Source: Alphaproteobacteria bacterium | GTDB taxonomy: Bacteria > Pseudomonadota > Alphaproteobacteria > JAVJVX01 | Reading direction: 5' to 3' | Assembly (NCBI GenBank): GCA_040220875.1 | Contig: JAVJVX010000005.1 | Span: 521,665 to 585,664 of the forward strand | Length of the DNA stretch: 64,000 nt | Shown here: one piece after another, positions 1-64,000 of the stretch | Numbering within the stretch: the stretch's first letter is position 1 | Layout: each line of letters starts with the position of its first letter | Program-made: the position numbers and the translations under genes | Notes under the pieces: model-generated | Databases searched by the model: none | What the model saw: only the letters and a program-made list of their open reading frames with translations | What the model was told of the DNA's origin: nothing

Positions 1-686
1 ATGCGCTTTGGTGGTCCGGCGTCGCCGCGGGTCTGTCCATCGGATTCTCCGCCATCGTCGAAGCGTTGCTCAGCGCCCATCTCCCCGACGCCCCGTGGCG
101 GCCCCTGGTCGACAATTTTGGCTACTGCGTTGGCTTTCTCATCGTTGTCCTGGGCCGACAGCAGCTCTTTACCGAAAGCACGATTACGGCGGTCCTGCCC
201 ACCGCCGCCGAGCCCACGCGCGACAACCTCCTCAACACGGCCCGTCTCTGGGGCATCGTGTTCCTCGCCAATATGGTGGGGACCTTTCTGATGGCTGCCG
301 CCCTCGTCCATATGGACATTTTCTCCCCCGCCACAAGCGCGGCGCTGCGCGATCTGTCCCTGCACATGATGTCGCCGAGCCCGGCCGGCATGTTTTTCCG
401 CGGGATCATAGCCGGCTGGCTGGTGGCGGCGATGGTCTGGCTGATCCCGAGCGCCGAGGCGGCGCGACTCTGGGTCGTGATCCTGATCACCTATCTGATT
501 GCGCTGGGCGATTTCACTCATATCGTCGCGGGGGCGGTGGAAGCCAATCTTCTGGTCCTGCTCGGGGACATAACGGCGGGCGAGATGGTGGTCCATTTTC
601 TGCTGCCCACCCTGGCTGGCAATATCGCGGGCGGGACGGCACTTTTCGCCCTGATCTCCTACGCCCAGGTGCGCGAGGAGCTTTAG
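1..686 (+). CDS. Formate/nitrite transporter (FNT) family channel, 5' end outside window
   Basis: Frame 3 is open from the window start. Translation (…ALWWSGVAAGLSIGFSAIVEALL… then ORF 66..686) is polytopic and hydrophobic, with FNT-like segments (GYCVGFLIVVLGRQQLFTES, FLANMVGTFLMAAAL, LAGNIAGGTALFAL). Confidence 0.75.
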   Translation, partial: ALWWSGVAAGLSIGFSAIVEALLSAHLPDAPWRPLVDNFGYCVGFLIVVLGRQQLFTESTITAVLPTAAEPTRDNLLNTARLWGIVFLANMVGTFLMAAALVHMDIFSPATSAALRDLSLHMMSPSPAGMFFRGIIAGWLVAAMVWLIPSAEAARLWVVILITYLIALGDFTHIVAGAVEANLLVLLGDITAGEMVVHFLLPTLAGNIAGGTALFALISYAQVREEL

Positions 687-694
687 CGGCGGAT

Positions 695-1885
695 CTAGTT
701 GGGATTTCCGGGCTGGATACCCCGGTTGGCCCGGGTGCAGAGCTTGCGCCAGGCCGTCGTGACGACATCCGGGCCGAATAGCCGCTCGCGGCGCCAACCA
801 TTCTCTTCGCCGTAAAAGCGCTCCATGGCCTCACGGGCGAAGACGTCCTCGTTGGTGAACTTGCCCGGCACGACATCGCGCCAGACATAGCGGACCTCGT
901 CGAAAAAGGCCTTCTTCTCCTGCTCGGTCCGGGTCTTGCGGCCCCAGGCGATAAAATAGCGGTGAGTCTTCTCCGTCACCGGCACATACCATTCGAAATG
1001 CACCGTATCGGGCGTGGGGAAGGGATCGACCCTGAGGCCGCACGGCATCCAGATCGTCACTTCGGGGATCATTCCTTCGAGGATACCCGGCTCGTCGGGC
1101 ATATAGCGGGCCGCGATGGTCACGCCCGGCTCCACCTCGGCCTCCCAGATGGGCCGGCCCGCGCCGCGGGTGAGCTTGACGCCCTTGGGTCCATCCCCCT
1201 CATAGACTTCGAGGCCATGCCCGTCGCCGAGGTCGGCGTCGCCGAGCACCGTCGGCACATGAAACCCCCGGACCAGGCCGGAATTCCGATGCATATAGGT
1301 ATGGGCAGGATCGAACCCGTTTTCCGCGCCAAGCCGCCAGTTGGCCTCGACGATGTTCGACCAGCCCTCGGGACAAAGCGTGAGATCGGGATCGAGAAAT
1401 CCCGGCTGCAGATCGTCGGCCAGCGGCGGCGGGTCGATATCGCCGATGAAGACGAAGACCATGCCTTTCTGCTCCTCGACCGGGTAGGTCTTGAGCGCGG
1501 CCTTGCCGATGAGCGGGCTCGTCGGATCGGTGATGATATGGGTGAGGTTGCCGTCGCGGATATCGTAGGTGAAGCCATGATACCAGCACGTCACCGAATG
1601 GGCGGCGTAGCACTCGAGGCGTTTCGATAATGGCACGCCCTTGTGCAGACATTGATCCTTGACGCAATACACCTTGCCGTCCAGGCGCCGGAAAAGCAGG
1701 TCCTCGCCCAGCATCGTGACGCTCCTGGCATGGCTGACCGGCTGGCCTTCGCGGTCGCTGACATCGGCTTCCGCCAACTCGTGGCTGAAAAACGCCGGAT
1801 ACCAGTGATTGCGAAAACCGAGAGCTGCGTCGATATAGGGCTCCCACGGCGTCGCCGCCCGGGCACGCTCCTTCTGCTCACTCAT
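695..1885 (-). CDS. Rieske [2Fe-2S] non-heme iron oxygenase, alpha-only type (about 396 aa)
   Basis: Rieske motif CVKDQCLHKG…CWYHGF near the N-terminus. The C-terminal catalytic domain has a His/Asp-rich mononuclear Fe region. RBS GGAGACAGGA lies upstream of the ATG at 1885. No beta-subunit gene is adjacent. Confidence 0.85.
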   Translation of the reverse strand: MSEQKERARAATPWEPYIDAALGFRNHWYPAFFSHELAEADVSDREGQPVSHARSVTMLGEDLLFRRLDGKVYCVKDQCLHKGVPLSKRLECYAAHSVTCWYHGFTYDIRDGNLTHIITDPTSPLIGKAALKTYPVEEQKGMVFVFIGDIDPPPLADDLQPGFLDPDLTLCPEGWSNIVEANWRLGAENGFDPAHTYMHRNSGLVRGFHVPTVLGDADLGDGHGLEVYEGDGPKGVKLTRGAGRPIWEAEVEPGVTIAARYMPDEPGILEGMIPEVTIWMPCGLRVDPFPTPDTVHFEWYVPVTEKTHRYFIAWGRKTRTEQEKKAFFDEVRYVWRDVVPGKFTNEDVFAREAMERFYGEENGWRRERLFGPDVVTTAWRKLCTRANRGIQPGNPN

Positions 1886-2087
1886 ATTGTCCTGTCTCCG
1901 CCCCTAAACCCACGTGCGAGAATCGCTCTTTGGCGCTTGCCCGGTATCCAGCCTAGACCGGGAAGCCGGCCCCTGTCAAGCCGGAGCCTAGGGGATATCA
2001 CGGAGGCATACGGCATCATTTGCCCCGGCCGTGAGTAGTTTCTAATGTTCGAGAGAATTCTGAGTGGAACGAGGGGAGGAGTACAAC

Positions 2088-2810
2088 ATGGCGACTTACG
2101 TCTTGGTGCATGGCGCTTTCATGGGAGCCTGGTTCTGGGAGGATATGGCACGCCGGCTGGAAGCGGCCGGCCATCGGGCGATCGCACCGGATTTGCCGAG
2201 CCAGGGCAGGGACACGCAGCCGGTCGCCGGGATCGGGCTCGATGATTATGTGAACCGCATCAGCGCGATAATTGATGACGAGGATGAGCCCGTCATCCTG
2301 GTCGGCCACAGCCTGGGCGGGCTGACCATCTCGCAAACAGCGGAGCGTCGCCCCGACAGGATCAGGAAACTGGTCTATGTCGCGGCCTTCCTGCTGCCCG
2401 ATGGCAGCAGCCCGCGAAAATTCTACGAAGATCTGGGCGTACCGTCGCCGGTGATGGGCGCCTCTATCATGCATGAGGACGGGACGGTCGATCTCAAGCC
2501 CGAGGCAATGGAGGAGATCATCTTCAATACCTCACCCGCCTGGCTGATCGAAGCGGCCATGGACCATTTGAAACCCACGTCGCGCAAGCCCATGGCCACG
2601 CCGCTCGAATTGAGTGACGGGAATTTCGGCCGCGTGCCGCGCGTATATATCGAGGCACTTCAGGACAAATCCATCCCGATCAAATATCAGCGCATGATGG
2701 TGGAGGCGCTGCCTTGCGCGACGGTGATCACCATGGACACCGACCATTCGCCGATGTTTTCGGCCCCCGACGAACTGGAACGCCACCTGCTGGACGTGGC
2801 GAAGGGCTAA
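2088..2810 (+). CDS. Alpha/beta-fold hydrolase (esterase/methylesterase-like)
   Basis: N-terminal VLVHGAF followed by the nucleophile elbow GHSLGG. RBS GGGAGGAG lies 6 nt before the ATG at 2088; the tracked ORF starts at an upstream GTG at 2064. Confidence 0.8.
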   Translation: MATYVLVHGAFMGAWFWEDMARRLEAAGHRAIAPDLPSQGRDTQPVAGIGLDDYVNRISAIIDDEDEPVILVGHSLGGLTISQTAERRPDRIRKLVYVAAFLLPDGSSPRKFYEDLGVPSPVMGASIMHEDGTVDLKPEAMEEIIFNTSPAWLIEAAMDHLKPTSRKPMATPLELSDGNFGRVPRVYIEALQDKSIPIKYQRMMVEALPCATVITMDTDHSPMFSAPDELERHLLDVAKG

Positions 2811-2832
2811 GGAGGGCCAGCGCCGACACGCC

Positions 2833-3891
2833 TCAGGTCACGATGGCGACATGCTCGAAACCGCTTGAAACCTGTGTCGCCGCATCGAGTGCCTCGGCCG
2901 CCTGGTCGAGCGGAAACACCTTGGCCGATGTCGCCGAAAGGTCGAGGGCGCCCGAGCCGATCAGGCGCAGCAACTCTTCCGTCATGTCGTAAGGGAACCA
3001 TTCGGATCCCCGAATCGTCAGCTTGCGCCCGATCATCATCGTCGCATAATCCACCGGGATGGTGGCGTCCAGCCCGCCGATCAGCACGGCGTGGCCTTCG
3101 ATGCCGAGCGCATCGATGGCCGCCCGCGTCGGCCGCGCATCCTGGGTGAACCCCGTCGCATCCACGAAGAGATTCGCCTGCCCGGCGACGGACAGGATAT
3201 CGGCAGCAGCAACCCCCTTGGCCGTGGAGACCGCCCTGACCCGACCGGGCGCCAGGCCTTCCAGCCGCTCGAGTGCAGCCGGCTTGCGGCCCATGGCGAT
3301 GATGGTCGAGGCCCCCATGGCGAGGAGCAGCAGGACCGCTGATACCCCCAGCGCCCCCGTTGCCCCGTTGACAATGGCAACGTGACCCGGCCGGAATGCG
3401 CCGCGCTTGATGGCGTAATAGGCCGTCCCGATATAGCCGAAACGGCTCAGCACGGCGGGATCGACCTTCTCGGCTGCGCCAAGGGGGGTGACGCATTCCG
3501 CCGGCAGGAGAAACTTCTCTGCAAAGCACCCGTTCGGCCATTCCTTCAGGACCGCTTCGCCGCCCGGCATCGGCGCCGCCAGCCCGACATAGCCGCCAAG
3601 CCCGGAAACGCCCTTCAGCGTCACCCAGTCATCGCAGTAGACCTTCTGGCCTGCTTCCAGCCCGTGCACGTCCTCGGCCACCGCCTCGACGGTGCCGATA
3701 GCGTCCGTACCCGGAATATAGGGCGGCGGCGGAAGCGGAAACGGCACCCGGCCTTCGGTAAACTCCTTCATCGGTGCCGGCACGAAGCCGGCATCCACCC
3801 GCACGATGACACATCCCGGCCGGAGCACCGGGTCGTCAACTTCCTCGACCCTGGCGGGGGTGGCGAAATCGCGAACGAGAAGCGCCTTCAT
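2833..3891 (-). CDS. Zn-dependent medium-chain dehydrogenase/reductase (MDR, quinone-oxidoreductase-like)
   Basis: GroES-like N-terminal domain and a Rossmann segment IVNGATGALGVSAVLL. Its start overlaps the upstream Rieske gene stop by 4 nt, so it is probably in the same operon. Confidence 0.85.
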   Translation of the reverse strand: MKALLVRDFATPARVEEVDDPVLRPGCVIVRVDAGFVPAPMKEFTEGRVPFPLPPPPYIPGTDAIGTVEAVAEDVHGLEAGQKVYCDDWVTLKGVSGLGGYVGLAAPMPGGEAVLKEWPNGCFAEKFLLPAECVTPLGAAEKVDPAVLSRFGYIGTAYYAIKRGAFRPGHVAIVNGATGALGVSAVLLLLAMGASTIIAMGRKPAALERLEGLAPGRVRAVSTAKGVAAADILSVAGQANLFVDATGFTQDARPTRAAIDALGIEGHAVLIGGLDATIPVDYATMMIGRKLTIRGSEWFPYDMTEELLRLIGSGALDLSATSAKVFPLDQAAEALDAATQVSSGFEHVAIVT

Positions 3892-5048
3892 GAGATTTTC
3901 CCCCCACCCTCGAGTTCGGCCGCATAGGCCCGGAAGCGTGTCACCAGCCAGCGGTTGAAATGAATGAGCGGCGTCTCCAGATATCCGTACCGGCCGCCAT
4001 AAACGAAGCGCGATCGCCGGCCCTCCTGAACCGCGCGGTTGGCCGTGATGTCCTGATCGTTGATCTCGTTGAAATCCTCGAGGACCTTTTCGAGAGTCTC
4101 CTCGAAATCGGGCCGCTTGACGGTGCTTTCGGGATAGAGGAAGCCAACTCGCAGCGTGATGTTCTCGGGTCCGGCCGGACGGATAATGAAATAGAAGGCG
4201 CCGTCGGGCAGCGTGGTGAAAAGCATGTTGGGCGGTACAACGCTGAACATGACCCGCCAGCGGTCTTCCTCCGTCAAGCTCTCGAGTACGGGAAACATGC
4301 TCTTGCCCGTCCGGGTGAAATTGGCGTCCCTGTGGGTAAAGGCCGTGGGCGAGAAGATGGCTCCGTCATCCTCCGGATCCCAGTCGGGAAAAGTCGCGTT
4401 CCGGTTCGGCGCCATGTCATGATAACCCCTGTGAGCGACGGCGGTGTGGTAGGGCTCGACGCCGTTCTCCTGCATCCATTTCCAGTTCCACGGATTATCC
4501 GGGATATCGATGGGCGGCAGGGCGACGAGGTCGGCCAGGCGATGATTCTTCACTTCCGCCGTCAGCCGCTTCAGCCGGGACGCGAGCGGGCGGGCCGTGC
4601 CGCTCAGATTGACAAAGATAAAGCCGTTCCAGATCTCACTGCGCAGAGTTGGCAGGCAGTGATCCTCCCGCAGCTCGTCGAGCGAGGCTGTCCGTTCCAT
4701 TTGCGGGGCCGACAACAATTCTCCGTCGAGGCCGTAGACCCAGCCATGATAAGGGCAGGTGAACTGCCGGGCGTTACCGCCCGCCTCGCCCAGGATATGC
4801 CCGCGATGGCGGCAGACCGCGGGCATCACCCGGATTTCACCGTCGTTGCCGTGCACGACGAGGAACGGGTCATCGTTGATTTCGATCGTGAAATAATCTC
4901 CCGGCCTGGGCACCGTGCCGTGATGGCCGAGACAGATCCAGTCCCGATCCCAGACGGCACGTTTTTCGAATTCGAACCATTCGGCCGAAGTGTAGCAGGC
5001 CGCCGGTAACGGCCGCGCCGTCTCGAAATCCTCGGTCGCGCTATCCAT
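3888..5048 (-). CDS. Rieske non-heme iron oxygenase, alpha-only type (about 386 aa)
   Basis: Rieske motif CRHRGHILG…CPYHGW. The start was reassigned to the internal ATG at 5046-5048 (MDSATEDF…). The listed ORF extends to 5873 only because the frame is open in GC-rich DNA. Confidence 0.8.
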   Translation of the reverse strand: MDSATEDFETARPLPAACYTSAEWFEFEKRAVWDRDWICLGHHGTVPRPGDYFTIEINDDPFLVVHGNDGEIRVMPAVCRHRGHILGEAGGNARQFTCPYHGWVYGLDGELLSAPQMERTASLDELREDHCLPTLRSEIWNGFIFVNLSGTARPLASRLKRLTAEVKNHRLADLVALPPIDIPDNPWNWKWMQENGVEPYHTAVAHRGYHDMAPNRNATFPDWDPEDDGAIFSPTAFTHRDANFTRTGKSMFPVLESLTEEDRWRVMFSVVPPNMLFTTLPDGAFYFIIRPAGPENITLRVGFLYPESTVKRPDFEETLEKVLEDFNEINDQDITANRAVQEGRRSRFVYGGRYGYLETPLIHFNRWLVTRFRAYAAELEGGGKIS

Positions 5049-5330
5049 GCCGGCGAGAAGCTCGCGCAGCACCGGCGAAAGACGAAAATCATCGTCAGGT
5101 GCAGAGTTGAAGCCCAAGGCCTTTCCCCCTTTGTTCAATAGTGCCGATTTGACCGGCGGGTCCGCTTCACGCCGCGCGGCAGGTCTGCCGGAATTGGTCG
5201 TTTTTCCGGATCGCGGGATGTTAGGATGCATGGTAGCGACGGCCCCGGCGGCGTGCAACGCGAATGGCAGGGGCGGTCCGGGATCTGAAATCGCAGCAAC
5301 AGAATTACGGATTTTTGGCAGGGAGGAATC

Positions 5331-5744
5331 ATGGCTCGCAAAACAGCGGTCCACAACGACCGCGCGCCGGATATGCGCGGGTTCTTCAATTGGGGATTGA
5401 AGATTTCCGACATGGACGAATTGTTCATCGCCACGGGACGGCCCGCCTGGGCGGCGGACGGTTCGGTCGTGAGCCCCGGCGATGCAGTGCGCCAGACGCA
5501 ATATATCCTTGAGGACATGGAGAAGTTTCTTGCCGAAGCCGGCTATGCGAAAGATGACCTGATCCGGATTGAATATACGTTCACCAAAGAGGTGGGCGAG
5601 GATCAGTACGAGGCAGTCTTCCGTGTTTTTGCCGACTGGCTCAAGGACGTAGCGGTGAAACCCGCCGCCAGCACACTCCGGATCGTTGACGGCCTCGCCC
5701 TGGCCGGCCTCGTCGTCGAATACGAATTCTGGACCGCGAAATAA
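5331..5744 (+). CDS. RidA/YjgF-like (Rid family) protein
   Basis: 137 aa with an RidA-like C-terminal region (…TLRIVDGLALAGLVVEYEF). RBS GGGAGGAA lies immediately upstream of the ATG. It is divergent from the Rieske gene. Confidence 0.7.
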   Translation: MARKTAVHNDRAPDMRGFFNWGLKISDMDELFIATGRPAWAADGSVVSPGDAVRQTQYILEDMEKFLAEAGYAKDDLIRIEYTFTKEVGEDQYEAVFRVFADWLKDVAVKPAASTLRIVDGLALAGLVVEYEFWTAK

Positions 5745-5803
5745 AACGCGAAATAAAAAATGCCGCGGGGCCCCGGGCCCAGCGATTGTCCGGATGCGCG
5801 ACG

Positions 5804-5825
5804 CCCGGCCCCGATCGGGGCCGGG
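5804..5825 (+). terminator. GC-rich hairpin downstream of the RidA-like gene
   Basis: Perfect inverted repeat cccggcccc-gatc-ggggccggg, preceded by an A-rich stretch. There is no U-tract, so this is tentative. Confidence 0.3.
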
Positions 5826-6026
5826 GTTCAGCGTTGCAAATTTGCGACATCCCGTCACTTTCTCCCGAAACACCGTTCACGATCCGTGTGATCGCATTGA
5901 AGGCCCGGCGCGCTCCGCGTTAGGTGTGGGAGAGGCCCCCGCGACCCGCGGCGATGTGACGAGCGCCGCCGGACCTGATCGTTGGTGGGAAAAACAATCA
6001 AAGATAGATAATGATTAGGAGTTTTC

Positions 6027-6698
6027 ATGACGGGCATTCGCGCCACGGCCGCTGTTGCGGCGACTTTCCTTTTTGCGCCGGCGCTGGCGCAGGCGCAGGA
6101 CGATACGCACTGGTTCAAGAAAGAGAGCGTCTACGCCTTCGGTACCGCTGGCTACAGCATTCTTGAGGATTCGAGCGTGACCAGTTCGGCTGGCAACGCC
6201 GAAATCGAAACCGATGGCGGTTGGGGGGTTCTCGGCGGTCTCGGCTACGATATCGGCCCTGTCCGGCTGGAGCTGGAAGGCAATGCCCGGTCCAACGAGG
6301 CCGATCAGGTCTCGGTTCTGGGTACCAGCGCGAGCGGAGACATCGATTCCTACGGGCTCATGGCCAATCTGTGGCTGGACTGGGATATGCGCCAGGAAAC
6401 CGGCATGCCCCTGATTCCCTATCTCGGCGGTGGGCTCGGCTGGGCACATCTCGAGGCGGACGGCATCGCCACCGGGGGCACGACGCTGGTCGACGATTCC
6501 GACGACCAGGTGGCCTTCCAGTGGGGAACCGGGTTTGCCTACGGTCTCGGGGAGAATGTCCAGTTAACGGTCGATTACCGCTATTACATTGCGTCCGACC
6601 CCGAGTTTACCGACACGGCCGGCGGCCGCGCCGAGCTCGACTACGACAGCCACCTGATCGGGGCCGGGCTGCGCTGGTATTTCAACCCGCGCAGCTAG
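6027..6698 (+). CDS. Outer-membrane beta-barrel protein (OmpW/OmpA-like small porin family)
   Basis: Signal peptide ending ALAQAQ. Alternating amphipathic beta-strand pattern, Gly/Tyr-rich, ending in a C-terminal Phe-containing strand (RWYFNPRS). Confidence 0.65.
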   Translation: MTGIRATAAVAATFLFAPALAQAQDDTHWFKKESVYAFGTAGYSILEDSSVTSSAGNAEIETDGGWGVLGGLGYDIGPVRLELEGNARSNEADQVSVLGTSASGDIDSYGLMANLWLDWDMRQETGMPLIPYLGGGLGWAHLEADGIATGGTTLVDDSDDQVAFQWGTGFAYGLGENVQLTVDYRYYIASDPEFTDTAGGRAELDYDSHLIGAGLRWYFNPRS

Positions 6699-6713
6699 CC
6701 GACAACGACGGGA

Positions 6714-6757
6714 GCGGGGTGCGAGATGGCGGAAAACCGGCCGCGCACCCCCGCTTT
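6714..6757 (+). terminator. Putative intrinsic terminator after the OMP gene
   Basis: Inverted repeat gcggggtgcg … cgcacccccgc followed by ttt. Confidence 0.35.
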
Positions 6758-6865
6758 CCCGGACATCCGGCGCCGCCACAGGCGGACGCCCCTTGCCAAT
6801 CCGATCTGCCCGCCTCATCTTTCCGGTCATCGCCATCGGACCGGGACAGAGGGAGATTCGCGGGC

Positions 6866-7333
6866 ATGAGCCTGAGCACAGACGAGGCACGCATCCAGCG
6901 TTGCTACGAATTGGCGCTGCGCGCGGTGCAGCACGGCAGCGAGCCCTTCGGCGCGCTGCTGGTCAAGGACGACACCATCATCATGGAGGCGGAAAACGCG
7001 ACCCGGAAGGGCGAAGACCCGACGCGCCACGCCGAGACGGAGCTGCTTGACCGGGCGCTCCGCGAACTCGGCATCGATGGTGTCCGCGGCGCCACAATCT
7101 ATACCAGCACGGAGCCGTGCCTCATGTGCTGCGGCAAAATGTATTGGGCGGGTCTCGCGCGACTCGTGTTCGGAGTCCGTATTTCAGAGTTGCGCAAGCT
7201 CATGGATTTCGACTACCGGCTGACCGCCGACGGACTTTTTGAGAGCATGAGCCCGCGAATTCCCGTCTCCGGTCCAGTGCTGGAGGCCGATGGCCTGGCG
7301 CAGCACCGCACCTTCTGGACCGCGCGCGACTAA
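6866..7333 (+). CDS. CMP/dCMP-type nucleoside/nucleotide deaminase (guanine/tRNA-adenosine deaminase-like)
   Basis: Zinc-binding motifs HAE and PCLMC. The start is the internal ATG at 6866 with RBS GGGAGA. The long upstream extension in ORF 6221..7333 is a GC artefact overlapping the OMP gene. Confidence 0.8.
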   Translation: MSLSTDEARIQRCYELALRAVQHGSEPFGALLVKDDTIIMEAENATRKGEDPTRHAETELLDRALRELGIDGVRGATIYTSTEPCLMCCGKMYWAGLARLVFGVRISELRKLMDFDYRLTADGLFESMSPRIPVSGPVLEADGLAQHRTFWTARD

Positions 7334-8049
7334 ACGGCGCCTTCCGCCACGTTGCGCGTTCCAAACCGGTCGAGCGCCGCGGTTGCTTCCTCGCGGGTCA
7401 TCACGTCGCCGAATTGCTGAATGATGTTCTCGAGCGCGGCCTGATGCTCGCGCTCCGAGAGCGCAGCACAGCAATCACGCAACATCACCACATCAAAATC
7501 CATCATCATCGCGTCCCGCGCCGTCGTCTCGCAGCAGATATTTGTCTTGGTTCCGGCGATAAAAAGGCTTCTGAACCCTCGGCTCCGGAGCATGCGCTCC
7601 AATGGCGAAGATCCGGGGATGAGCGCGCTGTAGCGGTTCTTGATTATGAATACGTCGCCTTCGCCAGGCTCCAGCTCGGGCCAGAGCTTCTGGCCCGGCG
7701 CCTCGGGGCGCAGGCTTTGGATGGTGCGCGTGCGCACCTCGTCGGAGACGAAGCGGTTGAAGAACCCGTCCCAGTCGCTGCCCCCCTCGCCGACCGGCTG
7801 GTTGGCGTGAACCACCCAGATCACCGTGCCGCCCCGCTCACGCAATGCAGCCGCGAACTCGTTGATATTCCCGACAATTCCCCGCGAGGCCGGAACCTCG
7901 GCCGGGCTCCCCTCGGCGACGAAAGTGGGCTGCATGTCGATCACCACGAGTGCGGCGCGCGAAGCGTCGATGGCATCAAACAAATGGTAGCGGCCCCGGC
8001 GCGCGATAACACGGTCGGCGACCTCCTTGCTGACATCCGAGTCATGCAT
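7330..8049 (-). CDS. Isochorismatase-family cysteine hydrolase
   Basis: Catalytic region NICCETTARDA and a conserved Asp/Lys context. Its stop overlaps the convergent deaminase gene stop by 4 nt. Confidence 0.85.
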   Translation of the reverse strand: MHDSDVSKEVADRVIARRGRYHLFDAIDASRAALVVIDMQPTFVAEGSPAEVPASRGIVGNINEFAAALRERGGTVIWVVHANQPVGEGGSDWDGFFNRFVSDEVRTRTIQSLRPEAPGQKLWPELEPGEGDVFIIKNRYSALIPGSSPLERMLRSRGFRSLFIAGTKTNICCETTARDAMMMDFDVVMLRDCCAALSEREHQAALENIIQQFGDVMTREEATAALDRFGTRNVAEGAV

Positions 8050-8064
8050 GCCGCTGCTCCTTCA

Positions 8065-8349
8065 TCAGACCTTGATTCGATCCTCAAGAAAGGGATCGCC
8101 CTGCGTCGCCGTCTCCGCATCGAGCAGCGTGCCACAGGACGGACAGAAGAACCGGCGCACCACCACATCATCGGCGGTGGTATAGATCCCATCCACCTGA
8201 TTGAGCGGCGCCTCGTCGAGACGGGCCTTCTCCTTCCATGACTGGCTGACGGGCGCGATCGCCGTTTTGCAGGCGGCGCAGGCTGTCATCCAGACCTGGC
8301 CCTTTTCCTGCGTGGCCACGAGGCTGGCCGAAAGTCGCTTTGTGTTCAT
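8065..8349 (-). CDS. Small Zn-ribbon protein, putative third subunit of a hydantoinase/acetone-carboxylase-type complex
   Basis: 94 aa with two Cys pairs (CAACK … CPSCG). Its start overlaps the stop of the hydantoinase-B gene by 4 nt, which suggests translational coupling. Confidence 0.5.
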   Translation of the reverse strand: MNTKRLSASLVATQEKGQVWMTACAACKTAIAPVSQSWKEKARLDEAPLNQVDGIYTTADDVVVRRFFCPSCGTLLDAETATQGDPFLEDRIKV

Positions 8350-10178
8350 TCCGCAGCCTCCGCCCGAAGCCGATCATCACGCATCTGCTGCCGCCGCTCG
8401 GCCGTCGCCGCCTGATCGACCCGGCCGGAAACCGGATCGGCGACCACGCCATAGAGCCTGAGGGCCGAATCGGCCGAGACCGCACCAAGCCGCAGATCCG
8501 TCTCGACCGCGGCCACCTCGCGCGCCAGAGGATCGCCAAACCCGCCGCCGCCATTCCAGCGCACATAGAGCCCGTCATCCGCGTCGAGCCCATAGAGGCC
8601 CCAGGAGATCCGCTCCGACTGGCCAACCATCTCATCGAGCGAGGCCGGCAGAGGCCCGCGATTGGATGGCCCCGACAGCACGTTCTTGACCTTGACGTAG
8701 TTCGACGGCCCGCCCGGCAGGCCACCCGCCAGCCCCTCGCTCATGGGACAGGTAATGCCCTTGCCCGAGATGACGAAACCGATCCCGCCCGCGGGCGAGC
8801 CATGGGGCACGATCGCGTATTCGGCGCCCATGCCGCCGCGATACTCACCGGCCCCGCCCGAATCGGGCATCATGCGCCGGAACAGGTAGAGGACGGGAAA
8901 TTCCGATTCCATCTGTTCCACATTGGCCATGCGCGAAATCGGGTTGGGCACTTCACCGCCCACATCGATCCCATCGGCGAAACTGCGGGCCCCGCCAGCG
9001 CCGCCGAAGGTCTCGGTCATGATCCCGATGGCGTCCTCGTTTCGCTGGTTCTTGCCGAAAAGGAACAGCGCCACGTGGCTGCCGTGCCAGACCGCGGTCG
9101 CTTCGTCCGCCAGGGTTTCACTGGCCGACAGCATCTTCGAGATGCAGGTCACGCTGGCATTGTTTACCGACTGGATGGCGCCCACCGTCGCAACGGAAAC
9201 CGGCGCCGGTCGTGTGCAGTTCACGATCGTGCCCTCGGGCGCGATCATGCGGATAGGCCGGATGACGCCCTCGTTCCAGGTGATGTCGTAGCAAAGCAAG
9301 GGGAAGATCGGCGCAAACATGCCCCCCCAGGCGGCCCAGTAGGCGCAGTTGACGCCATAGGCGGTCTGCGGACTGGAGCCGGAAAAATCGAAGGTCAACT
9401 CGTCGCCCGTCTTGGTCATGGTGAGCTCGACCCGGAAGCGCTCGCCCTTGAGTTCAAGAAACTGGCGCGACTGCCACTGGCCGTCCGGGAGTTCGCGGAG
9501 CCGGGCACGCAGACGCTCTTCCGACTGGCTGACAAGCCGTCTGCAGGCGTCGTCCACCTGCGCCACGCCGTATTTATCGACCAGCTCGGTCATGCGCTCA
9601 CGCGCGACGTTGTTGCAGGCGATCATGGACCGGATATCGAGCGCCACCATTTCGGACGACCGGACCATGTTCAGCATCGTGTTCAACACGTCATGGCGTA
9701 TCCGCCCCCGGTCCACCAGCTTGATCCCGGGCGAGGAAAATCCCTCGGTAAAAACATCGGTGGAATCCGGGCTGAACCCGCCGGGATTGAGTGCTCCGAT
9801 ATCATAGACGTGGACGAAGCAGGCACTCCATGCGACGAGCTCGCCCTCGTAGTGGATCGGTGCGACGAGATAGACATCCGATGTATGCAGCGCTGCCGTA
9901 TAGGGATCGTTGAGCAGGAACACATCGCCTTCGAAGATATCGCCCTCGAAGTTCCGGATAATGTGCTTGCAGGCCTGGCTGGCACTGGTCAGATGGTGCA
10001 GGAAACCCACGCCACCCATCAGCAGTTCACCCTTCGCCGAGTAAAGGGACACCATCAGGTCATGTCCCTCGTTGGTGATGGCGCTGCCCGAGACATGCTT
10101 GAGCGTGATGACCGCCTCGTCCACGACGCGAAACAGTCGATGGCGAATGATTTCGAAGGTAATGGGATCGAAGGACAT
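8346..10178 (-). CDS. Hydantoinase B / oxoprolinase family protein (HyuB-like)
   Basis: N-terminal DPITFEIIRHRL… is a typical HyuB start. 610 aa. Located directly after the hydantoinase-A gene. Confidence 0.85.
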   Translation of the reverse strand: MSFDPITFEIIRHRLFRVVDEAVITLKHVSGSAITNEGHDLMVSLYSAKGELLMGGVGFLHHLTSASQACKHIIRNFEGDIFEGDVFLLNDPYTAALHTSDVYLVAPIHYEGELVAWSACFVHVYDIGALNPGGFSPDSTDVFTEGFSSPGIKLVDRGRIRHDVLNTMLNMVRSSEMVALDIRSMIACNNVARERMTELVDKYGVAQVDDACRRLVSQSEERLRARLRELPDGQWQSRQFLELKGERFRVELTMTKTGDELTFDFSGSSPQTAYGVNCAYWAAWGGMFAPIFPLLCYDITWNEGVIRPIRMIAPEGTIVNCTRPAPVSVATVGAIQSVNNASVTCISKMLSASETLADEATAVWHGSHVALFLFGKNQRNEDAIGIMTETFGGAGGARSFADGIDVGGEVPNPISRMANVEQMESEFPVLYLFRRMMPDSGGAGEYRGGMGAEYAIVPHGSPAGGIGFVISGKGITCPMSEGLAGGLPGGPSNYVKVKNVLSGPSNRGPLPASLDEMVGQSERISWGLYGLDADDGLYVRWNGGGGFGDPLAREVAAVETDLRLGAVSADSALRLYGVVADPVSGRVDQAATAERRQQMRDDRLRAEAAE

Positions 10179-10181
10179 AGC

Positions 10182-12281
10182 TTAAAACTCGATCACGATG
10201 TTGCGATAAGGGTCCATGCGTGCACGGTGCCCGTCCTGGACGACGATGGTGGTGATGGGGGTCAGGATCACGGCCGCCCCCTCGATCACATTGCCCGGCT
10301 TCAAAGCCTCGAACCGATAGATCCTGCCGTCAACGAAAGAATCCGCGTTCAATGCGTAGATGCGCTTTGTGCCGATCAGCGCGGCCGCCGGATCCGCCGG
10401 GCCTTCCTCGAGCGGCACCATGCCGGGCGTGTTCAGCCGGCCCCGGGCCGTGAGACGGACCATCCGGATCTCGACTCCGGCCTCCTTGTAGGCCGAGCCC
10501 TTGCCGTATTTATCTTCGTAAAGCTGCTCGAAATCAGCGACCAGTCGCTCAAGCCCCGCCTCGTCCAGCGGCATATCGGCGCCGACCCGCGTGGTCACCT
10601 CATGCACCTGGCGGCGATAGCGCAGATCGGCTGCCAGATCCAGTTCGATCCGGTCATCCGAGAACCCTTCCTCGCGGAGGCGTGCCTGGCCTGCGGTGAT
10701 GAGCGCCGACAGCAATTCGTTTAACGTCTTTACCTCGCCCGGCACACGAATGGCGCAAGGTGTCGAGAATTCGTGCACCACGTCCGAGGCCACCATGCCA
10801 TAAGCGCAGTTGACGGAAGCGGTATAGGGAATGATGACGCGGCGAACACTGAGTTCGGCGCCGAACGCGTCTGCCAGAAGGGCGCAACTGCCCCCGAAGG
10901 CATGGATACTGAATTCGCGCGGATCATGGCCACGCTCCACCGTGACCTTACGGATGAGATCGGTGATCTGGGCGGCGGCGACCTTGTAGACGCCGACAGC
11001 CGCTTCCTCGACATCAAGGCCGAGGGGCCGGGCCACTTTTTCTTCGAAGGCACGGCGCGCACCCTCAACGTCCAGCGACAGCGATCCGTTGAGGAAGGTC
11101 GTCGGATCCATATAGCCGATCAGGGTCATCACATCGGTCAGCGCAGGCTCTGTCCCGCCCAGGCCGTAGCAGACCGGCCCCGGATTGCTTCCGGCGCTCT
11201 CCGGTCCGATGCGAAGCGATTTCGTCGCTGCATCAGCGCGTACCAGGCTGCCGCCGCCGGCACCGATCGAGACGATGTCGAGCTTGGGCGCCGTATAGTG
11301 GTAGCGGTCGACGATCGGTTCGCGGGCGTACTCCAGAAGCCCGCCGCGAATGACACCGACCTTGAAGGTGGTGCCGCCCATGTCGGCCGCGATCACGTCG
11401 TCCTCGCCCATGAGCTGACCCAGATCCTGACTGCCGATCAGGCCTGCCGCCGGGCCGCATTCGAGCATGCCGATCGAACGCTCCGCCGCCTCTTCGGCCG
11501 AGAGCAGCCCGCCATAGCCCTGCATCACCAGGACCGGCCCCTCATAGCCAGTCGATTTGAGCTGTTTTTGCAGATCGGTCAGATAAGCGTGGGTGACCGG
11601 CCCGGTATAGGCGTTGATCACGGTTGTCGATGTGCGTTCGTATTCGCCGGGCACCGGCGCAATCTCCTTGGATAGGGAGACATAGATTTCGGGGTCGATG
11701 CGCCCGATGATCTCCCGGATCTTTTCCTCATGGGCGGGGTTCGCGAAACTCCAGAGCAGGCTGACGGCCACGGCCTCGGCTCCGGTGCGATTCAGCAGAT
11801 CGCGCAGCGCGGCCTCGGTCTGCCGTTCATCCAGCTCGACCACGACCTCGCCCGCGGCATCCACCCGCTCCGTCACGCCGAGAATGGCGCTCTTATCCAC
11901 CAACGGACGCGCCCGGTGGGTCTTGACGGGATGCTTGATCTCCTCTTCCGTCAGCCCGCCCCAGCGGCCATAGGCGGCGCGCGTCATGGCAAGCGTGTCC
12001 TCGAACCCCCGTGTCGTGACAAGCGCCGTGGCGCCGCCGCTGCGGGTCAGGATCGCGTTGTCGACCACCGTGGACCCATGGACGAAGAGCCGCGTGTCGC
12101 GGAAGAGCTCCTCGACGGTGATGCCGAGATCGTCGGCCGCGGTTTTGATGGACGCCATGACGCCGTTGGCGAATTCAGGCGGGGTCGAGAGCGCCTTGCC
12201 CAGCGCGACGCCATGCTCGTCGGAAAAAACCACCGTGTCCGTGCACGTGCCCCCCACATCCGTCGCCACGACATAGCTCAT
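10182..12281 (-). CDS. Hydantoinase A / oxoprolinase family protein (HyuA-like)
   Basis: N-terminal VATDVGGTCTDTVV (hydantoinase/ASKHA fold). 699 aa. Confidence 0.9.
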   Translation of the reverse strand: MSYVVATDVGGTCTDTVVFSDEHGVALGKALSTPPEFANGVMASIKTAADDLGITVEELFRDTRLFVHGSTVVDNAILTRSGGATALVTTRGFEDTLAMTRAAYGRWGGLTEEEIKHPVKTHRARPLVDKSAILGVTERVDAAGEVVVELDERQTEAALRDLLNRTGAEAVAVSLLWSFANPAHEEKIREIIGRIDPEIYVSLSKEIAPVPGEYERTSTTVINAYTGPVTHAYLTDLQKQLKSTGYEGPVLVMQGYGGLLSAEEAAERSIGMLECGPAAGLIGSQDLGQLMGEDDVIAADMGGTTFKVGVIRGGLLEYAREPIVDRYHYTAPKLDIVSIGAGGGSLVRADAATKSLRIGPESAGSNPGPVCYGLGGTEPALTDVMTLIGYMDPTTFLNGSLSLDVEGARRAFEEKVARPLGLDVEEAAVGVYKVAAAQITDLIRKVTVERGHDPREFSIHAFGGSCALLADAFGAELSVRRVIIPYTASVNCAYGMVASDVVHEFSTPCAIRVPGEVKTLNELLSALITAGQARLREEGFSDDRIELDLAADLRYRRQVHEVTTRVGADMPLDEAGLERLVADFEQLYEDKYGKGSAYKEAGVEIRMVRLTARGRLNTPGMVPLEEGPADPAAALIGTKRIYALNADSFVDGRIYRFEALKPGNVIEGAAVILTPITTIVVQDGHRARMDPYRNIVIEF

Positions 12282-12395
12282 CCGGTATCCTTTTCTGCGC
12301 TATTCCCTGCCCACGCCCGGTGGCGCCCAGCCGGACGATAATATATTTAATTTCAATTGAAATCCAACGATAAAACGCCGCGGCGCGGCCGCCAT

Positions 12396-13070
12396 TCAGG
12401 CCCGGCCACGAGTTGTCGCTTTCCGCCGGGGGGCGCCCGTTCGCCGCCGCGGCGCGGGGGTCGCGCCCTTCTCCCTGCCGGTCTCAGCCGGCGTGGCACC
12501 TTTTGCGGCACCCCGCCCGTAGGTGGCCGTCACCCGCGTGCCTTCATCGAAAACCCCGGTCAGGATGTGAACGAGATCCGTCGTGGCGTCGATTTTCTTC
12601 CCCGGCAACGCCATCGAGCGGATCATCGGCCCCAGCACCTGGCGCTTCAATTCGGCGAAATTCTCGGTCGCTGCCGTCCCCTCCGGGGTCACCAGATATT
12701 CGTAGGATTTCTTTTTCGATCCCGGTTTCAGCCGGATGAGCTTGAGGTCGCGCAACTTGCGCAGGCTGTACTGGATGTTGGAGTGATCATCGCGGTTCAT
12801 CAGAGTACCCAGTACCGCGGCGCTTTTCGGCCGATCCTGCATCCGGATAACGTTGAGCAGCACGATCTCGTTCGCCGACAAAACATGGCCACTGGCCGTG
12901 CGGATGCCCACCTCGTTGAAGCGGTTGAAGGCCGACACAAAGCGCAGGATGGCAAATTCCAGCTCGGTGAGCGAGATCTCCTCCGCGTCACGCGCCAGAT
13001 GCCAGGATTTATCGAAATCCACCGTCGGATTTTGCGGCACGGGTTTTCGGGTCATGTTCCAGGCGGTCAA
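12396..13070 (-). CDS. Putative winged-helix transcriptional regulator with a basic Arg/Pro-rich tail
   Basis: 224 aa. The predicted HTH-like region is ISLTELEFAILRFV…SANEIVLLNVI. It sits upstream of, and on the same strand as, the hydantoinase operon. Confidence 0.45.
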   Translation of the reverse strand: MTAWNMTRKPVPQNPTVDFDKSWHLARDAEEISLTELEFAILRFVSAFNRFNEVGIRTASGHVLSANEIVLLNVIRMQDRPKSAAVLGTLMNRDDHSNIQYSLRKLRDLKLIRLKPGSKKKSYEYLVTPEGTAATENFAELKRQVLGPMIRSMALPGKKIDATTDLVHILTGVFDEGTRVTATYGRGAAKGATPAETGREKGATPAPRRRTGAPRRKATTRGRA

Positions 13071-13140
13071 GCGGTCAAAATGAAACTGCCGGCCAGTTTA
13101 CACTGGCCGGCAGTTATATTGCGAGTGATGTCCGCTGGGT

Positions 13141-14466
13141 TTAGCGGCCCGTCTCCTCGAGCACCGCGAGGTTGAAGTCCTCGGGGCTCAGGCCTGGCGG
13201 GTTCATTTCGCAAGCGCCACCACCCTCGATGGTGAAGAAGGTCGCGTGGTCGCGCTGGAAATCTATGTTCACACCGAACGAGGTGAACATGTAGATGGCG
13301 GGGTTGCCGTTGGCGTCACGCCATCCGTCCAGCGATTCGTAGACCCTGTTGGCAAACGAGGCCCATTTCCAGAATTCGCCCTTCTGGTCGTATCCGGCCA
13401 TGAAGTAGGGCCGCCAGATTTCGGCATCGAACCAGTTGATCTTGCGCGAATACGGATGGTATTCGGGCGGCGTCGATTCGACGACGTAGACCGGACGCAC
13501 TTCCCACATGTCCCTGGTATTCCAGTAGGGCTCGGTGCTCAGATCGATCCGCGGGAAGGTATCCTGATCGGAACTGGCGTTGGGATACCATGAGCCGCGA
13601 TCGGTGAGCGGCACGTCCTTGGCGCTGTTGGCGTGTGCGAAGACATGCGTCTTGCCGAGCAGCTTGTAGCTCTTGTACCAGCTGGGATGGGCGTTGAAGG
13701 TTTCAAGATCGTCCTGCAACTGGTCGGTTCCGCCGATGGGGTCCATCCAGGCGCCGCCCGACAGGCGGCGGATCCGGCGGACGGTGCGGATATAGGCCCA
13801 GATGTCATCCAGCTTGGGATCCCAGTACCGGATGGAAAAGGTGCCGAGGCCCTTGATGTCCTGCGGGAAGCGGGCGAAGAGCAGGCTCTTGTGGTACTGC
13901 GATCCGTCACCCTCCACGTAGGGTTGGTTGACCCGGGCCCGCATGTAGTAGCGCGCGAAGGTCCAGTGCTGGATGCGCTCGATCCCCTGCGAGCCTTCGA
14001 TGAAGACCTGGGCGAACGGGCACCAGAACTGGTCGCCGTGGGGCTGCATCGTCGTGTAGTTCCAGACGATCTTCGCAGCCACGTCCGGGTCGTCCGCGTT
14101 GATTTCCGGGAACGGAATGCCGGTCGTGTAGTTCTGGATCATGTTGGTGGTGGGATCGAGGCTGGCCTGGCCCTTGTACTGCTCGGTCAGCTGATTGATC
14201 CGCGGATCGTAGGGCATCGGATTGGTTGCCTCGACCGGGCGGATTTTCAGGTTCTTGTTGCGGACCTGCCATTCCAGCCGCTCCGGAATGAGGTCGCCCA
14301 CCTTGTGACCTTCGAAGGTCTGGGTCTTGACCTGGTCGATATTCGCAGCACTGATGACCGTCCCCGGGGCCAACTCCTCGGCGCCGGCGCTCGCCGACAG
14401 GCCGAGAGCGGCCGCGAACCCGACCGTGCCTGCGAATACGCGCATGCGGTCTCTTCTAGTTAACAT
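13141..14466 (-). CDS. DUF1329 family periplasmic protein (LolA-like), paralog 1
   Basis: Family motifs GIPFPE…KIVWNY, VRRIRRLSGGAWMD and RPVYVVESTPPEYHPYSRK…FDAEIW. Start reassigned to the ATG at 14466 with RBS GAGGAG 7 nt upstream. Signal peptide MRVFAGTVGFAAALGLSASAGA. Confidence 0.7.
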   Translation of the reverse strand: MLTRRDRMRVFAGTVGFAAALGLSASAGAEELAPGTVISAANIDQVKTQTFEGHKVGDLIPERLEWQVRNKNLKIRPVEATNPMPYDPRINQLTEQYKGQASLDPTTNMIQNYTTGIPFPEINADDPDVAAKIVWNYTTMQPHGDQFWCPFAQVFIEGSQGIERIQHWTFARYYMRARVNQPYVEGDGSQYHKSLLFARFPQDIKGLGTFSIRYWDPKLDDIWAYIRTVRRIRRLSGGAWMDPIGGTDQLQDDLETFNAHPSWYKSYKLLGKTHVFAHANSAKDVPLTDRGSWYPNASSDQDTFPRIDLSTEPYWNTRDMWEVRPVYVVESTPPEYHPYSRKINWFDAEIWRPYFMAGYDQKGEFWKWASFANRVYESLDGWRDANGNPAIYMFTSFGVNIDFQRDHATFFTIEGGGACEMNPPGLSPEDFNLAVLEETGR

Positions 14467-14764
14467 CCCGTACTCCTCAAGTTTATGAATTTGGTTTCCC
14501 GTCTCGAACCCATCGTGCTCCGAGGCAGGGCTGTCCACCCCAGACCGGTACCGATGCGTTCCCCCCAGAAAATTTCTGTCCCCCTTCTTTCGAGTGGGTT
14601 CGTGCTCAAGAATAACGGGGAATTCCATTCGCGGACAACATGAAAAGGATTTCAGACTCCGGATTTTTGACGCCCCGTCTGTCGCGCGACTCGGGACCGC
14701 GCCAACCCGCCCGCCGCGCCGAAAGCCGCGATTGCCCGTGATATCACGCGTCGCGGCGCGGCCG

Positions 14765-14781
14765 TGACCCTGCCAGGGTCA
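14765..14781. promoter_or_regulatory. Perfect 8-bp inverted repeat tgaccctg-c-cagggtca (candidate operator)
   Basis: Lies in the 370-nt intergenic region between the receiver gene and DUF1329 paralog 1. Confidence 0.25.
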
Positions 14782-14835
14782 TGAAAATATCACCAAAACG
14801 TGAGGCTCGCGTGCGCGTCGGCACGGTGCTGGAAA

Positions 14836-15246
14836 CTAGTTTTCCCGCGGTAGCCCGAGGGCCTCGCGCACGAAGCGGCGCAACTGACGGACAGGTACCG
14901 GCTTGTCGACGACGGCGTGGACTGCGACCCGTGCCCGATTGGCCCTGGCGACGGCATCAAAATCGCCTGACATCAGGATGATTTTGGCCGCCGGGTTGGC
15001 GGAGACCGCCATCTCCGCCACCTGGATCCCGTCGATCCGGGGCATGTTGATATCGATTATGAGCACGCGGGGGCGCAGTTCTTGAATCGTCGCGATCGCG
15101 CCGGTGCCGCTCAGCTCCTTGTAAATCGTGACACCATCCATTTTCAGCGCTTCGGCCACCAGCCGCACTGCCTCGATATCGTCGTCGACAACGAGGACGG
15201 CCTTGCTTTTTTTCTGGTAGTCACCTTCAACAACTTTCAGGGTCAT
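14836..15246 (-). CDS. Single-domain response-regulator receiver (CheY-like)
   Basis: VLVVDDD acidic pocket and phospho-acceptor context LIIDINMP. 136 aa. Located immediately downstream of the hybrid kinase gene. Confidence 0.85.
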   Translation of the reverse strand: MTLKVVEGDYQKKSKAVLVVDDDIEAVRLVAEALKMDGVTIYKELSGTGAIATIQELRPRVLIIDINMPRIDGIQVAEMAVSANPAAKIILMSGDFDAVARANRARVAVHAVVDKPVPVRQLRRFVREALGLPREN

Positions 15247-15256
15247 GGTCCTTGTC

Positions 15257-16648
15257 TCATTGTCTGTCCGAGATCATCTCGAGGACCTTTCGTCCGAGTG
15301 TGATGAGATCCAGCGGTTTCTCCAGAAGGGCGGTGTTGCCGTCCTGCAGATGGTCAGAGATCTCGCCGATATGGCTCGAGCCCGTGACGAAGATGACCGG
15401 CAGGCGCGGGTCACGCGCCCGGAGAAGTCGAAAAAGCGCTTTGCCATCCATGCCGGGCATGCGGAGATCGGTGATCACGATATCGGCGGCGGCGGCGGCA
15501 AAAGCGTCTGCGGCGGCGCGGCCTTCCTGGAAGGTCTCGACGACGCACCCCAGCGCGGTCAGGTAGGTCGCGACCATTTCCATCGCTTCCTTCTCGTCCT
15601 CGACGACAAAAACCCGCGCATCGATCCTGGTTACTCCGGGATTGAGGAGTCCGGGCGCGTTTTCGCTCGGGCGCGCCTCGTAGCTCACGGCTTCACCACC
15701 GCCCCCCGACTTTGCCCGCGCGCCCGAAGCCGGCAGGGTCACGCGGAACTCGGCCCCGCCCGGCACGTTCTCGACACTCACGCTGCCGCCCATTCGGCGG
15801 ACGATCGTCAATACGTTGGCGAGCCCAAGCCCCGTACCCTTACCCTCCTCCTTGGTCGTGAAAAAGGCGTCGAATATCTTGTCCTTGTGTGCCGCGACGA
15901 CGCCGCCGCCCGTATCACGTACCGTGAACCATGACATGTTGAGGGCGGCTTCTTCGGCAAGGTAGAGCGAGATTTCGCCGATCGGGCCGTCGCCCTTTAC
16001 CGACCGACCATTCTGCGCGGGCGCATCGCGCGCATTCTGCACGACCGCATCGCGTGCATTCTGCACGACCGCATCGCGCGCATTCTGCACAAGGTTGATG
16101 ACGATCTGTTCCACCTGAATGGCGAAACCCGTCGTCAACAGATGACTCTGCGCCACATCGACATTGAAACGGATGTGTGCGCGCTCCAGTTCGGCCTCGA
16201 GAAGCCGGGCCGCGCCAAGCAGCGCCTGGCTGAGCAGGAAATCCGAGGGCCGGCCCCCTTCCTTGCGGGCGAAACCCCGCATGTGGCGGATCATCTCGGC
16301 CATGCGCTGGGTTTGTCGCCGAATGGCACGAAAACGCGCGATCAGGGGCGAAGTGCCGTTCTCATCCGACATGATCGCCATATCGGCCTCCATGCGGATG
16401 ACATTGAGCGGCTGGTTCAGCTCATGGGTCAGGGTGGCCGCCATCTGGCCCAGAGACGCCATCTTCTGGGTCTGGACGAACTGGCTTTGCAGCAATTCGC
16501 GTTCGGTCGTATCACGGCCGGTCAGGATATAGATCTGCCGCCCACCGAGAGACATGCGGGTCAGGGCGGCATCGAAGGGAAACTTGCGTCCGGAAGGGCT
16601 TGCTCCCGAAAGACGCATGAATTTTGTCGCCGCCTCGTCATCCTCCAC
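15257..16648 (-). CDS. Hybrid sensor histidine kinase (HisKA-HATPase-REC); 3' part of a frameshifted PAS-kinase gene
   Basis: H-box LTHELNQPL, N-box NLVQNARDA (triplicated in tandem), G-box GTGLGL, and a C-terminal receiver (VFVVEDE…ITDLRMPGMDG). The N-terminus begins mid-PAS domain (RKFPFDAALTRMSLGGRQIYILTGRDTTERE). Confidence 0.8.
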   Translation of the reverse strand: MEDDEAATKFMRLSGASPSGRKFPFDAALTRMSLGGRQIYILTGRDTTERELLQSQFVQTQKMASLGQMAATLTHELNQPLNVIRMEADMAIMSDENGTSPLIARFRAIRRQTQRMAEMIRHMRGFARKEGGRPSDFLLSQALLGAARLLEAELERAHIRFNVDVAQSHLLTTGFAIQVEQIVINLVQNARDAVVQNARDAVVQNARDAPAQNGRSVKGDGPIGEISLYLAEEAALNMSWFTVRDTGGGVVAAHKDKIFDAFFTTKEEGKGTGLGLANVLTIVRRMGGSVSVENVPGGAEFRVTLPASGARAKSGGGGEAVSYEARPSENAPGLLNPGVTRIDARVFVVEDEKEAMEMVATYLTALGCVVETFQEGRAAADAFAAAAADIVITDLRMPGMDGKALFRLLRARDPRLPVIFVTGSSHIGEISDHLQDGNTALLEKPLDLITLGRKVLEMISDRQ

Positions 16649-18035
16649 CGGCCATCAGGTGCTTCAGGTTTTCTGCCTCGTAGGTGCTGAAAAGAACATT
16701 CACGGGTGCACCGATCGTATCGTGTTCGTTCCGGCCGAAGACCCGCTGGGCGGCACGATTGAGCGATTCGATCAGACCGCCGGGGCTGATCGTCACGATG
16801 GCCTCGCCCGCCTGCTCCAACACGGTGCGGATGCGGCGCTCCTGCGCCATCAGATCCGCTTCGGCCTTCTTTCGCGGGGTGATGTCCGAAAAGGTATCGA
16901 CGATGCCATCCCTGAACGCGATAGCCCTGACCTCGAGCCAGACATCGCCCTCCGCGGTTGGCTGGCGATACTCAAATTGCTGCAGTTGCGATGTTTCAAT
17001 CGCATCAACGAATTTTTGAAACAGGCCTGTGTCCCGTGCTTCGGGAAAGGCCCCGAGCAGGGAATTTCCGACAAGTGTTCCGCCCCGATAGCGCAGCAAC
17101 CTCTGGGCTGCGCGGTTCACCAGGTCGTTCCTGAAGTCGACGATCCGGCCCGTGTCATCCCGAATGGTCGTCAATTTGGCGATGCCGATGGAAGACGCCT
17201 CGAAAATCCCCTCAATGAGAGCGAGCGCCGCATCCCGTTCGGTCATGGTCTGACGTTCTTCCGTCACATCGAGCGATATGCCCCCCAGGCCGACGAGGGC
17301 GCCATCCGAAGCGGTGACGGGAAACTTGATCGATTCGAAAATTCGTTCGCGGCCATTGAGCACAGCCATCTCATCGACGGTAACGGTTTTTCCGGCCTTC
17401 ATCACCGCGAGGTCGTTCTCACGCAGTCTATTGCCCAGATCGGTCGGGTGAATTTCCTGGTCCGTCCGCCCGATCATGTCTTCCGGGTTTAGCCCGTAGA
17501 ATTCGGACCCGTAGGTACTGTGCAGCAGGTATCTTCCGTCCGGGGTCTTGAAATAGACCGCAGCCGGCACGGCGTGCAGGAAGGCCAGGAACCGGGCCTC
17601 AAGATCCTTGTGCAGTTTTTCGAGGCGCTGCACCTGATCCAGGCCGGCGACCGGATTGGCCTCGCGCAGGCTGACGATGAGGCGCTCGTCCATGGGGTTC
17701 AGGCGGATCAGGAAATCGGTTCCCTCATGATCCTTGAAACGGTGCAGGAGGCTTTCCGGCCTGACCTGATCGAGGACACGGGACAGGATGCGCGCGAATC
17801 CGTCGGGCAGGGGCGCCGGCATCACAGCGGCCAGCGACGAGAGATCGCCGGCACTGCTGGCCAGCAATCGCGCCTTCCGGTTGCGATAGAGACAGATGAA
17901 GTCCTCGAGCCGTTCGCCCGGCCCCTGGCGTTCGACGAAATAGACCGCCTCGTCGGCGGTTTCGACGACCGCCCCCAGCATGTCCCGTGGCAAGGAGGCG
18001 ACTCGCCAGACTTGAGGTTTTGGGGCTGATGACAC
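16638..18035 (-). CDS. Multi-PAS sensor segment; 5' part of the frameshifted hybrid histidine kinase gene
   Basis: Several PAS-like repeats. It ends GRNEHDTIGAPVNVLFSTYEAE…, the first half of a PAS domain whose second half continues in the +1 frame at the start of ORF 15257..16648. Confidence 0.75.
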   Translation of the reverse strand: MSSAPKPQVWRVASLPRDMLGAVVETADEAVYFVERQGPGERLEDFICLYRNRKARLLASSAGDLSSLAAVMPAPLPDGFARILSRVLDQVRPESLLHRFKDHEGTDFLIRLNPMDERLIVSLREANPVAGLDQVQRLEKLHKDLEARFLAFLHAVPAAVYFKTPDGRYLLHSTYGSEFYGLNPEDMIGRTDQEIHPTDLGNRLRENDLAVMKAGKTVTVDEMAVLNGRERIFESIKFPVTASDGALVGLGGISLDVTEERQTMTERDAALALIEGIFEASSIGIAKLTTIRDDTGRIVDFRNDLVNRAAQRLLRYRGGTLVGNSLLGAFPEARDTGLFQKFVDAIETSQLQQFEYRQPTAEGDVWLEVRAIAFRDGIVDTFSDITPRKKAEADLMAQERRIRTVLEQAGEAIVTISPGGLIESLNRAAQRVFGRNEHDTIGAPVNVLFSTYEAENLKHLMAGGG

Positions 18036-18257
18036 GGGGCGGGCCTATACGCAGTGTGCGGTTGCGGCAGCACGGGATGAGCGAGGTGCGTCCGCCGGCG
18101 AAGGCCGACTATAACACAGGGGATAGGAAAATCATCATAAGACCGGGGATGGCCCGTTAACCCTGACCGCCCGCAGCCTCATTGTGATAGCCGGGTGATA
18201 GCCGGGTGATAGCCGGAATTTCGATGAATTCGAGGTGCCGGCGAAGGCGCCGCAAAG

Positions 18258-21026
18258 CTAGCAAATGATGCCGCACTGGCGCGCGCGGAGCACCGCGTCG
18301 ATCCGCCGGTGCACATCAAGCTTGGCGAAGATTTGCTTCAGGTGCCATTTGACGGTGTTCTCGGTCAGGCCCAGCTCGACCGCAATCAGCCGGTTGGGCA
18401 TCCCCCGGCCAACGCGCTCGAGAATTTCGACCTCCCGTGCCTTGAGCGGATCGGACAGGGTCGCCGCCCTGAACGACTCCTCGGCATCAGCCGCCTCGCG
18501 ACCGGACTCGGCCTCGAAAGCAGCGAGAAGGTGAAGCACATATTGCTGCAGATCGCCCGAGACGAAATCGGACAGCAGCCGGTTCGCCGCCAGCAACGAC
18601 TGTATCCGGGCGCCTTCGTCAACGAAGCTGCGCACGAGGCCCGCTGGCGCGCCAAGGCGCAGGGATTGGTGGAGAGCGCGGTGAGCACCGCGCTCGTCCC
18701 CGGTCAGGTCAAGCGCGCGAGCATGCACGAGATGTAATTGGCAGGCGAGCCGCCAGGCGCCCCGATTCTCGAGAAAGCGTGCCCATTTGCGTGCCGGTCC
18801 CGCGGCCGCCGCCGGGTCCTCGCCAGCGAGGCGCAGTCGAATCCAGACGAGTGCCGGCATCAAATCGAGACTGCCGCTGTCCGACCCCGGCAGGATCGCG
18901 GGGCCGTCGGCGGCAATGCCGGCCCGCAGCGCGAGCTCACGTGCCCGATCGGCCTTGCCGGCGGTCAGCAACTGCCGGACCTCCTCCGCGATGAGCGTGA
19001 CGTCGAGACGGGCAAAGCCCTTGTTGCGAGCGATGATGCGCCCTTCGCCGAGAATTCTCAGCGCATCCTCACGCCGGCCCGAGCGCCACAAAATCCGGGA
19101 TTGATAGAGATAGCCGGCGACCAGTTGGTCGACGAACCCGATCTCGTCGGCCATGTGGAGGTTTTCTTCCAGAAGGCCTGCTGCCTTTTCTACTTCGTCG
19201 CGCTCGTAATGGAGCTCGGCCAGCAGCGGGGCGACCACCGCGATCAAGGGCGACTGGTTTCCTGAAAACCGTTTGAGTGATGCGAGGGCTCGCCTGAAGG
19301 AGTCTTCCGCGATATCGAGCCGCCCCATCATCAGGGCGCTGGCCCCCTGAATCCCGTCGAGAAAAGCCAGCCCGACGTGACTGTCCGTCATCTCGAAAAG
19401 ATCGCGCGCGCGCGCGGCCCTCTCCGCCAGGCGCTCGAACTGGAAAAACTCCCGCTCGGCAATGATCAGCACCGCTTCGGTACTGCCGGTCAGGTATGAA
19501 TCCTCGGGCGCCAGCTTGAGGTATTCAGTAGCCAATTCCCGCGTCGCCGCGAGGTCGTCGCGCAGCCCCGCCAGCATCAGCTTATTGTGCAATACGCGGC
19601 TGGCCAGGCTGTGGGACCTGCTCCCGCGCGAATTGCCCCTGTCCGCAGGGAGCCGGTGTTCGATGTCGTCGAGAATTCGCCGCGCTTCATCGAACTGCCA
19701 GCGCATCTGCAGTGCCCAGGCCTGCACCAGCCGGGCGCGGGGATAGTCCTGGAGATAGGATTCAGGGATCCGGCGGAAATAGCGATTGATGAAGGAAATT
19801 TGCCCGGTATATACGATCCGGTCGCTCCAACGGTCGAGCAGCGCGGCCGCTTCGGAAAAATCTTCGGCCCTGAGCGCGTGATCCACCGCCTCGCCAAAAA
19901 GGCCGTTTTCGGAAAACCAGCGCGAGGCCTTGAGATAAATCTCATTCAACCGGATTCCGGCGCCGGCCGCCCGGTTCTCGGCAAATTCGGCCAGCAGGTG
20001 ATGATAGCGGAACCATTTACGGGTCGAGTCCAGCGGCACGATGAACAGGTTGCGATCGGCCAAATAGCGGATCACCTGGGCCGAATCCCGCCTGCCCGTG
20101 ACGAAGTCACATAAATCCGCACAAAATCGTTCCAGGGGTGCCGTCTGCAGCACGAAGGTGTAGACATCCTGGGGCACGTTCGCGAGCACATCCTCGGCCA
20201 GGAAGTCCGCAATATCGGCGTGCGCGCCGGAGAAACTCCGGAGCGCGCCGGTCATGTTCTGTGGTGTGCGGGTCCTGAGCGAGATGGACATGAGCTGCAG
20301 GGCCGCAATCCATCCCTCGGCCTTGTGGTTCAGGAGCGCGAGATCCTCCGCCTCCAGATCTATGTCGAGCGCGGCGCGAAAATAGAGGTTCGCCTCGCTG
20401 ACCGAGAACTTCATATCGTCTGATCTGATCTCGGCAAGGGTCCCCTGCATGCGGAATCGCGCGAGCGGCAGCGCCGGACGTTCCCGGCTGAGCAGCATGA
20501 GATGAAGATTGCCCGGACAGAGCTCCGCCATGAGGCGCACGGCCTCGATCACTTCACCATCTGCCAGAACGTGGAAATCGTCGAGAACGAGCCACACATC
20601 TTCCTCGCGGGCGAGGAGTGCTTCCGTCAGATGAGCCGCGGCGCGAACCGGCGACACGGCCCTGCCCGCTTCCAGAACAGCGGACAAGGCGTGGCCCAGC
20701 TCCGTTCCCGCGTGATCGAGAGCCGCGCATATATATGAGAGAAAGATGTGCAGGTCATTGTCGCCCCGGTCCAGACTGACCCAGGCGACGGTCCGGCCGG
20801 CGCCGCGCGCTTCCTCGGCCCATTGGGCGAACAGGCTGGTCTTGCCGAATCCGGCCGGCGCCACGGCCGCCATGAGCGGGCGCTCGGACAGGGCACACAC
20901 CTTGTCGAGCAGACGCTCGCGGCGGGTCAATCGCCCGGGCCGGGGCAGAAAGACCTTGGTTGAAATAAGGGCCGGCGCTTCCGGCATTCGCCTCTCCTCC
21001 CGCTGGCGAAGCGGGGAGGATAGCAA
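18258..21026 (-). CDS. Large ATP-binding LuxR-family regulator (MalT/LAL-like), copy 1
   Basis: N-terminal P-loop GFGKTSL. 922 aa. C-terminal LuxR HTH (EVEILERVGRGMPNRLIAVELGLTENTVKWHLKQIFAKL). Confidence 0.85.
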   Translation of the reverse strand: MLSSPLRQREERRMPEAPALISTKVFLPRPGRLTRRERLLDKVCALSERPLMAAVAPAGFGKTSLFAQWAEEARGAGRTVAWVSLDRGDNDLHIFLSYICAALDHAGTELGHALSAVLEAGRAVSPVRAAAHLTEALLAREEDVWLVLDDFHVLADGEVIEAVRLMAELCPGNLHLMLLSRERPALPLARFRMQGTLAEIRSDDMKFSVSEANLYFRAALDIDLEAEDLALLNHKAEGWIAALQLMSISLRTRTPQNMTGALRSFSGAHADIADFLAEDVLANVPQDVYTFVLQTAPLERFCADLCDFVTGRRDSAQVIRYLADRNLFIVPLDSTRKWFRYHHLLAEFAENRAAGAGIRLNEIYLKASRWFSENGLFGEAVDHALRAEDFSEAAALLDRWSDRIVYTGQISFINRYFRRIPESYLQDYPRARLVQAWALQMRWQFDEARRILDDIEHRLPADRGNSRGSRSHSLASRVLHNKLMLAGLRDDLAATRELATEYLKLAPEDSYLTGSTEAVLIIAEREFFQFERLAERAARARDLFEMTDSHVGLAFLDGIQGASALMMGRLDIAEDSFRRALASLKRFSGNQSPLIAVVAPLLAELHYERDEVEKAAGLLEENLHMADEIGFVDQLVAGYLYQSRILWRSGRREDALRILGEGRIIARNKGFARLDVTLIAEEVRQLLTAGKADRARELALRAGIAADGPAILPGSDSGSLDLMPALVWIRLRLAGEDPAAAAGPARKWARFLENRGAWRLACQLHLVHARALDLTGDERGAHRALHQSLRLGAPAGLVRSFVDEGARIQSLLAANRLLSDFVSGDLQQYVLHLLAAFEAESGREAADAEESFRAATLSDPLKAREVEILERVGRGMPNRLIAVELGLTENTVKWHLKQIFAKLDVHRRIDAVLRARQCGIIC

Positions 21027-21099
21027 ATTCCGCCCCCCTTTCGCAGGGAAAAAGGGCGAGTGCCGGCCCCTGCCGGCCTCAAATCACCGGGAGCCGGCG

Positions 21100-22212
21100 C
21101 TAGGCGAGGGCGGCCACATCCAGAAGGCCGCCCGTCACGATATTGTTGGGCGACTTGAATGTCGGGATGACGTATTTCCCGATCAGTTCGATCGAACGCA
21201 TGAGCTCCTCGTGTTTCATGATCCCGTCCAGGCGCAGGATGACTTCGTCATAACCGAGCGCCTGAAGGCGGGTAATCTGCTCGATGAAGTAATCGGGTGT
21301 CCCCACCATCAGTCCCGGTGTCGTGCTCTGCACGTAATCAATATCGTTGATGTGCGACTGGATCTTCTCGATCTGGTCCATGTACTTGTAATCGGGTGAC
21401 CGCTTGGCGAGATTTTTGTAAATTTCGATGACTGCGTGGAAAAATTCGATCGTGGTCGGACCGCCCTGCTCCATCGCGTCCTTCTTTGTCTCGGCACAGT
21501 AGGCCGGAAGAACCAGAAATGAGAGAGAGTTGGTCACGAACTTCCCGACCTGTTTTGTCGGCGCGGCGATCTCCTTCTGATAGATCCGGGCGCATTCCTC
21601 GGCGTAGTCCCAGCCGAAATAACTGTCCCACGCCATCGCGCCGATCCCCTTCTCGCCGGCGATCTTGTGCATTTCAAGACTGGTCGTCGCGACATAGATA
21701 GGCGGGTGCGGGTTTTGCAGCGGCTTGGGCGTGAGGTAGACCGGCGTTTTCATATCCCAGTATTTTCCGTGGAACTCTACCTGCTCCTCCGTCATGGCCT
21801 GGACGATGAAATCCAGGGATTCATTCCATTGGGCGCGGGTCTCGGTCGGATCGACGCCCATCGCGTCCATGGTGATGATCGAGTTGGATCGGCCGGTCCC
21901 GAACTCGGCCCGGCCATCGGAGACGAGATCCAGAGTTGCAAGCTGCTCGGCGATCCGCAGCGGGTGATTGAACTTGATCAGGAGGCGGACCATGTGGCGC
22001 AGCTTGATACGGCTCGTGTGGGCGGCGACAGTGCCGTAAAAAACTTCCGTCGCCCCCATCCCGAAATCGCGCAGGAAGTGCTGCTCGGACGAACCCCAGA
22101 AATCGAAGCCCATTTCTTCCGCCAGCACGATCTCGTCGATCATCTCCTTGTAGCGGCGATGATGGGTCGTGCCGTGAGGCACCGTGGCCTCGTGAATAAG
22201 TCCGAACCGCAT
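21100..22212 (-). CDS. LLM-class flavin-dependent (luciferase-like) monooxygenase
   Basis: TIM-barrel LLM features (MRFGLIHE…, …LRLDG…). Start reassigned to the ATG at 22212 with RBS GAGGAG. Confidence 0.85.
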   Translation of the reverse strand: MRFGLIHEATVPHGTTHHRRYKEMIDEIVLAEEMGFDFWGSSEQHFLRDFGMGATEVFYGTVAAHTSRIKLRHMVRLLIKFNHPLRIAEQLATLDLVSDGRAEFGTGRSNSIITMDAMGVDPTETRAQWNESLDFIVQAMTEEQVEFHGKYWDMKTPVYLTPKPLQNPHPPIYVATTSLEMHKIAGEKGIGAMAWDSYFGWDYAEECARIYQKEIAAPTKQVGKFVTNSLSFLVLPAYCAETKKDAMEQGGPTTIEFFHAVIEIYKNLAKRSPDYKYMDQIEKIQSHINDIDYVQSTTPGLMVGTPDYFIEQITRLQALGYDEVILRLDGIMKHEELMRSIELIGKYVIPTFKSPNNIVTGGLLDVAALA

Positions 22213-22418
22213 AATGTTCTCTCCTCGAACGGTAAGATTGTGCGCTATTCTCGCCCCCCGGCCGGCGCCCCCACACCCCTCTATTCGGGTAGGACGCACA
22301 GCACACAGGCCCTGTCGTCTGCCGGGCCGCCCGGCATACGCTACCCGGAACGAGGGGTGACGACCCCGCCCGGCACGTCCCATGCTGGGCGTAACGCAAT
22401 ATCGCAAAGGGGGGCTGA

Positions 22419-22814
22419 ATGGCTGAACCGCAATCCAAGGACTGTTCGGACGGGCTGGTCCGGGCGATGCTGGCGGGCGATCTGGACGCCTTCGTGGCGC
22501 AGTATACCGACGACGCCGTGCTTTACGGACCCGCCAATGTCCAGAGTGTGGGCAAGGAGGCCATCCGCGCCGAGATGGGAGAATTTTTCAAGGTCATCCA
22601 GGCCGATTCCTTCGACTGGGACGATAACGCGGCCGTCTCGGGTGACGTGGCATATCACTGGGGCACCTGGACGTTGAAGGGCAAGAACAAGGTGACGGGC
22701 GATGACCTGGAGCTCAAGGCCAGGACGCTCGACGTACGCCGTCGGCAGGCGGATGGCACCTGGCTCATCGCGGCCGACCACGCCTCATGGTTTCCGCAGG
22801 CACCGGACGCCTAG
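22419..22814 (+). CDS. SnoaL-like/NTF2-fold (DUF4440-type) small protein
   Basis: 131 aa. Typical DUF4440 segments (…FVAQYTDDAVLYGP… …TWLIAADHAS). Confidence 0.5.
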   Translation: MAEPQSKDCSDGLVRAMLAGDLDAFVAQYTDDAVLYGPANVQSVGKEAIRAEMGEFFKVIQADSFDWDDNAAVSGDVAYHWGTWTLKGKNKVTGDDLELKARTLDVRRRQADGTWLIAADHASWFPQAPDA

Positions 22815-23039
22815 CGGGCTTCCGCGAGGTCGACGTCCATCCGCGGCCGATCGGCCGAATCTCCCCGGCGCCCGGGTGCCGGGCGAAAAACCGCCTCCCC
22901 GGGGGCAAGCCGACCGTGAGGAAAGCGGCATCCTGGGGGCATGCGCGCTGAGGACACCGCAAGCGTGCCCCCTGTCGGGGGACACGGAAAAGCCGGCCCG
23001 CCTGCCCTCGGATACCCGGCCCGCCGGTGCGGCGGCGGC

Positions 23040-25847
23040 TCATATCAGGCCGGCGTTTTCCGCCATTCGAACCGCAGCAAGACGACGGCGGACGCCCAGC
23101 TTCTGATAAATGTGGCGTATGTGCCAACGAACCGTCGTAATTCGGATCTTGAGGTGCTGGGCAATTTCACTGTCGGAAAGCCCGGCGCCCATCGCGCGCA
23201 GAACCTCAGCCTCCCGCGGCGTCAACAGGTTCTCGCTGACCGAAGCGACCATGGTGGCAGGCCCCGCCTTGCTCTGCATGAATTTATTGCAGGCCGCGAA
23301 AAACCTGTCGAGGTCGCGCGTGCCCACGAGGCGCGTGGCCTGGTCACGCAAGAGCTGCAGAGTTGGCCAGAGCCATGACAATTCATCATAAACTGTTCGC
23401 CCGAAACCATGCGAATTCGCGAGCCGCGCCGTGGCGCCCAGAACCTCGGCGGCCTTCGCCGTGGTGCCTAACCGGCCATGGAGGCCCACACGCAACAAAT
23501 TTATTTTCAGGAGCGGCCTAAAGGCTCCACCCGCGTCGAGCACCCGGGAGATCGCCTCTAGTGCGGCCGAGGCTTCCTGTAATAATCCTTCGTCTTCGCG
23601 ACCGGCGAGGAGGGCGGCGCGGGCAAATTTTTCGTGCAGCCCCAGGCTTTCCAATGTCAACCCGCGCTTTGACGCCAAACGGAAAGGCGGCGGCGCGCTT
23701 TTCAGGGTGTCGGAGACGATTCCGGCAACGAACGGGAGAGTTTCGATATCACGACCGTCCCGAGCGATCCGAACCACCTGCCCGACGGAGGGAGGGAGCG
23801 CGGCTTGTCGCAAGATCTCGTTCTCGATGGCCACAGAAATTCTTGGATACCCGTATCGTTGGGCGAAATCCTGCGCTTCCTGCGCGACCGTTCTGAAAGT
23901 CCCGGTTGGTCCCCGTTCAGCCATTTTGAGGCGCAGCACATGCGCCACACCAAAAAGATCCGGCAGGGCAAAACTCTGCAGGCAGGGCAGTATTTCTCCG
24001 ATCTGCGCGTTCAGGCCTTCCAGCTCGTTCAATTCGTAACGAATCTCCATTTGCCCGACGATAGCCATTGACTCGAGTGTACTGCGGGTGTCGCCCAAGG
24101 ACTGGGCAAGCTCGACCGCCAGCTGGAAGGAGCGAGACGCCGATTGCCACTTGCCGAGATCACCATGGATGATGCCGGAAATGCAGCAATGATAGATCTT
24201 GCCCAATTGCGCATCGGTCCTGGCATAGAGGCTTTCTGCGCGTTCCAGGATGGGGGTGGCGCTATTGAGATCGCCGGCGTGGCGTGTGGCAAGAGCCAGG
24301 CAAGACCACGTCGTCGCCTCGTCATACAGATTTGCTCCCGAAGACTTGTATGTGTCGAGCCACTGGGTGGCCTGCTCGCGAACGCGGGGCAGATCGTCCT
24401 GAAACAGGGAGAGCATCATCTCACGATGCTTGATCCGGCCTTCCAGGGATAGAAATTTCGCCGCAGAAATCCGCTTTGTCTTTTGGAGGGTTTTGAGACG
24501 TCCGCGTATCCGTTTTAAGACCTGCTCGGCTTCGTCAAAAGATAACTTGCCCTCAAGCGCCCAGACCTGATTCAACAGGATATCAGGAAACCGGTCCACG
24601 ACCGCCATCGGCAGTCCTTCCACGGAATCAAGCAGTTCCTTGATCTTGCCCCGAGAAAAAAGATCCTGTGAGATTGAGCTCACAATGCCGGCGGCCTCGT
24701 CCGTCAATCCCGCAGCAAGGGCGTGTTCAAGCAAATTTTCCTGCGACACGTCCCCGCGACTGAGGAACCTAAAGGCATATTTGTGCCATTGCCTTTTTTT
24801 GTCGGGGGCCTCTTCCTGGAAGATACGGCGAAGGCTCTCGCACAATGTCCGATTTAACTGGAGTTTGCCGGGAACGGATGCCGATGACGGCTCCAGAAGA
24901 AATTCCCGGTCCCGCGCATCCTGGAATGCGTCAAGCAAGGCCGGGGTCCTCGACAAAGAACGGACGTCGTCAATGCCAAACTGTCCAAGTGCGGCCAGTT
25001 GAAACAGGGAATGGCGGGCGGCGCGCGATCGAACCGCCAGAAATTTGGCTCGGACATAATCGTCGAGGATTTCCTCGATCTGACGTTTTGTCGGCCTCGA
25101 TCCGGCCCGGAATTTCTGGTGATGATGCGAGACATGAGCAATGGGCCCGATCCAGCCATCGCTGGCATCGATAAGATCGGAAATGGGCATAGGTGGATCT
25201 TCCGTGCCCGTCACAAGCGAATAATACGTTTGGAGCGATTGCGCGGTATAACGGAGCTTGTCGTGCGTAAAGACTTCCGGAAAAACCGCGCCGTTCGGGA
25301 CCTCTTCCAGAAGAGGGGCTGGCAGCCGCCGGCCGAGCACGACCAGCTTCAATCCTGACTCAGGCGAGGCACCAAGCTCCCCAAGGAGTCTGGCCGCAGC
25401 GCCATTGTCCAATTGCTCGACGTCATCGATTACCAGCGTCGCCGAGATATCCCGCGCTGAAAATTCGTCCAGTAGAAGTGCAGGAAAAAGCATGCGGAGT
25501 GCCGGATTGTTTTGCCGGCGCAGGGTGGCAATACCACTGCCGACAACGAGCCCCGCCCGCGAGAGAGCTGCGACAATGTCACCGAACAACCGGCCCGGCT
25601 CGCTATGGGCGGCCCCCAGACGAAGCCAGGCGACCGTTTGACCGCGCTTGATCGCCCCATCGGCCCAAATGGCGAGAAGGGTCGATTTTCCCCAACCAGG
25701 CGGAGCGACGAGATAGCTTGGGGTTTCGCCGAGCGAGTCGAGGACCGGAGCGGCAGCCGCCGGCGGTGGCAGCGCAAAGGGTGGCAGGGCCACCGGACGG
25801 AAACGGATCTCTCCGCTTAACTGGGCAGAGGCGAGGGGACTGTCCAT
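23040..25847 (-). CDS. Large ATP-binding LuxR-family regulator (MalT/LAL-like), copy 2
   Basis: P-loop GWGKSTL. 935 aa. C-terminal LuxR HTH (EAEVLRAMGAGLSDSEIAQHLKIRITTVRWHIRHIYQKL). Confidence 0.85.
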   Translation of the reverse strand: MDSPLASAQLSGEIRFRPVALPPFALPPPAAAAPVLDSLGETPSYLVAPPGWGKSTLLAIWADGAIKRGQTVAWLRLGAAHSEPGRLFGDIVAALSRAGLVVGSGIATLRRQNNPALRMLFPALLLDEFSARDISATLVIDDVEQLDNGAAARLLGELGASPESGLKLVVLGRRLPAPLLEEVPNGAVFPEVFTHDKLRYTAQSLQTYYSLVTGTEDPPMPISDLIDASDGWIGPIAHVSHHHQKFRAGSRPTKRQIEEILDDYVRAKFLAVRSRAARHSLFQLAALGQFGIDDVRSLSRTPALLDAFQDARDREFLLEPSSASVPGKLQLNRTLCESLRRIFQEEAPDKKRQWHKYAFRFLSRGDVSQENLLEHALAAGLTDEAAGIVSSISQDLFSRGKIKELLDSVEGLPMAVVDRFPDILLNQVWALEGKLSFDEAEQVLKRIRGRLKTLQKTKRISAAKFLSLEGRIKHREMMLSLFQDDLPRVREQATQWLDTYKSSGANLYDEATTWSCLALATRHAGDLNSATPILERAESLYARTDAQLGKIYHCCISGIIHGDLGKWQSASRSFQLAVELAQSLGDTRSTLESMAIVGQMEIRYELNELEGLNAQIGEILPCLQSFALPDLFGVAHVLRLKMAERGPTGTFRTVAQEAQDFAQRYGYPRISVAIENEILRQAALPPSVGQVVRIARDGRDIETLPFVAGIVSDTLKSAPPPFRLASKRGLTLESLGLHEKFARAALLAGREDEGLLQEASAALEAISRVLDAGGAFRPLLKINLLRVGLHGRLGTTAKAAEVLGATARLANSHGFGRTVYDELSWLWPTLQLLRDQATRLVGTRDLDRFFAACNKFMQSKAGPATMVASVSENLLTPREAEVLRAMGAGLSDSEIAQHLKIRITTVRWHIRHIYQKLGVRRRLAAVRMAENAGLI

Positions 25848-26003
25848 GGCGCGTCCGGTCTTCGGTCATTTGGAAACGAAGGTCCACCACAGAGCCTTGT
25901 GACGCATGATCCCCCAGTCGTGGCAGGTTTGTCCATAAACCGATTAGCTGGGGTCGAGGAAAAATGGGGGCGCCTCTCAGACGCCCCCGGAGAAAGCAGG
26001 ATC

Positions 26004-27275
26004 CTATCGCCCGCCATCCAGGACGCGCAGGCTGACCGAATCCTCCTCGACCGTCGGATCGTTGAACTTGGGGTCGAGGATATACATGGTCGCATGCATG
26101 CGCTGGAGATCTATTGTATGCCCCTGGCCGCTCCGCACGATCTGACGCTCGGGCGTCGCGTTATTTGGCGATCCCCACACCTTGAACAGCTGAACCATCT
26201 GCTTCCAGCGTTCGCCTTTCCGATCGAAGAATTCACCCAGGAAGAGGCTGTATTCCTCGGCATCCATATAGATGATTTTCTTGGAGTAAGGGTGATACTC
26301 CGGCGGGGTCGCCTCGATGATGTAAACTTCCCGCGGCTCCCAGAACGCGATCGGGTTCCAGTAAGGTGCCTCCCCCAGATTTACCGCCGGGAACCGTTCA
26401 TCGGCGACGCCGAGGCCCAGGACGCCTTTCAGGAAGGGGCCGGGATTATTGGCTGAGACCAGCATTTTCTGCCGGCCCAGCACCTTGTAGGACGGGTACC
26501 AGGCTGGATGGGCGTTGAAGATATCGAAATCGTCTTGCAACTGGTCTGTCCCGCCGATGGGGTCCATCCAGGCGCCGCCCGAAAGCCGGCGAATCCGGCG
26601 CACGGTCCGGACATAGGCCCAGGTGTCGTTCAGCTTGGGTTCGACATAGCGGATCGCGAAGGTCCCGAGCCCCTCGATGTCATGGGGCTGAAGGGCAAAC
26701 AGGAGCTGTTTGTTGAAAATTGTGCCGTTGCCCGCAGTGTGGCCGTTCCCTACCAGACGCCCGACCATCTTGTAGCTCAACTGGGTCCAGATCTGCTCGC
26801 GATCGAGCCCCTGGGTGCCGTCGATGAGGACCATGGCGAACTCGGGATTGTAGAAGGAATCCCCTTCCTGGCGACCATAGGTGTAATTCCAGATCAGCTT
26901 CAGTCCGGCTTTGGGATCGGACTCGATTTCAACCTCCGGAAAAGGCGCCCCAGCAACCCAGTTCATCGGGGTCTTGGTGGCCGGATCGAGTTGGATCTTT
27001 CCGGCATTGGCCGCTGTCAGCCTGTCCATGAGAGGGTCGCGTGGCCAAGGTGTCGGGTCCATGATGCGAAGCTTAAGATTGTAGTTGCTGACCAGGTGCC
27101 CGACCCCGTCCGCCAGCATGTCGGACACCGGTGTGCCGTCGACGGTCTTGTCCAGACTTTGCTGAAGGTTGTCCTTGGAAATTATGGTGTTTTCGGGCAG
27201 TGCCTCGGCACTGGCCCCGGTCAGCGTGACCGCGCTGAGCATCAGCGTGGTCGCAATGAACCCCATTCTCTTCAT
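26004..27275 (-). CDS. DUF1329 family periplasmic protein, paralog 2
   Basis: Signal peptide, then GAPFPEVEIESDPKAGLKLIWNYT, VRRIRRLSGGAWMDPIGGTD and PREVYIIEATPPEYHPYSKK. RBS GGGGAG lies upstream of the ATG at 27275. Confidence 0.7.
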   Translation of the reverse strand: MKRMGFIATTLMLSAVTLTGASAEALPENTIISKDNLQQSLDKTVDGTPVSDMLADGVGHLVSNYNLKLRIMDPTPWPRDPLMDRLTAANAGKIQLDPATKTPMNWVAGAPFPEVEIESDPKAGLKLIWNYTYGRQEGDSFYNPEFAMVLIDGTQGLDREQIWTQLSYKMVGRLVGNGHTAGNGTIFNKQLLFALQPHDIEGLGTFAIRYVEPKLNDTWAYVRTVRRIRRLSGGAWMDPIGGTDQLQDDFDIFNAHPAWYPSYKVLGRQKMLVSANNPGPFLKGVLGLGVADERFPAVNLGEAPYWNPIAFWEPREVYIIEATPPEYHPYSKKIIYMDAEEYSLFLGEFFDRKGERWKQMVQLFKVWGSPNNATPERQIVRSGQGHTIDLQRMHATMYILDPKFNDPTVEEDSVSLRVLDGGR

Positions 27276-27370
27276 CGGCTTTTCTCCCCAGGATTTGGGC
27301 GGCCCCCATTCAGGCAGGCCGCACCGGTCGCATTCGAATTATCTTTTTCTGGTTTAGGGGGCGGTTGGGC

Positions 27371-28621
27371 TCAGTATTTTATTTCCGAGGCTTTCTTCCC
27401 TCGCACCATCTGGTCCGCCGCTTCGTACAGGTGACGGCAGGTGATTTCCTGATCGGAAAATTGAAGGAACGGCACGGCACCGCTTTTCAACCCTTGCTGC
27501 GTGCTTTCCTCCGTACTGAGGTCTTCGAGAAGCCCGTCCCTGAACTGCACGACCAAAACCTCTTGGGCCAGGCGCTCACCAATGGTCTGAGGCTTGGGCG
27601 AATACATCTTGCAGACCCAGTGAGTTTCATCCACGGCGACCGGCCAAAACTCGTAGGTGAAATACCAGTCGGGGGCCATGTCGATGAAATTGATGGGAAA
27701 GATGACGTTGACCTCGAAGGCGTGATTGGCATCGCCATCCGGGTTTATGCCCGGTGGCGGGCCTTCAGGCAGGCCCCGCGCCTCGCGGTTACGGACCATC
27801 CCGCCGCCGGAATACTTGTAGGCGAGTTGCTCGATCTCCGTGGGCTGGTAATTGGGATTTCGCGGGATCGTCGCAGAGTGGTGGGGGCCGTAAATCCGGA
27901 CAGAAGAGATTCGGGCGGCTTCGCGCGGTGCCTCCACGAAGGCCGGCCCCAGCCAGTTCCGATGCACCCAGCCGACATGATATAATTCATGGAAGGCGTC
28001 GATGAAGACCTTCCAGTTACATTTGACTTGTGCCGACCATTTGCCGATCTGCACCATCTTGTCGAATGGATAGCCGTCGAGCTGTTCCCCGAGTCCGCCC
28101 AGATAGTCTTTCAGGTTCTGCTCCGGCTCCGGCTCCGCGTTGACAAAGATGAACCCGTTCCAAGTTTCTGTTGCGATGGGTGCCAACGCGAGCGTCGCCT
28201 CGTCCAAGTCGAAGAATCTGTCCCTGTCCGTTACGTGGACGAGTTTGCCCATGTTGTCGTAAACCCAGCCGTGGAAGCCGCAGGAAAAGAACTTCGTATT
28301 GCCGTGCTGCTCGTAGCAAACCTGATTGCCCCGGTGCCGGCACGAATTGTGGAATGCGCGAACAATGCCGTCTTTACCGCGCACAACGATAAGATTGGTG
28401 TTCAGGATCGAGATTGGCTTCTGGAAATAGTCACCCGGTTCCGGAATTTCCTGCTCCCGGCCAACCATCATCCAGGTTTTCTTGAATATGTTTTCGCGCT
28501 CCTTCTCGAAATATTCAGGAGATGTATAGGCCTCCGCCGGGATCGGTCCCGTTCCCATGCTGGGGAATTCCGGAGCGAAAAATTTCTCGTAATCGTTCGA
28601 CGTCTTGTCTGTTACTGCCAT
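27371..28621 (-). CDS. Rieske non-heme iron oxygenase, alpha-only type (about 416 aa)
   Basis: Rieske motif CRHRGNQVC…CGFHGW. The ATG at 28621 is preferred over the GTG at 28633 used by the ORF track. Confidence 0.85.
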   Translation of the reverse strand: MAVTDKTSNDYEKFFAPEFPSMGTGPIPAEAYTSPEYFEKERENIFKKTWMMVGREQEIPEPGDYFQKPISILNTNLIVVRGKDGIVRAFHNSCRHRGNQVCYEQHGNTKFFSCGFHGWVYDNMGKLVHVTDRDRFFDLDEATLALAPIATETWNGFIFVNAEPEPEQNLKDYLGGLGEQLDGYPFDKMVQIGKWSAQVKCNWKVFIDAFHELYHVGWVHRNWLGPAFVEAPREAARISSVRIYGPHHSATIPRNPNYQPTEIEQLAYKYSGGGMVRNREARGLPEGPPPGINPDGDANHAFEVNVIFPINFIDMAPDWYFTYEFWPVAVDETHWVCKMYSPKPQTIGERLAQEVLVVQFRDGLLEDLSTEESTQQGLKSGAVPFLQFSDQEITCRHLYEAADQMVRGKKASEIKY

Positions 28622-28719
28622 TGGGGTCCCCACGAATCATCTGCTGTGCCGTTTATCGGAAATTGGCCTTAGAACTCAGGTGATAATCGGGAACAGGGCC
28701 AGGTCTTCGACCGTTTCGG

Positions 28720-29052
28720 TCAAAAGCCCGTTCCGTGAATGTTGTAGCGTTCGATTTCGAACGAATTCGGAACTCGTACTTGTCCGTAAAGTTCAATGCA
28801 GGGCGCGATCTCGATAAGCATGCAAGACAGGTTGAGAAGGTTTTGCTCCTTCTCGTCGAGAGTCCCGATATCGAACTGATCGAGATGCGCCGCTATTTTT
28901 TCCATTTTCGGCAGCACGGTTTCGTAAAATTCCCCGATTTCTTCCATCGTGCTTTTGTGGCGACGCTCGTTCCGTGCCTTCTCGGTGGGCAAGGCCCATC
29001 GGTCAAGGAGCGGCCCGAGTTCTCCGAATCCTTCCGGTAATTGACCCGTCAT
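28720..29052 (-). CDS. Hypothetical small protein (110 aa) in a locally lower-GC patch
   Basis: Clean ORF downstream of, and on the same strand as, the Rieske gene. No recognisable motif. Confidence 0.3.
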   Translation of the reverse strand: MTGQLPEGFGELGPLLDRWALPTEKARNERRHKSTMEEIGEFYETVLPKMEKIAAHLDQFDIGTLDEKEQNLLNLSCMLIEIAPCIELYGQVRVPNSFEIERYNIHGTGF

Positions 29053-29077
29053 CTCTTTGCTTCACTCCCGATCGCCT

Positions 29078-29096
29078 ATCCTGGGCCCGGCCCAGG
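29078..29096. promoter_or_regulatory. 19-bp perfect palindrome tcctgggcc-c-ggcccagga (candidate operator)
   Basis: Located 26 nt upstream of the start of ORF 28720..29052, in a 340-bp divergent intergenic region. Confidence 0.3.
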
Positions 29097-29393
29097 ATTT
29101 CCGCAGGGAAGGGAAAACAATTTTCGAATCCGTGGATACCTGACTTTTAGAAGGGGGTTTCCGGCCCGCCGGTTTCGCCCTGGCGCTCCCCTCATTTTTA
29201 AGGGGATCGGGGCAAGAAAGGGGCCGGGAACGCGCATGGGGGAGGCCCGGTTCCGCCTGAACGGTGAGAGACTTGCTTTCTTTGATCCCCCTGGCTTAAG
29301 CAAGGCGCGCGGGACCGGGCTGAGGTTGGGGCCCCCGCCCGCGGCCACCTGCGGATGGCCCCGGCAAGCGGCCCACACGGAATTTAAGGGGGT

Positions 29394-30257
29394 ATGATGA
29401 CCATTCACACAGACCTGCTCGGCACCGAGACTTATTTCGTCGAGACGCCGATCGGGCGGACGCGGGTGATTGAGGCAGGCGAGGGGCCGGCACTCTTTTT
29501 ATTGCATGGCGGCGGCGGGCACGCCGAGGCCTTCAGCCGCAACCTCATGCGGCTGGCCCAGGGGTGCCGGGCCATATCGCTCGACCTGCTCTGGCACGGG
29601 CTTTCGAGCGCACCCGCCTTCGAGGATCCCAACTGGCTCAAGCAATTCACGCGACAGATACTCGAGCTGATGGACGCGCTCGGGATCGACAAGGCGAGCG
29701 TCGAGGCCGAATCGGCGCCGGGCTGGGTCCCCATCGACATGGCCCTGAACCATTCCGACCGGGTGGAGAAGATCATCCTCAACAATATCTGGGGCGTTCA
29801 GTTCAAGCCGGGCACCGTCTCGGAGCATGAAGGATCATCCGACAACTTTCTCAAGACCAGCCTCCGCGCCCTCGAAAATCCCACGATGGACACGATCCGC
29901 GAGCGCATGCGCCCGCTTTTTCCGGCGGGCGGTCTGACCGAGGAAATTGTCGCCGTGCGTCGGGCCCTTTGGTCGCGCCCGGCGACCCGCGAGGGTATGC
30001 GCGGTTTTTACGAGCATCTCTTCGCGCCGGAAACAAATGCCCTTCAGTTCACCGAAGCCGATGTCGCCGCCATCAGACACCCCGCTCTCGTGCTGTGGAG
30101 CGACGGCAACGCCCTTAATGGCCCCGACGCGGGCGAGCGCCTGCACGGCCTCATCCAGGGCTCCCGTTTCCATGTGATCGAGAACGCCGGCCAGTGGTCG
30201 CAATGGGAGCAACCGGAGGAGCATGACCGGCTGCTTCTGGAATTCCTCGCTGCCTGA
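29394..30257 (+). CDS. Alpha/beta-fold hydrolase (meta-cleavage-product hydrolase-like)
   Basis: Oxyanion-hole LFLLHGGGG. The nucleophile elbow is atypical (EAESAPG). Strong RBS AAGGGGG upstream. Confidence 0.75.
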   Translation: MMTIHTDLLGTETYFVETPIGRTRVIEAGEGPALFLLHGGGGHAEAFSRNLMRLAQGCRAISLDLLWHGLSSAPAFEDPNWLKQFTRQILELMDALGIDKASVEAESAPGWVPIDMALNHSDRVEKIILNNIWGVQFKPGTVSEHEGSSDNFLKTSLRALENPTMDTIRERMRPLFPAGGLTEEIVAVRRALWSRPATREGMRGFYEHLFAPETNALQFTEADVAAIRHPALVLWSDGNALNGPDAGERLHGLIQGSRFHVIENAGQWSQWEQPEEHDRLLLEFLAA

Positions 30258-30275
30258 TGTTGCGCCGGCCGGGCC

Positions 30276-31073
30276 TCACTCTTCGAGTGGCGGCAGACCC
30301 AGCCGCTCGCGCACCGCGCCCTCGCGGCTGGGCTTGAGGCCGACCGTCCGTCCTTCCTGCACCGCGATCCCGGGCGGCACGCCGTTGGCCGCACGATACA
30401 GCGCCCACATCGCGCCCACCCGATTGGAGGACTGGCAATGCACGAGGACGGGGTAATGGGCCGGATCGTTGACATAGTCGCTGAAGGCTTCGACGTCGGC
30501 CGGTGAGGGCGCGCCTGAGGAGACGGGAATGTGAATATAGGTCAACCCCGCCTTTTTTGCCGCCGCTTCCTCTTCGGGCGCGCCTTCCTCAACGGTGTTC
30601 AGATTGATCACGCTCTTGAAGCCAAGCGCCTTGAGCCGGTCGAAGGCGGTAATATCAACGACGCCGCCCGTCCCGACATAGGGCGCGGCCCGAAGATAGT
30701 TCTTCACGATATCAGGCATCTGGTCGCCATAGGGTGCCTGAGCGTAGCCCGCCGGCACGTCGAAGGGATTAGCGGCCGGCCCCGAGAAAGCGGGCCTGGC
30801 GGCGCAGGGCGAGGCCCGGTCGCGCGCCCGCGGGGCGCAGGGGCTGGCCTTGCGCCCCGGCCTGGCGGCACAGGGATTGACCGGCGCGCAAGGGTTCATT
30901 GCCCCCCGTCCCGCGCCCGATCCGCGCGGCTGGGCCGGGGCGCAGGGATTGACCTGAGCCTGAGCCGCGGGTGTAGCGAAGGGAACCGGTCCCGTGATGA
31001 TCGGGGCGCCCGTGACGCCGAGGCCGGCGATGATGGGCAGGGTGGTCATGTAGGTCAGTTTGCGTCGGCTCAC
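30276..31073 (-). CDS. DUF442/tyrosine-phosphatase-like (CX5R) periplasmic protein with N-terminal NPCAP repeats
   Basis: Signal peptide. Repeats NPCAPAQP, NPCAPVNPCAARP and ASPCAP…ASPCAARP. C-terminal domain has VLVHCQSSNRVG (phosphatase/sulfurtransferase-like P-loop). GTG start with RBS AAGGGAG. Confidence 0.6.
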   Translation of the reverse strand: MSRRKLTYMTTLPIIAGLGVTGAPIITGPVPFATPAAQAQVNPCAPAQPRGSGAGRGAMNPCAPVNPCAARPGRKASPCAPRARDRASPCAARPAFSGPAANPFDVPAGYAQAPYGDQMPDIVKNYLRAAPYVGTGGVVDITAFDRLKALGFKSVINLNTVEEGAPEEEAAAKKAGLTYIHIPVSSGAPSPADVEAFSDYVNDPAHYPVLVHCQSSNRVGAMWALYRAANGVPPGIAVQEGRTVGLKPSREGAVRERLGLPPLEE

Positions 31074-31124
31074 CGGTTTTCTCCCTTTGCGTGATATGCG
31101 CCTGTGATCCCGGCGAGCGGTCGG

Positions 31125-31724
31125 CTATTCGTGCCCGGCCAGATCGCGCGCCGAGAGGGGGCCGCCCCGCGCCGCTTCCAGTCGGGCGGCGAGCGCCCAG
31201 CCGAGCGCGCCCATCAGAATGAGCATCGCGATGATAAGCCAATCCGGCAGACCGAGAAACGCGCCCATGTCCTGTCCCTCGGGTGCCCGGGCAGCCAGAT
31301 ATAGCCCTTCCAGGGGCTCGAAGAACGCGGCGAACAGCCAGGTCCCGGCAAGCATGCCGAGGATGAAGACGCCCGCATCACCGCGACCCGTCGCGATTCC
31401 CGCGGCCGAGGTGCCGGGGCAATAGCCGCCGATGGCGAAGCCCGCGCCGATGAGCAGCCCGCCGATCGCCGTCGCCCAAAAAAACACGGTCGGCGAAAAC
31501 ACCGCCTGCGCCCCGATCACGCCGAGGGCTTCGGCCAGCCAGAGCCCGATGGCCGCGACGATCACTGCCGTCAGCATGACCTTGAATACGGTCCAGTCCG
31601 ACAGGCGGAACTGGCCGGTCAGCTTTCTCGGGCTTGCCAGTCCCGCCCCCTCGAGGATGAAGCCGAACAGAATCCCGATCAGAAGTCCCGAGGCGAGGCC
31701 GTTATCATAAAGTGGAAGATTCAT
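31125..31724 (-). CDS. YeeE/YedE family (DUF395) sulfur-compound transporter, C-terminal half-protein
   Basis: Motif GGYCPG. Polytopic. Its start overlaps the upstream partner gene by 4 nt. Confidence 0.8.
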   Translation of the reverse strand: MNLPLYDNGLASGLLIGILFGFILEGAGLASPRKLTGQFRLSDWTVFKVMLTAVIVAAIGLWLAEALGVIGAQAVFSPTVFFWATAIGGLLIGAGFAIGGYCPGTSAAGIATGRGDAGVFILGMLAGTWLFAAFFEPLEGLYLAARAPEGQDMGAFLGLPDWLIIAMLILMGALGWALAARLEAARGGPLSARDLAGHE

Positions 31725-32251
31725 TCCCAGTCCCTTCGCACAAAATGATGGGCGAGAAATCCGGCCGCGAAGAAACAGAGCAAAAAGAGAAATCCGGCCA
31801 CCGCCAGCGTGGCACTGCCCGACAGGCCCAGCCCGCTGGTGCAGCCGCGCGCGAGACGCGCGCCGAAACCGACGAGAAGCCCGCCCGCGAAGGCGAAGAC
31901 CATCCGGCGTCCACGGGAACTGGCCCGTCCCCGCTCCACGGTCGCGCGGAACCGGCCGCTGACAAGGCTGCCGGCGAACGCACCGATCACGAGACCGATG
32001 ATCTCCCAGGTGATCCAGGACGCGAGAACGCCGCCCGCCTGCACATAGGGGCCGAGATACGCGTTCGTCTCGGTCCAGGCGGGCGCCAGCGCGGCCGACA
32101 GCGCCACCGTCGCGCGCGTGAAGAAGCCGCTGGCGCCAAAACCGTGTCCGGTGATCAGAAATGCGAGAAAAAGAACGAGCCCCAGCAGAATGCCGGCCAG
32201 CAAAGGGGACCAGAATTGTTTCACCGACGTTTCAGCCCCCCCATTCGCCAT
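31721..32251 (-). CDS. YeeE/YedE family (DUF395) sulfur-compound transporter, N-terminal half-protein
   Basis: Motif RGCTSGLG. RBS AAGGAG lies 11 nt upstream of the ATG. Confidence 0.8.
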   Translation of the reverse strand: MANGGAETSVKQFWSPLLAGILLGLVLFLAFLITGHGFGASGFFTRATVALSAALAPAWTETNAYLGPYVQAGGVLASWITWEIIGLVIGAFAGSLVSGRFRATVERGRASSRGRRMVFAFAGGLLVGFGARLARGCTSGLGLSGSATLAVAGFLFLLCFFAAGFLAHHFVRRDWE

Positions 32252-32321
32252 CCCCGTCTCACTCCTTGCTACCGACCTGATCGTTCAGTCCATGTCGACA
32301 TGCGGGGCCTGTCCAGGCAAT

Positions 32322-32363
32322 CAACCCGTTGCGCAACCCGTTGCGAAATTGGGGCGAAATTGC
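32322..32363. promoter_or_regulatory. Direct repeats upstream of the yeeE/yedE pair: caacccgttgcg x2 in tandem, then gcgaaattg x2
   Basis: Lies in the 480-bp non-coding region 5' of the minus-strand transporter operon. Confidence 0.25.
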
Positions 32364-32734
32364 GCCCGCGTTTTATCGCCGCTGCCGGTTGTTCCCGCTT
32401 GTGCCCGGCCGGCACGCCTTGGGCGAAGTGTATCGGGCCGTGGCCCGTGTATTTTGAGGTGGATCAAACGACGCCAGGCCGCGCGCGTTCGCGGGCCCGG
32501 GGCGTTTCCACGCGGGAGGCCCGCACCCTGGCCGATCTCTTCGGCCCTGTACCGCCGGCCCGCGTCCGGTTTGCCGTCACGGTCGCGGTCCATATCGTCT
32601 TCCCGTCCTTCACGATCGGGCTGGCTGATCCTGAAAACCGACGGCGAATTGCAGGAGGCGCCTTCTCTGATTCGTCGGACTCCGGGCCGCCGGCGTGTTC
32701 TGCGTGGCGGCGCTCGACCACGGATTGCGGTTTC

Positions 32735-33508
32735 TTATCCCCCTTCCCTGGTCCGGGCGCCGACGCCGAGCCGCCGGCCGAGACGAAAGGCCACAGCGCT
32801 CAAAGTCAGAGCCACGACCAGCGCAGGACCGATCGGCAGATCCAGCGCATAACCACCGCCAAGGCCAAGCCCGATCGCCAGCACCGCAGATGCCCAAGCG
32901 AGGCCAAGCGGCCGGCCAGCGCCGCCACCGGCGCCGAGTGCCGGCAGGATCAGCGTCGCGAATACCACATAGACGCCGACGAGCTGAACAGAGAGGGTCA
33001 CGGTGATAGCGAACAGGATGTAGAAGGCGAGCCCCTGGCGAAGCGCCGGCACGCGGAGCCAGAGGGCGAGGATGAGCGCAAAGGCGGGAACGGTCTGCAG
33101 GACATCCGTCCAGGTCACAAACAGTACCTGTCCCGACAGCACGTGCTGGATTTCCTCGCCACCGTGGGGATGGTTTGCAAGGGCCAGCAGGGTCAGGGCG
33201 GCGGCGGCAATAAAACTGGCACCGATCACGGCTTCCTGCTCGCGGGCCGCAGTTCGCTCGATCCAGCGGAAGAACAAGGCTGCAAGAACGCTGGCGGCGA
33301 CCGCCATTGCCTGAACCAGCGCCCAGGCCGGGTCGTGCAGCACGAGATTGACCAGCACGATGACCAGCCCTGCGATCTGTGCGATGGCGAGATCGATGAA
33401 CACGATCCCGCGCCGGAGCACCTCGATACCGAGTGGCGCGTGGACGAGAGCCACGGTCACCGCGATCGTCAGGGCGGGGCCGAGAATGTCGAAAAGATCA
33501 CCGCCCAC
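32735..33508 (-). CDS. ABC-3 family metal permease (ZnuB/MntB-like)
   Basis: Conserved segments GIEVLRRGIVFIDLAIAQIAG and HPHGGEEIQHVLSGQVLF. The start is uncertain; a GTG at about 33508 overlaps the upstream gene. The first about 100 aa of the listed ORF are an artefact. Confidence 0.65.
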   Translation of the reverse strand: MGGDLFDILGPALTIAVTVALVHAPLGIEVLRRGIVFIDLAIAQIAGLVIVLVNLVLHDPAWALVQAMAVAASVLAALFFRWIERTAAREQEAVIGASFIAAAALTLLALANHPHGGEEIQHVLSGQVLFVTWTDVLQTVPAFALILALWLRVPALRQGLAFYILFAITVTLSVQLVGVYVVFATLILPALGAGGGAGRPLGLAWASAVLAIGLGLGGGYALDLPIGPALVVALTLSAVAFRLGRRLGVGARTREGG

Positions 33509-34415
33509 GACGCACGCTTTCCAGTCGCGCAAGGGTGGTTTCGAACAGCGCCACCAGATCGGGGGCGCCGTCCGCACCCACGGTGTAAGGCAGAACAAGT
33601 TCCGGCAGCCCTGTGCGCCCGGAAAGCCAGCGGGCCGCCACGGGCGGATCGTAGGGCGTGCGCAGGATCGCCGACACCTGCCCCGTCCGTGCCCGGTCGA
33701 GAAGCGCCTCAAGATGGGCGGAGGTGGGGGGCAGGCCCGGCTTCGGTTCGAGGGTCGCGACACGATCAAGGCCCAACCACGCGACAAGATAGGTCCAGGC
33801 CTTGTGATGGGTGATAACCTTCATGCCACGAAATCCCTCGGCCCGCTTTTCCCACGCCGCGATCCGGGCCGACCAACCGCTCACAAAGGCTTCGACGCCA
33901 GCCTGGTAACGTTCGGCATTCGCCGGATCAATGATCGCGAGACGCTCGGCCAGAACCCGGGCGAGCGTCACCAGGTTGCGCGGATCGAGATGGACATGCG
34001 GATTGCCCTGCGGGTGGATATCGCCCGCCGCACGGTCCAGGCTGAGCGGCCTGTCGCGCAATTCGACATGATCGGCGGCCAGCAGATGACCCGGCTGCCC
34101 AGGTTGAACCCCTGCCGGCGCGCCCCTTTGGAGCAAAAGTGGCAGCCAGCCGATTTCAAGATCGGCGCCCGAACAAAACACCAGATCGGCGCTCCGGATG
34201 CGGGCGATCAGGCTTGGCCGTGCGCGAATGTAATGTGGGTCCTGAAAGGCCGTCGTGGCCGCGAAGGCCTCGATTTCACCCCCGCCCACCGCCTCGGCCA
34301 GGGCCGCCCATTCCGGCTCGCAGGCGAAGACGCGCACTCCCGCCTTGGCCGGCGGCGGCAGGAGGATCGCGGCCGCCGAAGCGGCCGCGATAACGAAGTT
34401 TTTGATCAGTCTCAC
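33498..34415 (-). CDS. Periplasmic metal-binding protein, TroA/ZnuA family
   Basis: Signal peptide. His-containing metal-site motifs (DPHYIRARPS, NPHVHLDP, HHKAWTYL). Confidence 0.75.
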   Translation of the reverse strand: MRLIKNFVIAAASAAAILLPPPAKAGVRVFACEPEWAALAEAVGGGEIEAFAATTAFQDPHYIRARPSLIARIRSADLVFCSGADLEIGWLPLLLQRGAPAGVQPGQPGHLLAADHVELRDRPLSLDRAAGDIHPQGNPHVHLDPRNLVTLARVLAERLAIIDPANAERYQAGVEAFVSGWSARIAAWEKRAEGFRGMKVITHHKAWTYLVAWLGLDRVATLEPKPGLPPTSAHLEALLDRARTGQVSAILRTPYDPPVAARWLSGRTGLPELVLPYTVGADGAPDLVALFETTLARLESVRRGR

Positions 34416-34426
34416 GGCTCCGGTCC

Positions 34427-35818
34427 CTAAAACGGATGCGCCCCATGGGCGCCGATGCTCATGACGTATTGCAGGACGAACTGGTTGTCCGTTTTGCTGG
34501 CGGCAAGCGTCTCGCGATTATACTGGAAGCGCAGGCGCTCGAACTCGCTGTTTGTCCAGTCCGCCATGAAGGCAAGAGCCTCCGGGTCTTCGCCCGCCGG
34601 GTCGAGAGCGCTGCCGAGAAGGCCGGCCGGCACCGACGGGGCATCGAGGCGGCTGTAGCGCACACCGACACGCCAGGGCGGCGCGAATTTGTAGACGCTC
34701 TGCACATACCAGCCGCTGGCATCATCATCGAAACCGATCGGGCCCGTCCCCGCATCCGTGTCTTCATAGACGCCATCCTCGTCACGCCAAAAGAACTCGC
34801 CCTGCAGGATCAGTTCCGACTGACGCGGGTTGCCCGTGAGGGCCCAGGTGTAGCGCAGATCGGCTATGTAGAGCCTCGAGTCGCCGGCAAAAGTCACGGC
34901 CCCCTCATTCGCTTCGCGGGAGACGATATCACTGTCGAGCACATATCCGCCGATGCGCCAGTTATGCCGGAGACCGAAATCACCGCCCACGCGTCCGAAG
35001 GCGGACCACGATTCTACTCCATCTTCCGAGCCGCCGGCCGGGAAGTCCTCGCCCCGAAAAACGCCACCGCCGATTTCCGCAAAGAAGGGAGGCGGCAACA
35101 CCCAGGCTGCCTCCACCCCATCGTCGTTATAGGATTTGTTCAGGAAGGTCCGATACGGCAAAGGCCGGTCAGCGAAATCATCGGCGTGGGCGTGAATTTC
35201 ATTCAGGTAGCCGAGAGTCCAGAAAGCCCGGCCGGCCTTGAGACGAAATCCGTCGGGCAACGGCAGGCCCGGCAGGGTCTGGATGTAGGCCTCCTCCAGC
35301 TCAATCTTGTCTTCCCCGTCCTCACGCACGACCGCGACCGTCGAACTGCCATAGAACTTGTCATCGACATTGGCGGAGAAATTGAGCTCCGATTCGTCGA
35401 TGGCCAGCCCCTCGCGCCCGCGCTCGCCCTCTTCGCCGATCGCGAAGCCGGCGATCTCCGAGTCTTCGGCCGAGAAGGTCGAAAACTTGCCATTGAGGAT
35501 GACGCCAATGGACGGGTTGAAGCTGTTATCGCGCACGACCCGCTTGCCGGCATTGGCAGAGACGGGGCTGGCCGGTGGCCTCGCGGCCGGGGCCGCCACG
35601 GTGGAGGTGGGCGGTGCGGCCGGCGCCTGTCGCTGTCTCGCTTCCACTGCCTGAAGCTGTGCTTCGAGCGCGGTGATGCGTTGTTCATAGGCGCTTCTTA
35701 TCTGCTGAAGTTCCTGGCGCAAGGCCTCGACTTCAGGGGATTGGGCGCCGGCCGGCGCTGCGTTCAGGCAAAGTGGGACGGCCGCGGTGATGGCGGCACG
35801 GCACAGTATCGTGCGCAT
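34427..35818 (-). CDS. Putative outer-membrane porin with N-terminal coiled coil
   Basis: Signal peptide, then a Gln/Ala-rich coiled coil (EALRQELQQIRSAYEQRITALEAQLQAVEARQRQ), then a beta-rich Gly/Tyr/Asp-rich region ending …GAHGAHPF. Confidence 0.5.
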   Translation of the reverse strand: MRTILCRAAITAAVPLCLNAAPAGAQSPEVEALRQELQQIRSAYEQRITALEAQLQAVEARQRQAPAAPPTSTVAAPAARPPASPVSANAGKRVVRDNSFNPSIGVILNGKFSTFSAEDSEIAGFAIGEEGERGREGLAIDESELNFSANVDDKFYGSSTVAVVREDGEDKIELEEAYIQTLPGLPLPDGFRLKAGRAFWTLGYLNEIHAHADDFADRPLPYRTFLNKSYNDDGVEAAWVLPPPFFAEIGGGVFRGEDFPAGGSEDGVESWSAFGRVGGDFGLRHNWRIGGYVLDSDIVSREANEGAVTFAGDSRLYIADLRYTWALTGNPRQSELILQGEFFWRDEDGVYEDTDAGTGPIGFDDDASGWYVQSVYKFAPPWRVGVRYSRLDAPSVPAGLLGSALDPAGEDPEALAFMADWTNSEFERLRFQYNRETLAASKTDNQFVLQYVMSIGAHGAHPF

Positions 35819-35873
35819 GACACTCTCCTAGTGATTTGGATGGGTGGATGAGGGCTCCGCAGGAGCCCGGTCG

Positions 35874-36233
35874 TCAGGAGAGCGTACGGGGTGGGGCGCG
35901 AATGCGGCCCGAATCGACCGGCTGGTAGCCCGGATTCTGGTCCTGGGCGAGCGGTGCGCGGGCGATATGGCGGGTGAAGGGCACCGGCAGGGCCGGCGCG
36001 TTTTCAGCGAGCCCGGTGAGCCCCTTCGCGAGCACGGCGATTTCGCACGCGGCGCCATTATGGCTGTGCGCGTCACCACCGAACTCGGTGTTGTGGTGCA
36101 GCGCGACGATTTGCGCGCCGACGAGCAGCGCGGACAGCACGAACGCCGGCAGAAATCGGCGGACGCCGGCCGGCAGGCCAGGCCACACTCCCATCTCGCA
36201 CAGTCTTGTCTGGCCGCCCCGGCGCTTGCTCAT
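35874..36233 (-). CDS. Small His-rich exported protein (possible metal-binding)
   Basis: Hydrophobic N-terminus and HHNTEFGGDAHSHNG. The start is uncertain. Confidence 0.3.
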   Translation of the reverse strand: MSKRRGGQTRLCEMGVWPGLPAGVRRFLPAFVLSALLVGAQIVALHHNTEFGGDAHSHNGAACEIAVLAKGLTGLAENAPALPVPFTRHIARAPLAQDQNPGYQPVDSGRIRAPPRTLS

Positions 36234-36361
36234 GGTCCGGACGCTAAAGAAATAGTTTGGGCGCGTCCAGCATCTCGCACCCGCTACAGGAAACCTACAA
36301 ACAGGCGGGCGAAAGGTGATAGGGTTGAGGCCGCCTCGCATCGCCGCCGCCGGAGTTCGCC

Positions 36362-37657
36362 ATGTTCTTGTTTCTTTCGGGCCGTGTCGCCGTTCTCGGA
36401 TGTCTCGCCTTATTGGTCCTGCCGCTTGCAGCGGGCGCCAGCCGTGCAGCCGGTGGCGAGCCGCTCACCGCCGGCACGCGCATAGATGCGGGCGCTCTTG
36501 CTGATTTGGAGGACCGGGAATTCCACGGCACGCGGCTGGCCGATCTTGTGACCGATCGGATCGCCTGGCAGATGCGGACTTTCGGCCTCACTCTCGAATT
36601 GGCCGACCCCAAACCCTATCCGGACGATCCGCGGTTCGAGGAAGCGACCGCGAAATTTGCCAAGGATGTGCGCTTCGATCCGGCGACCGGCCGCATCGAT
36701 GGCTGGAAGGCCGGCCTGCCCTTTCCCGAGGTCGATGCCATCAACGACCCGAATGCGGCCATCAAGATCGTCTGGAACCTCACCCACGGGCGCAACGGTG
36801 GTGACATCGTGCACAATCCGGGCGAGGTCATCCTTCTGATCGACCGGCAGGCCGGGCTGGAACGGCTGCAGCACTGGACTTTCACCAATTTCAAGATGAA
36901 AGGCATCCTTCGTTTTCCGGAGACACCGGTCCTTGGCGACGGGGACATTCTGGCCAAGACCCTGTTCTTCGCCATGAGCCCGCAGGACATCAAGGGCGTG
37001 GGGACTTTCACCATCAAATATGATACCGGCCGGCTCAACGATTCCTGGGCCTATGTGCGCGATGTGCGCCGCATCCGCCGCCTGTCGGGCTCGACCTGGA
37101 TGGACCGGATTTCGGGCACGGACTGGCTGAACGACGATTTCTCGGGATTTGGCGCCTATCCGACCTGGTATGAGGATTTCGAAATCCTTGGCCGGACGGA
37201 AGTGCTGCTGGTGGCGAACAGCCGCATGCCGACGCAGATCCTCGATGCCTCGAGCGAGAACGAGCGCTTTCCGCGTTTCGATCTGGCCTCGGCTCCCCAT
37301 TGGAATGTGATCGACGATTGGGAGCCGCGCGATGTGTATATCGTCAAGGCAACGCCGCCGGACGCCCACCCGTATGGCTACAAGATCCTCTATATCGGCG
37401 CCGATGGGTTTCATCCGTTCCTGACAGAAATGTACGACAAGGCCGGCAACCACATGAAAACCCAGATACTCGGCCAGACGCTGCGCGAAACGGTCGATGA
37501 CGTAACGCGCTGGGCCGTGCATGAGGCCTATGACATGACGGCGGACTTCCAGTCCGGACACGCGACCGCCTTCGCCTCGGCGCCGGAGGTGCAGATCAAC
37601 CCGCCCATGGCGGAGGAGGATGTCAGCCTCTCTGTCCTCGAGACGATGGGCCGTTAG
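36362..37657 (+). CDS. DUF1329 family periplasmic protein, paralog 3
   Basis: GLPFPEVDAINDPNAAIKIVWNLT, VRRIRRLSGSTWMDRISGTD and PRDVYIVKATPPDAHPYGYK. Signal peptide. Confidence 0.7.
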   Translation: MFLFLSGRVAVLGCLALLVLPLAAGASRAAGGEPLTAGTRIDAGALADLEDREFHGTRLADLVTDRIAWQMRTFGLTLELADPKPYPDDPRFEEATAKFAKDVRFDPATGRIDGWKAGLPFPEVDAINDPNAAIKIVWNLTHGRNGGDIVHNPGEVILLIDRQAGLERLQHWTFTNFKMKGILRFPETPVLGDGDILAKTLFFAMSPQDIKGVGTFTIKYDTGRLNDSWAYVRDVRRIRRLSGSTWMDRISGTDWLNDDFSGFGAYPTWYEDFEILGRTEVLLVANSRMPTQILDASSENERFPRFDLASAPHWNVIDDWEPRDVYIVKATPPDAHPYGYKILYIGADGFHPFLTEMYDKAGNHMKTQILGQTLRETVDDVTRWAVHEAYDMTADFQSGHATAFASAPEVQINPPMAEEDVSLSVLETMGR

Positions 37658-37662
37658 GTCGA

Positions 37663-39744
37663 TCAGGCGTTTGTCAGTGGGGTGAATTCCTCGAGATCGC
37701 CCGGCTCGATATATTTTGTCCAGTTGTCGAAACGCTCGAGACCGGCAAGGAAGCCCTCATATATCGCGTGTTCGATCCGCCGGGGCGCCACACAGTCTCC
37801 GACGCGATGGACGTTCGCCAACTCGTCCTTGAGCGCGAAGTAGAGACTGTCGGCCGGAAGCTGCGCCGTCGACAGGACAAAGTGATCGACAGGCCCGATC
37901 GTCGTCTTCTCGCCGGAATAGATATTGAAGATGTGAGCCGTATCGCCCGAGAGTTTCTCGGCCCAGCTATTGGGCGTGATCCTGAGCCCCGCCTTCATCA
38001 CCCGCGGCAGAATTTCGGGCAGATCGAGCGTGGCGTTCATGCGGTGAAACGCCGATGGATGGCGGGTCAGGAGATGCACCTCGTGCCCGTCCGAAAGCAG
38101 TAATTCGGCCAGGCCGGCGGTGTAGCGCGTTCCATCGTCGTCCAGAATCAGGACCCGCTTCCCCAACCCGCCGGGCGCGCGAATGGCATCCCAGCCCGAG
38201 ACCACATTGGACTGATCGACGCCGGGCAGGCGTTCGACCGCCGGGTTGACGATATTGAAGCCCGACATGTCCGGCACCGCGCCCGTCGCGACGATGACAC
38301 CGCCGGGCGCAAGATCGCGGATCCCGGCCACCGTTGCCTCGGTGCCCCTCAGGATATCGACGCCCAGCCGGACGAGCTGGCGTTCCAGGTCGCGGGCGAT
38401 ATGGGCAAAGCTCTGCCGGCGCGGTGTCTTGAGGATAAGGTCGACCTGGCCGCCCAGCTTTTCCGATTTCTCGAACAGTGTCACGTTGTGCCCGCGCCGC
38501 GCCAGCGTCTCGGCCGCCTTTAGGCCGGCCGGACCGCCACCGACGACGACCCAGCGTCCCGGTTTTGCGGCCCGGGTGATGGTGCGCTCATTGAAGACCT
38601 CCTCGCGGCCGGCACTGGGCGTCAGGATGCAGGTCATCGGCCCTCCCTCGAACAGGCGGCCGATGCAACCCTGGTTGCAGCGAATGCAATGGGTGATCTC
38701 ATCTTCCCGGCCCTCGCGCACCTTGTTCACGAATTCCGGGTCGGCCAGGTTGGCCCGCGTCATCGCGACCATGTCGCAAACACCATCGGCCAGCGCCCGT
38801 TCGGCCATGGCGGGATGGCTGATGCCTCCCACCAGGAAGACGGGCAGGCCCGCGACGGCCTCGCGCAATTGCTTGCACCTGTCGCGGAGCCAGCCGTCGG
38901 GGACATCGAAAGGGGGGATCATGTAATTGGGCACGTGATAGGTGCCAGCCGTCACCACGATGTAATCGACCGTCCCGCTTTCCTTGAAGCGCTTGGCGAT
39001 CTCGATCCAGTCCTCCACCTCGAGCCCGCCCGGGACCATCTCGGTCAGGGGCAGGCGGATGCCGACGACGTAATCGGGGCCGACCCGTTCGCGTACGCTT
39101 TCGGTCACTTCCAGCGGCAGCCGCAATCGGTTTTCGAAACTGCCGCCATAGGCATCCGTGCGCTTGTTGAAGGCCGGCGAGAGGAATTGCTGCAACAGGT
39201 AGGAATGCGCGAGATGCACCTCGACCCCATCGAACTCCGCCTGTTTGGCGTAATCGGCCGTCAGCGCCCAGCCGTCGCGCAGCTCGTCCATATCCTCACG
39301 CTCCATCGCCTTGGCCATTTCATGGAGAGCCGGCGACTTGATGTTGGAGGCTGACCAGAGGACGCGAAAATCGTCCATCGAACTTGACGATCCGTTGACG
39401 CCGAAATGATTGAGCTGGGCGATGATATGGGCGCCATGAGCATGCACGGTCCGTGTGAGCGCGAGGTCGGGCTCCAGCATTTCCGGCTTGTAACCGTAGG
39501 AATAACCACGGGCGAAGGTATTGGACGTGGGATGCACCAGCCGGTTCCCGGTTGTCAGCAGACCCAGCCCGCCTTTCGCGCGCGCCTCGTGGTAGTAGCG
39601 GTCACGATTATTGGTCACACCGGTCTTCTTGTGGAACATCTTGGCGTGACCGGACTGCATGATCCGGTTTCGGATCGTGAGACCCTTCAACGCGAGGGGC
39701 TCGAAAATATGGGGATAGGTGGTTTCGCCGGGCTGGCGCGGCAT
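37663..39744 (-). CDS. OYE-like FMN / 4Fe-4S / FAD-NAD(P) flavoprotein (TMADH / 2,4-dienoyl-CoA-reductase family)
   Basis: OYE TIM-barrel N-terminus. Cys cluster CIRCNQGC…C. Dinucleotide-binding [10 protein letters not shown]. Start reassigned to the ATG at 39744. Confidence 0.8.
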
Positions 39745-39998
39745 GGGACTTCCTCTCGTAATCGGGTTGCCGGCGGGGCGCAACGCCGGCGCTTCCTCGT
39801 GAGAATGCCGGGCACCGACCAGCGTTTCGCCGCTCTTGGAGGTGGCGCTTATAAGGGATATTACGTAGTTCGCCGAGTTGGCGCAAGGCACGGCGCGCGG
39901 CCACCCTGCGCCGCCCCGATCGCATCTTGATCTGGCCCATCGGCCCTCGGCCTTACCCGGTGTTAGGCTGATCGACGGTTTTTCGGACCTGACAGCGC

Positions 39999-42710
39999 AT
40001 GACGGACCCTGCCGACCAGCCCACCTATCACGCCGTTCCGGTGGATGAGACGCTTGTCGCCCTGGGAGCGACAGAAAAAGGGCTGAGCGAGCGGGAGGCG
40101 GCGGACCGGCTCGCGAAACATGGCGCCAACCGGCTGCCCCCGCCGGTGAAACAGAGCACGGTGCGCCGTTTCCTCCATCATTTTCACAACGTCCTGATCT
40201 ATGTCCTGCTCGGCTCCGCGATCATCACCGCAAGCCTGGGACACATCACGGACACGGGTGTCATTCTGGCCGTGGTCGTGGTCAACGCACTGATCGGATT
40301 TATCCAGGAAGGCCGGGCCGAACAGGCGATGGATGCGATCCGTCAAATGCTCGCCTCACGCACGACGGTGCTGCGCGACGGCAAGCGGAACAGCATCGCG
40401 AGTGCCGATATCGTGCCCGGCGACATCGTCCTGCTGGAGGCGGGCGACAAGGTGACGGCTGATTTGCGCCTTTTGTCCGCGCGCGGACTGCGCATGGAAG
40501 AGGCCGTGCTGACGGGCGAGTCCGTCCCGGTGGAAAAGACGACCCGGCCGGTGGCTGAAACGGCCGCGCTGGGGGACCGGTCCTCCATGGCCTATAGCGG
40601 CACGCTGGTCGCCGGCGGGACCGGTCGGGGAGTGGTGGTCGCCACCGCCGGCGCTACCGAGATCGGGCATATCAGCGGCATGCTGTCACGCGTGGAGACA
40701 CTGACGACGCCCCTTGTCGAGCAAATGAACCTGTTTGCCCGCTGGCTGACCGTGCTGATCCTGCTCGTCGCCGCCGTTTTGCTTGCCTATGGCTATTTCG
40801 TCGGCCACGTCCCGTTCGCGGAGCTCTTCATGGCCGTGGTGGGGCTTTCAGTTGCCGCCATTCCAGAAGGTCTGCCGGCCGTCCTCACCATCACTCTTGC
40901 GATCGGGGTCCAGGCCATGGCGCGGCGCAACGCCATTGTCCGTCGCCTGCCGGCAATCGAGACAATCGGCGCCGTCTCGGTGATTTGCAGCGACAAGACC
41001 GGCACGCTGACGCGCAACGAAATGATGGCGGCGACGATCGCCACGGCGGCCCAAGGCTATACGGTGGGCGGAAGCGGCTACGCGCCGGAAGGTACGATCC
41101 GGATCGGAGAGACGGTGCACGATGCCCGGGACGACGCAGTGCTCCGTGAGGTTGCTCATGTGGCCGCGCTTTGCAACGACGCCGTTCTGCGCGCTCACGA
41201 GACGGACTGGCGGGTCGAGGGCGATCCGATGGAGGGAGCGTTGCAGGCGCTGGCCGGCAAGATCACGGGGGATCATGCACAAGCGTTTGCCGGATGGACA
41301 CGCACCGACGCCATTCCTTTCGATGCCAGTCATCGCTATATGGCTGTCCTGCATCACGATCATGAGGGCCATGCGCGGATCGATGTAAAGGGCGCGCCCG
41401 AGCGCGTCCTCGAAATGTGCGCGGACCAGCTTGCGTCCGACGGCGGCACAGCCCCCCTCGACCGGGACGACTGGCATACCAGGGTCGAGGCCATCACGGC
41501 CGAGGGCCAGCGCGTTCTGGCCCTGGCCCGGCGGAACGTGGCACCGGATCACGTGGTCCTGAATACCGAAGATCTCGAGGGCCGATTGACCCTGGTTGGC
41601 CTGATCGGTCTGATCGACCCGCCCCGACCGGAGGCCATCGCCGCCGTCGGCGAATGCCACGAGGCCGGTATACGCGTGAAGATGATCACCGGCGACCACG
41701 CCGGCACGGCACGCGCGATCGCCCGCCAGATCGGGCTGCAGAATCCGGACCGTGTCCTCACGGGCGCGGACCTTGAAGACATGGACGATGCGCGCCTCAG
41801 CGAAGTGGCGGTGGAGACCGACATCTTCGCCCGCACCAGTCCGCATCACAAGCTGCGCCTGGTCATGGCGCTTCAGGCCCACGGACTGACGGTTGCCATG
41901 ACCGGTGACGGAGTGAACGACGCGCCGGCGCTGAAGCGCGCCGATGCCGGGATCGCCATGGGCCAGAAAGGAAGTGAGGCGGCAAAGGAAGCGGCCGAAC
42001 TGGTGCTGGCGGATGACAATTTTGCCTCGATTGTGGCCGCCGTGCGCGAGGGGCGTACCGTCTATGACAATATCAAGAAGGTGATCAGCTGGACGCTTCC
42101 CACGAATGCCGGCGAGGCGCTGACCATCATTATCGCCCTGTTCCTGGGCATGGCATTGCCGGTGACACCCGTCCAGATCTTGTGGATCAACCTTATCACC
42201 GCCGTCACGCTCGGGCTTGCGCTCGCCTTCGAACCGACGGAAGAGGACACGATGCGACGCGCGCCACGCGCGCGCCGGGCCCCACTTCTGACGGGGGAGT
42301 TGATCTGGCGCATCGTGCTGGTCTCGGGGCTGTTCGTGTTCGCTGTTTTCGGCCTTTATTCTTTTTCAATCGACCGGGGCGATGCGCCCGAGATGGCGCG
42401 GACCATAGCAGTGAATACGCTCGTGACGCTCGAAATCTTCAATCTGTTCTTTGTCCGGAATATTTACGGGACGTCCCTGACCTGGAAAGCCGTGCGCGGC
42501 ACGCGCGTCGTCTGGATTACCGTCCTGTCGGTTGTGGCCGCGCAGTTCGCCCTAACCTATTTGCCGGTACTTCAGACGGTGTTTGAAACCCGCGCGCTCT
42601 CGGTCTTCGATGGCCTGCTGATCGTCGCCACGGGCGCGGTGTTTTTCGCCATCATCGAGGCGGAAAAACAGATCCGCCTCGCCTTGCGCAATCGGGGGCC
42701 CGGCGCCTGA
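39999..42710 (+). CDS. P2-type cation-transporting ATPase (Ca2+/Mg2+-ATPase family)
   Basis: Phosphorylation motif [10 protein letters not shown], hinge [15 protein letters not shown] actuator motif. 903 aa. Confidence 0.9.
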
Positions 42711-42864
42711 GCCTCCTTCCGGCGCACCGCCTGAAGCCGGCGGCAGGCCGGGGGTTCCCTTCCCCACCGGATCATGCTGAGTTGCCTCGGTAAAACCGCT
42801 CTGGTTGAGGATCGGCGTTCCGGTTATTTTGGCGGCCAACGTGAGCACAAGATAGGCGATCGAT

Positions 42865-43833
42865 ATGAATGTTCGTAACCGGGCGAAAACCCTGGAAGAA
42901 GTCGATTTTGGCAACCATCCCAGCCTCCAACGGGTGTGTCGGGAACAGGTCGGGGTCTGGCCGGCGCACGAGGCAACGCTGGCGACAAGCCTTCGGGACC
43001 GTTCCACCGAGGTCCTGAGGGACTCGGAGATTTTTGCCTCTCTTATTCTGCGGATCGCGGAAGATCATTCGCAGCCGATTCGGAAGATCTGCACCGATTA
43101 TCGCTATTTCTGCGAAGAAATGATCCTCAAGGCCGAACTCTTTTTCCGTCGCAACAAGCGCTATGAACGTTCCACCTTCGAAGAGGCCTATAACGACGTG
43201 TATGCCGATCCCGTCATCATGGAAAAATATATGAACGGGCTTCTGCTATCCGGCCTTTTCTGGATCAATCACGCCAACGCCCTGACTTACTACCGCACAA
43301 AATTTCTGGCGGGCAATGTCGAGGGGTACGACCATCTTGAGGTCGGGCCCGGCCACGGCACGCTGCTCTATTTCGCGGCCACGGATCCGCGCATGGGCTC
43401 GGCGACGGGTTGGGATGTCAGCCCGGGAGCCATCGATGCAACGCGGCGAACTCTGGCAGCAATCGGCGTGGACGAAAAAGTGTCTCTGGTCTGCCAGAAC
43501 CTGTATGACGCGCCGGGCAGCGTTAATCGCTACGACAGCATTGTCGTCAGCGAGGTTCTGGAGCATCTGGAAGATCCCAAGGGGGCTTTGGTGTGCTTGC
43601 ACGACTACCTGAAGCCGGGCGGTCGGATCTACGTAAACATGCCGGCCAACAGTCCGGCACCCGATCATATATTCCTGATCACCGACGCTGAGGAAACGCT
43701 CGGCTTCATGAGGGAGGCCGGCTTCGAAATCGAGCAGAGAGAGTTGTTTCCCATGACCGGCTACAGCCTCGAGCAATGCAGGAAGCACGCACTTACAGTG
43801 AACTGCGCGGCCATTGGGCGGAAAAAGCCCTAA
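42865..43833 (+). CDS. Class I SAM-dependent methyltransferase with an N-terminal extension of about 120 aa
   Basis: Motif I LEVGPGHG and post-I VVSEVLEHLEDP. Its stop overlaps the convergent FkbH-like gene. Confidence 0.8.
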   Translation: MNVRNRAKTLEEVDFGNHPSLQRVCREQVGVWPAHEATLATSLRDRSTEVLRDSEIFASLILRIAEDHSQPIRKICTDYRYFCEEMILKAELFFRRNKRYERSTFEEAYNDVYADPVIMEKYMNGLLLSGLFWINHANALTYYRTKFLAGNVEGYDHLEVGPGHGTLLYFAATDPRMGSATGWDVSPGAIDATRRTLAAIGVDEKVSLVCQNLYDAPGSVNRYDSIVVSEVLEHLEDPKGALVCLHDYLKPGGRIYVNMPANSPAPDHIFLITDAEETLGFMREAGFEIEQRELFPMTGYSLEQCRKHALTVNCAAIGRKKP

Positions 43834-45743
43834 TCGTCTCCTGTCCCTGCCTGTTCGACCTCGAAGGGAAGGTTGTCGCGCGGCGTGAAGCCATCAACCT
43901 CCAGCCGCCAGGTGGTCCGCCCCCCCTCGTCCTCGACGAGATCGAAGCCAAAATTGGCGAACAGATCCTTTACGAGGGAGTTTTTCGGAGTCGGATCATA
44001 ATGGCCGATAATTTCCCCGACCTCCCGCTCCTTCGCCGCCCGGACCAATTGGTGCAGGACCGCATCCTCGACATTGCGCCCAAGCACGCGGCAGCTCATC
44101 AGCCATGTCTCGATATCCCAGGTCTGCCCGACCTGGTTGATGATGACGACCGATATGATGCCGTTATCTCCAAACCGGTCACGCAGGCGGGCCTGAAGCG
44201 TATATGTTTCGGGCGAGCGGGATAGTTCGGCGACTTCCTTTTCCGTATATCGTCTGGTCGTCAGATTGAACTGGTTCGTCTTGTTTATGAGCTGTGTGAT
44301 GCGAGGCAACTGGGCGGCAGTGAACGGGGCGAACCGGATGACCATATCCAGCGATTTCAGGTAGTCCTCGATGCTTCTGGACTTCGACTGAAGCTCGGCC
44401 CGCTTGACATTGTCGCGGTACTGGCGGGCCCTGGCGCGATCTTCCTGCGAGAAGATGACGCTCTCGAAATATCCGGCGCTCAGGACGGTTCTGGGTATCA
44501 AGGCCGGATCTTCCGGCAATTCCGGCACCGCCAGGGCCGGCAAGGCCTCACGGACCTGTTCACGCTCGAACGGGTTGTCATCGACAAAAACGATGGCATC
44601 CAGGCCAATATTGAGGACCTTCGCAATTGCTTCGATATTGGTTGCCTTGTCGGTCCAGTTCGCCTGGAACACCGAGATATGTTCTTCCCGAAGAAGCATA
44701 TCGGGGTGCTCCCGAAACGGCTGCAGGGCGATCTCGTCGTCGTTTTTCGAGCAGATTGCGAGGATGATGCCCCGGCTGTGCAGATCCAGCGCCATTTTCT
44801 GAATATCGAGATGGGCCTCGGCGATGGCATCGCCCTGTCCCACGAGGATACCCTCCAGCCCGTCGTCGCCGACAACGCCGGACCACAGGGTGTTATCCAG
44901 ATCGAGGACGAGACATTTTCTGGACTTGCCGCGGATCGCGGCAATCAGGCGGGAGACGTGATCGACATATAGGGGGACGAGCTTCTGGGAAAAGGGGAGC
45001 TTGTAGTGATTCCACTGAACCGGGTCATGCCAGGTTTCGAGCCCAACGGATGCAGCCAGGCCGGCAACGTTCAGAACGTAATCTCCGCTCTCTCGGGCGA
45101 GATCCTCCAGCCGCCGGTTGAACAGCGCGCTCATGGACAGGTTGGTCCCGGCTACTCGCCTGTCCATACTGCCAAATGCGGAATCGGGAAATGGCGCGAG
45201 GGTCTGGTAGATGACGAAAGCCCCCGAAGCGGCCGCGATCCCCGTGCGGATCGTGCGCAGATAGTCGATCGCTTCCTCGACCGCCGCCTGCTCCTGCTCG
45301 AACGAGCCGAACTCGACATCGCCAAACGGCAGGCCGCGCTTGTCGAGCGCAAGCAGCACGGCATCGGGCCTGGCCGCGTTCACGGTCGAAGCCGGGTTCG
45401 TCGCTTCCTGGATCACCTGATCGTAGTCGGCCTGAACAACCTCGAGGTTCAGACCGAACCGGGCGGCAGCGGCCGGCAGCGCGGGCGCGTAAAGGCAGGT
45501 CGTGCCATTGCCGATGACACCAAGCCGGAATTCCGTCATCGGCGCCAGGTTCGAGCCGTTCTCGCGCGCAATTTCGATGGATTTGGTCAGGCGCGCCAGC
45601 TTGTTCGCGTCAAGCCGGCAGTTCGCCAGCGACATGATCGCGACCCCCGACTCATGCGGCCGTTTATCAAATTCGGCGCAACGGGCGCGGAAATCCTCCG
45701 GGGTCGGCTTCAGCCAGGGAAGGTTTTGAACAGAAAACGCCAT
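43830..45743 (-). CDS. FkbH-like HAD-IIIC phosphatase-family loader with C-terminal GNAT-like domain
   Basis: HAD motif I LVLDLDNTLW in the centre. Domain order is N-terminal domain, then HAD, then an acyl-CoA-N-acyltransferase-like C-terminus, which matches FkbH/OzmB-type glyceryl-ACP-forming enzymes. Confidence 0.7.
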   Translation of the reverse strand: MAFSVQNLPWLKPTPEDFRARCAEFDKRPHESGVAIMSLANCRLDANKLARLTKSIEIARENGSNLAPMTEFRLGVIGNGTTCLYAPALPAAAARFGLNLEVVQADYDQVIQEATNPASTVNAARPDAVLLALDKRGLPFGDVEFGSFEQEQAAVEEAIDYLRTIRTGIAAASGAFVIYQTLAPFPDSAFGSMDRRVAGTNLSMSALFNRRLEDLARESGDYVLNVAGLAASVGLETWHDPVQWNHYKLPFSQKLVPLYVDHVSRLIAAIRGKSRKCLVLDLDNTLWSGVVGDDGLEGILVGQGDAIAEAHLDIQKMALDLHSRGIILAICSKNDDEIALQPFREHPDMLLREEHISVFQANWTDKATNIEAIAKVLNIGLDAIVFVDDNPFEREQVREALPALAVPELPEDPALIPRTVLSAGYFESVIFSQEDRARARQYRDNVKRAELQSKSRSIEDYLKSLDMVIRFAPFTAAQLPRITQLINKTNQFNLTTRRYTEKEVAELSRSPETYTLQARLRDRFGDNGIISVVIINQVGQTWDIETWLMSCRVLGRNVEDAVLHQLVRAAKEREVGEIIGHYDPTPKNSLVKDLFANFGFDLVEDEGGRTTWRLEVDGFTPRDNLPFEVEQAGTGDD

Positions 45744-45784
45744 ATCAGGAAATCTTCATATACGGGACCCGGGAAGGCGCAAAG

Positions 45785-46219
45785 TCAGTCGGGCCCGTCC
45801 AGAAGTTTCGAGCCCGCCGTTCCGCTGGCGACGAGTTTGTCGCCGCACCTGACCTGAAACTTCAACTTGACCGTATGGGTGGCCTCTGACTTGTGCGTGA
45901 TGGTTGCCTCCATCACCGCCTCTTCATCGACATACAAGGGCCGATTAAAATCAATTTTCCAACTGGTTGCCAACCCAAAGTCGCCGGGAAGATACATCCC
46001 CACCAGATTGGACAGCCGCGCGACGGTCAATGCCCCGTACACGACAACATCTTCAAAACCCCTGGCGCGCGCAAATGCGCGATCCATGTGTATGCGGCTG
46101 CGGTCGCCGGAGAGCTCCGCGAACTTTTCCATGTCGTCCCGGGACACCGAGAACGGCACGGTCACGGCCATGTCCTGCTGTATCTGATCCCACGTCAGTA
46201 TATTGGGCCTGACCGTCAA
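45785..46219 (-). CDS. MaoC-like (hot-dog fold) dehydratase
   Basis: 144 aa with hot-dog features. Its start overlaps the ACP gene stop by 4 nt. Confidence 0.75.
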   Translation of the reverse strand: MTVRPNILTWDQIQQDMAVTVPFSVSRDDMEKFAELSGDRSRIHMDRAFARARGFEDVVVYGALTVARLSNLVGMYLPGDFGLATSWKIDFNRPLYVDEEAVMEATITHKSEATHTVKLKFQVRCGDKLVASGTAGSKLLDGPD

Positions 46220-46473
46220 CCCGCCGTCCTTTTCTGGATCACTTTGACGAATTCCCCGACGTTGTTCAGGTTGGCGATTTCCCCTGACGAGAACTGAATG
46301 CCGAACTCTTCCTCGACGGCCACGACGAGACGGATGTTGCTGAGACTGTCCCAGGCCGGCACCTCGGCAGCGGTCATCTCCGGATGCGGCACAATATCGT
46401 CGTCATCGAAGACATCCCTGAAAACAGGCGTCAAGCGCTTGTAAACCTCTTCAGTCTCAATCATTTGAACCAA
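46216..46473 (-). CDS. Acyl/peptidyl carrier protein, DltC-like
   Basis: 85 aa. Phosphopantetheine site WDSLSNIRLVVAVEEEFGIQF, closely resembling the DltC DSL…EEEFGI signature. Confidence 0.8.
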   Translation of the reverse strand: MVQMIETEEVYKRLTPVFRDVFDDDDIVPHPEMTAAEVPAWDSLSNIRLVVAVEEEFGIQFSSGEIANLNNVGEFVKVIQKRTAG

Positions 46474-46524
46474 AACCTTCCTTAACGAAGCGATCGGGGC
46501 GCTCTCAAGGCTCGCCGGGGCGCC

Positions 46525-47676
46525 CTATTTTTCCTGGTTGCTGATAATCAGTGCCGTGGCCTGTGGCAAGAGGCTATCGGCAAGCTCGGCATATCCCGCG
46601 GCGTTCAGATGCACGTGGTCCAGAAACATGCCCGGTTTCAGGGACTCCAGCGCCGGATGATATCCGATATACCGGCCGTCCGCGTGATCTTCGATATGGC
46701 GCCGCAGCACCTCCAAATCCTGCTGGTGCTTCGACACGTCCACAATCTGCCGCAGAACGCCCGGGTTTTCCGTCGCATAAAAGATCAGCGTGGGCTGACG
46801 GGTCGCAGACAGAAACTCCAGCATGTACTGCAGGGCCGCAAGCTGGCGATTATCACCCTCAAGACGGATTGCGCTGTAACGCCTCTTCGCCTTGATCATA
46901 AGAATCGCCCGCTCCGAACGCTCCTCCTTGCGTGTCATCTCCGGGACGCCGCCCTTGAACCAGAGATCGATCTTCGTGCGAAGATTCCGCGTGAAGTTCA
47001 CGGGCTCGCCATCCAGCAGGTGCCACTGCAGGAAATCGGAAACGCGGTGGAGAAACCAGTACCCGGAGACGGTATCGTCAATCACCGAGGACAGGCGGGC
47101 GCCCTTTCCGCCCGTCGTGAGGCGACCGTTCCCCGAGATTTCCATGTCGTTGAGCCAGGGCCGGGTTTCCGCTTCTCCCGCCTCCTCGAAATCGTCCGAG
47201 AAGGAACGCAGGCTCAGATCAAACAGCAGCAGATCCGGCTTGTAGGGCTGAATGATCCGGACGAGGTTTTCCAGATCCTGCGGCAGGGCACCGTTCATGC
47301 CGAGGTTCAGAACCATCAGGTCCCGATCAGGAAAGGACCCCGCCAGCCGCTCCTGAAGTTGCCGCGAAATCACGTGTCTCCGCCAGTCGTCGTCGCCGTG
47401 TGCCTCCATCGACCGGCCATAAACCAGCGAATCCCCGAGGATGATCACCTTGATCCCGTCAAACTCGCGCAACGCCTCGAGCTTTGCGTAGAGCACGCTC
47501 GGCGTTTGAATATCGACGATCCTGAACAGCGTCTGGTTCTGCGAGAACCAGACGCGCACGGCGGCATCGATCACTCCAATGCAGAGCAGGACGAGCACGA
47601 CGACCTTCGCCAGCGCCACCAGATTGTGCAAATGGCCCGGGCGAGCGTTCTCTGTGACTGGCGTGTCCTGTGCCAT
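46525..47676 (-). CDS. Membrane-anchored SGNH/GDSL hydrolase-fold protein (DltD/AlgJ-like acyltransferase)
   Basis: N-terminal TM helix. Block I ILGDSLVYG and block V DHVHLNAAGY. RBS GGACAGGG. Confidence 0.75.
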   Translation of the reverse strand: MAQDTPVTENARPGHLHNLVALAKVVVLVLLCIGVIDAAVRVWFSQNQTLFRIVDIQTPSVLYAKLEALREFDGIKVIILGDSLVYGRSMEAHGDDDWRRHVISRQLQERLAGSFPDRDLMVLNLGMNGALPQDLENLVRIIQPYKPDLLLFDLSLRSFSDDFEEAGEAETRPWLNDMEISGNGRLTTGGKGARLSSVIDDTVSGYWFLHRVSDFLQWHLLDGEPVNFTRNLRTKIDLWFKGGVPEMTRKEERSERAILMIKAKRRYSAIRLEGDNRQLAALQYMLEFLSATRQPTLIFYATENPGVLRQIVDVSKHQQDLEVLRRHIEDHADGRYIGYHPALESLKPGMFLDHVHLNAAGYAELADSLLPQATALIISNQEK

Positions 47677-47691
47677 GCCGACCCTGTCCAG

Positions 47692-47805
47692 CTAGAAGTT
47701 CTGATACACGAAAAATGTCTGGCCCGAATTCATCAGGAGCAGAATTGCGGCTATCTTAAGGGCCAGCCAGAAGCTGCTGATGAGGAGCCCGGTTCTGTTA
47801 TTCAT
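47692..47805 (-). CDS. Unlisted 37-aa hydrophobic peptide (MNNRTGLLISSFWLALKIAAILLLMNSGQTFFVYQNF), DltX-like
   Basis: Its ATG overlaps the MBOAT stop (TGATG). It ends 12 nt before the SGNH start. One predicted TM helix and a C-terminal Tyr-containing tail VYQNF. It is below the ORF-track size cutoff. Confidence 0.45.
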   Translation of the reverse strand: MNNRTGLLISSFWLALKIAAILLLMNSGQTFFVYQNF

Positions 47806-49028
47806 CACCTAAATCCCAGCATTCTGCCGAAAATACCGCCCCACTCGGAGGCCGACGTCAGCCACAGCGTCAAACTCACCGAAACGAACGAATACACCAT
47901 AAGGCGCTTGGCATAGACGGTCGCGACGTTCGGACCCTGCCCGGCCGCCGCCGATGCCTTGAAGATCTTCTTGTATGCCTGGCTCAGGGCGAGAGCGCCG
48001 CCATGAAGGATGCCGAAGACCAGGAAACCGACCGTGGTCCCATGCCACATGGCGATGAGCACCATGGAGAAGAAATACGAGGCAACCACCAGGGCGAACT
48101 GGTACTGGCGCCGGACGTTTTTAAAAACATAAACGTTTATCGGCGTGAAAATGTAATCCTTCACCAGGCTGCTGAGCGACATATGCCAGCGCTCCCAGAA
48201 CTCCTGGATGTTGGTGGAGTGGAACGGCCGATTGAAATTCTCGACCACCCTGAACCCCATCAGCATCGCGAGCCCGATGACAATGTCGCAATATCCACTG
48301 AAATCCAGATAGATCAGAAGCAACTGCGACATCACGCCGAGCCACAGAACCGGTACAGACATGTCCATAGGATTGTCGAATGCCAGGATGCCGAACACGG
48401 ACAGGTTATCGGCAATCACGAATTTCTTGATCATGCCGTTAGCGATACGGTGCAGGGCCGGCATCACCAGATCCGGGTTCCACTGCGGTTGCGTCATCTG
48501 GGTTTCGAAACGCCGATAGCGTTCGATCGGACCGGCCAGTATGAGTGGGAAAAACAGGATGTAGTTGCAGTAACGCAAAAGGCCGGGTTCTTCGATGAAC
48601 TCGACCTCCATAAGGTAACTGATACTCCTGAATACCATGTAGGAGATGCCGATGATCTGGACCGTCACATAGTAAAACGGGTTAACGGACGAAAATAACG
48701 AACCGTCCCGAACCAGAAACAGGAATGCCCACAAGCCAACGACGCTGACGCCAAGGATTGCCGAAGCCCGAGAGGCTTCGGCGCGCAACCGCCACCGTCC
48801 GATGAAATAGGTGAGGACGATGAACGACACCAGAATGCCGACGGTTTCAACGTTAACGAAGAAGGCCGATATGAAATAAATATTGAAGGCCAGGAGAGTA
48901 ATATTCCTGGCCGTTGCCTTGCCCAGCAGGTTCATCGCGATGACGGCCAGGATCGCGAACAGCAGGAATTCCCAGCTGTTGATCGCAAATCCCGACAGGG
49001 AGTCTCCATTAGCGTCAAATACGGGCAT
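47805..49028 (-). CDS. Membrane-bound O-acyltransferase (MBOAT; DltB/AlgI-like)
   Basis: Polytopic 407 aa. Invariant MBOAT His in ERWHMSLS. Confidence 0.85.
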   Translation of the reverse strand: MPVFDANGDSLSGFAINSWEFLLFAILAVIAMNLLGKATARNITLLAFNIYFISAFFVNVETVGILVSFIVLTYFIGRWRLRAEASRASAILGVSVVGLWAFLFLVRDGSLFSSVNPFYYVTVQIIGISYMVFRSISYLMEVEFIEEPGLLRYCNYILFFPLILAGPIERYRRFETQMTQPQWNPDLVMPALHRIANGMIKKFVIADNLSVFGILAFDNPMDMSVPVLWLGVMSQLLLIYLDFSGYCDIVIGLAMLMGFRVVENFNRPFHSTNIQEFWERWHMSLSSLVKDYIFTPINVYVFKNVRRQYQFALVVASYFFSMVLIAMWHGTTVGFLVFGILHGGALALSQAYKKIFKASAAAGQGPNVATVYAKRLMVYSFVSVSLTLWLTSASEWGGIFGRMLGFR

Positions 49029-49138
49029 CAGGGACTCGTTTCCTGCGTATCGGGTATCGGGCGGGAGTGACTGGCACGGACCTGTGTCAGCCGGTTGCCG
49101 GAGCGGCCGGCCAGGCGGGACCAGCGCTGCGGCACCAT

Positions 49139-50404
49139 CTACCGGGCAGCGGGAAGGATTTCAATCTTGTCGATAAAGAGACCACGATTCGGACCCCGAA
49201 AATCATACCCCATGGCAAGCCTGCACCCGCCTGTATCCCCACATCGAAAATCGACAGACCATGTCGCCGGGCTCGATTTCCACAATCTTTCCGTCGTCTT
49301 GCTTTCCGTCGTCTCGAACTCCGCCCCGCGCTCTATGACGGCCGTATCGCTTTTCGCCCAAAACTTCAAATCCCCCTGACTCGCCCGGTAACTATGGATA
49401 TTAAGCCGGTAGAGGCGGTCGGGCGTCGGGTTTATGAACTCCCATTCAAGGCTGAACGTGTCCCTGTGTGTCCCGAGTGAGCGCCCCATCTCGCCGCTGA
49501 TGCCCATCTCCCGTCCATCCGAGGTCACGTCGGCAAACGCGCCGTCAATTTCGCCCAGGACGAGTCCGTCGGGATGCTCCGACAGATCGACCTGCGGGAA
49601 AAGTACCTTCATGTCGTCCCCGCGCCAGAACCCGTAGGTCCTGGCGTTGCGGATGTAGTCCACGGTGTAAACCTGCTTCATACGCTCATTGTTGTTGACG
49701 CGCCGACCACCTTCCCGATTTTCACTGATGTAGCGATCGATGGTCTTCTGGAAAACGACCATGTTTTCGTGAGCCGTCTCGGGATCCTGCTTGATCTCCT
49801 CCCAGGACATCACATGGTCACCCCGCATGAAGACGCCGGCATATGTGACGTCGAACATGTGCCATGCCCCGTCATAGTAAACCTGCGCAACACTGTGAGC
49901 GCCGAAATTCCTGTTGAAGTTGTAGATGTTGAAAACGCCGGCGGGAATGTTTGCGAACTTGAGCATTTCCACGAACATGCGTGTCTTGGCGCCGCACCGG
50001 CCAACCCGGTTGGAGAACCACGCCAGCGGGTCCCGACCGTAATCGCTGGCCCGGTCGTTGCGGATATTCGAGGATACCCATAATGCCAGACGCATGGTTT
50101 TTTCGGCATCCGTTGTGGCGCCATCCAGGATCCGCTCGACATTGGTCGCCATATCGGATGTGAGAAGCTCCGTCCGGAGCCTGGCGATCTGCTCCAGATT
50201 CCGCCTGTTGGCGGCCTGCAGTTCCTGCCTGAGTTCGGCAATCTCGCCCCGCCCGGGCTGCTTATCCCCAGCCCTGACCGACCGCTCGACTTGAGCGCTC
50301 AGGATCTCGTAGCCGGCAAGATACATCAGCGCCGAAGAGATCAGCGTCGCAATGACGAGGATAATGAGGACGCTTCCGATATTTTTGGGGTTCAGGTTAA
50401 ACAT
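49139..50404 (-). CDS. Membrane-anchored transglutaminase-like cysteine-protease-fold protein
   Basis: N-terminal TM helix. Cys-His-Asp candidates RCGAKTRMFVEML, GAHSVAQVY and WHMFDV. Confidence 0.55.
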   Translation of the reverse strand: MFNLNPKNIGSVLIILVIATLISSALMYLAGYEILSAQVERSVRAGDKQPGRGEIAELRQELQAANRRNLEQIARLRTELLTSDMATNVERILDGATTDAEKTMRLALWVSSNIRNDRASDYGRDPLAWFSNRVGRCGAKTRMFVEMLKFANIPAGVFNIYNFNRNFGAHSVAQVYYDGAWHMFDVTYAGVFMRGDHVMSWEEIKQDPETAHENMVVFQKTIDRYISENREGGRRVNNNERMKQVYTVDYIRNARTYGFWRGDDMKVLFPQVDLSEHPDGLVLGEIDGAFADVTSDGREMGISGEMGRSLGTHRDTFSLEWEFINPTPDRLYRLNIHSYRASQGDLKFWAKSDTAVIERGAEFETTESKTTERLWKSSPATWSVDFRCGDTGGCRLAMGYDFRGPNRGLFIDKIEILPAAR

Positions 50405-50430
50405 TCGTTTTTATCTGATCTTTCCCGGAT

Positions 50431-50991
50431 CTATTGAGCGGTGAGCGCGTCCATATCTAGGAGGTTCTTTTCAAGCACGAGGAGGCCCTCGTCACTTGTC
50501 CTGAACAGAAGCGATCCGTAGTACCTGAACGAATCGGGATCGGCCGTATCGTATTCATCGGCGCTGAAGATGGAAACGTAGTCGATCTCGACGCTGGTGA
50601 GGTCAGAGAAATACTCCTCGTTGCAGATATAACGAGTGCCCAGCATCTTCCCCGTGTCCACAAAGGCAGCGACACGGCTTTCGACGTCGCGATCGACCAG
50701 TTGATCCCATGCGGGCTGAACATCGAGGGCAATGTACAGGACCTCACCATCCTTCTCGGGTGTCACATCCCGGAAGTCGATGTGCAGCGCATCGGCGAGT
50801 TCCAGCGGAGCTTCGCACGCGATGCCGGGGGAATTCTTTTTGCCGCCCCCGGCAAGCGCCGCGCCCTGTCCGGCCAGCGACAGGGTCACCATCACCGCCA
50901 GCCCGAGCAGAGCGGTCCGGGATATCTGGAAGGTATTGCGGGCGGCGCAAAGAACGCCGGCGGGCCGAACGGCCTTGTTTGGCTTGTGAAC
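50431..50991 (-). CDS. Small secreted protein of unknown function
   Basis: Signal-like ALLGLAVMVTLSLAGQGAALA. The start is uncertain (GTG near 50991 or ATG near 50892). First gene of the minus-strand operon. Confidence 0.35.
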   Translation of the reverse strand, partial: VHKPNKAVRPAGVLCAARNTFQISRTALLGLAVMVTLSLAGQGAALAGGGKKNSPGIACEAPLELADALHIDFRDVTPEKDGEVLYIALDVQPAWDQLVDRDVESRVAAFVDTGKMLGTRYICNEEYFSDLTSVEIDYVSIFSADEYDTADPDSFRYYGSLLFRTSDEGLLVLEKNLLDMDALTAQ

Positions 50992-51375
50992 CACTTTCAA
51001 ACCTGCTCTATCGCGGCGCCTTTGCGCCTCTTGCGGCCGGGCCGGGTTTTCCGGAGTATAGCGGCCGCGTTCCACCACAATCCGCTTTTGCGGCGACAAT
51101 AGAGGGGAGGCGGTCGACCACGGTTTTGCCGCCACAAGCTATCAAATTACGCGTTGATCCATCAAGTTAGACTTTACCTCCGCATGAGGCGAAACGGCTG
51201 GATTGCCCGACAAAAATCGGGGGAAAGTCGAGAAGGCCCTTACCCCCCCTTGGGACCAGGCGCCTATTCTGGCATACCAGGATGGCCGCGGCGGGAAGCG
51301 GCCACGCGGCCGGCCTTCGGCCCGGCCGGATTGCCGCGATCTGGCTGTCTGGCTGTCTGGTGAGGAGAATTCGGA

Positions 51376-53379
51376 ATGCCATCTCGATTTTTGTGGCGGA
51401 TGAAACAGCGTTTCATCTCCCTCCCCATCCCGCGCACCGCGCTTCTGATTGCAACAGGCCTCGCGGCAATATTTCTCGTCCCCATGTTTTCCGTTTCGGC
51501 GGAATCCTACCGAAACACGCTCTCCTTCATCGATTCCGTCGATCCTTATCAAAAAGAGGGACTTGTCGAGATTTACGGCGGAGAGCTGCGCCTGCCCAAG
51601 GACGGGCCCGTCGGCATAAAATCCGCCCAGTTTCAGATACTCGATTCACACGCCCTCCTGGTCTGGAGCCAGGGCCGCTTTCCGGCCGACGGCGCGACAC
51701 ATCTGGAGCTGAGGTTTGAGCGCCCGGTCCCCGCGCGGCTCCCCTTCAGGGTCGGAATCGCGCTCAGGAACGGAGAGGTGCATACTTTTTATCCGAAGGA
51801 TCAATTCACTTTTCCGGATCCGAGTTCTGTCGGGCCCTATCTTCGCAACATCCCCGACGAGTTGATCGCGGGCCTGGAAAAACAGGGGGAGCCGACCAGC
51901 CTGGAGAAAATCGGGGAAGGCCTTTACCGCGCGCCCCTCGCCGATCTGCGCCTTGATTCCGCCGATCCCGGCACCGGGATCGACTATTTCTTCATCGAGT
52001 GGGTCGGCGCACAAGGCCAGACAGTTTCTATCCGGAATCTCGGCCTTGTGACTCTTTTGGACGAACCCGGACCGGATACGATCGACGTCAAAGGCCGGGT
52101 CATCGGAAATGCCGAGCCGGGAACGCCGGTGCGGATGCTGTCTGAAGCCGGCGAAACGAGATCGTCGGCCTTGGCGGCCGATATGGAATTTACTTTTGCG
52201 GATGTTCCCGCTGACAGCCGGGTTTCAATCTGGCTTCGCGAGGCGGAGACCGATTTCTTTGTCACCCATGGCCGCTGGATCGAGGCGGCGACCGCCCAGG
52301 GCCGGCTGGTTATCGATACCCGCCCCCGGATATCCCTCTCGCAAGAGGTCACGAATCCCGAAAAACCCAAGCCGCCGCCACGCGACCTGTCGCGCCCCAA
52401 TAGCAGCCTGTTCCCGAGAAAGAGCAAGTATTTTGGCCTGAGGGTCCCGCATTCGCGCCAGCTCTATACGGGCATCCCGGGGAAGGTCACGGAATTCCAC
52501 AACGTCACCTTCGCCAATAATTATGGATATTTTGACCGGGACAGGTTTTTCGACAATCCGGACGGCTGTTTCCGGGCCGTCGTGATGGGGCCGAGCACGA
52601 TCACCAACATCATGCACCGGACGACGGAGAAGTTTAATGTTCTGCTCGAGGCGGAGCTGGGCGTCCGACTGCAAAAATGTGCGGAAATCATCGCCGCCGG
52701 CCAGGGCGGCGCGCCACCCTCCAACCACTACCAGCGCATGGAAACCTATGTTCGCGCCTTCAAGCCGGATGTGGTTCTGATCGAGGTGGAGGTGGGGACG
52801 CTGACGTTTCTGCACCCGATCCTTCAGCAGAAGATATTGGGCGTCGATCCGGAGCATCCCCGATGGGGCGCCGTCTATTACGATGAGGGAGGCCGGCTCC
52901 AGTTCCGGCCCAGGGATGTGCGATATCGCCGCCACCTGACGCCCAGGGACATGTCTCCATTGAAGAGCGACGTCCTGCCCAACCAGGCGCTCCTGATACC
53001 GTACGATCGGATGCCGCCGGAAGGCCGGGAAACGTTTGCCATTTTTCGCGATTTTCTGGACAAGCTGAAGCGGGAAAACCCGGATATACGTTTTATCCTG
53101 TTTTCATTCCATGCCCAGATCCGGGCGGCGCAGGACCCCTCGACCGGCCGGCAGCCCCACGCGCTTGAAAACGGCGAGACAACAGAATTGGGATTCGAGA
53201 TTTTCGCCGAGAATGTCCGGCGCTTCTGCGAGGAGAATGATTTCGAGTGCATTGTCCCGCCCCTCCCCTCCGGCATCGAGGACGAGGATCGCTACCTCAC
53301 CTGGCGGTACGACAACCACCTGTCCTACCGGGGTCAGCAATGGCTGTCGCATATGCTGACGGACGCGCTCGCACCCTGA
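51376..53379 (+). CDS. Large exported protein with C-terminal SGNH-like (AlgX/AlgJ-type) domain
   Basis: N-terminal signal/TM. The C-terminal half has a block-I-like VVMGPSTITN (Ser retained, Asp replaced by Pro) and block V DNHLSYRGQQWLSHML. RBS GAGGAG. Confidence 0.5.
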   Translation: MPSRFLWRMKQRFISLPIPRTALLIATGLAAIFLVPMFSVSAESYRNTLSFIDSVDPYQKEGLVEIYGGELRLPKDGPVGIKSAQFQILDSHALLVWSQGRFPADGATHLELRFERPVPARLPFRVGIALRNGEVHTFYPKDQFTFPDPSSVGPYLRNIPDELIAGLEKQGEPTSLEKIGEGLYRAPLADLRLDSADPGTGIDYFFIEWVGAQGQTVSIRNLGLVTLLDEPGPDTIDVKGRVIGNAEPGTPVRMLSEAGETRSSALAADMEFTFADVPADSRVSIWLREAETDFFVTHGRWIEAATAQGRLVIDTRPRISLSQEVTNPEKPKPPPRDLSRPNSSLFPRKSKYFGLRVPHSRQLYTGIPGKVTEFHNVTFANNYGYFDRDRFFDNPDGCFRAVVMGPSTITNIMHRTTEKFNVLLEAELGVRLQKCAEIIAAGQGGAPPSNHYQRMETYVRAFKPDVVLIEVEVGTLTFLHPILQQKILGVDPEHPRWGAVYYDEGGRLQFRPRDVRYRRHLTPRDMSPLKSDVLPNQALLIPYDRMPPEGRETFAIFRDFLDKLKRENPDIRFILFSFHAQIRAAQDPSTGRQPHALENGETTELGFEIFAENVRRFCEENDFECIVPPLPSGIEDEDRYLTWRYDNHLSYRGQQWLSHMLTDALAP

Positions 53380-53428
53380 ACCATTGCAACTCCTGCCCTC
53401 CGGACTTCCCGGATAGAGAGATCTGGCC

Positions 53429-54922
53429 GTGACCAAGAAGGCTCTGTTTATCGCATTCCTGACACTCCTCACGATCGGGGGCGCCTATTTCGCGACCGTA
53501 ACCTGGTGGAGTCCGACCGGCGATCATGACGCAGAGCCGGCGGAAGCGAGCGTCCGGGGGGGGCGCCTCGTGGTGGATCCCGGCACGACGCTCCCCCTGA
53601 CCACCCTCTTCGATATTCCTCAAAGCATTCTCTCGCGGATCGAGACGATCGAGGTCAGGCGCGCCGCCGGAAGAGGCGGTCAGATCATCCAAGACAACGC
53701 GCCGGTCGCACAAAACAGGAAAGCCGTCTCGCTTTCCCGCGAGGACCTCCCCACCGTCAGCGTCCACATGGGAGATGGACATACCCAGATTTTCGCCCTG
53801 CGTTATGCCGCCGGCAACAGCTGGTCGAAATGGCACTCGGGTGCCCTGATCAACAAGGTGATCAGGGACGAGACGGAACGCGTCGACAGAATAAACGCGG
53901 AAATTCTGGAAATTCTGAGAGACGGCGAGGACCGCGATCACCTCGTCCAGGCCCTGCATGCGAAATGCCAGGCGTGGATGCCTCAATATGTCTCATTTCT
54001 GGAAGCCGCCTCGGAAGGCGGTTATGCCATGGTGCCGCTGGAGGCGTTCGAGGACTCCGGCACGGACGGCAATCTCCTCTACATGCGCCATGATATCCAT
54101 GTGCGCGACATCGCCGGCGGGGCCTGCATGATGGTCCTTGAAGGCCGGCGTGGCGTGAGCTCCAGCATGCATCTGCACTGGAATGCGGCGGCGCGGCAGG
54201 ACGCGGCCCGTGATGATTTCCTGCTTCTGAAGAAGCTTGAAGGTTTTGGACATCGCTGGGGCCTGCATCTGAGCCCGGCTGATTCCTATCTGTGGTTCAA
54301 GCACTGCCCCGACTACACGCAGCAGAATGACAGATGCCTGAGACCTTTTGTGGACAGGCTTGTCGGCTCCCGTGATTTCAAGGAGGCCGCCAGGAGCGAG
54401 TACTGGTACGAGCCGTTCCCCGGATACAGGGTTCTCAAGGACGCGGACCGCTTCGCGCCCGGCCTCGTACGTGACCTTGTTACCGGCGGCAGAAACCGCT
54501 TTGCCGACGCCCTCGCCAGCCTGCGCGAGGCCTTTTCGCCGGTCTCGTCCTGGTCGTCGCATGGCGGCATGACCCTGCAAAAACAGGCCCTGCGGATGCG
54601 GCGGGAGAAAGACACGCCAACACAACAGATCGGGGAATTCGTCGGGATGATCGGTCAGGGCCACACATTCCTTGGCCTCGAATGGGCGACAAAACACGGC
54701 GCCGGGATCGAGCCCTATCAGATGATGTCGCGATACGGGCTCGACTATCTGACCGACTCGATCACGACGCGTGTCAGCGGCGCCTGTTTCGAGGCGCGGC
54801 TCCGCGAGATCATGGCCAGGGGCGAGCCCTTCCACGTCCTGGTCCACCCCTATTTGTGGCTCTACGGACTGCCCGGGCAGGACCCGTCAGAACCCTGCGA
54901 GCGTATCGGCGCCACGTATTAG
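53429..54922 (+). CDS. Membrane-anchored hypothetical protein (497 aa)
   Basis: N-terminal TM helix LFIAFLTLLTIGGAYFATV. No confident motif. Probably co-transcribed with the AlgX-like gene. Confidence 0.4.
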   Translation: MTKKALFIAFLTLLTIGGAYFATVTWWSPTGDHDAEPAEASVRGGRLVVDPGTTLPLTTLFDIPQSILSRIETIEVRRAAGRGGQIIQDNAPVAQNRKAVSLSREDLPTVSVHMGDGHTQIFALRYAAGNSWSKWHSGALINKVIRDETERVDRINAEILEILRDGEDRDHLVQALHAKCQAWMPQYVSFLEAASEGGYAMVPLEAFEDSGTDGNLLYMRHDIHVRDIAGGACMMVLEGRRGVSSSMHLHWNAAARQDAARDDFLLLKKLEGFGHRWGLHLSPADSYLWFKHCPDYTQQNDRCLRPFVDRLVGSRDFKEAARSEYWYEPFPGYRVLKDADRFAPGLVRDLVTGGRNRFADALASLREAFSPVSSWSSHGGMTLQKQALRMRREKDTPTQQIGEFVGMIGQGHTFLGLEWATKHGAGIEPYQMMSRYGLDYLTDSITTRVSGACFEARLREIMARGEPFHVLVHPYLWLYGLPGQDPSEPCERIGATY

Positions 54923-55203
54923 GCGCCCGGACAGGAAACCCCTTGGCGATTTCGGTTGCCAAGGGAGAGAGAACGTGCGAGACAGGCGCCGTGCTCGCCG
55001 GGTGTAGGTGACGATCATTCGTCAACGGCGACCATTAACCGAGCAACCTTCCCCGCGTATTGATCGTTGCCTTGGACACCGCGCCCCGAACAGGCGGCGC
55101 ACCAAGCAGGCAGCTGACCTACGCCACGCTCCCTCCCTTAGAGAAAACCCCCGCTTGCGGCCGGCATGAGCCCGGCGCGCAACCAGAAATTGAGAGTATT
55201 CCT

Positions 55204-56565
55204 TTGAAAAAGTTCACCGAGCTCGGCCTTGCCGAGCCCCTCCTTCGCGCCATCACGGCAGAAGGCTATACCCGGCCAACGCCAATCCAGGCAGAGCTGA
55301 TCCCCGTGCTGCTCGCCGGGCGCGACGCCGTCGGCATCGCCCAGACCGGCACCGGCAAGACGGCGGCCTTTGTGCTGCCGTTACTGAACCGCCTTGCCGG
55401 CGATCGCCTGCCGCGCCTGCCAAAATCCTGCCGGGCCCTGATCCTGGCGCCGACCCGCGAGCTTGCGGCGCAAATCGCGGACAACATCCGCACCTACGGC
55501 CGACATGTTCGCCCGCAGGTCGCAGTCATCGTCGGCGGGACGCGGCCAGGCCCTCAGATTCGCAGCATGGCGCCTGGCGTCGATATCCTGGTCGCCACGC
55601 CGGGGCGGCTGCTCGACCACATGTCAAGCGGCGCTGTGCGCCTCGAAGGCGTGAGCACACTTATCCTCGATGAGGCGGACCAGATGCTTGACCTGGGGTT
55701 CCTGCCGGCGATCCGGCGGATCGTGGCCAGGGCACCGTCGAAAAGGCAGACCGTCCTCCTGTCGGCCACCATGCCCGGACCCATCCGGGCGCTTGCGAAC
55801 GACTTTCTCCGTGCGCCGGCGGAAATCTCCGTCACACCGGCCTCACGTCCGATCGAGCGCATCGAGCAGAAGGTAATTCACGTGCCGCATCCGGCGAAAC
55901 GCCGGGTGCTGGTGGAGGTGCTGAGGGACCGGGCTGTGGAGCGGGCCATCGTCTTCACCCGCACCAAGCGCGGGGCCGACCGCGTGACCCAACACCTGAT
56001 GAAGGCGGGGATCGACGCCGCCGCGATCCATGGGGACAAGAGCCAGGGCCAGCGCGAACGGGCGCTCGGCGCGTTCCGGAGCGGAAAGACCATTATCCTG
56101 GTAGCGACCGACATTGCGGCCCGCGGGATCGATGTCGACGACGTCTCGCACGTCGTCAACTACGAGCTGCCAAATGTTCCCGAGGCTTACGTCCATCGCA
56201 TCGGGCGCACGGCACGGGCGGGCAAGAATGGCGTGGCGGTGTCGTTGTGCGACGTCGGAGAACGTCCCTATCTCCGTGACATTGAGAAGCTGATCGGCCG
56301 CGCGATCGAGGTGTCGGGGGACATTCGTCCTGCGCCCGGCGATGAGGCGACCCCGCGCCTCCCGGGCCGGCAGCCGGAGAAGTCACGGCACAAGGAACAG
56401 CAGCACAAATCGCAACAGAAGAAGAAAAACGGGCAGCGGAACGCCGGCCGTGGTCGCGGCCGCAACAATCCGGGAGGTTCTTCGGGGGCCCCGGGCCGCC
56501 CCGCGCGGGCGCCTCAGTCGAACAGACGGCGGCGCGCGGGCTCGGGATCGAGCGCAGCCAGGTAA
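55204..56565 (+). CDS. DEAD-box ATP-dependent RNA helicase (RhlE-like) with Arg/Gly-rich C-terminal tail
   Basis: Q-motif GYTRPTPIQ, Walla A TGTGKT, DEAD, SAT, HRIGRTAR. The probable start is the TTG at 55204; upstream ORF residues are non-helicase. Confidence 0.85.
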   Translation: MKKFTELGLAEPLLRAITAEGYTRPTPIQAELIPVLLAGRDAVGIAQTGTGKTAAFVLPLLNRLAGDRLPRLPKSCRALILAPTRELAAQIADNIRTYGRHVRPQVAVIVGGTRPGPQIRSMAPGVDILVATPGRLLDHMSSGAVRLEGVSTLILDEADQMLDLGFLPAIRRIVARAPSKRQTVLLSATMPGPIRALANDFLRAPAEISVTPASRPIERIEQKVIHVPHPAKRRVLVEVLRDRAVERAIVFTRTKRGADRVTQHLMKAGIDAAAIHGDKSQGQRERALGAFRSGKTIILVATDIAARGIDVDDVSHVVNYELPNVPEAYVHRIGRTARAGKNGVAVSLCDVGERPYLRDIEKLIGRAIEVSGDIRPAPGDEATPRLPGRQPEKSRHKEQQHKSQQKKKNGQRNAGRGRGRNNPGGSSGAPGRPARAPQSNRRRRAGSGSSAAR

Positions 56566-56628
56566 GAGCGAAACCCCGCGCGCGACCGGCCGACCGGTCC
56601 GGTCACGACGCGTGGCGATACCCTTGCG

Positions 56629-56895
56629 TCAATGGAAGCCAGCGACGAAGGTTGTGGGCGTGAGGGTGGCGTGGACATCGTGCGGCCGAACCCAGCTTCC
56701 CGATAACCCGACCGGCTCGTGGCCGATCGCCAGGCCCTTCTCGACCGGATATTCGCCTTTCAGGATATGGACGTCGGTGCCGCAGATCGTAGTGGTGGTG
56801 ATGCGGATCAGCGCGTCGAGCGGTCCTACATCGGGCAGGGGTTTCTCGTCCAGCACGATACGGTTCGGCTCCACGAAGACAGCACATTTCATCAT
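56629..56895 (-). pseudogene. Truncated remnant of a Zn-dependent alcohol dehydrogenase (N-terminal GroES-like domain only)
   Basis: First about 65 aa match ADH_N (ICGTDVHILKGEYP…GHEPVG). The ORF then degenerates and ends about 60 nt from the convergent helicase stop. Confidence 0.55.
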
Positions 56896-56953
56896 CTGGG
56901 TCTTAGCCGCATCCTCCTAAGCAATATACACCGTCCACCAACCGACCGTTCTG

Positions 56954-57232
56954 CTACGGTCTATCGATCTTGTCGGATCCTGAGCCTGTTTCATCTGCCG
57001 GCGTAGCATGCATATCGTGGTCTCGAGGCCGGTTGGCAAGCCTGTCCAAGTAGCTCTCCAGGTCTTCGGCGGCGATCCGCCACTCCCGGCCGACGTTGAT
57101 GCCACGGAGATCGGCACCCTTGATCCAGGCGCAAACGGCTGATCCGCCGACCTTGAGTAGGTTGGCCACCTCTTTGACCGAGGGAAACTGGCGCGTCAGC
57201 ACATGAGGGTATACGAGTTCATCTAGACGCAT
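56954..57232 (-). mobile_element. Excisionase-family helix-turn-helix DNA-binding protein (Xis/AlpA-like)
   Basis: LTRQFPSVKEVANLLKVGGSAVCAWIKGADLRGINVGREWRIAAEDLESYL matches the excisionase-family HTH consensus. It is followed by an AT-rich patch at 57.24-57.52 kb. Confidence 0.65.
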
Positions 57233-57514
57233 TTGACGTTATAAGATGCGACTTCTGCGCTCTTTGATGCAGGCTCAAGGTCGTTCATGGATGGAGCAAT
57301 GAGGCAGATTGCACCACGGCGGCGGTTCCTGGCGCGCTGGGATTGATCGAGCGGCCTTTCGATTCACTTCATTCGAAATACTCGATATCGATCATGTGTT
57401 TTCACGAAGCCCCTCATCCATAGAGCGAGGGAAAAGGCTATGGTAACATTTCGCAATATGTAGGACCTGTTTGAGTGAATATTGCTTTCTGATCCAATGC
57501 ATTAAAGGGAGCAC

Positions 57515-57766
57515 TTGACCATGTCGGAAGATAGCGGGCGGCCCCTGACGGAAATGGGCCCTGAAAAATCGAGGGGGCCGCGGACTCTTCTGCAGTGGGT
57601 TTGCGCTCTTGTCGGGACCGCAGCTGCGGTGGTCATTCTGTGGGTGCTCGGATTGACCGTGTGGTCGGCCATGGCGCTGCTGTTCTTGATCGCATGCCCG
57701 CTCGTGGTGGTCTGGATTCTGGTGCTTCAACGGCGCCTGAAAACGCGATCGGGGAACGGGCCATGA
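57515..57766 (+). CDS. Small two-TM membrane protein translationally coupled to copA
   Basis: RBS AAGGGAG. Its stop overlaps the copA ATG (ATGA). 83 aa. Confidence 0.45.
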   Translation: MTMSEDSGRPLTEMGPEKSRGPRTLLQWVCALVGTAAAVVILWVLGLTVWSAMALLFLIACPLVVVWILVLQRRLKTRSGNGP

Positions 57767-60276
57767 ACGACAAAGCGTCCCCAACCGCCGCGGCCTGGAC
57801 GGCAACACTGTATGTCCCCGGCATGGGCAGCGACCACTGCGCCGGCATCGTTTCCACCTCACTCAAGCGCGTGGACGGCGTGAGCGATGTGCGCACCAAT
57901 ATCGCGGCGCACCGTGTCGAGGTTCGCTTTGACATCGCGCGTGTCGACAAGGACGCCTTGCGAGCTGCGGTCGAGCGGGCGGGCTACGACGTCGATCGTG
58001 TGGATGCGGAAGATGGAGAAGCCGGCCGCGAGATTCGCTTAACCGTGCCAGGCATGGGCAGCGATCACTGTGCCGGTATCGTTTCGGAATCCATTCACCG
58101 GCTCTCGGGCATCAGCGAAATCGGCACAAATATCGCCAATCATCGCGTAACCGTTCGCTTCGATCCCGCACAAGCAAGTGCTGATACGATCAGAAACGCA
58201 GTTGAACGCGCGGGCTACGATGTCGCCGGCGTTGAAACGGTTGCAACAGCGACACCGTCTGCCGGAGAAGAAGCCGAGGAACGTTATCTTATCCAGGCAT
58301 GGAAACGGCTGTGGATCGCCGCGGTTCCGACCACCCTGATCATGGTGCTAATGGCAGTCCACATGTTCTGGGTTCCGGTCCCGGGATATCTCGCCATCGT
58401 CGCAGTGCTCGCTTTTCCGGTGGTGTTCACTTACGGCGGTGTGGCCACTCACCGTTCGGCCTGGCGTTCGCTGACCAACCGCACGGCCAACATGGACGTG
58501 CTGATCTCAATGGGCAGCCTGCCACCCTATCTGATCGGTCTCGTCGGCTTCGTCTATCCGATGACCTCGTTCATCGAGATGGCCGCGACAATCATGACTT
58601 TCCACCTATTGGGCCGCTACCTCGAAACCCGGGCCAAGGGTCGGGCCTCCCAGGCGATCAAGCGGCTCATTACGATGGGCGCCAAGACGGCTGCTGTTCT
58701 ACGCGCCGGCCAGGAAGTGGAGGTGCCTGTCGCGGAGTTGCAGGTCGGTGACATCATGGTGGTGCGTCCCGGCGCCAAGGTACCGACCGACGGGGAGATC
58801 ATCGAGGGCAACAGCCATCTCGACGAGTCCATTGCCACCGGCGAATCCGTCCCCATCGAAAAGGGCCCGGGCGACCCAGTGATCGGCGCCACCATTAACA
58901 AGGAGGGCATGCTCAAGGTTCGCGCCGCCAAGGTGGGCGCAGATACATTCCTCTCGCAGGTAATCCGGCTCGTCGAAGAGGCACAGGGCTCCAAAGTCCC
59001 CATCCAGGAGTTCGCCGACCGCGTCACGGCGCGGTTCGTGCCGGCGGTGATCCTGATCAGCCTGGCGAGTCTCGTAATCTGGCTGCTGTTCGCGGAAGAG
59101 CTTCGGCCGATCCTAGCCTGGGGCGCCGGCTTCCTACCGTGGGTGGATCCGACCCTTGCACCGCTCATGGTCGCCATTTTGTCCGCCGTCGCGGTGCTGG
59201 TCATTGCCTGTCCCTGTGCGCTGGGGCTCGCCACACCGACTGCGATCATGGTCGGTTCCGGTCTGGGAGCGGAGCGCGGCATCCTGATCCGTTCGGGTGA
59301 AGCCATCCAAACACTGAAGGACGTCAAGGTCGTCGTTCTCGACAAGACCGGGACAATCACCGAAGGGCGCCCATCGCTGACCGACGTGATCGCGGCCGAG
59401 GGGTTCGATGAAAAAACGGTCCTTCGGGGGGCGGCGTCCGTCGAAGCCGGGTCGGAACATCCGCTGGGCCAGGCGATCGTTTCCGGTGCCAGGGAGCGCG
59501 GCCTGGATGTCCCTGCCGTCGAAGGCTTCAAGGCAATTACGGCGCGCGGCGTCGAGGGGCGGGCTGCTGGGCGCCTCGTCAGAGTGGGAAGCCGTCGGCT
59601 CCTCAACGAATCGGGCATCGAGCTTGGCTCGCTCGACGAAGCGCTGACGAGCCTCGAAACCGAAGGCAAGACGGCGATGCTGGTTGCCATCGAGGATCGG
59701 GCCGCGGGCATCGTCGCCGTCGCGGACACTATCAAGGCCGATTCGAAGGCCGCTATCGCCTCCCTGCACGAGATGGGTATCCTGGTTGCGATGGTGACGG
59801 GCGACAATGAACGCACGGCAAAGTTCGTGGCCTCGCAGGTCGGCATTGACGAGGTCATGGCGGGCGTGCTGCCGGAGGGCAAGGTCGAGGCCATCCGCGC
59901 GCTTCAACAGAAGCACGGCAACCACGTAGCGATGGTGGGCGACGGCATCAACGACGCACCGGCGCTCAAGCAGGCGAACGTCGGGATCGCGATCGGCGCA
60001 GGCGCGGACGTGGCCATCGAGGCCGCCGACGTCACGCTGGTCAAGGGAGAGCTGACAAAAGCTGTCGAGGCGATCCGCCTATCCAGGGCAACATTCGGAA
60101 AAATTCTCCAAAACCTGTTCTGGGCCTGGTTCTACAACGTCGCCGCGATCCCGGTCGCCGCCCTCGGTCTCCTCCACCCGATGGTGGGCGTTATTGCCAT
60201 GACCGCGAGCTCGCTCTCCGTGATCGGTAATTCACTGCTGTTGAAGCGCGCGCGGATCGAGGTGCACAAGCCGTGA
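57763..60276 (+). CDS. copA: Cu(I)-translocating P1B-1-type ATPase (CopA-like) with two N-terminal HMA-like domains
   Basis: CPC in TM6, DKTGTIT, GDGINDAPAL. TM7 NX6YNX4P and TM8 PX6MXXSSX5N signatures of Cu+ pumps. Start reassigned to the ATG at 57763. Confidence 0.88.
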   Translation: MNDKASPTAAAWTATLYVPGMGSDHCAGIVSTSLKRVDGVSDVRTNIAAHRVEVRFDIARVDKDALRAAVERAGYDVDRVDAEDGEAGREIRLTVPGMGSDHCAGIVSESIHRLSGISEIGTNIANHRVTVRFDPAQASADTIRNAVERAGYDVAGVETVATATPSAGEEAEERYLIQAWKRLWIAAVPTTLIMVLMAVHMFWVPVPGYLAIVAVLAFPVVFTYGGVATHRSAWRSLTNRTANMDVLISMGSLPPYLIGLVGFVYPMTSFIEMAATIMTFHLLGRYLETRAKGRASQAIKRLITMGAKTAAVLRAGQEVEVPVAELQVGDIMVVRPGAKVPTDGEIIEGNSHLDESIATGESVPIEKGPGDPVIGATINKEGMLKVRAAKVGADTFLSQVIRLVEEAQGSKVPIQEFADRVTARFVPAVILISLASLVIWLLFAEELRPILAWGAGFLPWVDPTLAPLMVAILSAVAVLVIACPCALGLATPTAIMVGSGLGAERGILIRSGEAIQTLKDVKVVVLDKTGTITEGRPSLTDVIAAEGFDEKTVLRGAASVEAGSEHPLGQAIVSGARERGLDVPAVEGFKAITARGVEGRAAGRLVRVGSRRLLNESGIELGSLDEALTSLETEGKTAMLVAIEDRAAGIVAVADTIKADSKAAIASLHEMGILVAMVTGDNERTAKFVASQVGIDEVMAGVLPEGKVEAIRALQQKHGNHVAMVGDGINDAPALKQANVGIAIGAGADVAIEAADVTLVKGELTKAVEAIRLSRATFGKILQNLFWAWFYNVAAIPVAALGLLHPMVGVIAMTASSLSVIGNSLLLKRARIEVHKP

Positions 60277-60521
60277 CTGACAATCATTCGACGAAGCAAA
60301 TCGAAGGTCCCAGGCGCTCGTTCTGGAATACGCCGGCCGGCTTCGCGCTCTGCGTCTTCCTAGCAATCGGTGGCGTGTTCATATGGCTGGAGCATCGCGC
60401 CCACATTCTGGGGGAATTGCCGCTGTTGCTACTCCTGATCATCTGCGTCGGCATGCATTTCTTCATGCATCGCGGTCACGGTGGCCACCGCGGAGGGGGC
60501 GCAGGTCGAGATGAACGGTGA
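60273..60521 (+). CDS. DUF2933-like small membrane protein with His-rich C-terminus
   Basis: 82 aa, two TM helices, tail HRGHGGHRGGGAG. It overlaps the copA stop. Confidence 0.5.
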   Translation: MTDNHSTKQIEGPRRSFWNTPAGFALCVFLAIGGVFIWLEHRAHILGELPLLLLLIICVGMHFFMHRGHGGHRGGGAGRDER

Positions 60522-61167
60522 CGTGCCCGCTTACGGTCTGTGGTTCCTGGTCGTCATCAACGCGGCGATCTTCATTCTATTCGCGTTCAGCTTTTTCAGG
60601 CCACGGACCGCACACGACTGGCGCTCTCTGGGGGCATTTTCAGCCTTCATCGTCGCGTTGTTCGCCGAAATGTACGGGTTTCCGCTGACGCTCTACCTGC
60701 TCGCTGGCTGGCTCGGCAATCGATTCCCTGCGCTCGATCCGATGTCTCACGACGCCGGGCACCTCTGGCCGGCGTTGTTCGGTTGGTCGATGGACCCGCA
60801 CTGGAGCCCATTCCATTTGCTGAGCTTCGTGTTCATCGGGGGCGGCTTCATCCTGATCGCCAAGGCCTGGCGTGTCCTTCACGACGCGCAACGGGAGGGA
60901 AAATTGGCCACGACCGGGCCCTATGCCCGGGTCCGACACCCCCAATACGTCGGCTTCGCCCTCATCATGATCGGATTCTTCCTGCAGTGGCCAACGCTGG
61001 TGACCGGACTGATGCTGCCGATCCTGCTCGTGATGTACTGGCGCCTCGCCCGGCGCGAGGAACGCGAGGTCGAGGCGGCCTTCGGCGATGCGTATCCCAC
61101 CTATGCCCGTCGCGTTCCGGCGTTTTTCCCATCCCTAGTCTTGGCGTCGAAAGAGCGTGCTGCATGA
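60511..61167 (+). CDS. ICMT/PEMT-family membrane methyltransferase (isoprenylcysteine carboxyl methyltransferase-like)
   Basis: Conserved GPYARVRHPQYVGFALIMIGFFL segment. Confidence 0.7.
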   Translation: MNGDVPAYGLWFLVVINAAIFILFAFSFFRPRTAHDWRSLGAFSAFIVALFAEMYGFPLTLYLLAGWLGNRFPALDPMSHDAGHLWPALFGWSMDPHWSPFHLLSFVFIGGGFILIAKAWRVLHDAQREGKLATTGPYARVRHPQYVGFALIMIGFFLQWPTLVTGLMLPILLVMYWRLARREEREVEAAFGDAYPTYARRVPAFFPSLVLASKERAA

Positions 61168-61212
61168 AGCCGAGGCACGGCTTGAAACACAACTGTAAAA
61201 GGGGAACGGATC

Positions 61213-61695
61213 ATGAGACTGACAGCGCTAACTACCTTCCTCATCACGGGATTTCTGCTGGTCGCTGTAGCGGCCACCGCGCATGCGCAGGCAACAGATC
61301 AAGGGCCCCACGCACATCATCCGGAGGAAACCCGGACCACGCCCGAAGCGCAGGCACCCGGCACAGCAGCGGCTCCGCCTGCCGCAATGAATCAGGGCAA
61401 TCCGGGCATGGTGCACATGATGTCGGGTGCCGGTTCCGCCTCTCCTTTGGCCATGATGGGAAATCATGGCGTGATTTACGGCATGCCGGAGGCCCGGGAA
61501 GAGGTGACGCCCCAGCGTGTGCGCGCCTTTCCGGAGAGGTATCTGGCCTGGCACGACAATCCGCGCCTGAGGTTGGGCAAAATCTCGAAAGCCGAGGATG
61601 GCAGCATCACAGCCAAGATCGTCACCATCGACGGCTCGTTGGTGCAGAAGTTCGCCTTCAACCGCTACCCTGGCCTGTTCCGGCAGGTCCAGTGA
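61213..61695 (+). CDS. Secreted Met/His-rich protein (candidate periplasmic copper-binding protein)
   Basis: Signal peptide ending AHAQA. HAHHPEE, GMVHMMSGAG and MMGNHG motifs. Confidence 0.5.
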   Translation: MRLTALTTFLITGFLLVAVAATAHAQATDQGPHAHHPEETRTTPEAQAPGTAAAPPAAMNQGNPGMVHMMSGAGSASPLAMMGNHGVIYGMPEAREEVTPQRVRAFPERYLAWHDNPRLRLGKISKAEDGSITAKIVTIDGSLVQKFAFNRYPGLFRQVQ

Positions 61696-61729
61696 CCCGC
61701 CGCGGCGAGCGTCAGCGGGGCGTCCGAGC

Positions 61730-63094
61730 ATGAGTGCCCGACTGTCTTTCCTCGGTGCAGTCGGCACCGTCACGGGTTCGAAATACCTGCTCGAGTATGA
61801 CGGTGCGCGTATCTTGATCGATTGCGGGCTCTTTCAGGGGTTCAAGCAGCTCCGCTTGCGCAATTGGGCGCCCCTCCCGACTGATCCGCAACGTATTGAC
61901 GCCGTGGTTTTGACCCACGCCCATCTCGATCATTCAGGCTATCTGCCGCTCCTGGTCCGAAAGGGGTTCGCGGGTCAGGTCGTCTGCACTGAGGCCACGC
62001 GGGATCTTTGCGAGATCCTGCTCCCCGATAGTGGTTACCTGCAGGAGAAGGATGCCGAGTTCGCCAACCGACATGGCTTCTCGAAGCACCGCCCTGCGCT
62101 GCCACTCTACACGAAGGCCGACGCCGACGCCTGTATGGATCGCTTCGCGACGGTCGCTTTTGGCAACGAGACGAAAATCGCCGACAAGTTCTCCGTCCGT
62201 TTCTTGCCTGCCGGCCACATTCTCGGCGCGGCCATTGTGGAAGTTCGTTTTGCCGGGCGGACCCTCGTCTTCTCCGGCGATTTGGGGCGACCCAATAGCG
62301 CCACAACGGTCGATCCCACGCCTGTCGCTCATGCCGATTACCTGGTCGTCGAATCGACTTACGGCGATCGGCGTCATGAGACGCAGGACGCAGAGGAGGT
62401 GCTTGCCGAGGTCATCAACCATACGGCCGCGCGGGGCGGCACCGTCCTCATCCCAGCGTTCGCGGTCGGTCGAGCCCAGTCGCTTCTCTTCCACCTCCAG
62501 CGCCTGAAGGCGAATAAGCGCATCCCCGACTTGCCCATATTCCTCGACAGTCCGATGGCGATCGATGCGAGTGAGGTGTTCTGCAAGCATATCGAGGCAC
62601 ACCGGCTGACCACCGAGCAATGCCGAAAGGCTTGCAGTATTGCCCGCTACGTGCGCGAACCGGAGGAATCCAAGTCGCTCGACCGCGAGATTATGCCAAA
62701 GATCATCATCTCGGCGAGCGGTATGGCGACCGGTGGGCGAGTCCTTCACCACCTGAAGCATTTCGCGCCGGACCGCCGCAATACCATTCTTTTCACGGGC
62801 TTCCAGGCGGGCGGGACGCGTGGTGCCGCCATGACAGCCGGTGCAGAGAGTGTAAAGATTCATGGCAGCTACATCCCGATACGGGCAGAGGTCGCCAACC
62901 TGCAAATGTTGTCGGCACACGCCGACGCGGACGAGATCATGACGTGGCTGGGACACTTCGCCGATCCACCACGCACGACCTTCGTGACACATGGCGAGCC
63001 GGCCGCCTCGGATGCTCTGCGCCACCGGATCGCGGAAGAACTCGGATGGCCTTGCACGGTGCCGGACTACCGCGATGAAACCGAGCTGACATGA
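61730..63094 (+). CDS. MBL-fold beta-CASP hydrolase (RNA-metabolising metallo-beta-lactamase family)
   Basis: HAHLDHSG motif and beta-CASP-like C-terminal segments. Start reassigned to the ATG at 61730. Confidence 0.8.
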   Translation: MSARLSFLGAVGTVTGSKYLLEYDGARILIDCGLFQGFKQLRLRNWAPLPTDPQRIDAVVLTHAHLDHSGYLPLLVRKGFAGQVVCTEATRDLCEILLPDSGYLQEKDAEFANRHGFSKHRPALPLYTKADADACMDRFATVAFGNETKIADKFSVRFLPAGHILGAAIVEVRFAGRTLVFSGDLGRPNSATTVDPTPVAHADYLVVESTYGDRRHETQDAEEVLAEVINHTAARGGTVLIPAFAVGRAQSLLFHLQRLKANKRIPDLPIFLDSPMAIDASEVFCKHIEAHRLTTEQCRKACSIARYVREPEESKSLDREIMPKIIISASGMATGGRVLHHLKHFAPDRRNTILFTGFQAGGTRGAAMTAGAESVKIHGSYIPIRAEVANLQMLSAHADADEIMTWLGHFADPPRTTFVTHGEPAASDALRHRIAEELGWPCTVPDYRDETELT

Positions 63095-64000
63095 CGGCGA
63101 AGCCACCACCGAACGCTGCGCTCAACCGGTCGGCCCCGAACACCCTACGCGCACGGCGCCTCGGGATCGACACGCAATACGAGGCGGTCGTGTTCATGCG
63201 CGAGGACTGCCCCATCTGCCGGTCCGAAGGATTTGCGGCCCAGGCGCGGGTTCGGCTGACGCACGGTGAGCAGTCGGTCATTGCGACCCTGTATCACGTC
63301 AGCGGGGACTTGCTCAGGCACGACGAGGCCGGCCTGTCGGAGTCGGCCTGGCACCGTCTGGGACTCGTCGACGGCGAGCTGATTTCCGTGAGTCACCCGC
63401 GCCCGCTCGACTCTCTGAGCAAGGTTCGCGCGAAGGTCTATGGGGAGCCCTTTGACGCAATCGCACTCGAGGAAGTTGTCACCGATATCGTCGCCGGCAG
63501 GTACTCGGACATTTATTTGTCCTCGTTCATTACCGCTTGTTCCGCAAGACCCCTCGACCATGACGAGACGGTCGCGTTGACGAGAGCGATGGCGGATGCT
63601 GGCGAACGCCTAGATTGGGACACCACGCCTATCGTCGACAAGCACTGCGTCGGCGGCCTTCCAGGAAACCGAACCACGCCGATCGTCGTTGCCATTGCGG
63701 CTGCTTGTGGCCTCACCATGCCGAAAACATCATCCCGGGCGATCACGTCGCCGGCGGGAACGGCGGACGCCATGGAAACCCTGGCTCCGGTCGATCTCGA
63801 CATCCCTGCCATGAGGAATGTCGTAGAACGCGAGGGCGGCTGCGTGATCTGGGGCGGAGCGGTGCGCCTGAGCCCCGCGGACGACACGCTAATCCGTGTC
63901 GAGCGCGCCCTCGATCTCGATAGTGGAGGTCAACTTGTCGCTTCCGTGTTGTCGAAGAAAATCGCCGCCGGCTCCACCCACCTGATTCTTGACCTGCCCG
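63091..64000 (+). CDS. Thymidine-phosphorylase-family protein (putative thymidine/AMP phosphorylase type), 3' end outside window
   Basis: Not in the ORF track because there is no stop before the window end. Its ATG overlaps the MBL gene stop (ATGA). My own translation shows DKHCVGGLPGNRTTPIVVAIAAACG and SSRAITSPAGTADAMETL, matching phosphorylase phosphate/glycosyl-site motifs. Confidence 0.7.
   Translation, partial: MTAKPPPNAALNRSAPNTLRARRLGIDTQYEAVVFMREDCPICRSEGFAAQARVRLTHGEQSVIATLYHVSGDLLRHDEAGLSESAWHRLGLVDGELISVSHPRPLDSLSKVRAKVYGEPFDAIALEEVVTDIVAGRYSDIYLSSFITACSARPLDHDETVALTRAMADAGERLDWDTTPIVDKHCVGGLPGNRTTPIVVAIAAACGLTMPKTSSRAITSPAGTADAMETLAPVDLDIPAMRNVVEREGGCVIWGGAVRLSPADDTLIRVERALDLDSGGQLVASVLSKKIAAGSTHLILDLP

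Follow-up and report, generated by a model that had tools for sequence, protein, structure and literature searches.

The closest described relatives of the enzymes reported here are the carbazole 1,9a-dioxygenase oxygenase CarAa (PDB 1WW9), the 2-oxoquinoline 8-monooxygenase OxoO (PDB 1Z01), the carnitine monooxygenase CntA and the stachydrine demethylase Stc2, Rieske oxygenases that have been solved as α3 assemblies. A precedent for a non-redox, non-β accessory subunit in a Rieske-type oxygenase complex is NdmE, the glutathione-S-transferase-like structural subunit of the NdmCDE caffeine N7-demethylase, which supports an oxygenase without a Rieske domain of its own. The oxygenase assemblies listed in a 2025 review are only α3, α3β3, α3α'3 and α3α3 (PMC12445004). 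Here, we describe a 64-kb stretch of DNA of a marine-type alphaproteobacterial MAG (64,000 nucleotides, in the following “the window”) with three Rieske α genes:

695..1885, minus strand: R1, CarAa/OxoO-type homotrimeric Rieske ring hydroxylase, 396 aa (Pfam, PDB)
3888..5117, minus strand: R2, Ring_hydroxyl_A-type Rieske α subunit, probably 409 aa (Pfam, gene calls)
27371..28621, minus strand: R3, CntA/Stc2-like Rieske oxygenase α subunit, 416 aa (Pfam Rieske and Ring_hydroxyl_A)

With moderate confidence, we read these genes as three functional terminal oxygenases of three subfamilies that would be served by remotely encoded donors, R3 with a helical accessory subunit in addition. All three genes are genuine. 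Each encodes a Rieske domain and a catalytic domain well over the Pfam thresholds, all metal ligands are kept, and a six-frame motif scan of the whole window confined the Cys/His cluster motif to these three reading frames, which represent three different Rieske subfamilies. A preliminary description of the window, made from the sequence by inspection, had placed them at 695..1885, 3888..5048 and 27371..28621 and in the αn size class at 386–420 aa. The genes and the size class are upheld, as R1 (CarAa/OxoO), R3 (CntA, 3n0q, Stc2) and R2 (CntA) all fall in or beside α-only classes. The length of R2 has to be revised: translation probably starts at 5117 (409 aa) and not at the ATG at 5048 (386 aa). 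The upstream start is used by independent gene calls in public contigs, and R2 homologues typically comprise ~405–425 aa.

The same description had noted no β subunit or electron-transfer partner nearby, and the systematic search agrees. Pfam scans covered all main ORFs of the window as well as its gap ORFs, the latter taken up to ~57 kb as stop-to-stop frames of at least 45 aa with at least 120 nt within an intergenic gap, and beyond ~57 kb as the larger gap ORFs. They returned no match to Ring_hydroxyl_B (PF00866), Fer2, Fer4, a Rieske ferredoxin or FAD_binding_6/NAD_binding_1, and six-frame motif scans of the whole window detected neither a plant-type nor a CDGSH cluster motif in any credible frame. 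Because no electron-transfer gene lies within the 64 kb, R1, R2 and R3 need a reductase or ferredoxin from elsewhere, and we infer that their donors are encoded remotely from the window. Donor genes are not conserved neighbours in the R1, R2 or R3 family. The only NTF2-like protein in the window, a SnoaL_2/DUF4440 protein at 22419–22814, was rejected as a β subunit: it has no Ring_hydroxyl_B match and is located 4.5 kb from R3 on the opposite strand.

R1 shares the catalytic domain PF11723 and the Rieske and iron ligand motifs with CarAa and OxoO, and it is likewise of the α3 type without β subunit. The Pfam scores are 218 bits for Aromatic_hydrox (PF11723, cut-off 24.4) and 49.5 bits for Rieske (cut-off 20.3). 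Among PDB sequences, carbazole dioxygenase CarAa was matched over the full length with E = 2e-104 (~47.5% identity) and OxoO with E = 1e-70. In the phmmer alignment, the cluster ligands CLHKGV and CWYH of R1 coincide with CLHRGV and CWYH of CarAa, and the iron ligands (D-x2-H-x3-H...D) in NGFDPAHTYMH and NEDVFAREAM with those in NGFDPSHIYIH and NDDIWAREAM. As in the CarAa system, an α/β hydrolase adjoins the oxygenase:

2064..2810, plus strand: α/β hydrolase, divergent from R1 (Pfam Abhydrolase_6/_1)

Presumably, this hydrolase resembles CarC. It shares a BLAST cluster with the hydrolase located directly upstream of R1 relatives, and the cluster is present in 44 of the 74 loci with a called Rieske gene. 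The usual order around these relatives is hydrolase, Rieske, LigA and LigB, i.e. a car-like operon, and the family context of R1 is car-like angular dioxygenation together with LigAB ring cleavage. In contrast to the CarAa system, the hydrolase gene is divergent instead of co-directional, and the window lacks LigA and LigB, that is, a LigAB-type (CarBaBb-like) extradiol dioxygenase, so that the hydrolase is the sole member of the car-like operon kept beside R1. Equally, no CarAc/CarAd-type ferredoxin or reductase and no OxoR is found in the 64 kb, and the genes that recur around R1 relatives do not include a ferredoxin or reductase either. R1 is predicted to act as a CarAa/OxoO-type α3 ring hydroxylase in conjunction with the neighbouring hydrolase.

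R2 (Pfam Rieske 67 bits, Ring_hydroxyl_A 111 bits) finds its best PDB sequence match in CntA (E = 4e-34). In its family, 113 of 120 members have Glu as the bridging residue of the E-x-Y-H-x4-H motif. CntA position 203 corresponds to Gly in R2 and mostly to Ala in the family, hence to neither Tyr/Phe nor Asn. Two neighbours are closely associated with R2:

2833..3891, minus strand: MDR (zinc-type) dehydrogenase (Pfam ADH_N, ADH_zinc_N)
5331..5744, plus strand: RidA-like protein, divergent from R2 (Pfam Ribonuc_L-PSP, 28.7 bits)

The dehydrogenase gene overlaps the R2 stop by 4 nt, and a 78%-identical R2 relative (L046/L047) has the same Rieske–MDR overlap and the same divergent RidA position. 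RidA, R2 and the MDR dehydrogenase form a conserved module. R2 appears to be translationally coupled to the dehydrogenase; most likely, it hydroxylates a substrate, possibly a nitrogen-containing one, and the dehydrogenase would then oxidise the product. As a separate observation, an NTF2-like protein fused to CDGSH iron-sulfur domains adjoins R2 relatives, immediately downstream of the Rieske gene in three of the five inspected, the more distant ones; no such gene lies beside R2 in the window. The R2 family is therefore not uniformly α-only, and the fusion protein suggests a second unrecognised partner type.

The AF2 model of R3 (pLDDT 93.1) was compared with known structures by Foldseek, which ranked CntA best (TM 0.81–0.84, target-normalised), followed by 3n0q and Stc2, although the identity to CntA in the structural alignment is only ~20%. 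Residues F210, E212, H215, H220 and D367 of R3 align with Y203, E205, H208, H213 and D323 of CntA. In the family alignment, C94, H96, C114, H117, E212, H215, H220 and D367 are invariant; the bridging Glu is found in 120 of 120 members, and 113 of the 120 have Phe where CntA has Tyr203 (Phe210 in R3). The bridging Glu (E205 in CntA) is a group V feature shared by R2, R3, CntA and Stc2, though perhaps not exclusive to group V. Tyr or Phe at CntA position 203 marks group Va (PMC7948474) and Asn group Vb; R3 fits Va, and R2 fits neither. R2 and R3 further resemble CntA and Stc2 in their size of ~400 aa and in having no NTF2-type β subunit. With the α3β3 dioxygenases (NDO, BphA and Sphingomonas CHY-1 PhnI) they have in common the two-domain α fold, and phmmer E-values over the N-terminal half are similar; still, both lack a Ring_hydroxyl_B gene and carry Glu where the phmmer alignments show Asp for the CHY-1 and B1 dioxygenases (D205 in NDO). 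The electron route predicted for R3 leads from the Rieske cluster (C94, H96, C114, H117) via Glu212 into the neighbouring subunit, to the catalytic iron, which is probably held by H215, H220 and D367. An adjacent CntB/GbcB-type flavin and [2Fe–2S] reductase for R2 or R3 is missing from the window, which sets both apart from the CntA/Stc2 systems.

R3 is embedded in what appears to be a short transcription unit comprising a small protein, R3 and a DUF1329 protein:

28720..29052, minus strand: small helical partner of R3, 110 aa, unannotated family (ORF, homologues)
26004..27275, minus strand: DUF1329 (LolA-like) protein, last gene of the putative small–R3–DUF1329 operon (Pfam DUF1329, 174.5 bits)
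25966..25988, minus strand: terminator-like hairpin after the DUF1329 gene (10-bp stem with 8 G–C pairs, T-rich tail)

The small gene is located 98 nt upstream of R3 on the same strand. The hairpin follows the DUF1329 stop at 26004 by 16 nt, and there is no terminator-like site between the small gene, R3 and DUF1329. A second small–Rieske pair in the same genome (L045) also adjoins a DUF1329 gene. The preliminary description had overlooked no β or ferredoxin gene, but it did miss this conserved partner, and R3 can no longer be called a stand-alone enzyme. The small protein gave no match in Pfam, NCBIfam or PDB, and its single chain yields a confident helical model. Clustered at 50% identity, its family comprises more than 1,100 clusters. 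An R3-type Rieske gene directly follows the small gene in 33 of 38 genomic copies, the two being closely spaced or overlapping, and the pairing extends across Gamma- and Alphaproteobacteria, Myxococcota, Planctomycetota and others. When loci were reached via R3 or R3 homologues and not via the small gene, five of six had the small gene adjacent. Moreover, the small protein and its Rieske partner diverge in step (r = 0.90, a value reached by none of 2,000 permutations), also within both pair classes, and in a locus with two pairs the cognate small and Rieske classes are still matched. It should be noted that co-inheritance of adjacent genes also predicts such a correlation, which weakens it as evidence. 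The invariant and near-invariant columns of the small-protein alignment contain no Cys or His, which argues against an electron carrier, and motif scans of the 346 genes neighbouring small–Rieske pairs provided no candidate for an FNR-type reductase.

From these gene data, we infer a physical complex in which the small protein serves as a new accessory subunit of R3. The 110-aa helical protein would most likely be a non-redox component bound to the α trimer that serves as a structural element or in the docking of partners, much as a β subunit does, while being unrelated to the latter in fold. The α3β3 dioxygenases likewise have a small second gene co-transcribed with the α gene; here, however, the product is all-helical instead of an NTF2-like cone, and the gene is located upstream of α. 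A helical partner gene is undescribed for CntA, GbcA and Stc2 and is conserved with R3. NdmE, in turn, is unrelated in fold and size, and its oxygenase differs from R3, which has its own Rieske domain. The stronger version of this proposal is an obligate, unrecognised type of Rieske subunit of 110–130 aa, arranged as α3γ3 or, for tandem pairs, as α/α' with two γ types, in a large and almost wholly uncultured clade, where it replaces the NTF2-like β subunit or docks a shared donor. We advance this version tentatively, at somewhat less than even chances.

An alternative account upholds the preliminary description for all three oxygenases, as α-only homotrimers with shared remote donors, and holds that the 110-aa protein is a co-transcribed maturation chaperone, regulator or substrate-handling factor. 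The α3 architecture of the nearest solved relatives speaks for it. Several R3-type genes occur without a neighbouring small gene, namely L130, one paralogue in L003 and the second Rieske genes of L019, L036 and L039, so that the small protein may not be obligatory; the gene order varies, with the small gene downstream of the Rieske gene in L010 and L129, and no small–Rieske fusion occurs among the best 150 representatives. We nevertheless consider it unlikely, given the near-universal pairing with its tight junctions and wide phylogenetic span, the matching of cognate classes, and a small protein that has no DNA-binding or other recognisable domain.

Further genes of the window bear on the possible substrates:

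29394..30257, plus strand: α/β hydrolase like meta-cleavage-product hydrolases, divergent from the small–R3 operon (Pfam Abhydrolase_1)
23040..25847, minus strand: large MalT/LuxR-type regulator (Pfam TPR_MalT, GerE)
21100..22407, minus strand: luciferase-like (LLM) monooxygenase (Pfam Bac_luciferase, 166.8 bits)
8346–12281: hydantoinase B and A
37663–39891: FadH/OYE-like flavoprotein

The best NCBIfam matches of the hydrolase are HsaD (92 bits) and BphD (74 bits), both under their cut-offs, and its cluster recurs beside the small–Rieske pair in three other loci. The regulator, of which a second copy is located at 18258–21026, has cluster members close upstream of the pair in L021, L027 and L035. 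The LLM monooxygenase (370 aa, 21100–22212, in the public gene call) recurs beside it in L029, L031 and L034. All neighbours listed in the preliminary description (MDR, RidA, hydantoinase A/B, LLM monooxygenase and FadH-like flavoprotein) do exist, but the flavoprotein lies 9 kb beyond R3, outside the 695–28633 region considered there and separated from R3 by phosphatase-like, sulfur-transport and zinc-transporter genes and two ORFs of unknown function. Of the chemistry read from these neighbours, that on nitrogen compounds is plausible for R2, whose relatives are found beside hydantoinase, RidA, amidase, urease and NicX genes. R1 is not of a demethylase type, and the recurrent neighbours of R3 (HsaD/BphD-like hydrolase, LLM monooxygenase, MalT/LuxR and DUF1329) are as suggestive of hydrophobic or aromatic substrates as of N-methyl compounds, if not more so.

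The substrate signals of R3 are thus mixed, with a CntA-like Phe210 on the one hand and the HsaD/BphD-like hydrolase and DUF1329 on the other. R3 and its partner could form a quaternary-ammonium oxygenase of group Va, similar to CntA, choline monooxygenase or OxyBAC, acting on a trimethylammonium and possibly lipid-like substrate, not on an aromatic or hydrocarbon. CntA as best structural match, the invariant Glu and the prevalent Phe are consistent with this assignment, and DUF1329 genes have been tied to fatty-ester utilisation in P. putida. We regard it as rather improbable in view of the low identity to CntA, the missing reductase gene, the adjoining hydrolase and the meta-cleavage pathway genes beside the R3 relative in L006. 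Moreover, R3 reaches 127 bits against a GbcA equivalog cut-off of 670, which all three proteins miss (22–127 bits; R2 117), and the GbcA type named in the preliminary description finds no support. That the Rieske genes were left over from operons that broke up, and are non-functional or silent after partner loss, is very improbable: LigA/LigB and the NTF2–CDGSH partner of some relatives are missing from the window and the R3 module sits in a GC dip (0.58–0.59 versus 0.63–0.67 in adjacent bins), but none of the reading frames is disrupted and no metal ligand has been lost, the exact proteins recur on many independent contigs, and the R2/RidA/MDR and small/R3/DUF1329 modules are themselves conserved.

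In summary, the earlier notion of α-only oxygenases with a donor elsewhere describes an ordinary situation for R1 and R2, provided that genes outside the window do not contradict it, and is incomplete for R3, which belongs to a two-gene module. Rieske oxygenases find wide use in bioremediation and biocatalysis, and attempts at heterologous expression are often unsuccessful if a required component is absent. If the helical partner is a true subunit, it would represent a new component type for a CntA-like clade of more than 1,000 sequence clusters, and it would explain a possible inactivity of the α gene when expressed alone.

As the G+C content of the window is about 62%, genes were chosen by length and third-position G+C, and every main open reading frame (ORF) was then scanned against Pfam. 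The three Rieske oxygenase alpha genes of the preliminary description are real, with a Rieske domain and a catalytic domain in each, and a six-frame scan for the C-x-H...C-x2-H motif returned exactly these three ORFs:

695-1885, minus strand: R1, 396 aa, Rieske domain and PF11723 ("homotrimeric ring hydroxylase", 218 bits)
3888-5048 as first given, minus strand: R2, Rieske domain and Ring_hydroxyl_A
27371-28621, minus strand: R3, 416 aa, Rieske domain and Ring_hydroxyl_A

For R2, a start at 5117 (409 aa) is more likely than one at 5048, because public gene calls begin there and homologues are typically about 405-425 aa long. The exact R1 and R3 proteins were found on public contigs, including GCA_040217455.1 contig JAVJPR010000009.1 and an ENA contig.

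That the window encodes no beta subunit, ferredoxin or reductase was borne out for the canonical partners by the Pfam and motif scans. All stop-to-stop ORFs of at least 45 aa with at least 120 nt of intergenic sequence were concatenated and scanned up to about 57 kb, and the larger gap ORFs of the 57-63 kb remainder were scanned one by one. Neither main nor gap ORFs of the window gave a Pfam match to Ring_hydroxyl_B, Fer2, Fer4, Rieske-ferredoxin, FAD_binding_6 or NAD_binding_1, and the motif scan revealed no CDGSH motif in the window; the combined negatives show that canonical partners are absent from it. A SnoaL_2/DUF4440 protein (22419-22814) was rejected as beta subunit, since it has no Ring_hydroxyl_B match and is encoded on the opposite strand, 4.5 kb from R3. 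A FadH/OYE-like flavoprotein (37663-39891) is not supported as electron donor: it lies 9 kb off, with unrelated transport genes in between, and at other loci it does not occur beside the R1, R2 or R3 families. It scores 602 bits against "mycofactocin system FadH/OYE oxidoreductase 2" (cut-off 793), and its gene adjoins the third DUF1329 gene of the window and no Rieske gene.

The description of all three genes as stand-alone fails for R3, upstream of which lies a small gene (28720-29052, minus strand) in a conserved pairing. It encodes 110 aa with no Pfam match and is located 98 nt from R3 on the same strand. In two R3 homologues examined independently, the gene is likewise preceded by an unannotated ORF (111-127 aa), and one of these loci has two such pairs; the small proteins are homologous to one another, with 32-41% identity. 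A profile search gave a family of 233 members at 90% clustering, all "hypothetical" and without Pfam domain, and in an exhaustive search, clustering at 50% left 1,141 representatives, of which 651 have E ≤ 1e-10. Gene order was surveyed on one-genome-per-species contigs holding 38 copies of the small gene in 33 loci. Of the 38 copies, 33 immediately precede an R3-type Rieske gene in the same orientation, at estimated gaps of at most 150 nt and often with overlapping frames; three copies lie at contig ends and two are exceptions. In the reverse test, the small gene was adjacent in five of six loci reached via R3 or its homologues. The carriers are mostly uncultured Gammaproteobacteria, including Immundisolibacter and Rugosibacter metagenome-assembled genomes (MAGs), and further comprise Sphingobium boeckii DSM 25079 (L037), the sole carrier encountered that is in culture, as well as Myxococcota and MAGs labelled Pirellulaceae, Spirochaetales and Deltaproteobacteria.

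Beyond this pairing of the genes, the small protein and R3 diverge in a correlated manner. Across 35 pairs, the distances among small proteins follow those among their Rieske partners (r = 0.90), a correlation reached by none of 2,000 permutations, and it is found inside both classes of pairs (r = 0.96 and 0.84). At loci with two pairs, each small protein keeps its own class of Rieske gene. A second small-Rieske pair occurs in the genome of the window, also beside a DUF1329 gene. We infer a physical complex with R3 and a partner role for the small protein, which we tentatively propose as a genuine subunit of the R3 oxygenase. A missing ferredoxin is ruled out: the near-invariant or invariant columns of the family are Leu, Pro, Phe, Trp, Glu, Arg, Met, Tyr, Asp and Val, with no conserved Cys or His, so that the small protein cannot carry an iron-sulfur cluster, and the model is all-helical. 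An NTF2-type beta subunit is ruled out together with the ferredoxin reading. Fusions of small and Rieske proteins were absent among the best 150 of the 1,141 representatives, and a literature search on Immundisolibacter and ring-hydroxylating dioxygenases gave nothing relevant to such a partner.

Several arrangements of the pair were observed at loci on public contigs that carry relatives of the window genes (L numbers). Many loci show tandem small-Rieske-small-Rieske units (L007/L022, L028, L030, L128), those of L007/L022 and L030 combining one pair from each class, and an extra Rieske gene gives the order small-Rieske-Rieske in L019, L036 and L039. Tandem pairs and extra Rieske genes suggest hetero-oligomers of the alpha3alpha'3 kind. 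The class with a Rieske protein of about 430 aa has a conserved operon of small gene, Rieske gene, a 594-aa Vgb-lyase-like beta-propeller and a 186-aa LpqE/PCuAC-like protein (L013, L017, L021, L022, L023, L030, L034, L035 and others), with a MalT/LuxR regulator upstream in three loci.

The structure of R3 was predicted with a pLDDT of 93.1. In Foldseek, the top twelve matches to the model are CntA chains (TM 0.81-0.84, normalised to target), followed by 3n0q, another CntA entry, and Stc2, and alpha subunits of classical alpha3beta3 enzymes score below these (0.66-0.70). In the phmmer alignment, F210, E212, H215, H220 and D367 of R3 correspond to Y203, E205, H208, H213 and D323 of CntA; within the R3 family, Glu212 is invariant and 113 of 120 members share Phe210. 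In CntA, electrons pass between subunits through the bridging residue E205, and the quaternary-ammonium clade Va is marked by Tyr or Phe at position 203 (PMC7948474). Based on the structural match and the aligned catalytic residues, R3 is predicted to act in the manner of CntA-type alpha3 oxygenases. With 127 bits vs. a cut-off of 670, it is no GbcA equivalog.

No terminator-like site was found between the small gene, R3 and the DUF1329 gene, and a strong hairpin with a T-rich tail follows the DUF1329 gene (25988-25966); promoter scans gave no excess over the shuffled expectation. Three further gene clusters recur at small-Rieske pairs elsewhere, and all are present in the window:

MalT/LuxR regulator, about 910 aa
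alpha/beta hydrolase, best NCBIfam matches HsaD and BphD, both under cut-offs
LLM monooxygenase

The substrate hints are of two kinds. Judged from the alignment, Phe210 would point to a quaternary amine; the hydrolase, the LLM monooxygenase, DUF1329 and the meta-cleavage genes that adjoin an R3 relative at L006 point to hydrophobic or aromatic substrates. In P. putida, DUF1329 and DUF1302 genes are part of an operon thought to be regulated by a LuxR-type protein, and mutants are impaired on fatty esters (bioRxiv 10.1101/2020.07.04.188060). The window contains three DUF1329 (LolA-like) genes (13141-14628, 26004-27275, 36362-37657) and two MalT/LuxR regulators of about 920 aa, and further DUF1329 genes lie beside Rieske genes in the same genome (L045). 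The repeated adjacency suggests a recurring uptake-plus-oxygenase design. From 24000 to 30000 (MalT/LuxR, DUF1329, R3, small gene, hydrolase) the G+C content is 0.58-0.59 vs. 0.63-0.67 in adjacent bins, and this dip may mean that the R3 module was acquired horizontally as an island.

R1 matches carbazole 1,9a-dioxygenase CarAa (E = 2e-104) and OxoO (E = 1e-70) over its full length; both enzymes assemble as alpha3 (PMC12445004). Of 362 positions aligned with CarAa, about 47.5% are identical, and the cluster and iron ligand motifs are all conserved. A metagenome scan gave 360 relatives of R1, the best 80 of which were taken for neighbour clustering. Among these 80 loci, the recurrent order is M20-family peptidase/amidohydrolase, alpha/beta hydrolase, Rieske oxygenase, LigA and LigB, often with an isochorismatase-family hydrolase and an ABC transporter. 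The alpha/beta hydrolase cluster was present in 44 of the 74 loci with a called Rieske gene, directly upstream of it wherever the context is visible. In the car operon, an angular dioxygenase is encoded together with CarBaBb, an extradiol dioxygenase of the LigAB type, and with the hydrolase CarC, a logic which we take the R1-family operons to match. In the window the hydrolase is kept (2064-2810, divergent) whereas LigAB is absent. Left of window position 1, the same genome holds the remainder of a formate/nitrite transporter gene and a second pair of hydrolase and CarAa-like Rieske genes. Compared with L001/L002, L003 is a contig variant with an extra insert of about 6 kb beyond the left edge, encoding an LLM monooxygenase, an R3-like Rieske protein (415 aa, without small partner), a glyoxalase, RpiR, HpcH and a 2-hydroxyacid dehydrogenase; the difference is strain-level variation.

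The closest solved relative of R2 by sequence is CntA (E = 4e-34, N-terminal half only), and R2 scores 117 bits on the GbcA equivalog model (cut-off 670). Its gene overlaps the downstream MDR dehydrogenase gene by 4 nt, and a RidA-like gene is divergent on the other side. This arrangement is repeated around a 78%-identical relative from another sample, where a 163-aa Rieske-domain protein is encoded about 0.6 kb further on. In three relatives of 53-55% identity, a protein of 247-264 aa follows within about 70 nt downstream, combining an NTF2-like SnoaL_4 domain (the beta-subunit fold class) with one or two C-terminal CDGSH [2Fe-2S] motifs:

L042, 8317-9060: NTF2-CDGSH protein, outside the window
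L043, 8236-9030: NTF2-CDGSH protein, outside the window
L044, 8254-8997: NTF2-CDGSH protein, outside the window

Such a protein may serve Rieske oxygenases as a fused partner for both structure and electron transfer; a literature search on CDGSH proteins with Rieske oxygenases found no relevant paper. A CDGSH partner for R2 inside the window was rejected for want of a motif match. Hydantoinase A/B, RidA and NicX are encoded nearby in L044, and an amidase and urease in L043. The proposed N-heterocycle chemistry receives some support for R2 from these nitrogen-rich contexts. Hydantoinase genes are also present in the window:

6866-13070: CDA-type deaminase, isochorismatase-family hydrolase (RutB/BiuH-like), 94-aa acetone-carboxylase-gamma-like protein, hydantoinase B and A (CapB/CapA-like, under cut-offs), MarR regulator

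Judged by its gene content, this cluster looks like an ATP-dependent lactam- or hydantoin-opening pathway, presumably resembling the creatinine/N-methylhydantoin/N-carbamoylsarcosine route.

Elsewhere in the window, a region of lower G+C (42865-50404) encodes a methyltransferase, FkbH-like, MaoC dehydratase, acyl carrier, GDSL-like, MBOAT acyltransferase and transglutaminase-like proteins and has the look of a locus for surface polymer or lipid modification. The stretch at 56629-57238, upstream of a heavy-metal P-type ATPase, contains an 88-aa ADH_N fragment adjoining a small excisionase-like ORF (HTH_17) and may be a mobile-element scar.

Taken as a whole, the preliminary description is partly confirmed in its observation and partly supported in its interpretation. 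The part on a remote or shared donor probably holds. Among 346 genes around 35 small-Rieske loci, motif scans picked out just two candidates for a small Rieske-type ferredoxin and none for an FNR-type reductase, and no ferredoxin or reductase was among the identified recurrent neighbour clusters of the best 80 of 360 R1 relatives. With so few donor genes beside small-Rieske pairs and R1 relatives, these families would normally rely on a donor that is shared or encoded elsewhere, and the window is not peculiar in this. R1 and R2 each belong to an already known kind of Rieske oxygenase, and R3 with its helical partner is a variant, not previously known, of a known enzyme kind.

Follow-up and report, generated by a model that had tools for sequence, protein, structure and literature searches.

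A candidate four-gene catabolic operon in an alphaproteobacterium links a hydantoinase-type enzyme and a carboxylase-like gamma subunit with a cysteine amidohydrolase

INTRODUCTION

The hydantoinase/ketone-carboxylase superfamily comprises ATP-dependent enzymes that act on carbonyl groups. Its members include two ketone carboxylases, acetone carboxylase AcxABC of Xanthobacter autotrophicus (PDB 5SVB, 5SVC, and 5M45) and acetophenone carboxylase ApcABCDE of Aromatoleum aromaticum (PDB 5L9W), and the caprolactamase CapAB of Pseudomonas jessenii (PDB 6YRA), alongside further ATP-dependent two-subunit lactamases, hydantoinases, and 5-oxoprolinases. A small gamma subunit has been described so far only in the two ketone carboxylases and not in the hydantoinase-type (Hyd) enzymes (PMC5214803), and caprolactamase has none (PMC5214803, PMC8453981). 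In creatinine degradation, ATP-dependent ring opening of the HyuAB type is followed by the action of an isochorismatase-family cysteine amidase on the carbamoyl product; the steps catalyzed by RutB and BiuH are analogues that follow ring opening.

Here, we analyzed a 64,000-nt stretch of an alphaproteobacterial contig (the window). An initial annotation of its sequence had described, at 8065-12281, a hydantoinase A/B pair followed by a small four-Cys protein in an order said to mirror those of acetone carboxylase, acetophenone carboxylase, and caprolactamase. The comparison holds for acxABC. It fails for acetophenone carboxylase, whose apcABCD(E) genes run alpha', gamma, alpha, beta (PMC5214803), and for caprolactamase.

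RESULTS

The lengths first reported for the three proteins and the 4-nt overlap at the last junction match the minus-strand ORF list exactly (Table 1). According to both the ORF list and the sequence, the hyuA stop and the hyuB start lie 3 nt apart. The overlap is an ATGA at 8346-8349, common to the hyuB stop and the start of the small ORF, and the gamma ATG has a GGAGG 7 nt ahead of it. All three ORFs have a coding-type composition (GC3 of 0.77 to 0.80 versus GC2 of 0.46 to 0.48). The extent given initially was one gene short, as it missed a co-transcribed isochorismatase-family amidase. The amidase gene begins 15 nt downstream of gamma; it is tightly linked and is part of the hyuA-hyuB-gamma unit.

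Table 1. Features of the hyuA-hyuB-gamma locus and its flanks (window coordinates)
Feature	Coordinates	Strand	Role and basis
hyuA-like alpha subunit, 699 aa	10182..12281	-	ATP-binding and phosphorylating component; Pfam, PDB matches, motifs
hyuB-like beta subunit, 610 aa	8346..10178	-	Metal-site catalytic component; Pfam Hydantoinase_B
Gamma subunit, 94 aa, Cys4 zinc-ribbon	8065..8349	-	PF08882, AcxC match, fold
Isochorismatase-family cysteine amidohydrolase, 239 aa	7330..8049	-	Fourth operon gene; Pfam Isochorismatase
Upstream control region of hyuA	12282..12395	-	Read from sequence; hairpin, AT-rich stretch, palindrome
MarR/HTH_27-type winged-helix regulator, about 219-224 aa	12396..13070	-	Candidate local regulator; Pfam HTH_27
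CDA-fold nucleobase-type deaminase, 155 aa	6866..7333	+	Pfam dCMP_cyt_deam_1; possible accessory step

How does the module fare in relatives? We compared 80 species-level loci and found the hyuA-hyuB-gamma order in 79 of them; gamma directly followed hyuB in 77 complete cases and in 2 that were cut by contig ends, in line with the expectation that the small ORF would be conserved next to hyuB. The window DNA is 63% GC, and its ORF list holds many spurious ORFs. In such DNA a length of 94 aa is unremarkable by itself; judged from the sequences, the conservation of gamma is far beyond chance, because the ORF is kept as a protein beside hyuB in 79 of the 80 species genomes. In 67 of the 80 loci, the amidase gene followed downstream in the same orientation, usually at a spacing of about 10 to 40 nt or with just a regulator gene between. 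The alpha-beta-gamma variant is widespread, in about 80 bacterial species, and its genes are annotated in databases yet uncharacterized.

The similarity of the small protein to carboxylase gamma subunits was borne out by both sequence and fold. Pfam PF08882 (Acetone_carb_G) matched it with 39.4 bits (E = 8e-10; gathering cutoff, 21), and AcxC (5svb_C) matched it with an E value of 5e-5. When its AlphaFold2 model (pLDDT 89.4) was compared to the PDB with Foldseek, only AcxC (TM 0.76) and the Apc small subunit, also a Cys4 protein (TM 0.79), were retrieved. The four cysteines, C24, C27, C69, and C72, form a CxxC...CxxC zinc site like that of AcxC and show little or no variation among 150 homologues and 77 orthologues; besides this site, K39, R65, and E79 are also invariant or nearly so. 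The 94-aa protein is, on these alignments and the predicted fold, a true homologue of the acetone/acetophenone carboxylase gamma subunit.

Of 58 longer gamma homologues, 42 were HyuB-gamma fusions or fusion fragments (7 full length). Dozens of fused clusters of 680 to 710 aa were 69 to 100% identical to a fused query (P0016), and unfused HyuBs were 74 to 90% identical to P0016 across the HyuB part. Two of the 80 loci carried fusions, and a further fused form was present in an archaeon. Because many homologues fuse gamma to the C-terminus of HyuB, these predicted proteins show that gamma sits at the beta C-terminus and is a subunit of beta. The suggestion that the enzyme is a reduced member of its family was misleading: the lengths quoted for AcxB (776 aa) and AcxC (168 aa) are indeed those of the PDB chains, but across the predicted homologues about 90 to 100 aa is the common core form of gamma, to which AcxC adds some 60 aa at its N-terminus. 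The Apc counterpart has 129 aa.

The alpha subunit matched Pfam Hydant_A_N, Hydantoinase_A, and Hydant_A_C. Its best PDB match was CapA (6yra_A, 373 bits), followed by a HyuA-type chain of Apc (5l9w_B, 364 bits), N-methylhydantoinase (7hk5, 360 bits), and the HyuA-type subunit of Acx (5m45_B, 315 bits). The motifs DVGGT at 8, K29, DMGGTT at 300, and GSNPGP at 364 correspond to D11, K32, D295, and the GxxPGP motif of CapA (PMC8453981), which shows that the predicted alpha protein carries an actin-like ATP site, at a position equivalent to that in Acx.

In HyuB, Pfam Hydantoinase_B spans residues 4 to 550. Its metal tetrad D40/H98/D101/H123 is invariant in 80 of 80 orthologues (65 to 71% identical to the window protein) and aligns with D41/H99/D102/H124 of CapB and D65/H123/D126/H148 of Apc, showing a predicted Asp-His-Asp-His metal site in beta. 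Acx has its metal site at equivalent positions, but its first ligand is Glu89 rather than Asp. HyuB is also shorter than its 776-aa Acx counterpart and the 684-aa Apc chain, and it aligns with AcxA only at residues 4 to 230 and 387 to 605 (139 bits).

We then placed HyuB in a tree against 11 gamma-less Hyd sequences. In this rough neighbor-joining analysis, whose reference sequences are partly incomplete, the deepest split put HyuB together with Apc and Acx among the gamma-bearing enzymes, apart from caprolactamase and N-methylhydantoinase. Bootstrap support for separating HyuB and Apc from the gamma-less enzymes was 97% (544 columns), and it was 69% when Acx was included in an N-terminal analysis (227 columns). 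All other short-gamma HyuBs behaved likewise, joining Apc and, in the N-terminal analysis, Acx. The best pairwise scores of HyuB were nevertheless to caprolactamase and N-methylhydantoinase. These data support the hedged proposal of a divergent member of the ATP-dependent carboxylase/lactamase superfamily, whereas the option of a place in the lactamase branch is contradicted by the tree.

The fourth protein matched Pfam Isochorismatase (E = 4e-43), and all 67 orthologues retain its catalytic Asp-Lys-Cys triad, D38/K137/C172. Its nearest characterized relatives are RutB, biuret hydrolase (BiuH), and N-carbamoylsarcosine amidase; they are distant (42 to 85 bits), and no characterized enzyme was matched above its cutoff. 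The amidase is nearer to RutB and an uncharacterized cysteine hydrolase (3irv) than to N-carbamoylsarcosine amidases (1nba, E = 5e-10). All three characterized relatives act on ring-opened ureides, and the amidase is the best clue to operon function.

The deaminase gene is convergent with the amidase gene, their 3' ends overlapping by 4 nt. Its product best matched guanine deaminase in the PDB (1wkq, 64.7 bits), with a TadA score below cutoff. A homologue directly follows the amidase on the same strand in three related loci (L057, L086, and L089) and lies nearby in a fourth (L078). The deaminase may be an accessory step of the pathway. Two unrelated deaminase folds, CDA and TRZ/ATZ, adjoin the module in different genomes. 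In 14 loci the amidase is immediately followed by a PnrA/BMP ABC system, in Variovorax an NCS1 permease ORF and the hyuA ORF overlap as called, and BKACE genes lie upstream in 15 loci. Distant short-gamma systems adjoin a CoA ligase and UbiD, enoyl-CoA hydratases, or an alcohol dehydrogenase, and one has a class-III aminotransferase upstream. A gene for a GbcA-like Rieske N-demethylase-type oxygenase lies near the locus.

DISCUSSION

Our best overall explanation, to which we give about an even chance, is that hyuA, hyuB, gamma, and the amidohydrolase gene form a four-gene catabolic operon built around an alpha-beta-gamma, ATP-dependent, carbonyl-activating member of the superfamily. It probably serves in the breakdown of a nitrogen-containing ring compound; its most likely function, again at roughly even confidence, is to open a cyclic ureide or imide at the expense of ATP, after which the amidase would cleave the product. 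By analogy with the CapAB, Apc, and Acx structures, alpha would phosphorylate the enol or imidate form of the substrate carbonyl, the activated intermediate would pass to the beta metal site, and gamma would act as a noncatalytic structural zinc clamp on beta. Operon logic suggests that beta would hydrolyze a small cyclic ureide or imide (hydantoin, dihydropyrimidine, or nucleobase derived) at its activated C-N bond and that the amidohydrolase would cleave the resulting carbamoyl or half-amide group to release ammonia, either alone or together with CO2. In some genomes, these steps may be preceded by the action of a nucleobase-type deaminase on an amino-substituted ring.

We favor hydrolysis because alpha and beta are Hyd-like in size and score best against caprolactamase, because the first metal ligand is Asp and not the Glu of Acx, and because the bicarbonate-activating machinery of Apc is absent, the locus having a single HyuA-type gene (no alpha' paralogue) and no epsilon. 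The ring-opened ureides taken by characterized members of the amidase subfamily, the nucleobase/hydantoin-type transporters in related loci, and the two deaminase folds argue in the same direction. Carboxylation, the main alternative, is clearly less probable: alpha would activate a ketone or amide carbonyl plus bicarbonate, beta would form a C-C bond to yield a beta-keto or malonamate-type acid, and the amidase would act before or after, on an amide group of the substrate. Against hydrolysis and for carboxylation stand the confinement of described gamma subunits to Acx and Apc, both of them carboxylases and the only characterized members of the HyuB superclade, together with the acxABC-like gene order, the ketone-carboxylation-like context of the distant short-gamma systems, and the BKACE genes; the amidase itself lacks an above-cutoff characterized match. 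Caprolactamase itself, moreover, requires bicarbonate (PMC8453981), which leaves little distance between the two chemistries. However, alpha' and epsilon, both required by Apc, are missing from the locus, HyuB lacks the extensions of the Acx subunit and has Asp in place of Glu89, and the supporting tree is rough. Rather than a beta-keto-acid CoA ligase, transferase, or thiolase, the most conserved partner here is a cysteine amidohydrolase (the partners in Acx being acetoacetate-utilization genes), and nucleobase-type transporters and deaminases adjoin.

It is unlikely that the enzyme is a monolactam hydrolase of the caprolactamase or oxoprolinase type that acquired gamma and has a functionally unrelated amidase as neighbor. 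The best pairwise and profile scores to CapA and CapB, the subunit sizes, and the aminotransferase in one distant locus, as in the caprolactam pathway, fit this idea, but the NCBIfam scores (CapA, 509; CapB, 272) fall far below the equivalog cutoffs of 1000, the 97% split sets HyuB apart from CapB, and amidase linkage in 67 of 80 loci is unlike an unrelated-neighbor pattern. Slightly more doubtful still is a creatinine branch consisting of N-methylhydantoin amidohydrolase and N-carbamoylsarcosine amidase, with the deaminase as creatinine deaminase. The operon logic is identical, N-carbamoylsarcosine amidase is a detectable isochorismatase-family match, several homologues of P0016 bear the JGI label "N-methylhydantoinase B," and the Rieske-type oxygenase is nearby. 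Yet the structurally characterized N-methylhydantoinase (7hk5) belongs to the gamma-less clade, the amidase is closer to other enzymes, the JGI label reflects generic orthology, the locus has no linked genes for sarcosine metabolism, and no sarcosine oxidase, creatinase, or creatininase cluster recurred in the 80 loci. Finally, the 94-aa ORF might be a chance ORF, such as are common in this GC-rich window, or a separate zinc-ribbon protein with no connection to the enzyme, as its orthologues are just 30 to 52% identical to it, against the higher values for HyuB. We consider this extremely improbable and refuted by the Pfam match above the gathering score, the fold, matched solely by AcxC and the Apc small subunit, the retained Cys4 site with K39, R65, and E79, the position kept in 79 of 80 loci, and the recurrent in-frame HyuB fusions.

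The region upstream of hyuA has a terminator-like hairpin after the preceding gene (terminator-like sites at 12392-12365). It is also AT-rich in one stretch and contains a perfect palindrome of 14 bp, ATTTCAATTGAAAT, at 12350-12363. A scan for the sigma-70 consensus found no promoter; a promoter or operator role of the region is putative. The adjacent MarR/HTH_27 protein (Pfam HTH_27, E = 1e-10) is a candidate local regulator, although the link is weak because 27 related loci carry instead an adjacent XRE-type HTH protein of about 205 aa.

A four-gene operon

The initial annotation had named three consecutive reading frames of 699, 610 and 94 aa with a 4-nt overlap, and these exactly matched our ORF list. 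Their unit, drawn at 8065-12281, was one gene short: it missed the isochorismatase-family amidase that follows gamma. The gap between hyuA and hyuB is 3 nt, the ATGA at 8346-8349 is common to the end of hyuB and the start of gamma, and the ATG of gamma has a GGAGG 7 nt upstream. The amidase gene starts 15 nt past gamma in the window and carries an AAGGAG ribosome-binding site. In hyuA, hyuB and gamma, GC3 is high (0.77-0.80) and GC2 is low, which is the pattern of real genes in 63% GC DNA. Because the amidase is conserved downstream in related loci with an invariant triad, and because terminator-like hairpins lie 3' of both genes upstream of hyuA, we conclude that the operon unit is hyuA-hyuB-gamma-amidase. 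A sigma-70 consensus scan upstream of hyuA found no promoter, and Rfam and tRNA scans of the 64-kb window returned no matches.

Table. Coordinates of the operon genes and of neighboring features in the window
Feature	Position	Strand	Remarks
PF11723 homotrimeric Rieske hydroxylase	695-1885		
Alpha/beta hydrolase	2064-2810		
Zinc ADH	2833-3891		
GbcA-like Rieske oxygenase	3888-5117	-	409 aa as called in other assemblies
RidA-like protein	5331-5744		
CDA-fold guanine-deaminase-like protein	6866-7333	+	convergent with amidase, 3' ends overlap by 4 nt
Amidase	7330-8049	-	isochorismatase-family hydrolase; PF00857
gamma	8065-8349	-	94 aa; Acetone_carb_G (PF08882)
hyuB	8346-10178	-	610 aa; Hydantoinase_B
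hyuA	10182-12281	-	699 aa; Hydant_A_N/Hydantoinase_A/Hydant_A_C
DUF1329 lipoprotein-sorting-like gene	13141-14628		
HisKA/HATPase/receiver protein	15257-16648	-	463 aa
PAS-domain protein	16638-18035	-	465 aa

A small subunit homologous to Acx and Apc gamma

The likeness of the small protein to carboxylase gamma subunits was upheld by its family, sequence and fold matches. It matched PF08882 at 39.4 bits (gathering cutoff, 21; E=8e-10; model positions 12-100 of 113) and aligned with residues 62-145 of AcxC (5svb_C, E=5e-5); the Apc small subunit (5l9w_C) was a weaker match. Its AlphaFold2 model, built with 42 homologues, had a pLDDT of 89.4, and the only significant matches to this model in the PDB were 5svb_C, 5m45_C and 5svc_C (TM 0.76-0.78) and 5l9w_C (TM 0.79), with all remaining fold matches at E > 0.2. 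A word-indexed search with the gamma protein as sole query recovered nothing beyond its own cluster; relatives emerged by exhaustive HMMER and profile searches, the HMMER search giving 172 representative clusters.

The Cys4 signature that had been proposed is present and is conserved in at least 98% of aligned sequences among the best 150 homologues (C24 in 129/131, C27 in 132/132, and C69 and C72 in 150/150 each), in which K39, R65, P70 and E79 are also strongly conserved. These cysteines correspond to Cys22/25/75/78, the zinc or mercury site of the Apc small subunit (Weidenweber et al., PMC5214803). On both sequence and model, the small protein is a genuine homologue of the Acx and Apc gamma subunits with a predicted zinc site; its NCBI name is already "acetone carboxylase subunit gamma". 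The initial annotation was right that beta and gamma are shorter than their Acx counterparts (610 versus ∼776 aa and 94 versus ∼168 aa), but "reduced" does not describe gamma. Since 80 of the best 150 homologues measure 80-125 aa, ∼90-100 aa is the normal gamma core and the family norm, and AcxC (168 aa) is N-terminally extended.

Conservation of the module and fusion of gamma to HyuB

With HyuB as the query and one genome per species, we collected 80 related loci from Alpha-, Beta- and Gammaproteobacteria, with HyuB 65-71% identical to the window protein. Cultured carriers among them are Salinihabitans flavidus, Variovorax sp. M-6, Vineibacter terrae, Microbaculum sp., Pandoraea terrae and Mesorhizobium sp. 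Conservation of the small ORF beside hyuB was borne out: gamma follows hyuB in 77 of the 80 loci, as a separate gene in 75 (typically with the same 4-nt overlap) and fused in 2, and contig ends truncate 2 further copies. Of the two proteins, gamma is the faster-evolving (30-52% identical to the window gamma) and has kept its Cys4 site, with 76-77 of the 77 orthologues conserved at each position. In 67 of the 80 loci an amidase orthologue is encoded downstream in the same orientation, and contig ends account for 5 of the 13 misses. The sole locus without gamma or amidase, L040, has an integrase-like ORF directly after hyuB (∼9840-10200), which suggests that a mobile element may have disrupted the module there.

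Fusions were frequent among the longer gamma homologues. Of the best 150, 58 exceeded 125 aa, and in 42 of these the gamma domain was immediately preceded by a HyuB segment; 7 of the 42 were full length (686-730 aa), and the rest were fragments ending at contig edges. Searching with one fusion, P0016, retrieved dozens of fused clusters (680-710 aa, 69-100% identical to P0016). Unfused HyuBs were 74-90% identical to its HyuB part, so fused and unfused forms belong to one orthologous group. A plasmid of Halorientalis marina encodes a fused HyuB-gamma of 722 aa, and in the plasmid search this haloarchaeal protein (50%) was the only HyuB above 31% identity. The occurrence of such fusions in nature indicates that gamma acts while physically bound to the HyuB-type subunit; in the Apc structure, gamma sits on the HyuB-type subunit (PMC5214803). 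The AlphaFold2 model of a natural HyuB-gamma fusion was mediocre (mean pLDDT, 68.6; pTM, 0.76).

Several loci showed variations in layout. In a subset of loci, gamma and the amidase are separated by an XRE-type HTH regulator of ∼200 aa. A regulator of this type (∼205 aa) is found in 27 related loci, often in two copies, one immediately 5' of hyuA and the other in the gamma-amidase gap (in L012, at 1254-1889 and 6162-6797), whereas in the window the position upstream of hyuA is held by a MarR-type gene. A small ORF and a PIN-domain protein, resembling a toxin-antitoxin pair, lie between gamma and the amidase in L010 (10325-10980), L022 (10438-10848) and 5 more loci. The distant short-gamma locus L005 (1-8288; likewise L006 and L007) holds three HyuB paralogues (623-625 aa), one HyuA and one 95-aa gamma; this multi-beta set is unusual and is followed by a branched-chain-type ABC transporter.

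Catalytic sites of the alpha and beta subunits and of the amidase

The superfamily hallmarks, ATP motifs in alpha and an Asp-His-Asp-His tetrad in beta, are both present. In HyuA, the ATP-site motifs (DVGGT at 8, K29, DMGGTT at 300 and GSNPGP at 364) correspond to those mapped in CapA (PMC8453981). The HyuB metal tetrad D40/H98/D101/H123, invariant in the 80 orthologues, aligns with Apc D65/H123/D126/H148 and with CapB D41/H99/D102/H124, mutation of which abolishes activity (PMC8453981). The first metal ligand is thus Asp40 in the window HyuB, in contrast to the gating Glu89 of the Acx Mn site. HyuB ends about where CapB does; the Apc chain continues for another ∼40 aa.

The amidase matched PF00857 at E=4e-43, and its triad, Asp38-Lys137-Cys172, is invariant in the 67 orthologues. 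It scored below every equivalog cutoff (RutB, 84 versus 378; BiuH, 69 versus 370; others likewise). Its nearest relatives are RutB, the uncharacterised cysteine hydrolase 3irv, biuret hydrolase and N-carbamoylsarcosine amidase. To our knowledge, the characterised ones (RutB, biuret hydrolase and N-carbamoylsarcosine amidase) all hydrolyse ureido or carbamoyl amides that come from ring opening. These data show that the predicted alpha-beta-gamma enzyme is complete, that its sites are intact and that its genes are tightly coupled to one for a cysteine amidohydrolase.

Position within the superfamily

Three architectures have been listed for this superfamily: Hyd (alpha-beta, hydrolases), Acx (alpha-beta-gamma) and Apc (alpha-alpha'-beta-gamma-epsilon); Hyd complexes were stated to have no gamma, which was treated as specific to ketone carboxylases (PMC5214803). 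Of the gene-order parallels drawn initially, the one with Acx stands, since the order hyuA-type, hyuB-type, gamma is also found in the window. The Acx HyuB-type chain bears terminal extensions, however, and alignment of the window HyuB with it (5m45_A) was confined to two segments. The parallels with Apc and caprolactamase do not hold. Apc has alpha, alpha' and epsilon in the order apcABCD(E), in contrast to the single hyuA and A-B-gamma order of the window and the 80 related loci. Caprolactamase and the Hyd enzymes are (alpha-beta)2 without gamma, whereas the window enzyme has a conserved gamma that in some relatives is fused to beta.

Pairwise and profile scores favoured caprolactamase, with Apc close behind, and all lay far under the equivalog cutoffs (NCBIfam CapA, 509 versus 1000; CapB, 272 versus 1000; ApcC, 373 versus 1500; ApcD, 218 versus 1500; PDB matches, CapA 373 bits and CapB 235 bits). 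We built HyuB neighbor-joining (NJ) trees from 16 short-gamma HyuBs, 11 gamma-less HyuBs (including CapB and N-methylhydantoinase) and the HyuB-type chains of Apc and Acx, the last two taken from HMMER alignments. These trees are rough, given simple distances, some partial references and limited sampling. A split between the 11 gamma-less HyuBs and the 16 short-gamma HyuBs plus Apc received 97% bootstrap support over 544 columns; with the Acx N-terminal segment included, the group of short-gamma, Acx and Apc chains received 69% over 227 columns. Because this split separates gamma-less HyuBs from the short-gamma and Apc chains, the presence of gamma and the HyuB phylogeny agree. On the gamma-bearing side, the short-gamma enzymes form a broad, short-branched radiation, and Apc and Acx are long branches. 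In this rough NJ tree the window enzyme is placed on the gamma-bearing side of the family and not with the characterised Hyd enzymes. Of the carboxylase or lactamase branch suggested initially, the tree does not favour the lactamase side: the window HyuB lies apart from CapB and N-methylhydantoinase with that 97% bootstrap.

Proposed chemistry and alternatives

What reaction might such an enzyme carry out? By analogy with solved relatives, alpha would phosphorylate the enol or imidate form of a carbonyl, the phosphorylated intermediate would move to the metal site of beta, and gamma would serve as a structural zinc clamp; both published analyses put gamma far from the active sites. We see about an even chance that the module uses ATP to open a cyclic ureide or imide, one that resembles a nucleobase or hydantoin or is derived from such a compound, and that the amidase then cleaves the product. 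This reading is favoured because the amidase relatives, the attached transporters and the adjacent deaminases point together. In other genomes, the transporters that accompany the module are of the nucleobase or hydantoin type: a PnrA/BMP ABC system directly follows the amidase in 14 loci, and an NCS1 nucleobase:cation symporter, scoring above its subfamily cutoff, has an ORF that overlaps the hyuA ORF as called in Variovorax. Two unrelated deaminase folds adjoin the module. The CDA-fold guanine-deaminase-like protein occurs in the window and four other loci: in three gammaproteobacterial MAGs (L057, L086 and L089) its gene is the next one after the amidase, in the same orientation, and in L078 it lies nearby; a TRZ/ATZ-type amidohydrolase deaminase holds a neighboring position in three other loci, including L049.

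The main alternative, that the enzyme is a carboxylase, draws on the HyuB phylogeny, the presence of gamma itself, BKACE genes near 15 loci, and distant short-gamma systems that stand beside CoA-ligase, enoyl-CoA-hydratase or ADH genes. We judge it less likely, as the alpha' and epsilon subunits of Apc are absent, the Acx extensions and Glu ligand are absent, and the partner is an amidase. Caprolactamase needs bicarbonate (PMC8453981), so hydrolase and carboxylase chemistries may be closer than their names suggest. A creatinine/N-methylhydantoin pathway was down-weighted. We also considered a Rut-like pathway, prompted by the likeness of the amidase to RutB, by the RidA-like gene and by a luciferase-like monooxygenase 9 kb off, and rejected it: no RutA model matches this monooxygenase, which is also unlinked and not conserved.

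The genes are automatically annotated and the domain family is already in Pfam, and the module itself is uncharacterised: literature searches on hyuA/hyuB, hydantoinase/oxoprolinase, isochorismatase and PF08882 found no description of it. A more speculative reading, to which we give less than even odds, is that the short-gamma alpha-beta-gamma enzymes, separate or fused, may be a large undescribed fourth architecture of the superfamily, with Acx and Apc its specialised long-branch offshoots and the gamma zinc ribbon no marker of carboxylation; or, newer still, that enzymes of this clade use ATP to carboxylate nitrogen heterocycles or amides, or catalyse another new reaction on them, paired with a dedicated cysteine amidase. 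The locus represents a widespread fourth arrangement with Hyd-sized alpha and beta, a minimal gamma of 90-100 aa (sometimes fused to beta) and a fixed amidase partner. This arrangement is found in no fewer than 80 species of Alpha-, Beta- and Gammaproteobacteria, and haloarchaea have more distant relatives of it. One characterised member would tell whether gamma tracks chemistry or ancestry alone, give a substrate to a common nitrogen-catabolic module of sea and soil, and correct the automatic gamma label; the interest would be greater if the chemistry proved new. Cultured carriers (Variovorax sp. M-6, Pandoraea terrae LMG 30175, Salinihabitans flavidus DSM 27842 and Vineibacter terrae) make the module directly testable.

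Surroundings of the operon

A perfect 14-bp palindrome, ATTTCAATTGAAAT, stands at 12350-12363 in the AT-rich stretch that separates hyuA from the MarR-type gene; it is a plausible candidate operator for the winged-helix (MarR-type) regulator. A strong terminator-like hairpin (13084-13115, minus strand; 14-bp stem with 9 G-C pairs) lies directly 3' of the DUF1329 gene. The PAS and HisKA ORFs overlap by 11 nt, and in L001, another assembly of the same locus, they form a single 918-aa hybrid histidine kinase, which suggests a frameshift, an assembly error or a strain variant in the window record.

On the other side of the operon, the oxygenase/hydrolase cluster at 695-5117 looks like a catabolic island, putatively for an aromatic or N-methylated compound. 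A mechanical ORF at 3888-5873 (minus strand, 661 aa) over-extends the GbcA-like oxygenase, whose domains begin at residue 312. In L001 and L002, which extend past the window start, that further region adds a second pair of hydrolase and PF11723 genes and a formate/nitrite-type transporter. Two stretches of the window, 24000-30000 and 42000-52000, have a GC content of 0.55-0.59 versus 0.61-0.67 elsewhere in it and may be acquired regions.

Follow-up and report, generated by a model that had tools for sequence, protein, structure and literature searches.

The 64,000-nucleotide stretch of alphaproteobacterial DNA analysed here (the window) carries three genuine, full-length DUF1329 (PF07044) genes, none of which adjoins the DUF1302, BNR or RND genes that accompany the family in its canonical module. 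They are part of an old expansion of DUF1329 in an uncultured, deep-branching alphaproteobacterium. Judged on the genomic analysis below, their products may serve in the periplasm as carriers of poorly soluble substrates for the associated pathways, a reading to which we give an even chance.

As listed in Table 1, the three genes were recovered by Pfam profile search, in which PF07044 scored 168, 175 and 136 bits in paralogs 1, 2 and 3 against a gathering cut-off of 23.1 and was covered from about position 1 to 345 of its 368 positions. All three ORFs also matched PF17131 (LolA_like). The DUF1329 assignment made in the first-pass annotation was thus confirmed, and its gene boundaries agreed with start codons preceded by Shine-Dalgarno sites: GGAG 7 nt 5' of the ATG at 14466 in paralog 1, GGGAG in paralog 2 and GGAG in paralog 3. 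The signal peptide of paralog 1 begins at that ATG, and NCBI annotates a 434-aa version of this protein. Pairwise identity among the three was 41-45%. By inspection, each N-terminus has a basic n-region, a hydrophobic core and an Ala-X-Ala-like site, as in the Sec signal peptide of paralog 1, MLTRRDRMRVFAGTVGFAAALGLSASAGA/EE, and no convincing lipobox or twin-arginine motif was seen in these N-termini. The three products are therefore predicted to be secreted, periplasmic proteins with Sec-type signal peptides.

Table 1 Features of the DUF1329 genes and their surroundings (window positions)
Feature	Position	Strand	Evidence and remarks
Isochorismatase-family hydrolase	7330-8049	(-)	Pfam
Acetone-carboxylase-gamma-like small subunit	8065-8349	(-)	Pfam
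Hydantoinase B	8346-10178	(-)	Pfam
Hydantoinase A	10182-12281	(-)	Pfam
MarR-type (HTH_27) regulator	12396..13070	(-)	Pfam; between paralog 1 and hydantoinase genes
Terminator-like hairpin	13084..13115	(-)	26 nt past paralog 1 stop; 14-bp stem, 9 G-C pairs, T-rich tail
DUF1329 paralog 1	13141..14466	(-)	PF07044 E 4e-49; 441 aa from ATG at 14466; ORF extends to 14628
Response regulator	14836-15246	(-)	Pfam; upstream of paralog 1, co-directional
Hybrid histidine kinase	15257-16648	(-)	Pfam; upstream of paralog 1, co-directional
PAS sensor	16638-18035	(-)	Pfam; upstream of paralog 1, co-directional
LAL/MalT-type regulator	18258-21026	(-)	Pfam; 3.8 kb upstream of paralog 1, same strand
Luciferase-like flavin monooxygenase	21100..22212	(-)	PF00296; 370 aa in public assemblies
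LAL/MalT-type regulator	23040..25847	(-)	GerE + TPR_MalT; 156 bp downstream of paralog 2
Terminator-like hairpin	25966..25988	(-)	16 nt past paralog 2 stop; 10-bp stem, 8 G-C pairs, T-rich tail
DUF1329 paralog 2	26004..27275	(-)	PF07044 E 5e-51; 423 aa
Rieske oxygenase alpha subunit	27371..28621	(-)	PF00355 + PF00848; 416 aa
Small helical protein	28720..29052	(-)	110 aa; heads Rieske/DUF1329 operon
DUF1329 paralog 3	36362..37657	(+)	PF07044 E 3e-39; LolA_like E 2e-17; 431 aa
OYE/FadH-like Fe-S flavoenzyme	37663..39891	(-)	PF00724 + Pyr_redox domains

Paralog 2, the only one modelled, gave an AlphaFold2 structure with pLDDT 91 and pTM 0.90. A Foldseek search with this model matched 9tp6 (LolA3, E 2e-18), 3bk5 (E 2e-17), the DUF1329 family protein 4z48 (E 2e-15) and 3buu, with target TM-scores of 0.78-0.85 for 9tp6, 3bk5 and 4z48. 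Paralog 2 is thus confidently predicted to adopt a LolA-superfamily fold, and the earlier LolA-like label was upheld by this model together with the PF17131 matches. Like LolA/LolB, LolA3, 3bk5, 4z48, 3buu and RseB, the C-terminal ~300 residues are modelled as an open beta-barrel lipid-carrier fold, whereas identity to solved LolA-superfamily proteins was only 7-18% (7-10% for solved LolA structures), and about 110 additional residues at the N-terminus, which carry conserved motifs, set it apart from LolA/LolB. We also considered the paralogs as LolA/LolB lipoprotein-sorting proteins and rejected this, given no family-profile match and no Lol pathway context: Pfam returned only PF17131 and PF07044 on the paralogs, and no LolCDE genes were found in the window.

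DUF1329 and DUF1302 are widespread in Proteobacteria and have clear fitness phenotypes on hydrophobic substrates. The canonical envelope module runs in the order BNR/YCF48-like, RND/MMPL pump (COG1033), DUF1302 outer-membrane barrel and DUF1329, as in Sama_1588-1591, P. putida PP_0765/PP_0766 with PP_2018/PP_2019, and Castellaniella AmeABCD. In our sample of other lineages, DUF1302 lay directly upstream of DUF1329 in 79 of 82 genes, the pairing that the first-pass annotation had taken as usual, and an RND gene was within 10 kb in 74 of 82. Neither was found within 10 kb of the lineage's own DUF1329 genes (0/10 of those with enough flank). The absence of DUF1302 reported earlier also held when all long ORFs of the window were scanned against Pfam, and a six-frame search with locally built profiles revealed no remnant of DUF1302, BNR or RND there, even at E<=10. 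The readable flanks contained no DUF1302, BNR/YCF48-like or COG1033 RND gene, and the same was true of the roughly 160 kb read from the lineage, which excludes a gap of roughly 4.5 kb to the right of the window. No inner-membrane transporter gene adjoins any of the three paralogs.

The family is nevertheless abundant in this lineage, with at least six copies within about 90 kb of one contig, three of them just outside the window, and four more on related contigs. The orphan genes separated from the canonical clade in an unrooted tree (bootstrap 90/100), and paralog 3 grouped with the gene at L004:3898-5172 at 51% identity (bootstrap 100/100). Long identical stretches shared by the three paralogs had been cited earlier. 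VRRIRRLSG does occur in all three paralogs, but TPPEYHPY is limited to paralogs 1 and 2 (TPPDAHPY in paralog 3), and G[IL]PFPE and IVWN to paralogs 1 and 3 (GAPFPE and LIWN in paralog 2). Because these motifs are family-wide core positions that are present in DUF1302-partnered relatives too, they are uninformative on recent duplication. The alignment contained 64 family-core positions common to orphan and partnered members and no group-specific indels, which indicated that the orphan genes are under selection. The invariant motifs (RRxRRLSG, GGTDQLxDD and HPY) are polar and by their looks would suit a protein interface or an active site better than a hydrophobic pocket.

The closest link to an oxygenase was seen at paralog 2. 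The Rieske alpha gene is co-oriented with it and lies 95 bp upstream, so that paralog 2 is read from the sequence as the final gene of a small-protein/Rieske-alpha/DUF1329 operon with a common terminator. Strong hairpins close the transcription units directly after paralogs 1 and 2; the one behind paralog 1 was the strongest in the terminator scan, although such sites were no more numerous across the region than expected by chance. Between paralog 2 and the LAL gene downstream of it there are the hairpin and a weak promoter-like site. The Rieske alpha protein has no signal peptide, reached no NCBIfam equivalog, and resembled solved oxygenases in its N-terminal part only. As the first-pass annotation had noted in calling the Rieske oxygenases alpha-only, no beta subunit (PF00866) was found in the window, nor was a ferredoxin or reductase. 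Electron-transfer or beta partners may be encoded elsewhere. The small protein had no Pfam or NCBIfam match and its family comprises 660 representative clusters at E<=0.001; its model (pLDDT 94, four helices) had no fold match in the PDB. Its paralogs adjoin Rieske alpha genes in L004, L007 and L147, and the pair also occurs in places that have no DUF1329.

The earlier statement that each paralog sits beside a Rieske or MalT-like gene was strictly correct for paralog 2 alone (95 bp and 156 bp). For paralog 1, a LAL gene is found at 3.8 kb and no Rieske gene closer than 8 kb. For paralog 3, the nearest Rieske and LAL genes lie at 7.7 kb and 10.5 kb, with no LAL regulator nearby. Physical linkage to a Rieske gene is confined to one gene of the three, and the pairing as proposed was not sustained. 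The wider tie of DUF1329 to Rieske-rich catabolic DNA was seen again on the same organism's contigs. A Rieske alpha gene lay within 3 kb in 8 of 10 lineage genes, and a LAL gene in 5 of 10. A Rieske gene lay within 500 bp in 4 of 11 cases, where the local density of Rieske genes predicts 1.5 (P about 0.05), and adjacency within 3 kb was not significant against the same density (P 0.18), so the excess over local chance is only borderline. Divergence of DUF1329 was not correlated with that of the neighbouring Rieske genes (Mantel r -0.14, p 0.81), and no sign of their co-duplication was seen.

The other two paralogs retain fragments of the canonical cluster's neighbourhood rather than a Rieske linkage. 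The gene order from 7330 to 12281 matches the one found behind DUF1329 where other bacteria have the canonical cluster, and paralog 1 retains the downstream half of that cluster (hydantoinase A/B and isochorismatase). The best NCBIfam match of the hydantoinase A protein was caprolactamase alpha, below cut-off, and the luciferase-like monooxygenase matched only NCBIfam LLM-class models, every one below cut-off. Paralog 3 and the OYE/FadH-like gene stand tail to tail with 5 bp between their stops, and of the 82 canonical DUF1329 genes, 18 have an OYE/FadH-like homolog at 10 kb or less. Paralog 3 is apparently monocistronic.

Compared with the canonical four-gene module, the paralogs share the DUF1329 family and its conserved core, a setting in hydrophobic/aromatic catabolic DNA, a nearby LuxR/LAL-type regulator for paralogs 1 and 2 (compare PP_0767) and, with the nearest canonical clusters, hydantoinase A/B and isochorismatase (paralog 1) or an OYE-like gene (paralog 3). 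They differ in that no DUF1302, BNR or RND adjoins any copy, many diverged copies replace one, and one copy lies inside a Rieske oxygenase operon. A DUF1329 gene surrounded by genes for the degradation of aromatics or steroids, Rieske alpha subunits among them, is also known from Delftia sp. Cs1-4 (phnK/DelCs14_1722), Comamonas testosteroni (ORF61), Thauera (pipB) and the Zoogloea oleivorans phenol-hydroxylase cluster. Unlike the paralogs here, these are single copies with no family expansion, DUF1302 is named beside DUF1329 in Thauera (pipA) and Zoogloea, and an RND gene is near phnK. Published genetic work connects partnered DUF1329 genes with growth on several hydrophobic substrates: Tween 20 and butyl stearate (P. 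putida), monoterpenes (Castellaniella) and phenanthrene (Delftia). Such genes fall within aromatic-catabolism regulons of Betaproteobacteria. Published multimer predictions place DUF1329 between barrel and pump, and in published models import and export are not distinguishable.

A periplasmic carrier for hydrophobic substrates has already been published as a hypothesis for this family. The substrate-capture role proposed in the first-pass annotation agrees with it, and the family assignment, secretion signals and fold were upheld, but its Rieske pairing applies to one gene only. In the reading that we prefer, DUF1329 has been uncoupled from its barrel and pump partners in this lineage and put into or beside catabolic units. 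Each paralog would bind a poorly water-soluble substrate, or substrate class, in the periplasm and keep it soluble between the outer and inner membranes, and cytoplasmic oxygenases or hydrolases of the neighbouring pathway would then use what is delivered. Ligand binding, transport direction and the substrate specificity of each paralog are what we infer here. Counting against this reading are the borderline Rieske adjacency, the uncorrelated divergence, the small-protein/Rieske pairs that lack DUF1329, an orphan relative outside any catabolic context (L146), the polar invariant motifs and the want of a neighbouring inner-membrane transporter gene. A narrower form, in which at least nine or ten diverged copies serve as free-standing, substrate-specific periplasmic binding proteins for hydrophobic compounds, each tuned to its adjoining pathway, in a genome devoid of DUF1302 and RND, we consider unlikely.

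It is possible, if rather doubtful, that one or a few DUF1302/BNR/RND sets are encoded elsewhere in the genome and that the paralogs are interchangeable, pathway-regulated adaptors docking onto this common barrel and pump; this would then be an ordinary system whose carrier gene was multiplied and dispersed. The orphans retain every family-core position, including polar motifs that could form docking surfaces; Salinisphaera sp. PC39 (L048) has a DUF1302 gene about 7 kb from a DUF1329 gene that lacks an adjacent barrel gene; and in P. stutzeri extra DUF1329 paralogs lie by one partnered pair (Price et al.). However, the ~160 kb from this lineage yielded no such set, and the one canonical cluster sampled from an alphaproteobacterium (L024) is 99% identical to a Stutzerimonas contig and probably in the wrong bin.

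A role in envelope maintenance or efflux, moving lipids or envelope components outward or expelling toxic hydrophobic compounds, seems distinctly unlikely; the catabolic-island location would then reflect protection from solvent stress and not substrate supply. Export of cell-wall components was proposed from pleiotropic phenotypes (Price et al.), AmeABCD was presented as a system for monoterpene efflux, a betaproteobacterial regulon study proposed a role against toxic aromatics, DUF1302 and DUF1329 are present in Delftia outer-membrane vesicles, and one orphan relative (L146) sits amid the housekeeping genes recG and mfd with no catabolic context. Export requires an energised inner-membrane pump, however, and none was near any of the ten orphan genes, while the spacing, orientation and common terminator of paralog 2 and its oxygenase also speak against it.

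That DUF1329 has no functional tie to the oxygenases and merely accumulates in lower-GC, Rieske-dense islands is similarly improbable. GC does dip in the DUF1329/Rieske-rich stretches, and the weak local randomisation result, the lack of co-divergence and the distance of paralogs 1 and 3 from any Rieske gene would all fit. Against this, a LAL/DUF1329/small-protein/Rieske module stands alone amid unrelated genes on another contig of the same sample (L007/L008), paralog 2 is spaced as in an operon and shares a terminator with its oxygenase gene, and distant lineages have the hydantoinase and OYE neighbours as well. That DUF1329 is a hydrolase (esterase) acting on periplasmic esters, an idea that Thompson et al. 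raised for the P. putida pair to account for a missing step of ester hydrolysis and with which the family's near-invariant Ser, Asp and His residues would agree, is very improbable, as the paralog 2 model is LolA-like and not a known hydrolase fold, Ser232 is conserved in only about 90%, and the same group later preferred a transport role from structure predictions.

This partner-less expansion varies an envelope system that is known but unsolved. With its carrier-like part multiplied, split from barrel and pump and tied to individual catabolic units, the lineage presents that system already taken apart by nature. If the genome wholly lacks DUF1302, DUF1329 must work alone and its ligand may be guessed from the neighbouring enzymes; if the free-standing reading is true, these proteins would be to the lipid-carrier fold what solute-binding proteins are to ABC and TRAP transporters, a counterpart of the latter. 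Should many carriers instead share one barrel, uptake of poorly soluble carbon sources by marine or environmental Alphaproteobacteria would seem to be modular in design. Either outcome would narrow the question of how hydrophobic substrates pass across the Gram-negative periplasm.

Because the window is GC-rich (about 62%), its gene map was built from codon-position GC together with Pfam scans. All three ORFs assigned to DUF1329 in the first-pass annotation matched PF07044 (E 4e-49, 5e-51 and 3e-39) as well as the LolA_like profile PF17131, which confirmed the family call. A Shine-Dalgarno site was found at every proposed start, and by inspection each N-terminus runs from basic through hydrophobic to Ala-rich residues, as is typical of Sec signal peptides. 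Among the stretches quoted earlier as shared, VRRIRRLSG was present in all three paralogs, but each remaining motif fitted just two; all of them fall within 64 positions conserved across the wider DUF1329 family. The structural model of paralog 2 (mean pLDDT 91, pTM 0.90) matched LolA3 (9tp6), 3bk5, the DUF1329 family protein 4z48 and 3buu over its C-terminal ~300 residues, with RseB, MucB and LolA ranking next, and its partly helical N-terminal part of ~110 residues bears the conserved GxPFP and KxxWN motifs.

All genes between 7.3 and 29 kb lie on the minus strand, except a short SnoaL-like gene between the first LAL (MalT-type LuxR-family) regulator gene and a luciferase-like monooxygenase gene. 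The order of transcription starts with the small 110-aa protein, the Rieske alpha gene and paralog 2, followed by the LAL regulator, the luciferase-like monooxygenase and another LAL regulator, then by a PAS sensor, hybrid kinase, response regulator, paralog 1 and MarR, and finally by hydantoinase A, hydantoinase B, a gamma-like subunit and isochorismatase. The two strongest terminator-like hairpins of this stretch were found directly 3' of the paralog 1 and paralog 2 stops; therefore, paralog 2 closes an operon opened by the small protein and Rieske genes, and the LAL gene behind it is transcribed on its own. On the plus strand, paralog 3 is by itself: it converges with a gene for an OYE/FadH-like flavoenzyme, and the ZnuA operon adjoins. 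Given the neighbourhoods of paralogs 1 and 3, the claim that every paralog sits beside a Rieske or LAL gene holds literally only for paralog 2. NCBIfam gave no equivalog-level name for the Rieske, luciferase-like, OYE or hydantoinase proteins of the window, and the best score of hydantoinase A, caprolactamase alpha, was below the cut-off.

Coordinates of the DUF1329 genes and of other features discussed in the text
Feature	Stretch	Coordinates	Strand	Remark
DUF1329 paralog 1	window	13141-14466	-	
DUF1329 paralog 2	window	26004-27275	-	
DUF1329 paralog 3	window	36362-37657	+	
OYE/FadH-like flavoenzyme	window	37663-39891	-	
SnoaL-like gene	window	22419-22814	+	
Rieske alpha gene	window	695-1885		
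Rieske alpha gene	window	3888-5120		
Rieske alpha gene	window	27371-28621	-	
Rieske alpha gene	L063	13087-14256		
Small protein	window	28720-29052	-	110 aa
Small protein	L004	5384-5716		
Small protein	L004	13239-13565		
Small protein	L007	11407-11772		
Small protein	L147	3318-3677		
DUF1329 relative of paralog 3	L004	3898-5172		
DUF1329 relative of paralog 1	L004	10001-11353		
Orphan DUF1329 gene	L146	6649-7911		
Canonical cluster, example	L017	425-15848		
Small beta-barrel protein	window	6027-6698	+	223 aa, PF13505
Porin-like protein	window	34427-35818	-	463 aa
Acyltransferase gene cluster	window	43830-54922		
Large ORF of that cluster	window	51376-53379		667 aa
Large ORF of that cluster	window	53429-54922		497 aa

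The reported absence of DUF1302 was borne out, as no ORF of the window matched DUF1302, BNR or the COG1033-type RND pump in the Pfam scan, and a six-frame search of the window with profiles from confirmed DUF1302/BNR/RND examples returned nothing even at E<=10. Nor was a standard pairing seen in the flanking sequence that was read. The 10 kb to its left carry more Rieske and hydrolase genes and none of these partners; by coordinate mapping, the 21-kb stretch L004 begins ~4.5 kb to the right on the same contig, and it holds three further DUF1329 genes, six Rieske alpha genes and one luciferase-like gene, again with no DUF1302/BNR/RND partner. The porin-like protein lacks a Pfam match; it carries a signal peptide, has a coiled-coil N-terminal part and ends in Phe. 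It heads the ZnuA/ABC-3 metal-uptake operon and was rejected as a DUF1302 candidate. A small outer-membrane beta-barrel gene lies inside the Rieske/hydantoinase block, and its product is a possible alternative entry route for hydrophobic substrates. Farther right, a cluster of FkbH-like, MaoC dehydratase, GDSL-like, MBOAT acyltransferase and transglutaminase-like genes looks like polysaccharide or lipid O-acylation. Two large ORFs without significant Pfam match sit in this MBOAT and GDSL context and were ruled out as a diverged DUF1302/DUF1329 pair; the sole similarity of the larger one is a weak, sub-threshold GDSL-like C-terminal match.

We compared 49 loci from a scan in which each species was represented by a single genome and 80 loci from a JGI metagenome scan, annotated with seed proteins and local profiles, and counted DUF1329 genes with sufficient flank. 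DUF1302 was directly upstream of DUF1329 in 36/38 and 43/44 cases, an RND pump lay within 10 kb in 74/82, hydantoinase A/B followed in 39/82, and an OYE-like gene lay within 10 kb in 18/82. The recurrent order was BNR, RND, DUF1302, DUF1329, hydantoinase A, hydantoinase B and isochorismatase, with which precomputed Pfam labels agreed. Gamma- and Betaproteobacteria alike show very strong conservation of this canonical cluster (L006, L010-L058, L060, L065-L145), often with an OYE/FadH-like gene upstream of it. Paralog 1 therefore keeps the downstream half of the cluster, whereas the BNR/RND/DUF1302 half is absent here, and paralog 3 keeps one frequent neighbour, the OYE-like gene. On the alphaproteobacterial contigs (window, L004, L005, L007 and L062), DUF1302 or RND occurred within 10 kb of 0/10 DUF1329 genes, while a Rieske alpha gene was within 3 kb of eight and a LAL gene accompanied five. 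An 11th copy (L059) has Rieske genes downstream and is too near the contig end for an upstream DUF1302 to be scored. On a contig of the same sample, with coverage similar to that of the window's contig, the LAL/DUF1329/small protein/Rieske module stands alone amid unrelated genes. Further orphans, that is, DUF1329 genes without the partners alongside, include two gammaproteobacterial types (L045/L073 and L048) with OYE and isochorismatase neighbours, and one of another organism (L146), 45% identical to paralog 2, amid the housekeeping genes recG, Sdh5 and mfd, with neither catabolic nor partner genes in its surroundings. The sole 'Minwuia' canonical cluster lies on the 'Minwuia sp.' MAG contig L024; over 14.8 kb this contig shares 99.0% identity with Stutzerimonas degradans (L053), which is probably due to mis-binning, or else to very recent transfer.

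A bootstrapped neighbour-joining tree separated the canonical DUF1329 genes from 12 alphaproteobacterial orphans (90/100), which sat on long branches. Paralog 3 paired with a gene of L004 (51% identity, 100/100), and the nearest relative of paralog 1 was another L004 gene (58%). Recent duplication, which the paralog phylogeny proposed earlier was meant to distinguish from separate acquisition, was rejected, as the three paralogs are 41-45% identical to each other and each is closer to a relative outside the window. Given also the long orphan branches, the expansion is old and specific to the lineage, with no recent copies. Proteins identical to those of the window occur in the 'Alphaproteobacteria bacterium' MAG GCA_040217455.1 and several other assemblies. 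The best named relatives of the window helicase were Roseospirillum and Roseospira at <=67% identity, and cluster names and this search placed the source organism no more finely than as a deep alphaproteobacterium; it is without close cultured relative. Alignment of orphan and partnered proteins found no group-specific insertions or deletions, and only about a dozen positions were conserved exclusively in the canonical group. The orphan proteins may act alone or may dock onto a partner set encoded elsewhere in the genome; their polar core motifs, which are kept, tilt slightly to a retained protein partner.

Earlier publications already tie DUF1329 to aromatic catabolism and to regulators of the LuxR type. 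Price et al. observed cofitness of the four genes across several bacteria and suggested that an envelope component is exported; they also noted DUF1329 genes in clusters for phenanthrene, p-cresol and steroids. Export or tolerance roles are also possible for the proteins studied here. Transport of substrates was proposed in the Foldy paper, in which DUF1329 is predicted to bind the DUF1302 barrel as well as the BNR/RND pair. PP_0765 and PP_0766 were required on Tween 20 and butyl stearate under the control of a LuxR-type regulator (Thompson et al.), AmeB was required for monoterpene growth, and a 2026 survey again reported the DUF1302/DUF1329/LuxR association, plus a predicted complex. DUF1302/DUF1329 genes also occur in aromatic regulons of Betaproteobacteria, and beside a Rieske gene in Zoogloea. 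A full-text search combining LolA-like and Rieske found no paper in the library that was searched, and the DUF1329/DUF1302 literature examined contains no description of an orphan expansion.

With local Rieske density held fixed, a Rieske alpha gene lay within 500 bp of 4/11 DUF1329 genes against 1.5 expected (P about 0.05), and within 3 kb of 8/11 against 6.3 expected (P 0.18). The null is conservative because regions were picked for DUF1329, not for Rieske genes, and local enrichment is borderline; incidental co-location of DUF1329 and catabolic genes is possible. Co-duplication had no support, since the identity matrices of seven neighbour pairs were uncorrelated (Mantel r -0.14, p 0.81; low power). 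DUF1329/Rieske-rich stretches were poorer in GC (window 24001-30000, 0.58-0.59; L004, 0.565; L062, 0.532) than their flanks (0.63-0.67), which hints at accessory or acquired islands. The link is real for gene islands, and for operons in about half of the copies, and is not a fixed co-inherited module. Two types are represented among the Rieske alpha genes in the table, homotrimeric Aromatic_hydrox and Ring_hydroxyl_A; the 64 kb window yielded no genes for a beta subunit, a ferredoxin or a reductase to go with them, and a PDB sequence search with the Rieske protein identified no substrate class. The small ~110-aa proteins directly adjoin Ring_hydroxyl_A-type genes, and one homolog does so in an unrelated contig without DUF1329. 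They belong to no Pfam or NCBIfam family; a word-based search with the 110-aa protein matched only itself, and an exhaustive search at E<=0.001 retrieved 660 representative clusters. AlphaFold2 predicted, with confidence (pLDDT 94), a four-helix structure that had no fold match in PDB, and the protein may assist Rieske oxygenases that lack a beta subunit, as an accessory factor not described so far.

The proposal of a modular periplasmic component serving several oxygenase pathways keeps its gene-island link to Rieske DNA, but the adjacency claimed for it was seen for paralog 2 only. The evidence is best accounted for if the paralogs are carrier-type proteins of the periplasm that individual catabolic units have recruited, with substrates that are probably poorly soluble. 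These results present a variant of a known, functionally unsolved envelope system, in which DUF1329 copies are multiplied without local partners and placed at catabolic units.

Follow-up and report, generated by a model that had tools for sequence, protein, structure and literature searches.

An in-frame 24-nt tandem repeat of variable length in the N-box of a hybrid histidine kinase gene from an uncultured alphaproteobacterium

In histidine kinases of the HisKA/HATPase_c family the catalytic asparagine of the N-box coordinates Mg2+, with the ATP lid of the HATPase_c fold lying between the G1/F and G2 boxes. Among two-component genes subject to phase variation is bvgS of Bordetella, which carries a poly-C tract. 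Phase variation of two-component genes has also been described for flgS and flgR of C. jejuni (PMC8355987, PMC3930126), with promoter tandem repeats shown to vary in copy number, and pe/ppe genes to vary in frame, in M. tuberculosis (PMC12817950), and with in-frame changes of simple sequence repeats described in B. pseudomallei (PMC3352902). A search of the literature found no account of a duplicated or repeated kinase N-box. The kinase gene analysed here lies in a 64-kb stretch of DNA (the window) from an uncultured alphaproteobacterium, and its product resembles known HisKA/HATPase_c cores, such as those of HK853, CckA, and ThkA, and those of NtrB-like kinases with the N-box NLLxNARDA, in domain order, in fold, and in the presence of all of the boxes. 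Unlike these canonical cores, however, the kinase possesses the C-terminal half of its N-box two to four times in tandem.

As assembled, the gene is split between two ORFs on the minus strand. The downstream ORF (15257..16648, minus strand, 463 aa) encodes the second half of a third PAS domain (PAS3) followed by HisKA, HATPase_c, and receiver (REC) domains, with Pfam matches to HisKA (PF00512) at ORF residues 66-132 (E 1e-10), HATPase_c (PF02518) at residues 177-307 (E 3e-18), and the receiver domain (PF00072) at residues 346-451 (E 3e-22). The upstream ORF (16638..17993, minus strand, 451 aa as annotated) encodes PAS domains together with the N-terminal half of PAS3, with its reading frame open back to 18035 and its product terminating in HLMAGGG. 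The two products are identical to the NCBI proteins MEQ9088049.1 (downstream) and MEQ8388937.1/MEQ9088050.1 (upstream), with MEQ9088049.1 and MEQ9088050.1 lying on an 804-kb NCBI contig that represents the window's own locus. In an alignment of 107 sequences, His75 of the downstream ORF (H21 of the construct modelled below) falls on an invariant column, and residues N131, N135, D191, G193, G195, F205/F208, and G217-L222 (construct numbering) fall on invariant or nearly invariant columns. Every catalytic motif is intact in the window ORF (the His of the H-box, the two N-box asparagines, and boxes G1, F, and G2), and the GC3 of the split gene is gene-like (0.74-0.76). On all of the sequence-level tests applied, the gene reads as a PAS-PAS-PAS-HisKA-HATPase_c-REC hybrid histidine kinase, with a single-domain response-regulator gene positioned directly downstream (14836..15246, minus strand), the product of which is the probable signalling partner of the kinase.

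The two ORFs are separated by a frameshift at 16647..16654 (minus strand), where the window contains a single TGGCCGGT compared with TGGCCGGC-TGGCCGGT in the intact conspecific alleles described below (L087, L094, and L095), so that 8 nt are deleted between direct repeats of 7 nt (TGGCCGG(C/T), with one copy lost). This split was absent from the initial annotation of the window. The deletion divides PAS3, truncating the protein and parting the sensor from the kinase core, with the Pfam match to PAS3 extending over positions 2-63 of the 113-position profile as assembled, and over positions 2-110 of 113 with the frame restored. The frame-restored match to PAS_9 is complete in extent (2-103 of 103), and the N-terminus of the kinase ORF resembles the missing second half of PAS3. 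The frameshift is real, and is also carried by an Illumina-derived Logan contig (L096). In the window allele the reading frame linking the sensor domains with the kinase core is interrupted and the sensor, as assembled, is uncoupled from that core, so that this is probably a null or crippled allele of recent origin. Two other accounts of the frameshift were considered and rejected. Deletion of one G restored the PAS domain, however the intact alleles show a difference of an 8-nt repeat unit, and a generally indel-prone assembly is at odds with the full length of the ~20 other window genes checked against Pfam and with the alignment of the window to assembly ERZ26051963 outside the locus (L098), which contains 2 mismatches and 0 gaps over a further 22.7 kb.

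A single array was identified within the HATPase_c region by Tandem Repeats Finder at 16009-16090 (period 24, 3.4 copies, 91% matches), and with a score of 136 is the top-scoring tandem array of the window, the runner-up scoring 66. The unit GTGCAGAATGCGCGCGATGCGGTC (minus strand), allowing for up to 3 mismatches, is matched at three positions, 16067-16090 (c1, GCG..GTC), 16043-16066 (c2, GCA..GTC), and 16019-16042 (c3, GCG..CCC), all on the minus strand, and nowhere else in the window, with 0 matches expected from 100 shuffles. The three copies encode VQNARDAV, VQNARDAV, and VQNARDAP respectively, and the full units together (16019..16090, minus strand) correspond to ORF residues 187-210. These are followed by a partial fourth unit of 10 nt, GCGCAGAATG (16009..16018, minus strand, encoding A-Q-N-G..), which has in common with every full unit an 8-nt microhomology, GCAGAATG, found where that unit begins. 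At the array, the peptide encoded by ORF 15257-16648 reads ..QIVINL VQNARDAV VQNARDAV VQNARDAP AQNGRS.., an exact match to the repeat peptide reported in the initial annotation, and the in-frame tandem multiplication of the N-box motif proposed there is borne out by the repeat finder, Pfam, and the alignment. The differences between copies are more extensive than the “one C/T” originally listed, with c2 carrying a synonymous GCG>GCA change and c3 ending in CCC rather than GTC (Val>Pro), and what had been counted as half a copy is merely the 10-nt GCGCAGAATG.

Alignment of the downstream ORF with its homologues places Asn185, in register with c1, on a nearly invariant N-box column, and Asn189 (codon AAT at 16082-16084, minus strand) on the invariant N-box column, such that the repeat, as aligned, multiplies the C-terminal half of the N-box. 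The heptapeptide EQIVINL, which supplies the hydrophobic residues of the core and the first of the N-box asparagines, precedes c1 only, with c2 and c3 having D/R/A at the equivalent positions. As such, c1 appears to be in the catalytic register, and the first copy is likely to be the catalytic one, with the canonical N-box kept in the predicted structure. The initial annotation situated the expansion inside the ATP lid, however the lid region of this protein corresponds to approximately ORF residues 245-276, whereas the extra units lie at the C-terminal end of helix alpha1, the N-box helix. At this point of insertion the homologues possess a loop of strongly variable length (~8-22 residues). 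In the homologues, the spacing between the N-box Asn and the G1 box has a median of 43 residues (5-95% range 31-50). The window ORF has 56, or 40 with two units removed.

An AlphaFold2 model of ORF residues 55-320, calculated with the 107-sequence alignment, has a mean pLDDT of 84 and resembles solved DHp-CA structures, for example those of HK853, CckA, and ThkA, with a target-normalised TM-score of 0.88 and an rmsd of 1.9 against 3a0t. All three copies are spanned by one unbroken predicted helix of 33 residues (construct residues 122-154, ORF residues 176-208), with pLDDT values of 94-96 up to construct residue 150, although helices are readily predicted for such repeats and the alignment has no depth from homologues within the insert. 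The predicted helix is followed by a 15-residue loop and then the next beta-strand. Taken at face value, each unit would add VQNARDAV, or about 2.2 helical turns (~12 Angstrom), to the C-terminal end of alpha1, with c1 supplying the catalytic Asn, the extra copies forming a helical extension, and the 15-residue loop returning the chain to the beta-sheet. Such an expansion may be tolerated because the point of insertion coincides with a loop that varies in length in related kinases.

Searches for comparable kinases returned only distant relatives. Outside its own species cluster, the protein has a best match of 37% identity among 5.8 billion proteins, and the kinase ORF one of 31% among GTDB representative genomes, with no orthologue there. 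A megablast search of 20 kb against plasmids gave no match. None of the 120 best homologues contains a tandem peptide repeat in the CA domain, with all of these having a single N-box, and in metagenomes the pattern NARDA-x3-NARDA at a 24-nt period was matched 6 times, never by a kinase. Similarly, when 1.84 billion representative proteins were searched by phmmer with the 43-aa repeat region as query, only the representative of the protein's own cluster and unrelated low-complexity proteins were returned. Within the reach of these searches, the repeated N-box is confined to the present lineage.

Conspecific assemblies were found by exact look-up of the downstream REC protein, from the cluster listing of the gene, and by further look-ups, the initial protein search not having returned the gene's own 90% cluster. 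The window, with three 24-nt units and the frameshift (a single copy of the 8-mer), is matched with 100% identity by L097 (GCA_040216435.1), which likewise has three units and one 8-mer. L088 (GCA_040217455.1) carries four units and the same frameshift, and over 20.4 kb has 0 mismatches to the window, a gap of 24 nt being the sole difference. Four units are also present in L087 (ERZ26051963), which has 2 SNPs relative to the window across those 20.4 kb, and in L095 (ERZ25074367), with both of these having two copies of the 8-mer and an intact gene of 918 aa. The intact gene of L094 (ERZ26692762, 901 aa, two 8-mers) contains two units, encoding VQNARDAV and VQNARDAA, and derives from a strain ~99.3% identical to the window in flanking DNA (L093). 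Additionally, a Logan contig (L099, SRR26209234) matches the window at 100% identity along 20.6 kb. Alleles with three copies were seen only on the frameshifted haplotype, and no single-copy ancestor was found. The array is thus a length polymorphism and not a private accident, the number of units being 2, 3, or 4 among conspecifics whose DNA is otherwise nearly identical. This agrees with the slipped-strand, variable locus first suggested.

A second array varies in the same genomes. A tandem repeat scan identified a perfect 11-nt repeat present three times, CCGGCTATCAC, at 18184..18216 (minus strand). It lies between the stop codon of a MalT/LuxR-type gene, which it closely follows, and the kinase start, ~190 nt further downstream. 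The 11-nt copy number is 3 in the window, L088, and L094, 7 in L095, and 8 in L087, with the site not covered in L097.

The array itself is real, since at least two units are present in every one of at least six independent assemblies from different pipelines, the units are marked individually (GCA, CCC, GCC), and every 41-mer of even the 4-copy array is unique. The suspicion of an assembly artefact raised in the initial annotation accordingly falls away for the array, but may apply to the choice between three and four copies in the window. The 4-copy array holds an internal repeat of 35 nt (c1-c1) that could be collapsed by a small-k graph, whilst the 3-copy sequence, lacking the c1-c1 junction, contains no duplicated 31-mer. 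The k=31 Logan contigs of SRR26209234 break where the c1-c1 junction predicts, unlike what the 3-copy sequence would give, with L096 ending 30 nt into the array and L089-L091 starting at 16051, which points to a 4-copy allele in that sample, alone or mixed. Furthermore, the 3- and 4-copy MAGs have neighbouring accession prefixes (JAVJPG, JAVJPR), suggesting a single submission batch. The three copies of the window could therefore represent the collapse of a 4-copy allele, or a mixed sample. Against this, two independent assemblies, those of the window and of L097, contain the 3-copy allele, the names of the ENA contigs suggest, from naming alone, that long-read assemblers were among the sources, and the array, at no more than ~106 nt in the 4-copy allele, could be spanned by typical single reads. 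Overall, an origin of the array, or at least of the window's count of three, in the assembler is unlikely, though it is the most credible of the alternatives considered here.

We consider the array to be, probably, a polymorphic in-frame minisatellite in the CA domain of a hybrid kinase, altered by slippage of whole units and producing a tolerated extension of the helix. Units of 24 bp (8 codons) would be gained and lost via replication slippage or unequal exchange between tandem copies, a mechanism that fits the observations because the changes occur in unit-sized steps, keep the frame, and are seen on SNP-free backgrounds. The 8-nt microhomology GCAGAATG, occurring at a spacing of 24 nt, may have seeded the first duplication, and unit changes would appear to outpace point substitution, with genomes lacking any SNP over 20 kb differing by one unit. 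The unit markers (GCG/GCA, and GTC/GCC/CCC) yield no single parsimonious order of duplication events. Promotion of slippage by hairpins, or a structured element more generally, was considered and rejected, as single-strand folding is no better than that of shuffles (z +0.74 and +0.40 for the two strands). The number of units may be simply tolerated by the kinase, or may tune its activity.

A more elaborate proposal, which we consider unlikely, is that the gene is a contingency locus, in which the 11-nt tract sets expression, the 8-nt tract acts as an ON/OFF switch, and the 24-nt tract in the N-box grades kinase output. Repeat length does differ between otherwise near-identical genomes, with the 11-mer varying 3/7/8, the 24-mer 2/3/4, and the 8-mer 1/2 against 0-4 SNPs over 20-43 kb. 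Over 43 kb, near-identical genomes differ by 4 SNPs and 3 indels, and all three indels are tandem-repeat changes in or just upstream of the kinase gene. Two contig ends hint at heterogeneity within samples, with L097 starting 10 nt before the 8-mer site and L096 breaking at the 11-mer, and precedents exist in the promoter repeats of M. tuberculosis (PMC12817950) and in flgS/flgR of C. jejuni (PMC8355987, PMC3930126). The copy numbers are however low, the 8-nt “tract” consists of two imperfect copies, the loss of one of which is hardly reversible, changes in the 24-nt array keep the frame, and a consensus scan found no sigma-70-type promoter. The bolder form of this idea, in which such a triple switch operates in a free-living alphaproteobacterium and the N-box array serves as a helical ruler, with 12-Angstrom steps of alpha1 tuning the balance of kinase and phosphatase activity or the docking of the receiver, is speculative, and we give it no more credence than the contingency locus itself.

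Alternatively, the gene could be a pseudogene undergoing neutral decay, with the expansion a lesion gathered after inactivation. This would accommodate the frameshift in PAS3 of the window allele and the restriction of 3-copy alleles to the frameshifted haplotype, and we regard it as somewhat less probable again, given the state of the intact alleles. Comparison of the intact L094 (2-copy) and L095 (4-copy) kinase genes reveals 11 synonymous and 4 non-synonymous differences (pS 0.016, pN 0.0020), giving a pN/pS of 0.12 from 15 substitutions in all, with a value of 0.076 obtained for the neighbouring MalT-type regulator gene. Our own binomial estimate against a neutral 3:1 expectation gives p ~1e-4. 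By this measure, purifying selection acts on intact alleles of two and of four copies, and the expanded kinase appears functional because the differences between these alleles are mostly synonymous. The expansion also appears to predate the frameshift, as intact alleles hold two and four units, and in the window ORF itself the catalytic motifs are intact and GC3 is still gene-like, with the other window genes checked being of full length. The abolition of kinase activity thought possible in the initial annotation finds no support in the pN/pS of the intact alleles, or in the AlphaFold2 model, in which the canonical N-box is intact and the helix merely longer.

It is highly improbable that the array works at the level of DNA or RNA, its direct repeats serving as iterons bound by a protein or as a structured RNA and any coding effect being incidental. 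Nothing favours this beyond the existence of direct repeats, and the unit is found nowhere else in the window, folds no better than shuffles (z +0.74, +0.40), and has a period of 8 codons exactly, within a protein motif that is well conserved.

From the sequences compared here, the array is a genuine in-frame repeat, specific to this lineage and polymorphic in length, that lies in a catalytic helix. It seems to be tolerated in intact alleles, with the adaptive reading as a triple switch being unlikely. The array offers a natural series of insertions (+8, +16, and +24 residues), placed where the N-box helix of the Bergerat ATP-binding fold ends, in alleles that seem functional, and hence a ready test of the tolerance of the N-box helix and of the CA-DHp interface, and of whether helix length tunes kinase output. 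The locus also indicates that repeat-mediated variation can concentrate on one regulatory gene in an environmental, non-pathogenic bacterium, the three sites accounting for every indel in 43 kb. As both copy number and frame differ between MAGs of one population, annotation from a single assembly, which in this case gives two separate genes, is misleading.

In common with flgS/flgR and bvgS, the kinase gene exhibits repeat-mediated indels that give rise to frameshifted (OFF) and intact (ON) alleles of a sensor-kinase gene within a species. The tracts of those genes are homopolymers or short heteropolymers that change reversibly and at high frequency, whereas in the present kinase one of two imperfect 8-nt copies has been lost, and the 24-nt array, unlike the tracts of flgS/flgR and bvgS, never shifts the frame. 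A closer likeness in repeat type is found in the VNTRs of M. tuberculosis and B. pseudomallei, with units of more than a few bases that change in copy number faster than SNPs accumulate and cause the in-frame gain or loss of peptide, and with an upstream repeat that also varies between near-clonal genomes. In contrast to these in-frame repeats, which occur mostly in surface or repetitive proteins, the repeat described here lies in the catalytic motif of an enzyme domain.

The reading frame of the hybrid histidine kinase, encoded on the minus strand, is broken within the third PAS domain by an 8-nt deletion at 16647-16654, with one of two TGGCCGG[C/T] copies lost. Because this deletion frameshifts the kinase, the NCBI records matching the window sequence contain two separate proteins.

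Between the stop of a MalT/LuxR-type gene and the kinase start lies an 11-nt tandem repeat of three perfect units (18184-18216; GTGATAGCCGG on the plus strand, CCGGCTATCAC on the minus strand), with a TGTTATAGT motif found ~70–100 nt downstream of the array that, read by eye, would be extended -10-like. Three copies of the 11-mer are present in the window, in the conspecific locus of GCA_040217455.1, and in that of a divergent strain (ERZ26692762), with seven and eight copies in the conspecific loci ERZ25074367 and ERZ26051963 respectively. Two short-read contigs, one from GCA_040216435.1 (1352 nt) and the Illumina-derived Logan contig from SRR26209234, end or start within 10–30 nt of the length-variable repeats, which comprise the 11-mer array, the 8-nt deletion site, and the in-frame 24-mer array of the N-box (16009-16090). 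Contig breaks at these three sites would be expected if the samples held mixed length alleles.

The divergent strain also carries a fourth indel in the kinase gene, a 3-nt in-frame deletion at ~3800-3815 of its locus in the PAS2 region (window equivalent near 17190), changing the peptide from ..IAKLTTIRDD.. to ..IAKSTIRDD... For the DUF1329/LolA-like gene at 13141-14628, comparison of this strain (99.3%) with the others gives a pS of 0.20 and a pN of 0.046, compared with a pS of ~0.02 in neighbouring genes. This high divergence suggests that the three DUF1329 paralogues of the window, the others lying at 26004-27338 and 36362-37657, have recombined or exchanged sequence, and a 216-nt patch of 83% identity joins the 13141-14628 gene to 26475-26687.

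Three large ORFs, at 51364-53379 (~667 aa), 53429-54922 (~497 aa), and 34427-35818 (~463 aa), have no match in Pfam and show gene-like GC3.

The kinase neighbourhood, described here over 7330-12299 and 18258-28636, contains an acetone-carboxylase-like trio (hydantoinase A, hydantoinase B, and a gamma subunit), an isochorismatase, a MarR-like regulator, a Rieske oxygenase, and two large MalT/LuxR-type regulators, one posed on each side of a luciferase-like monooxygenase. A ketone or aromatic catabolic island may be the regulatory target of the kinase.
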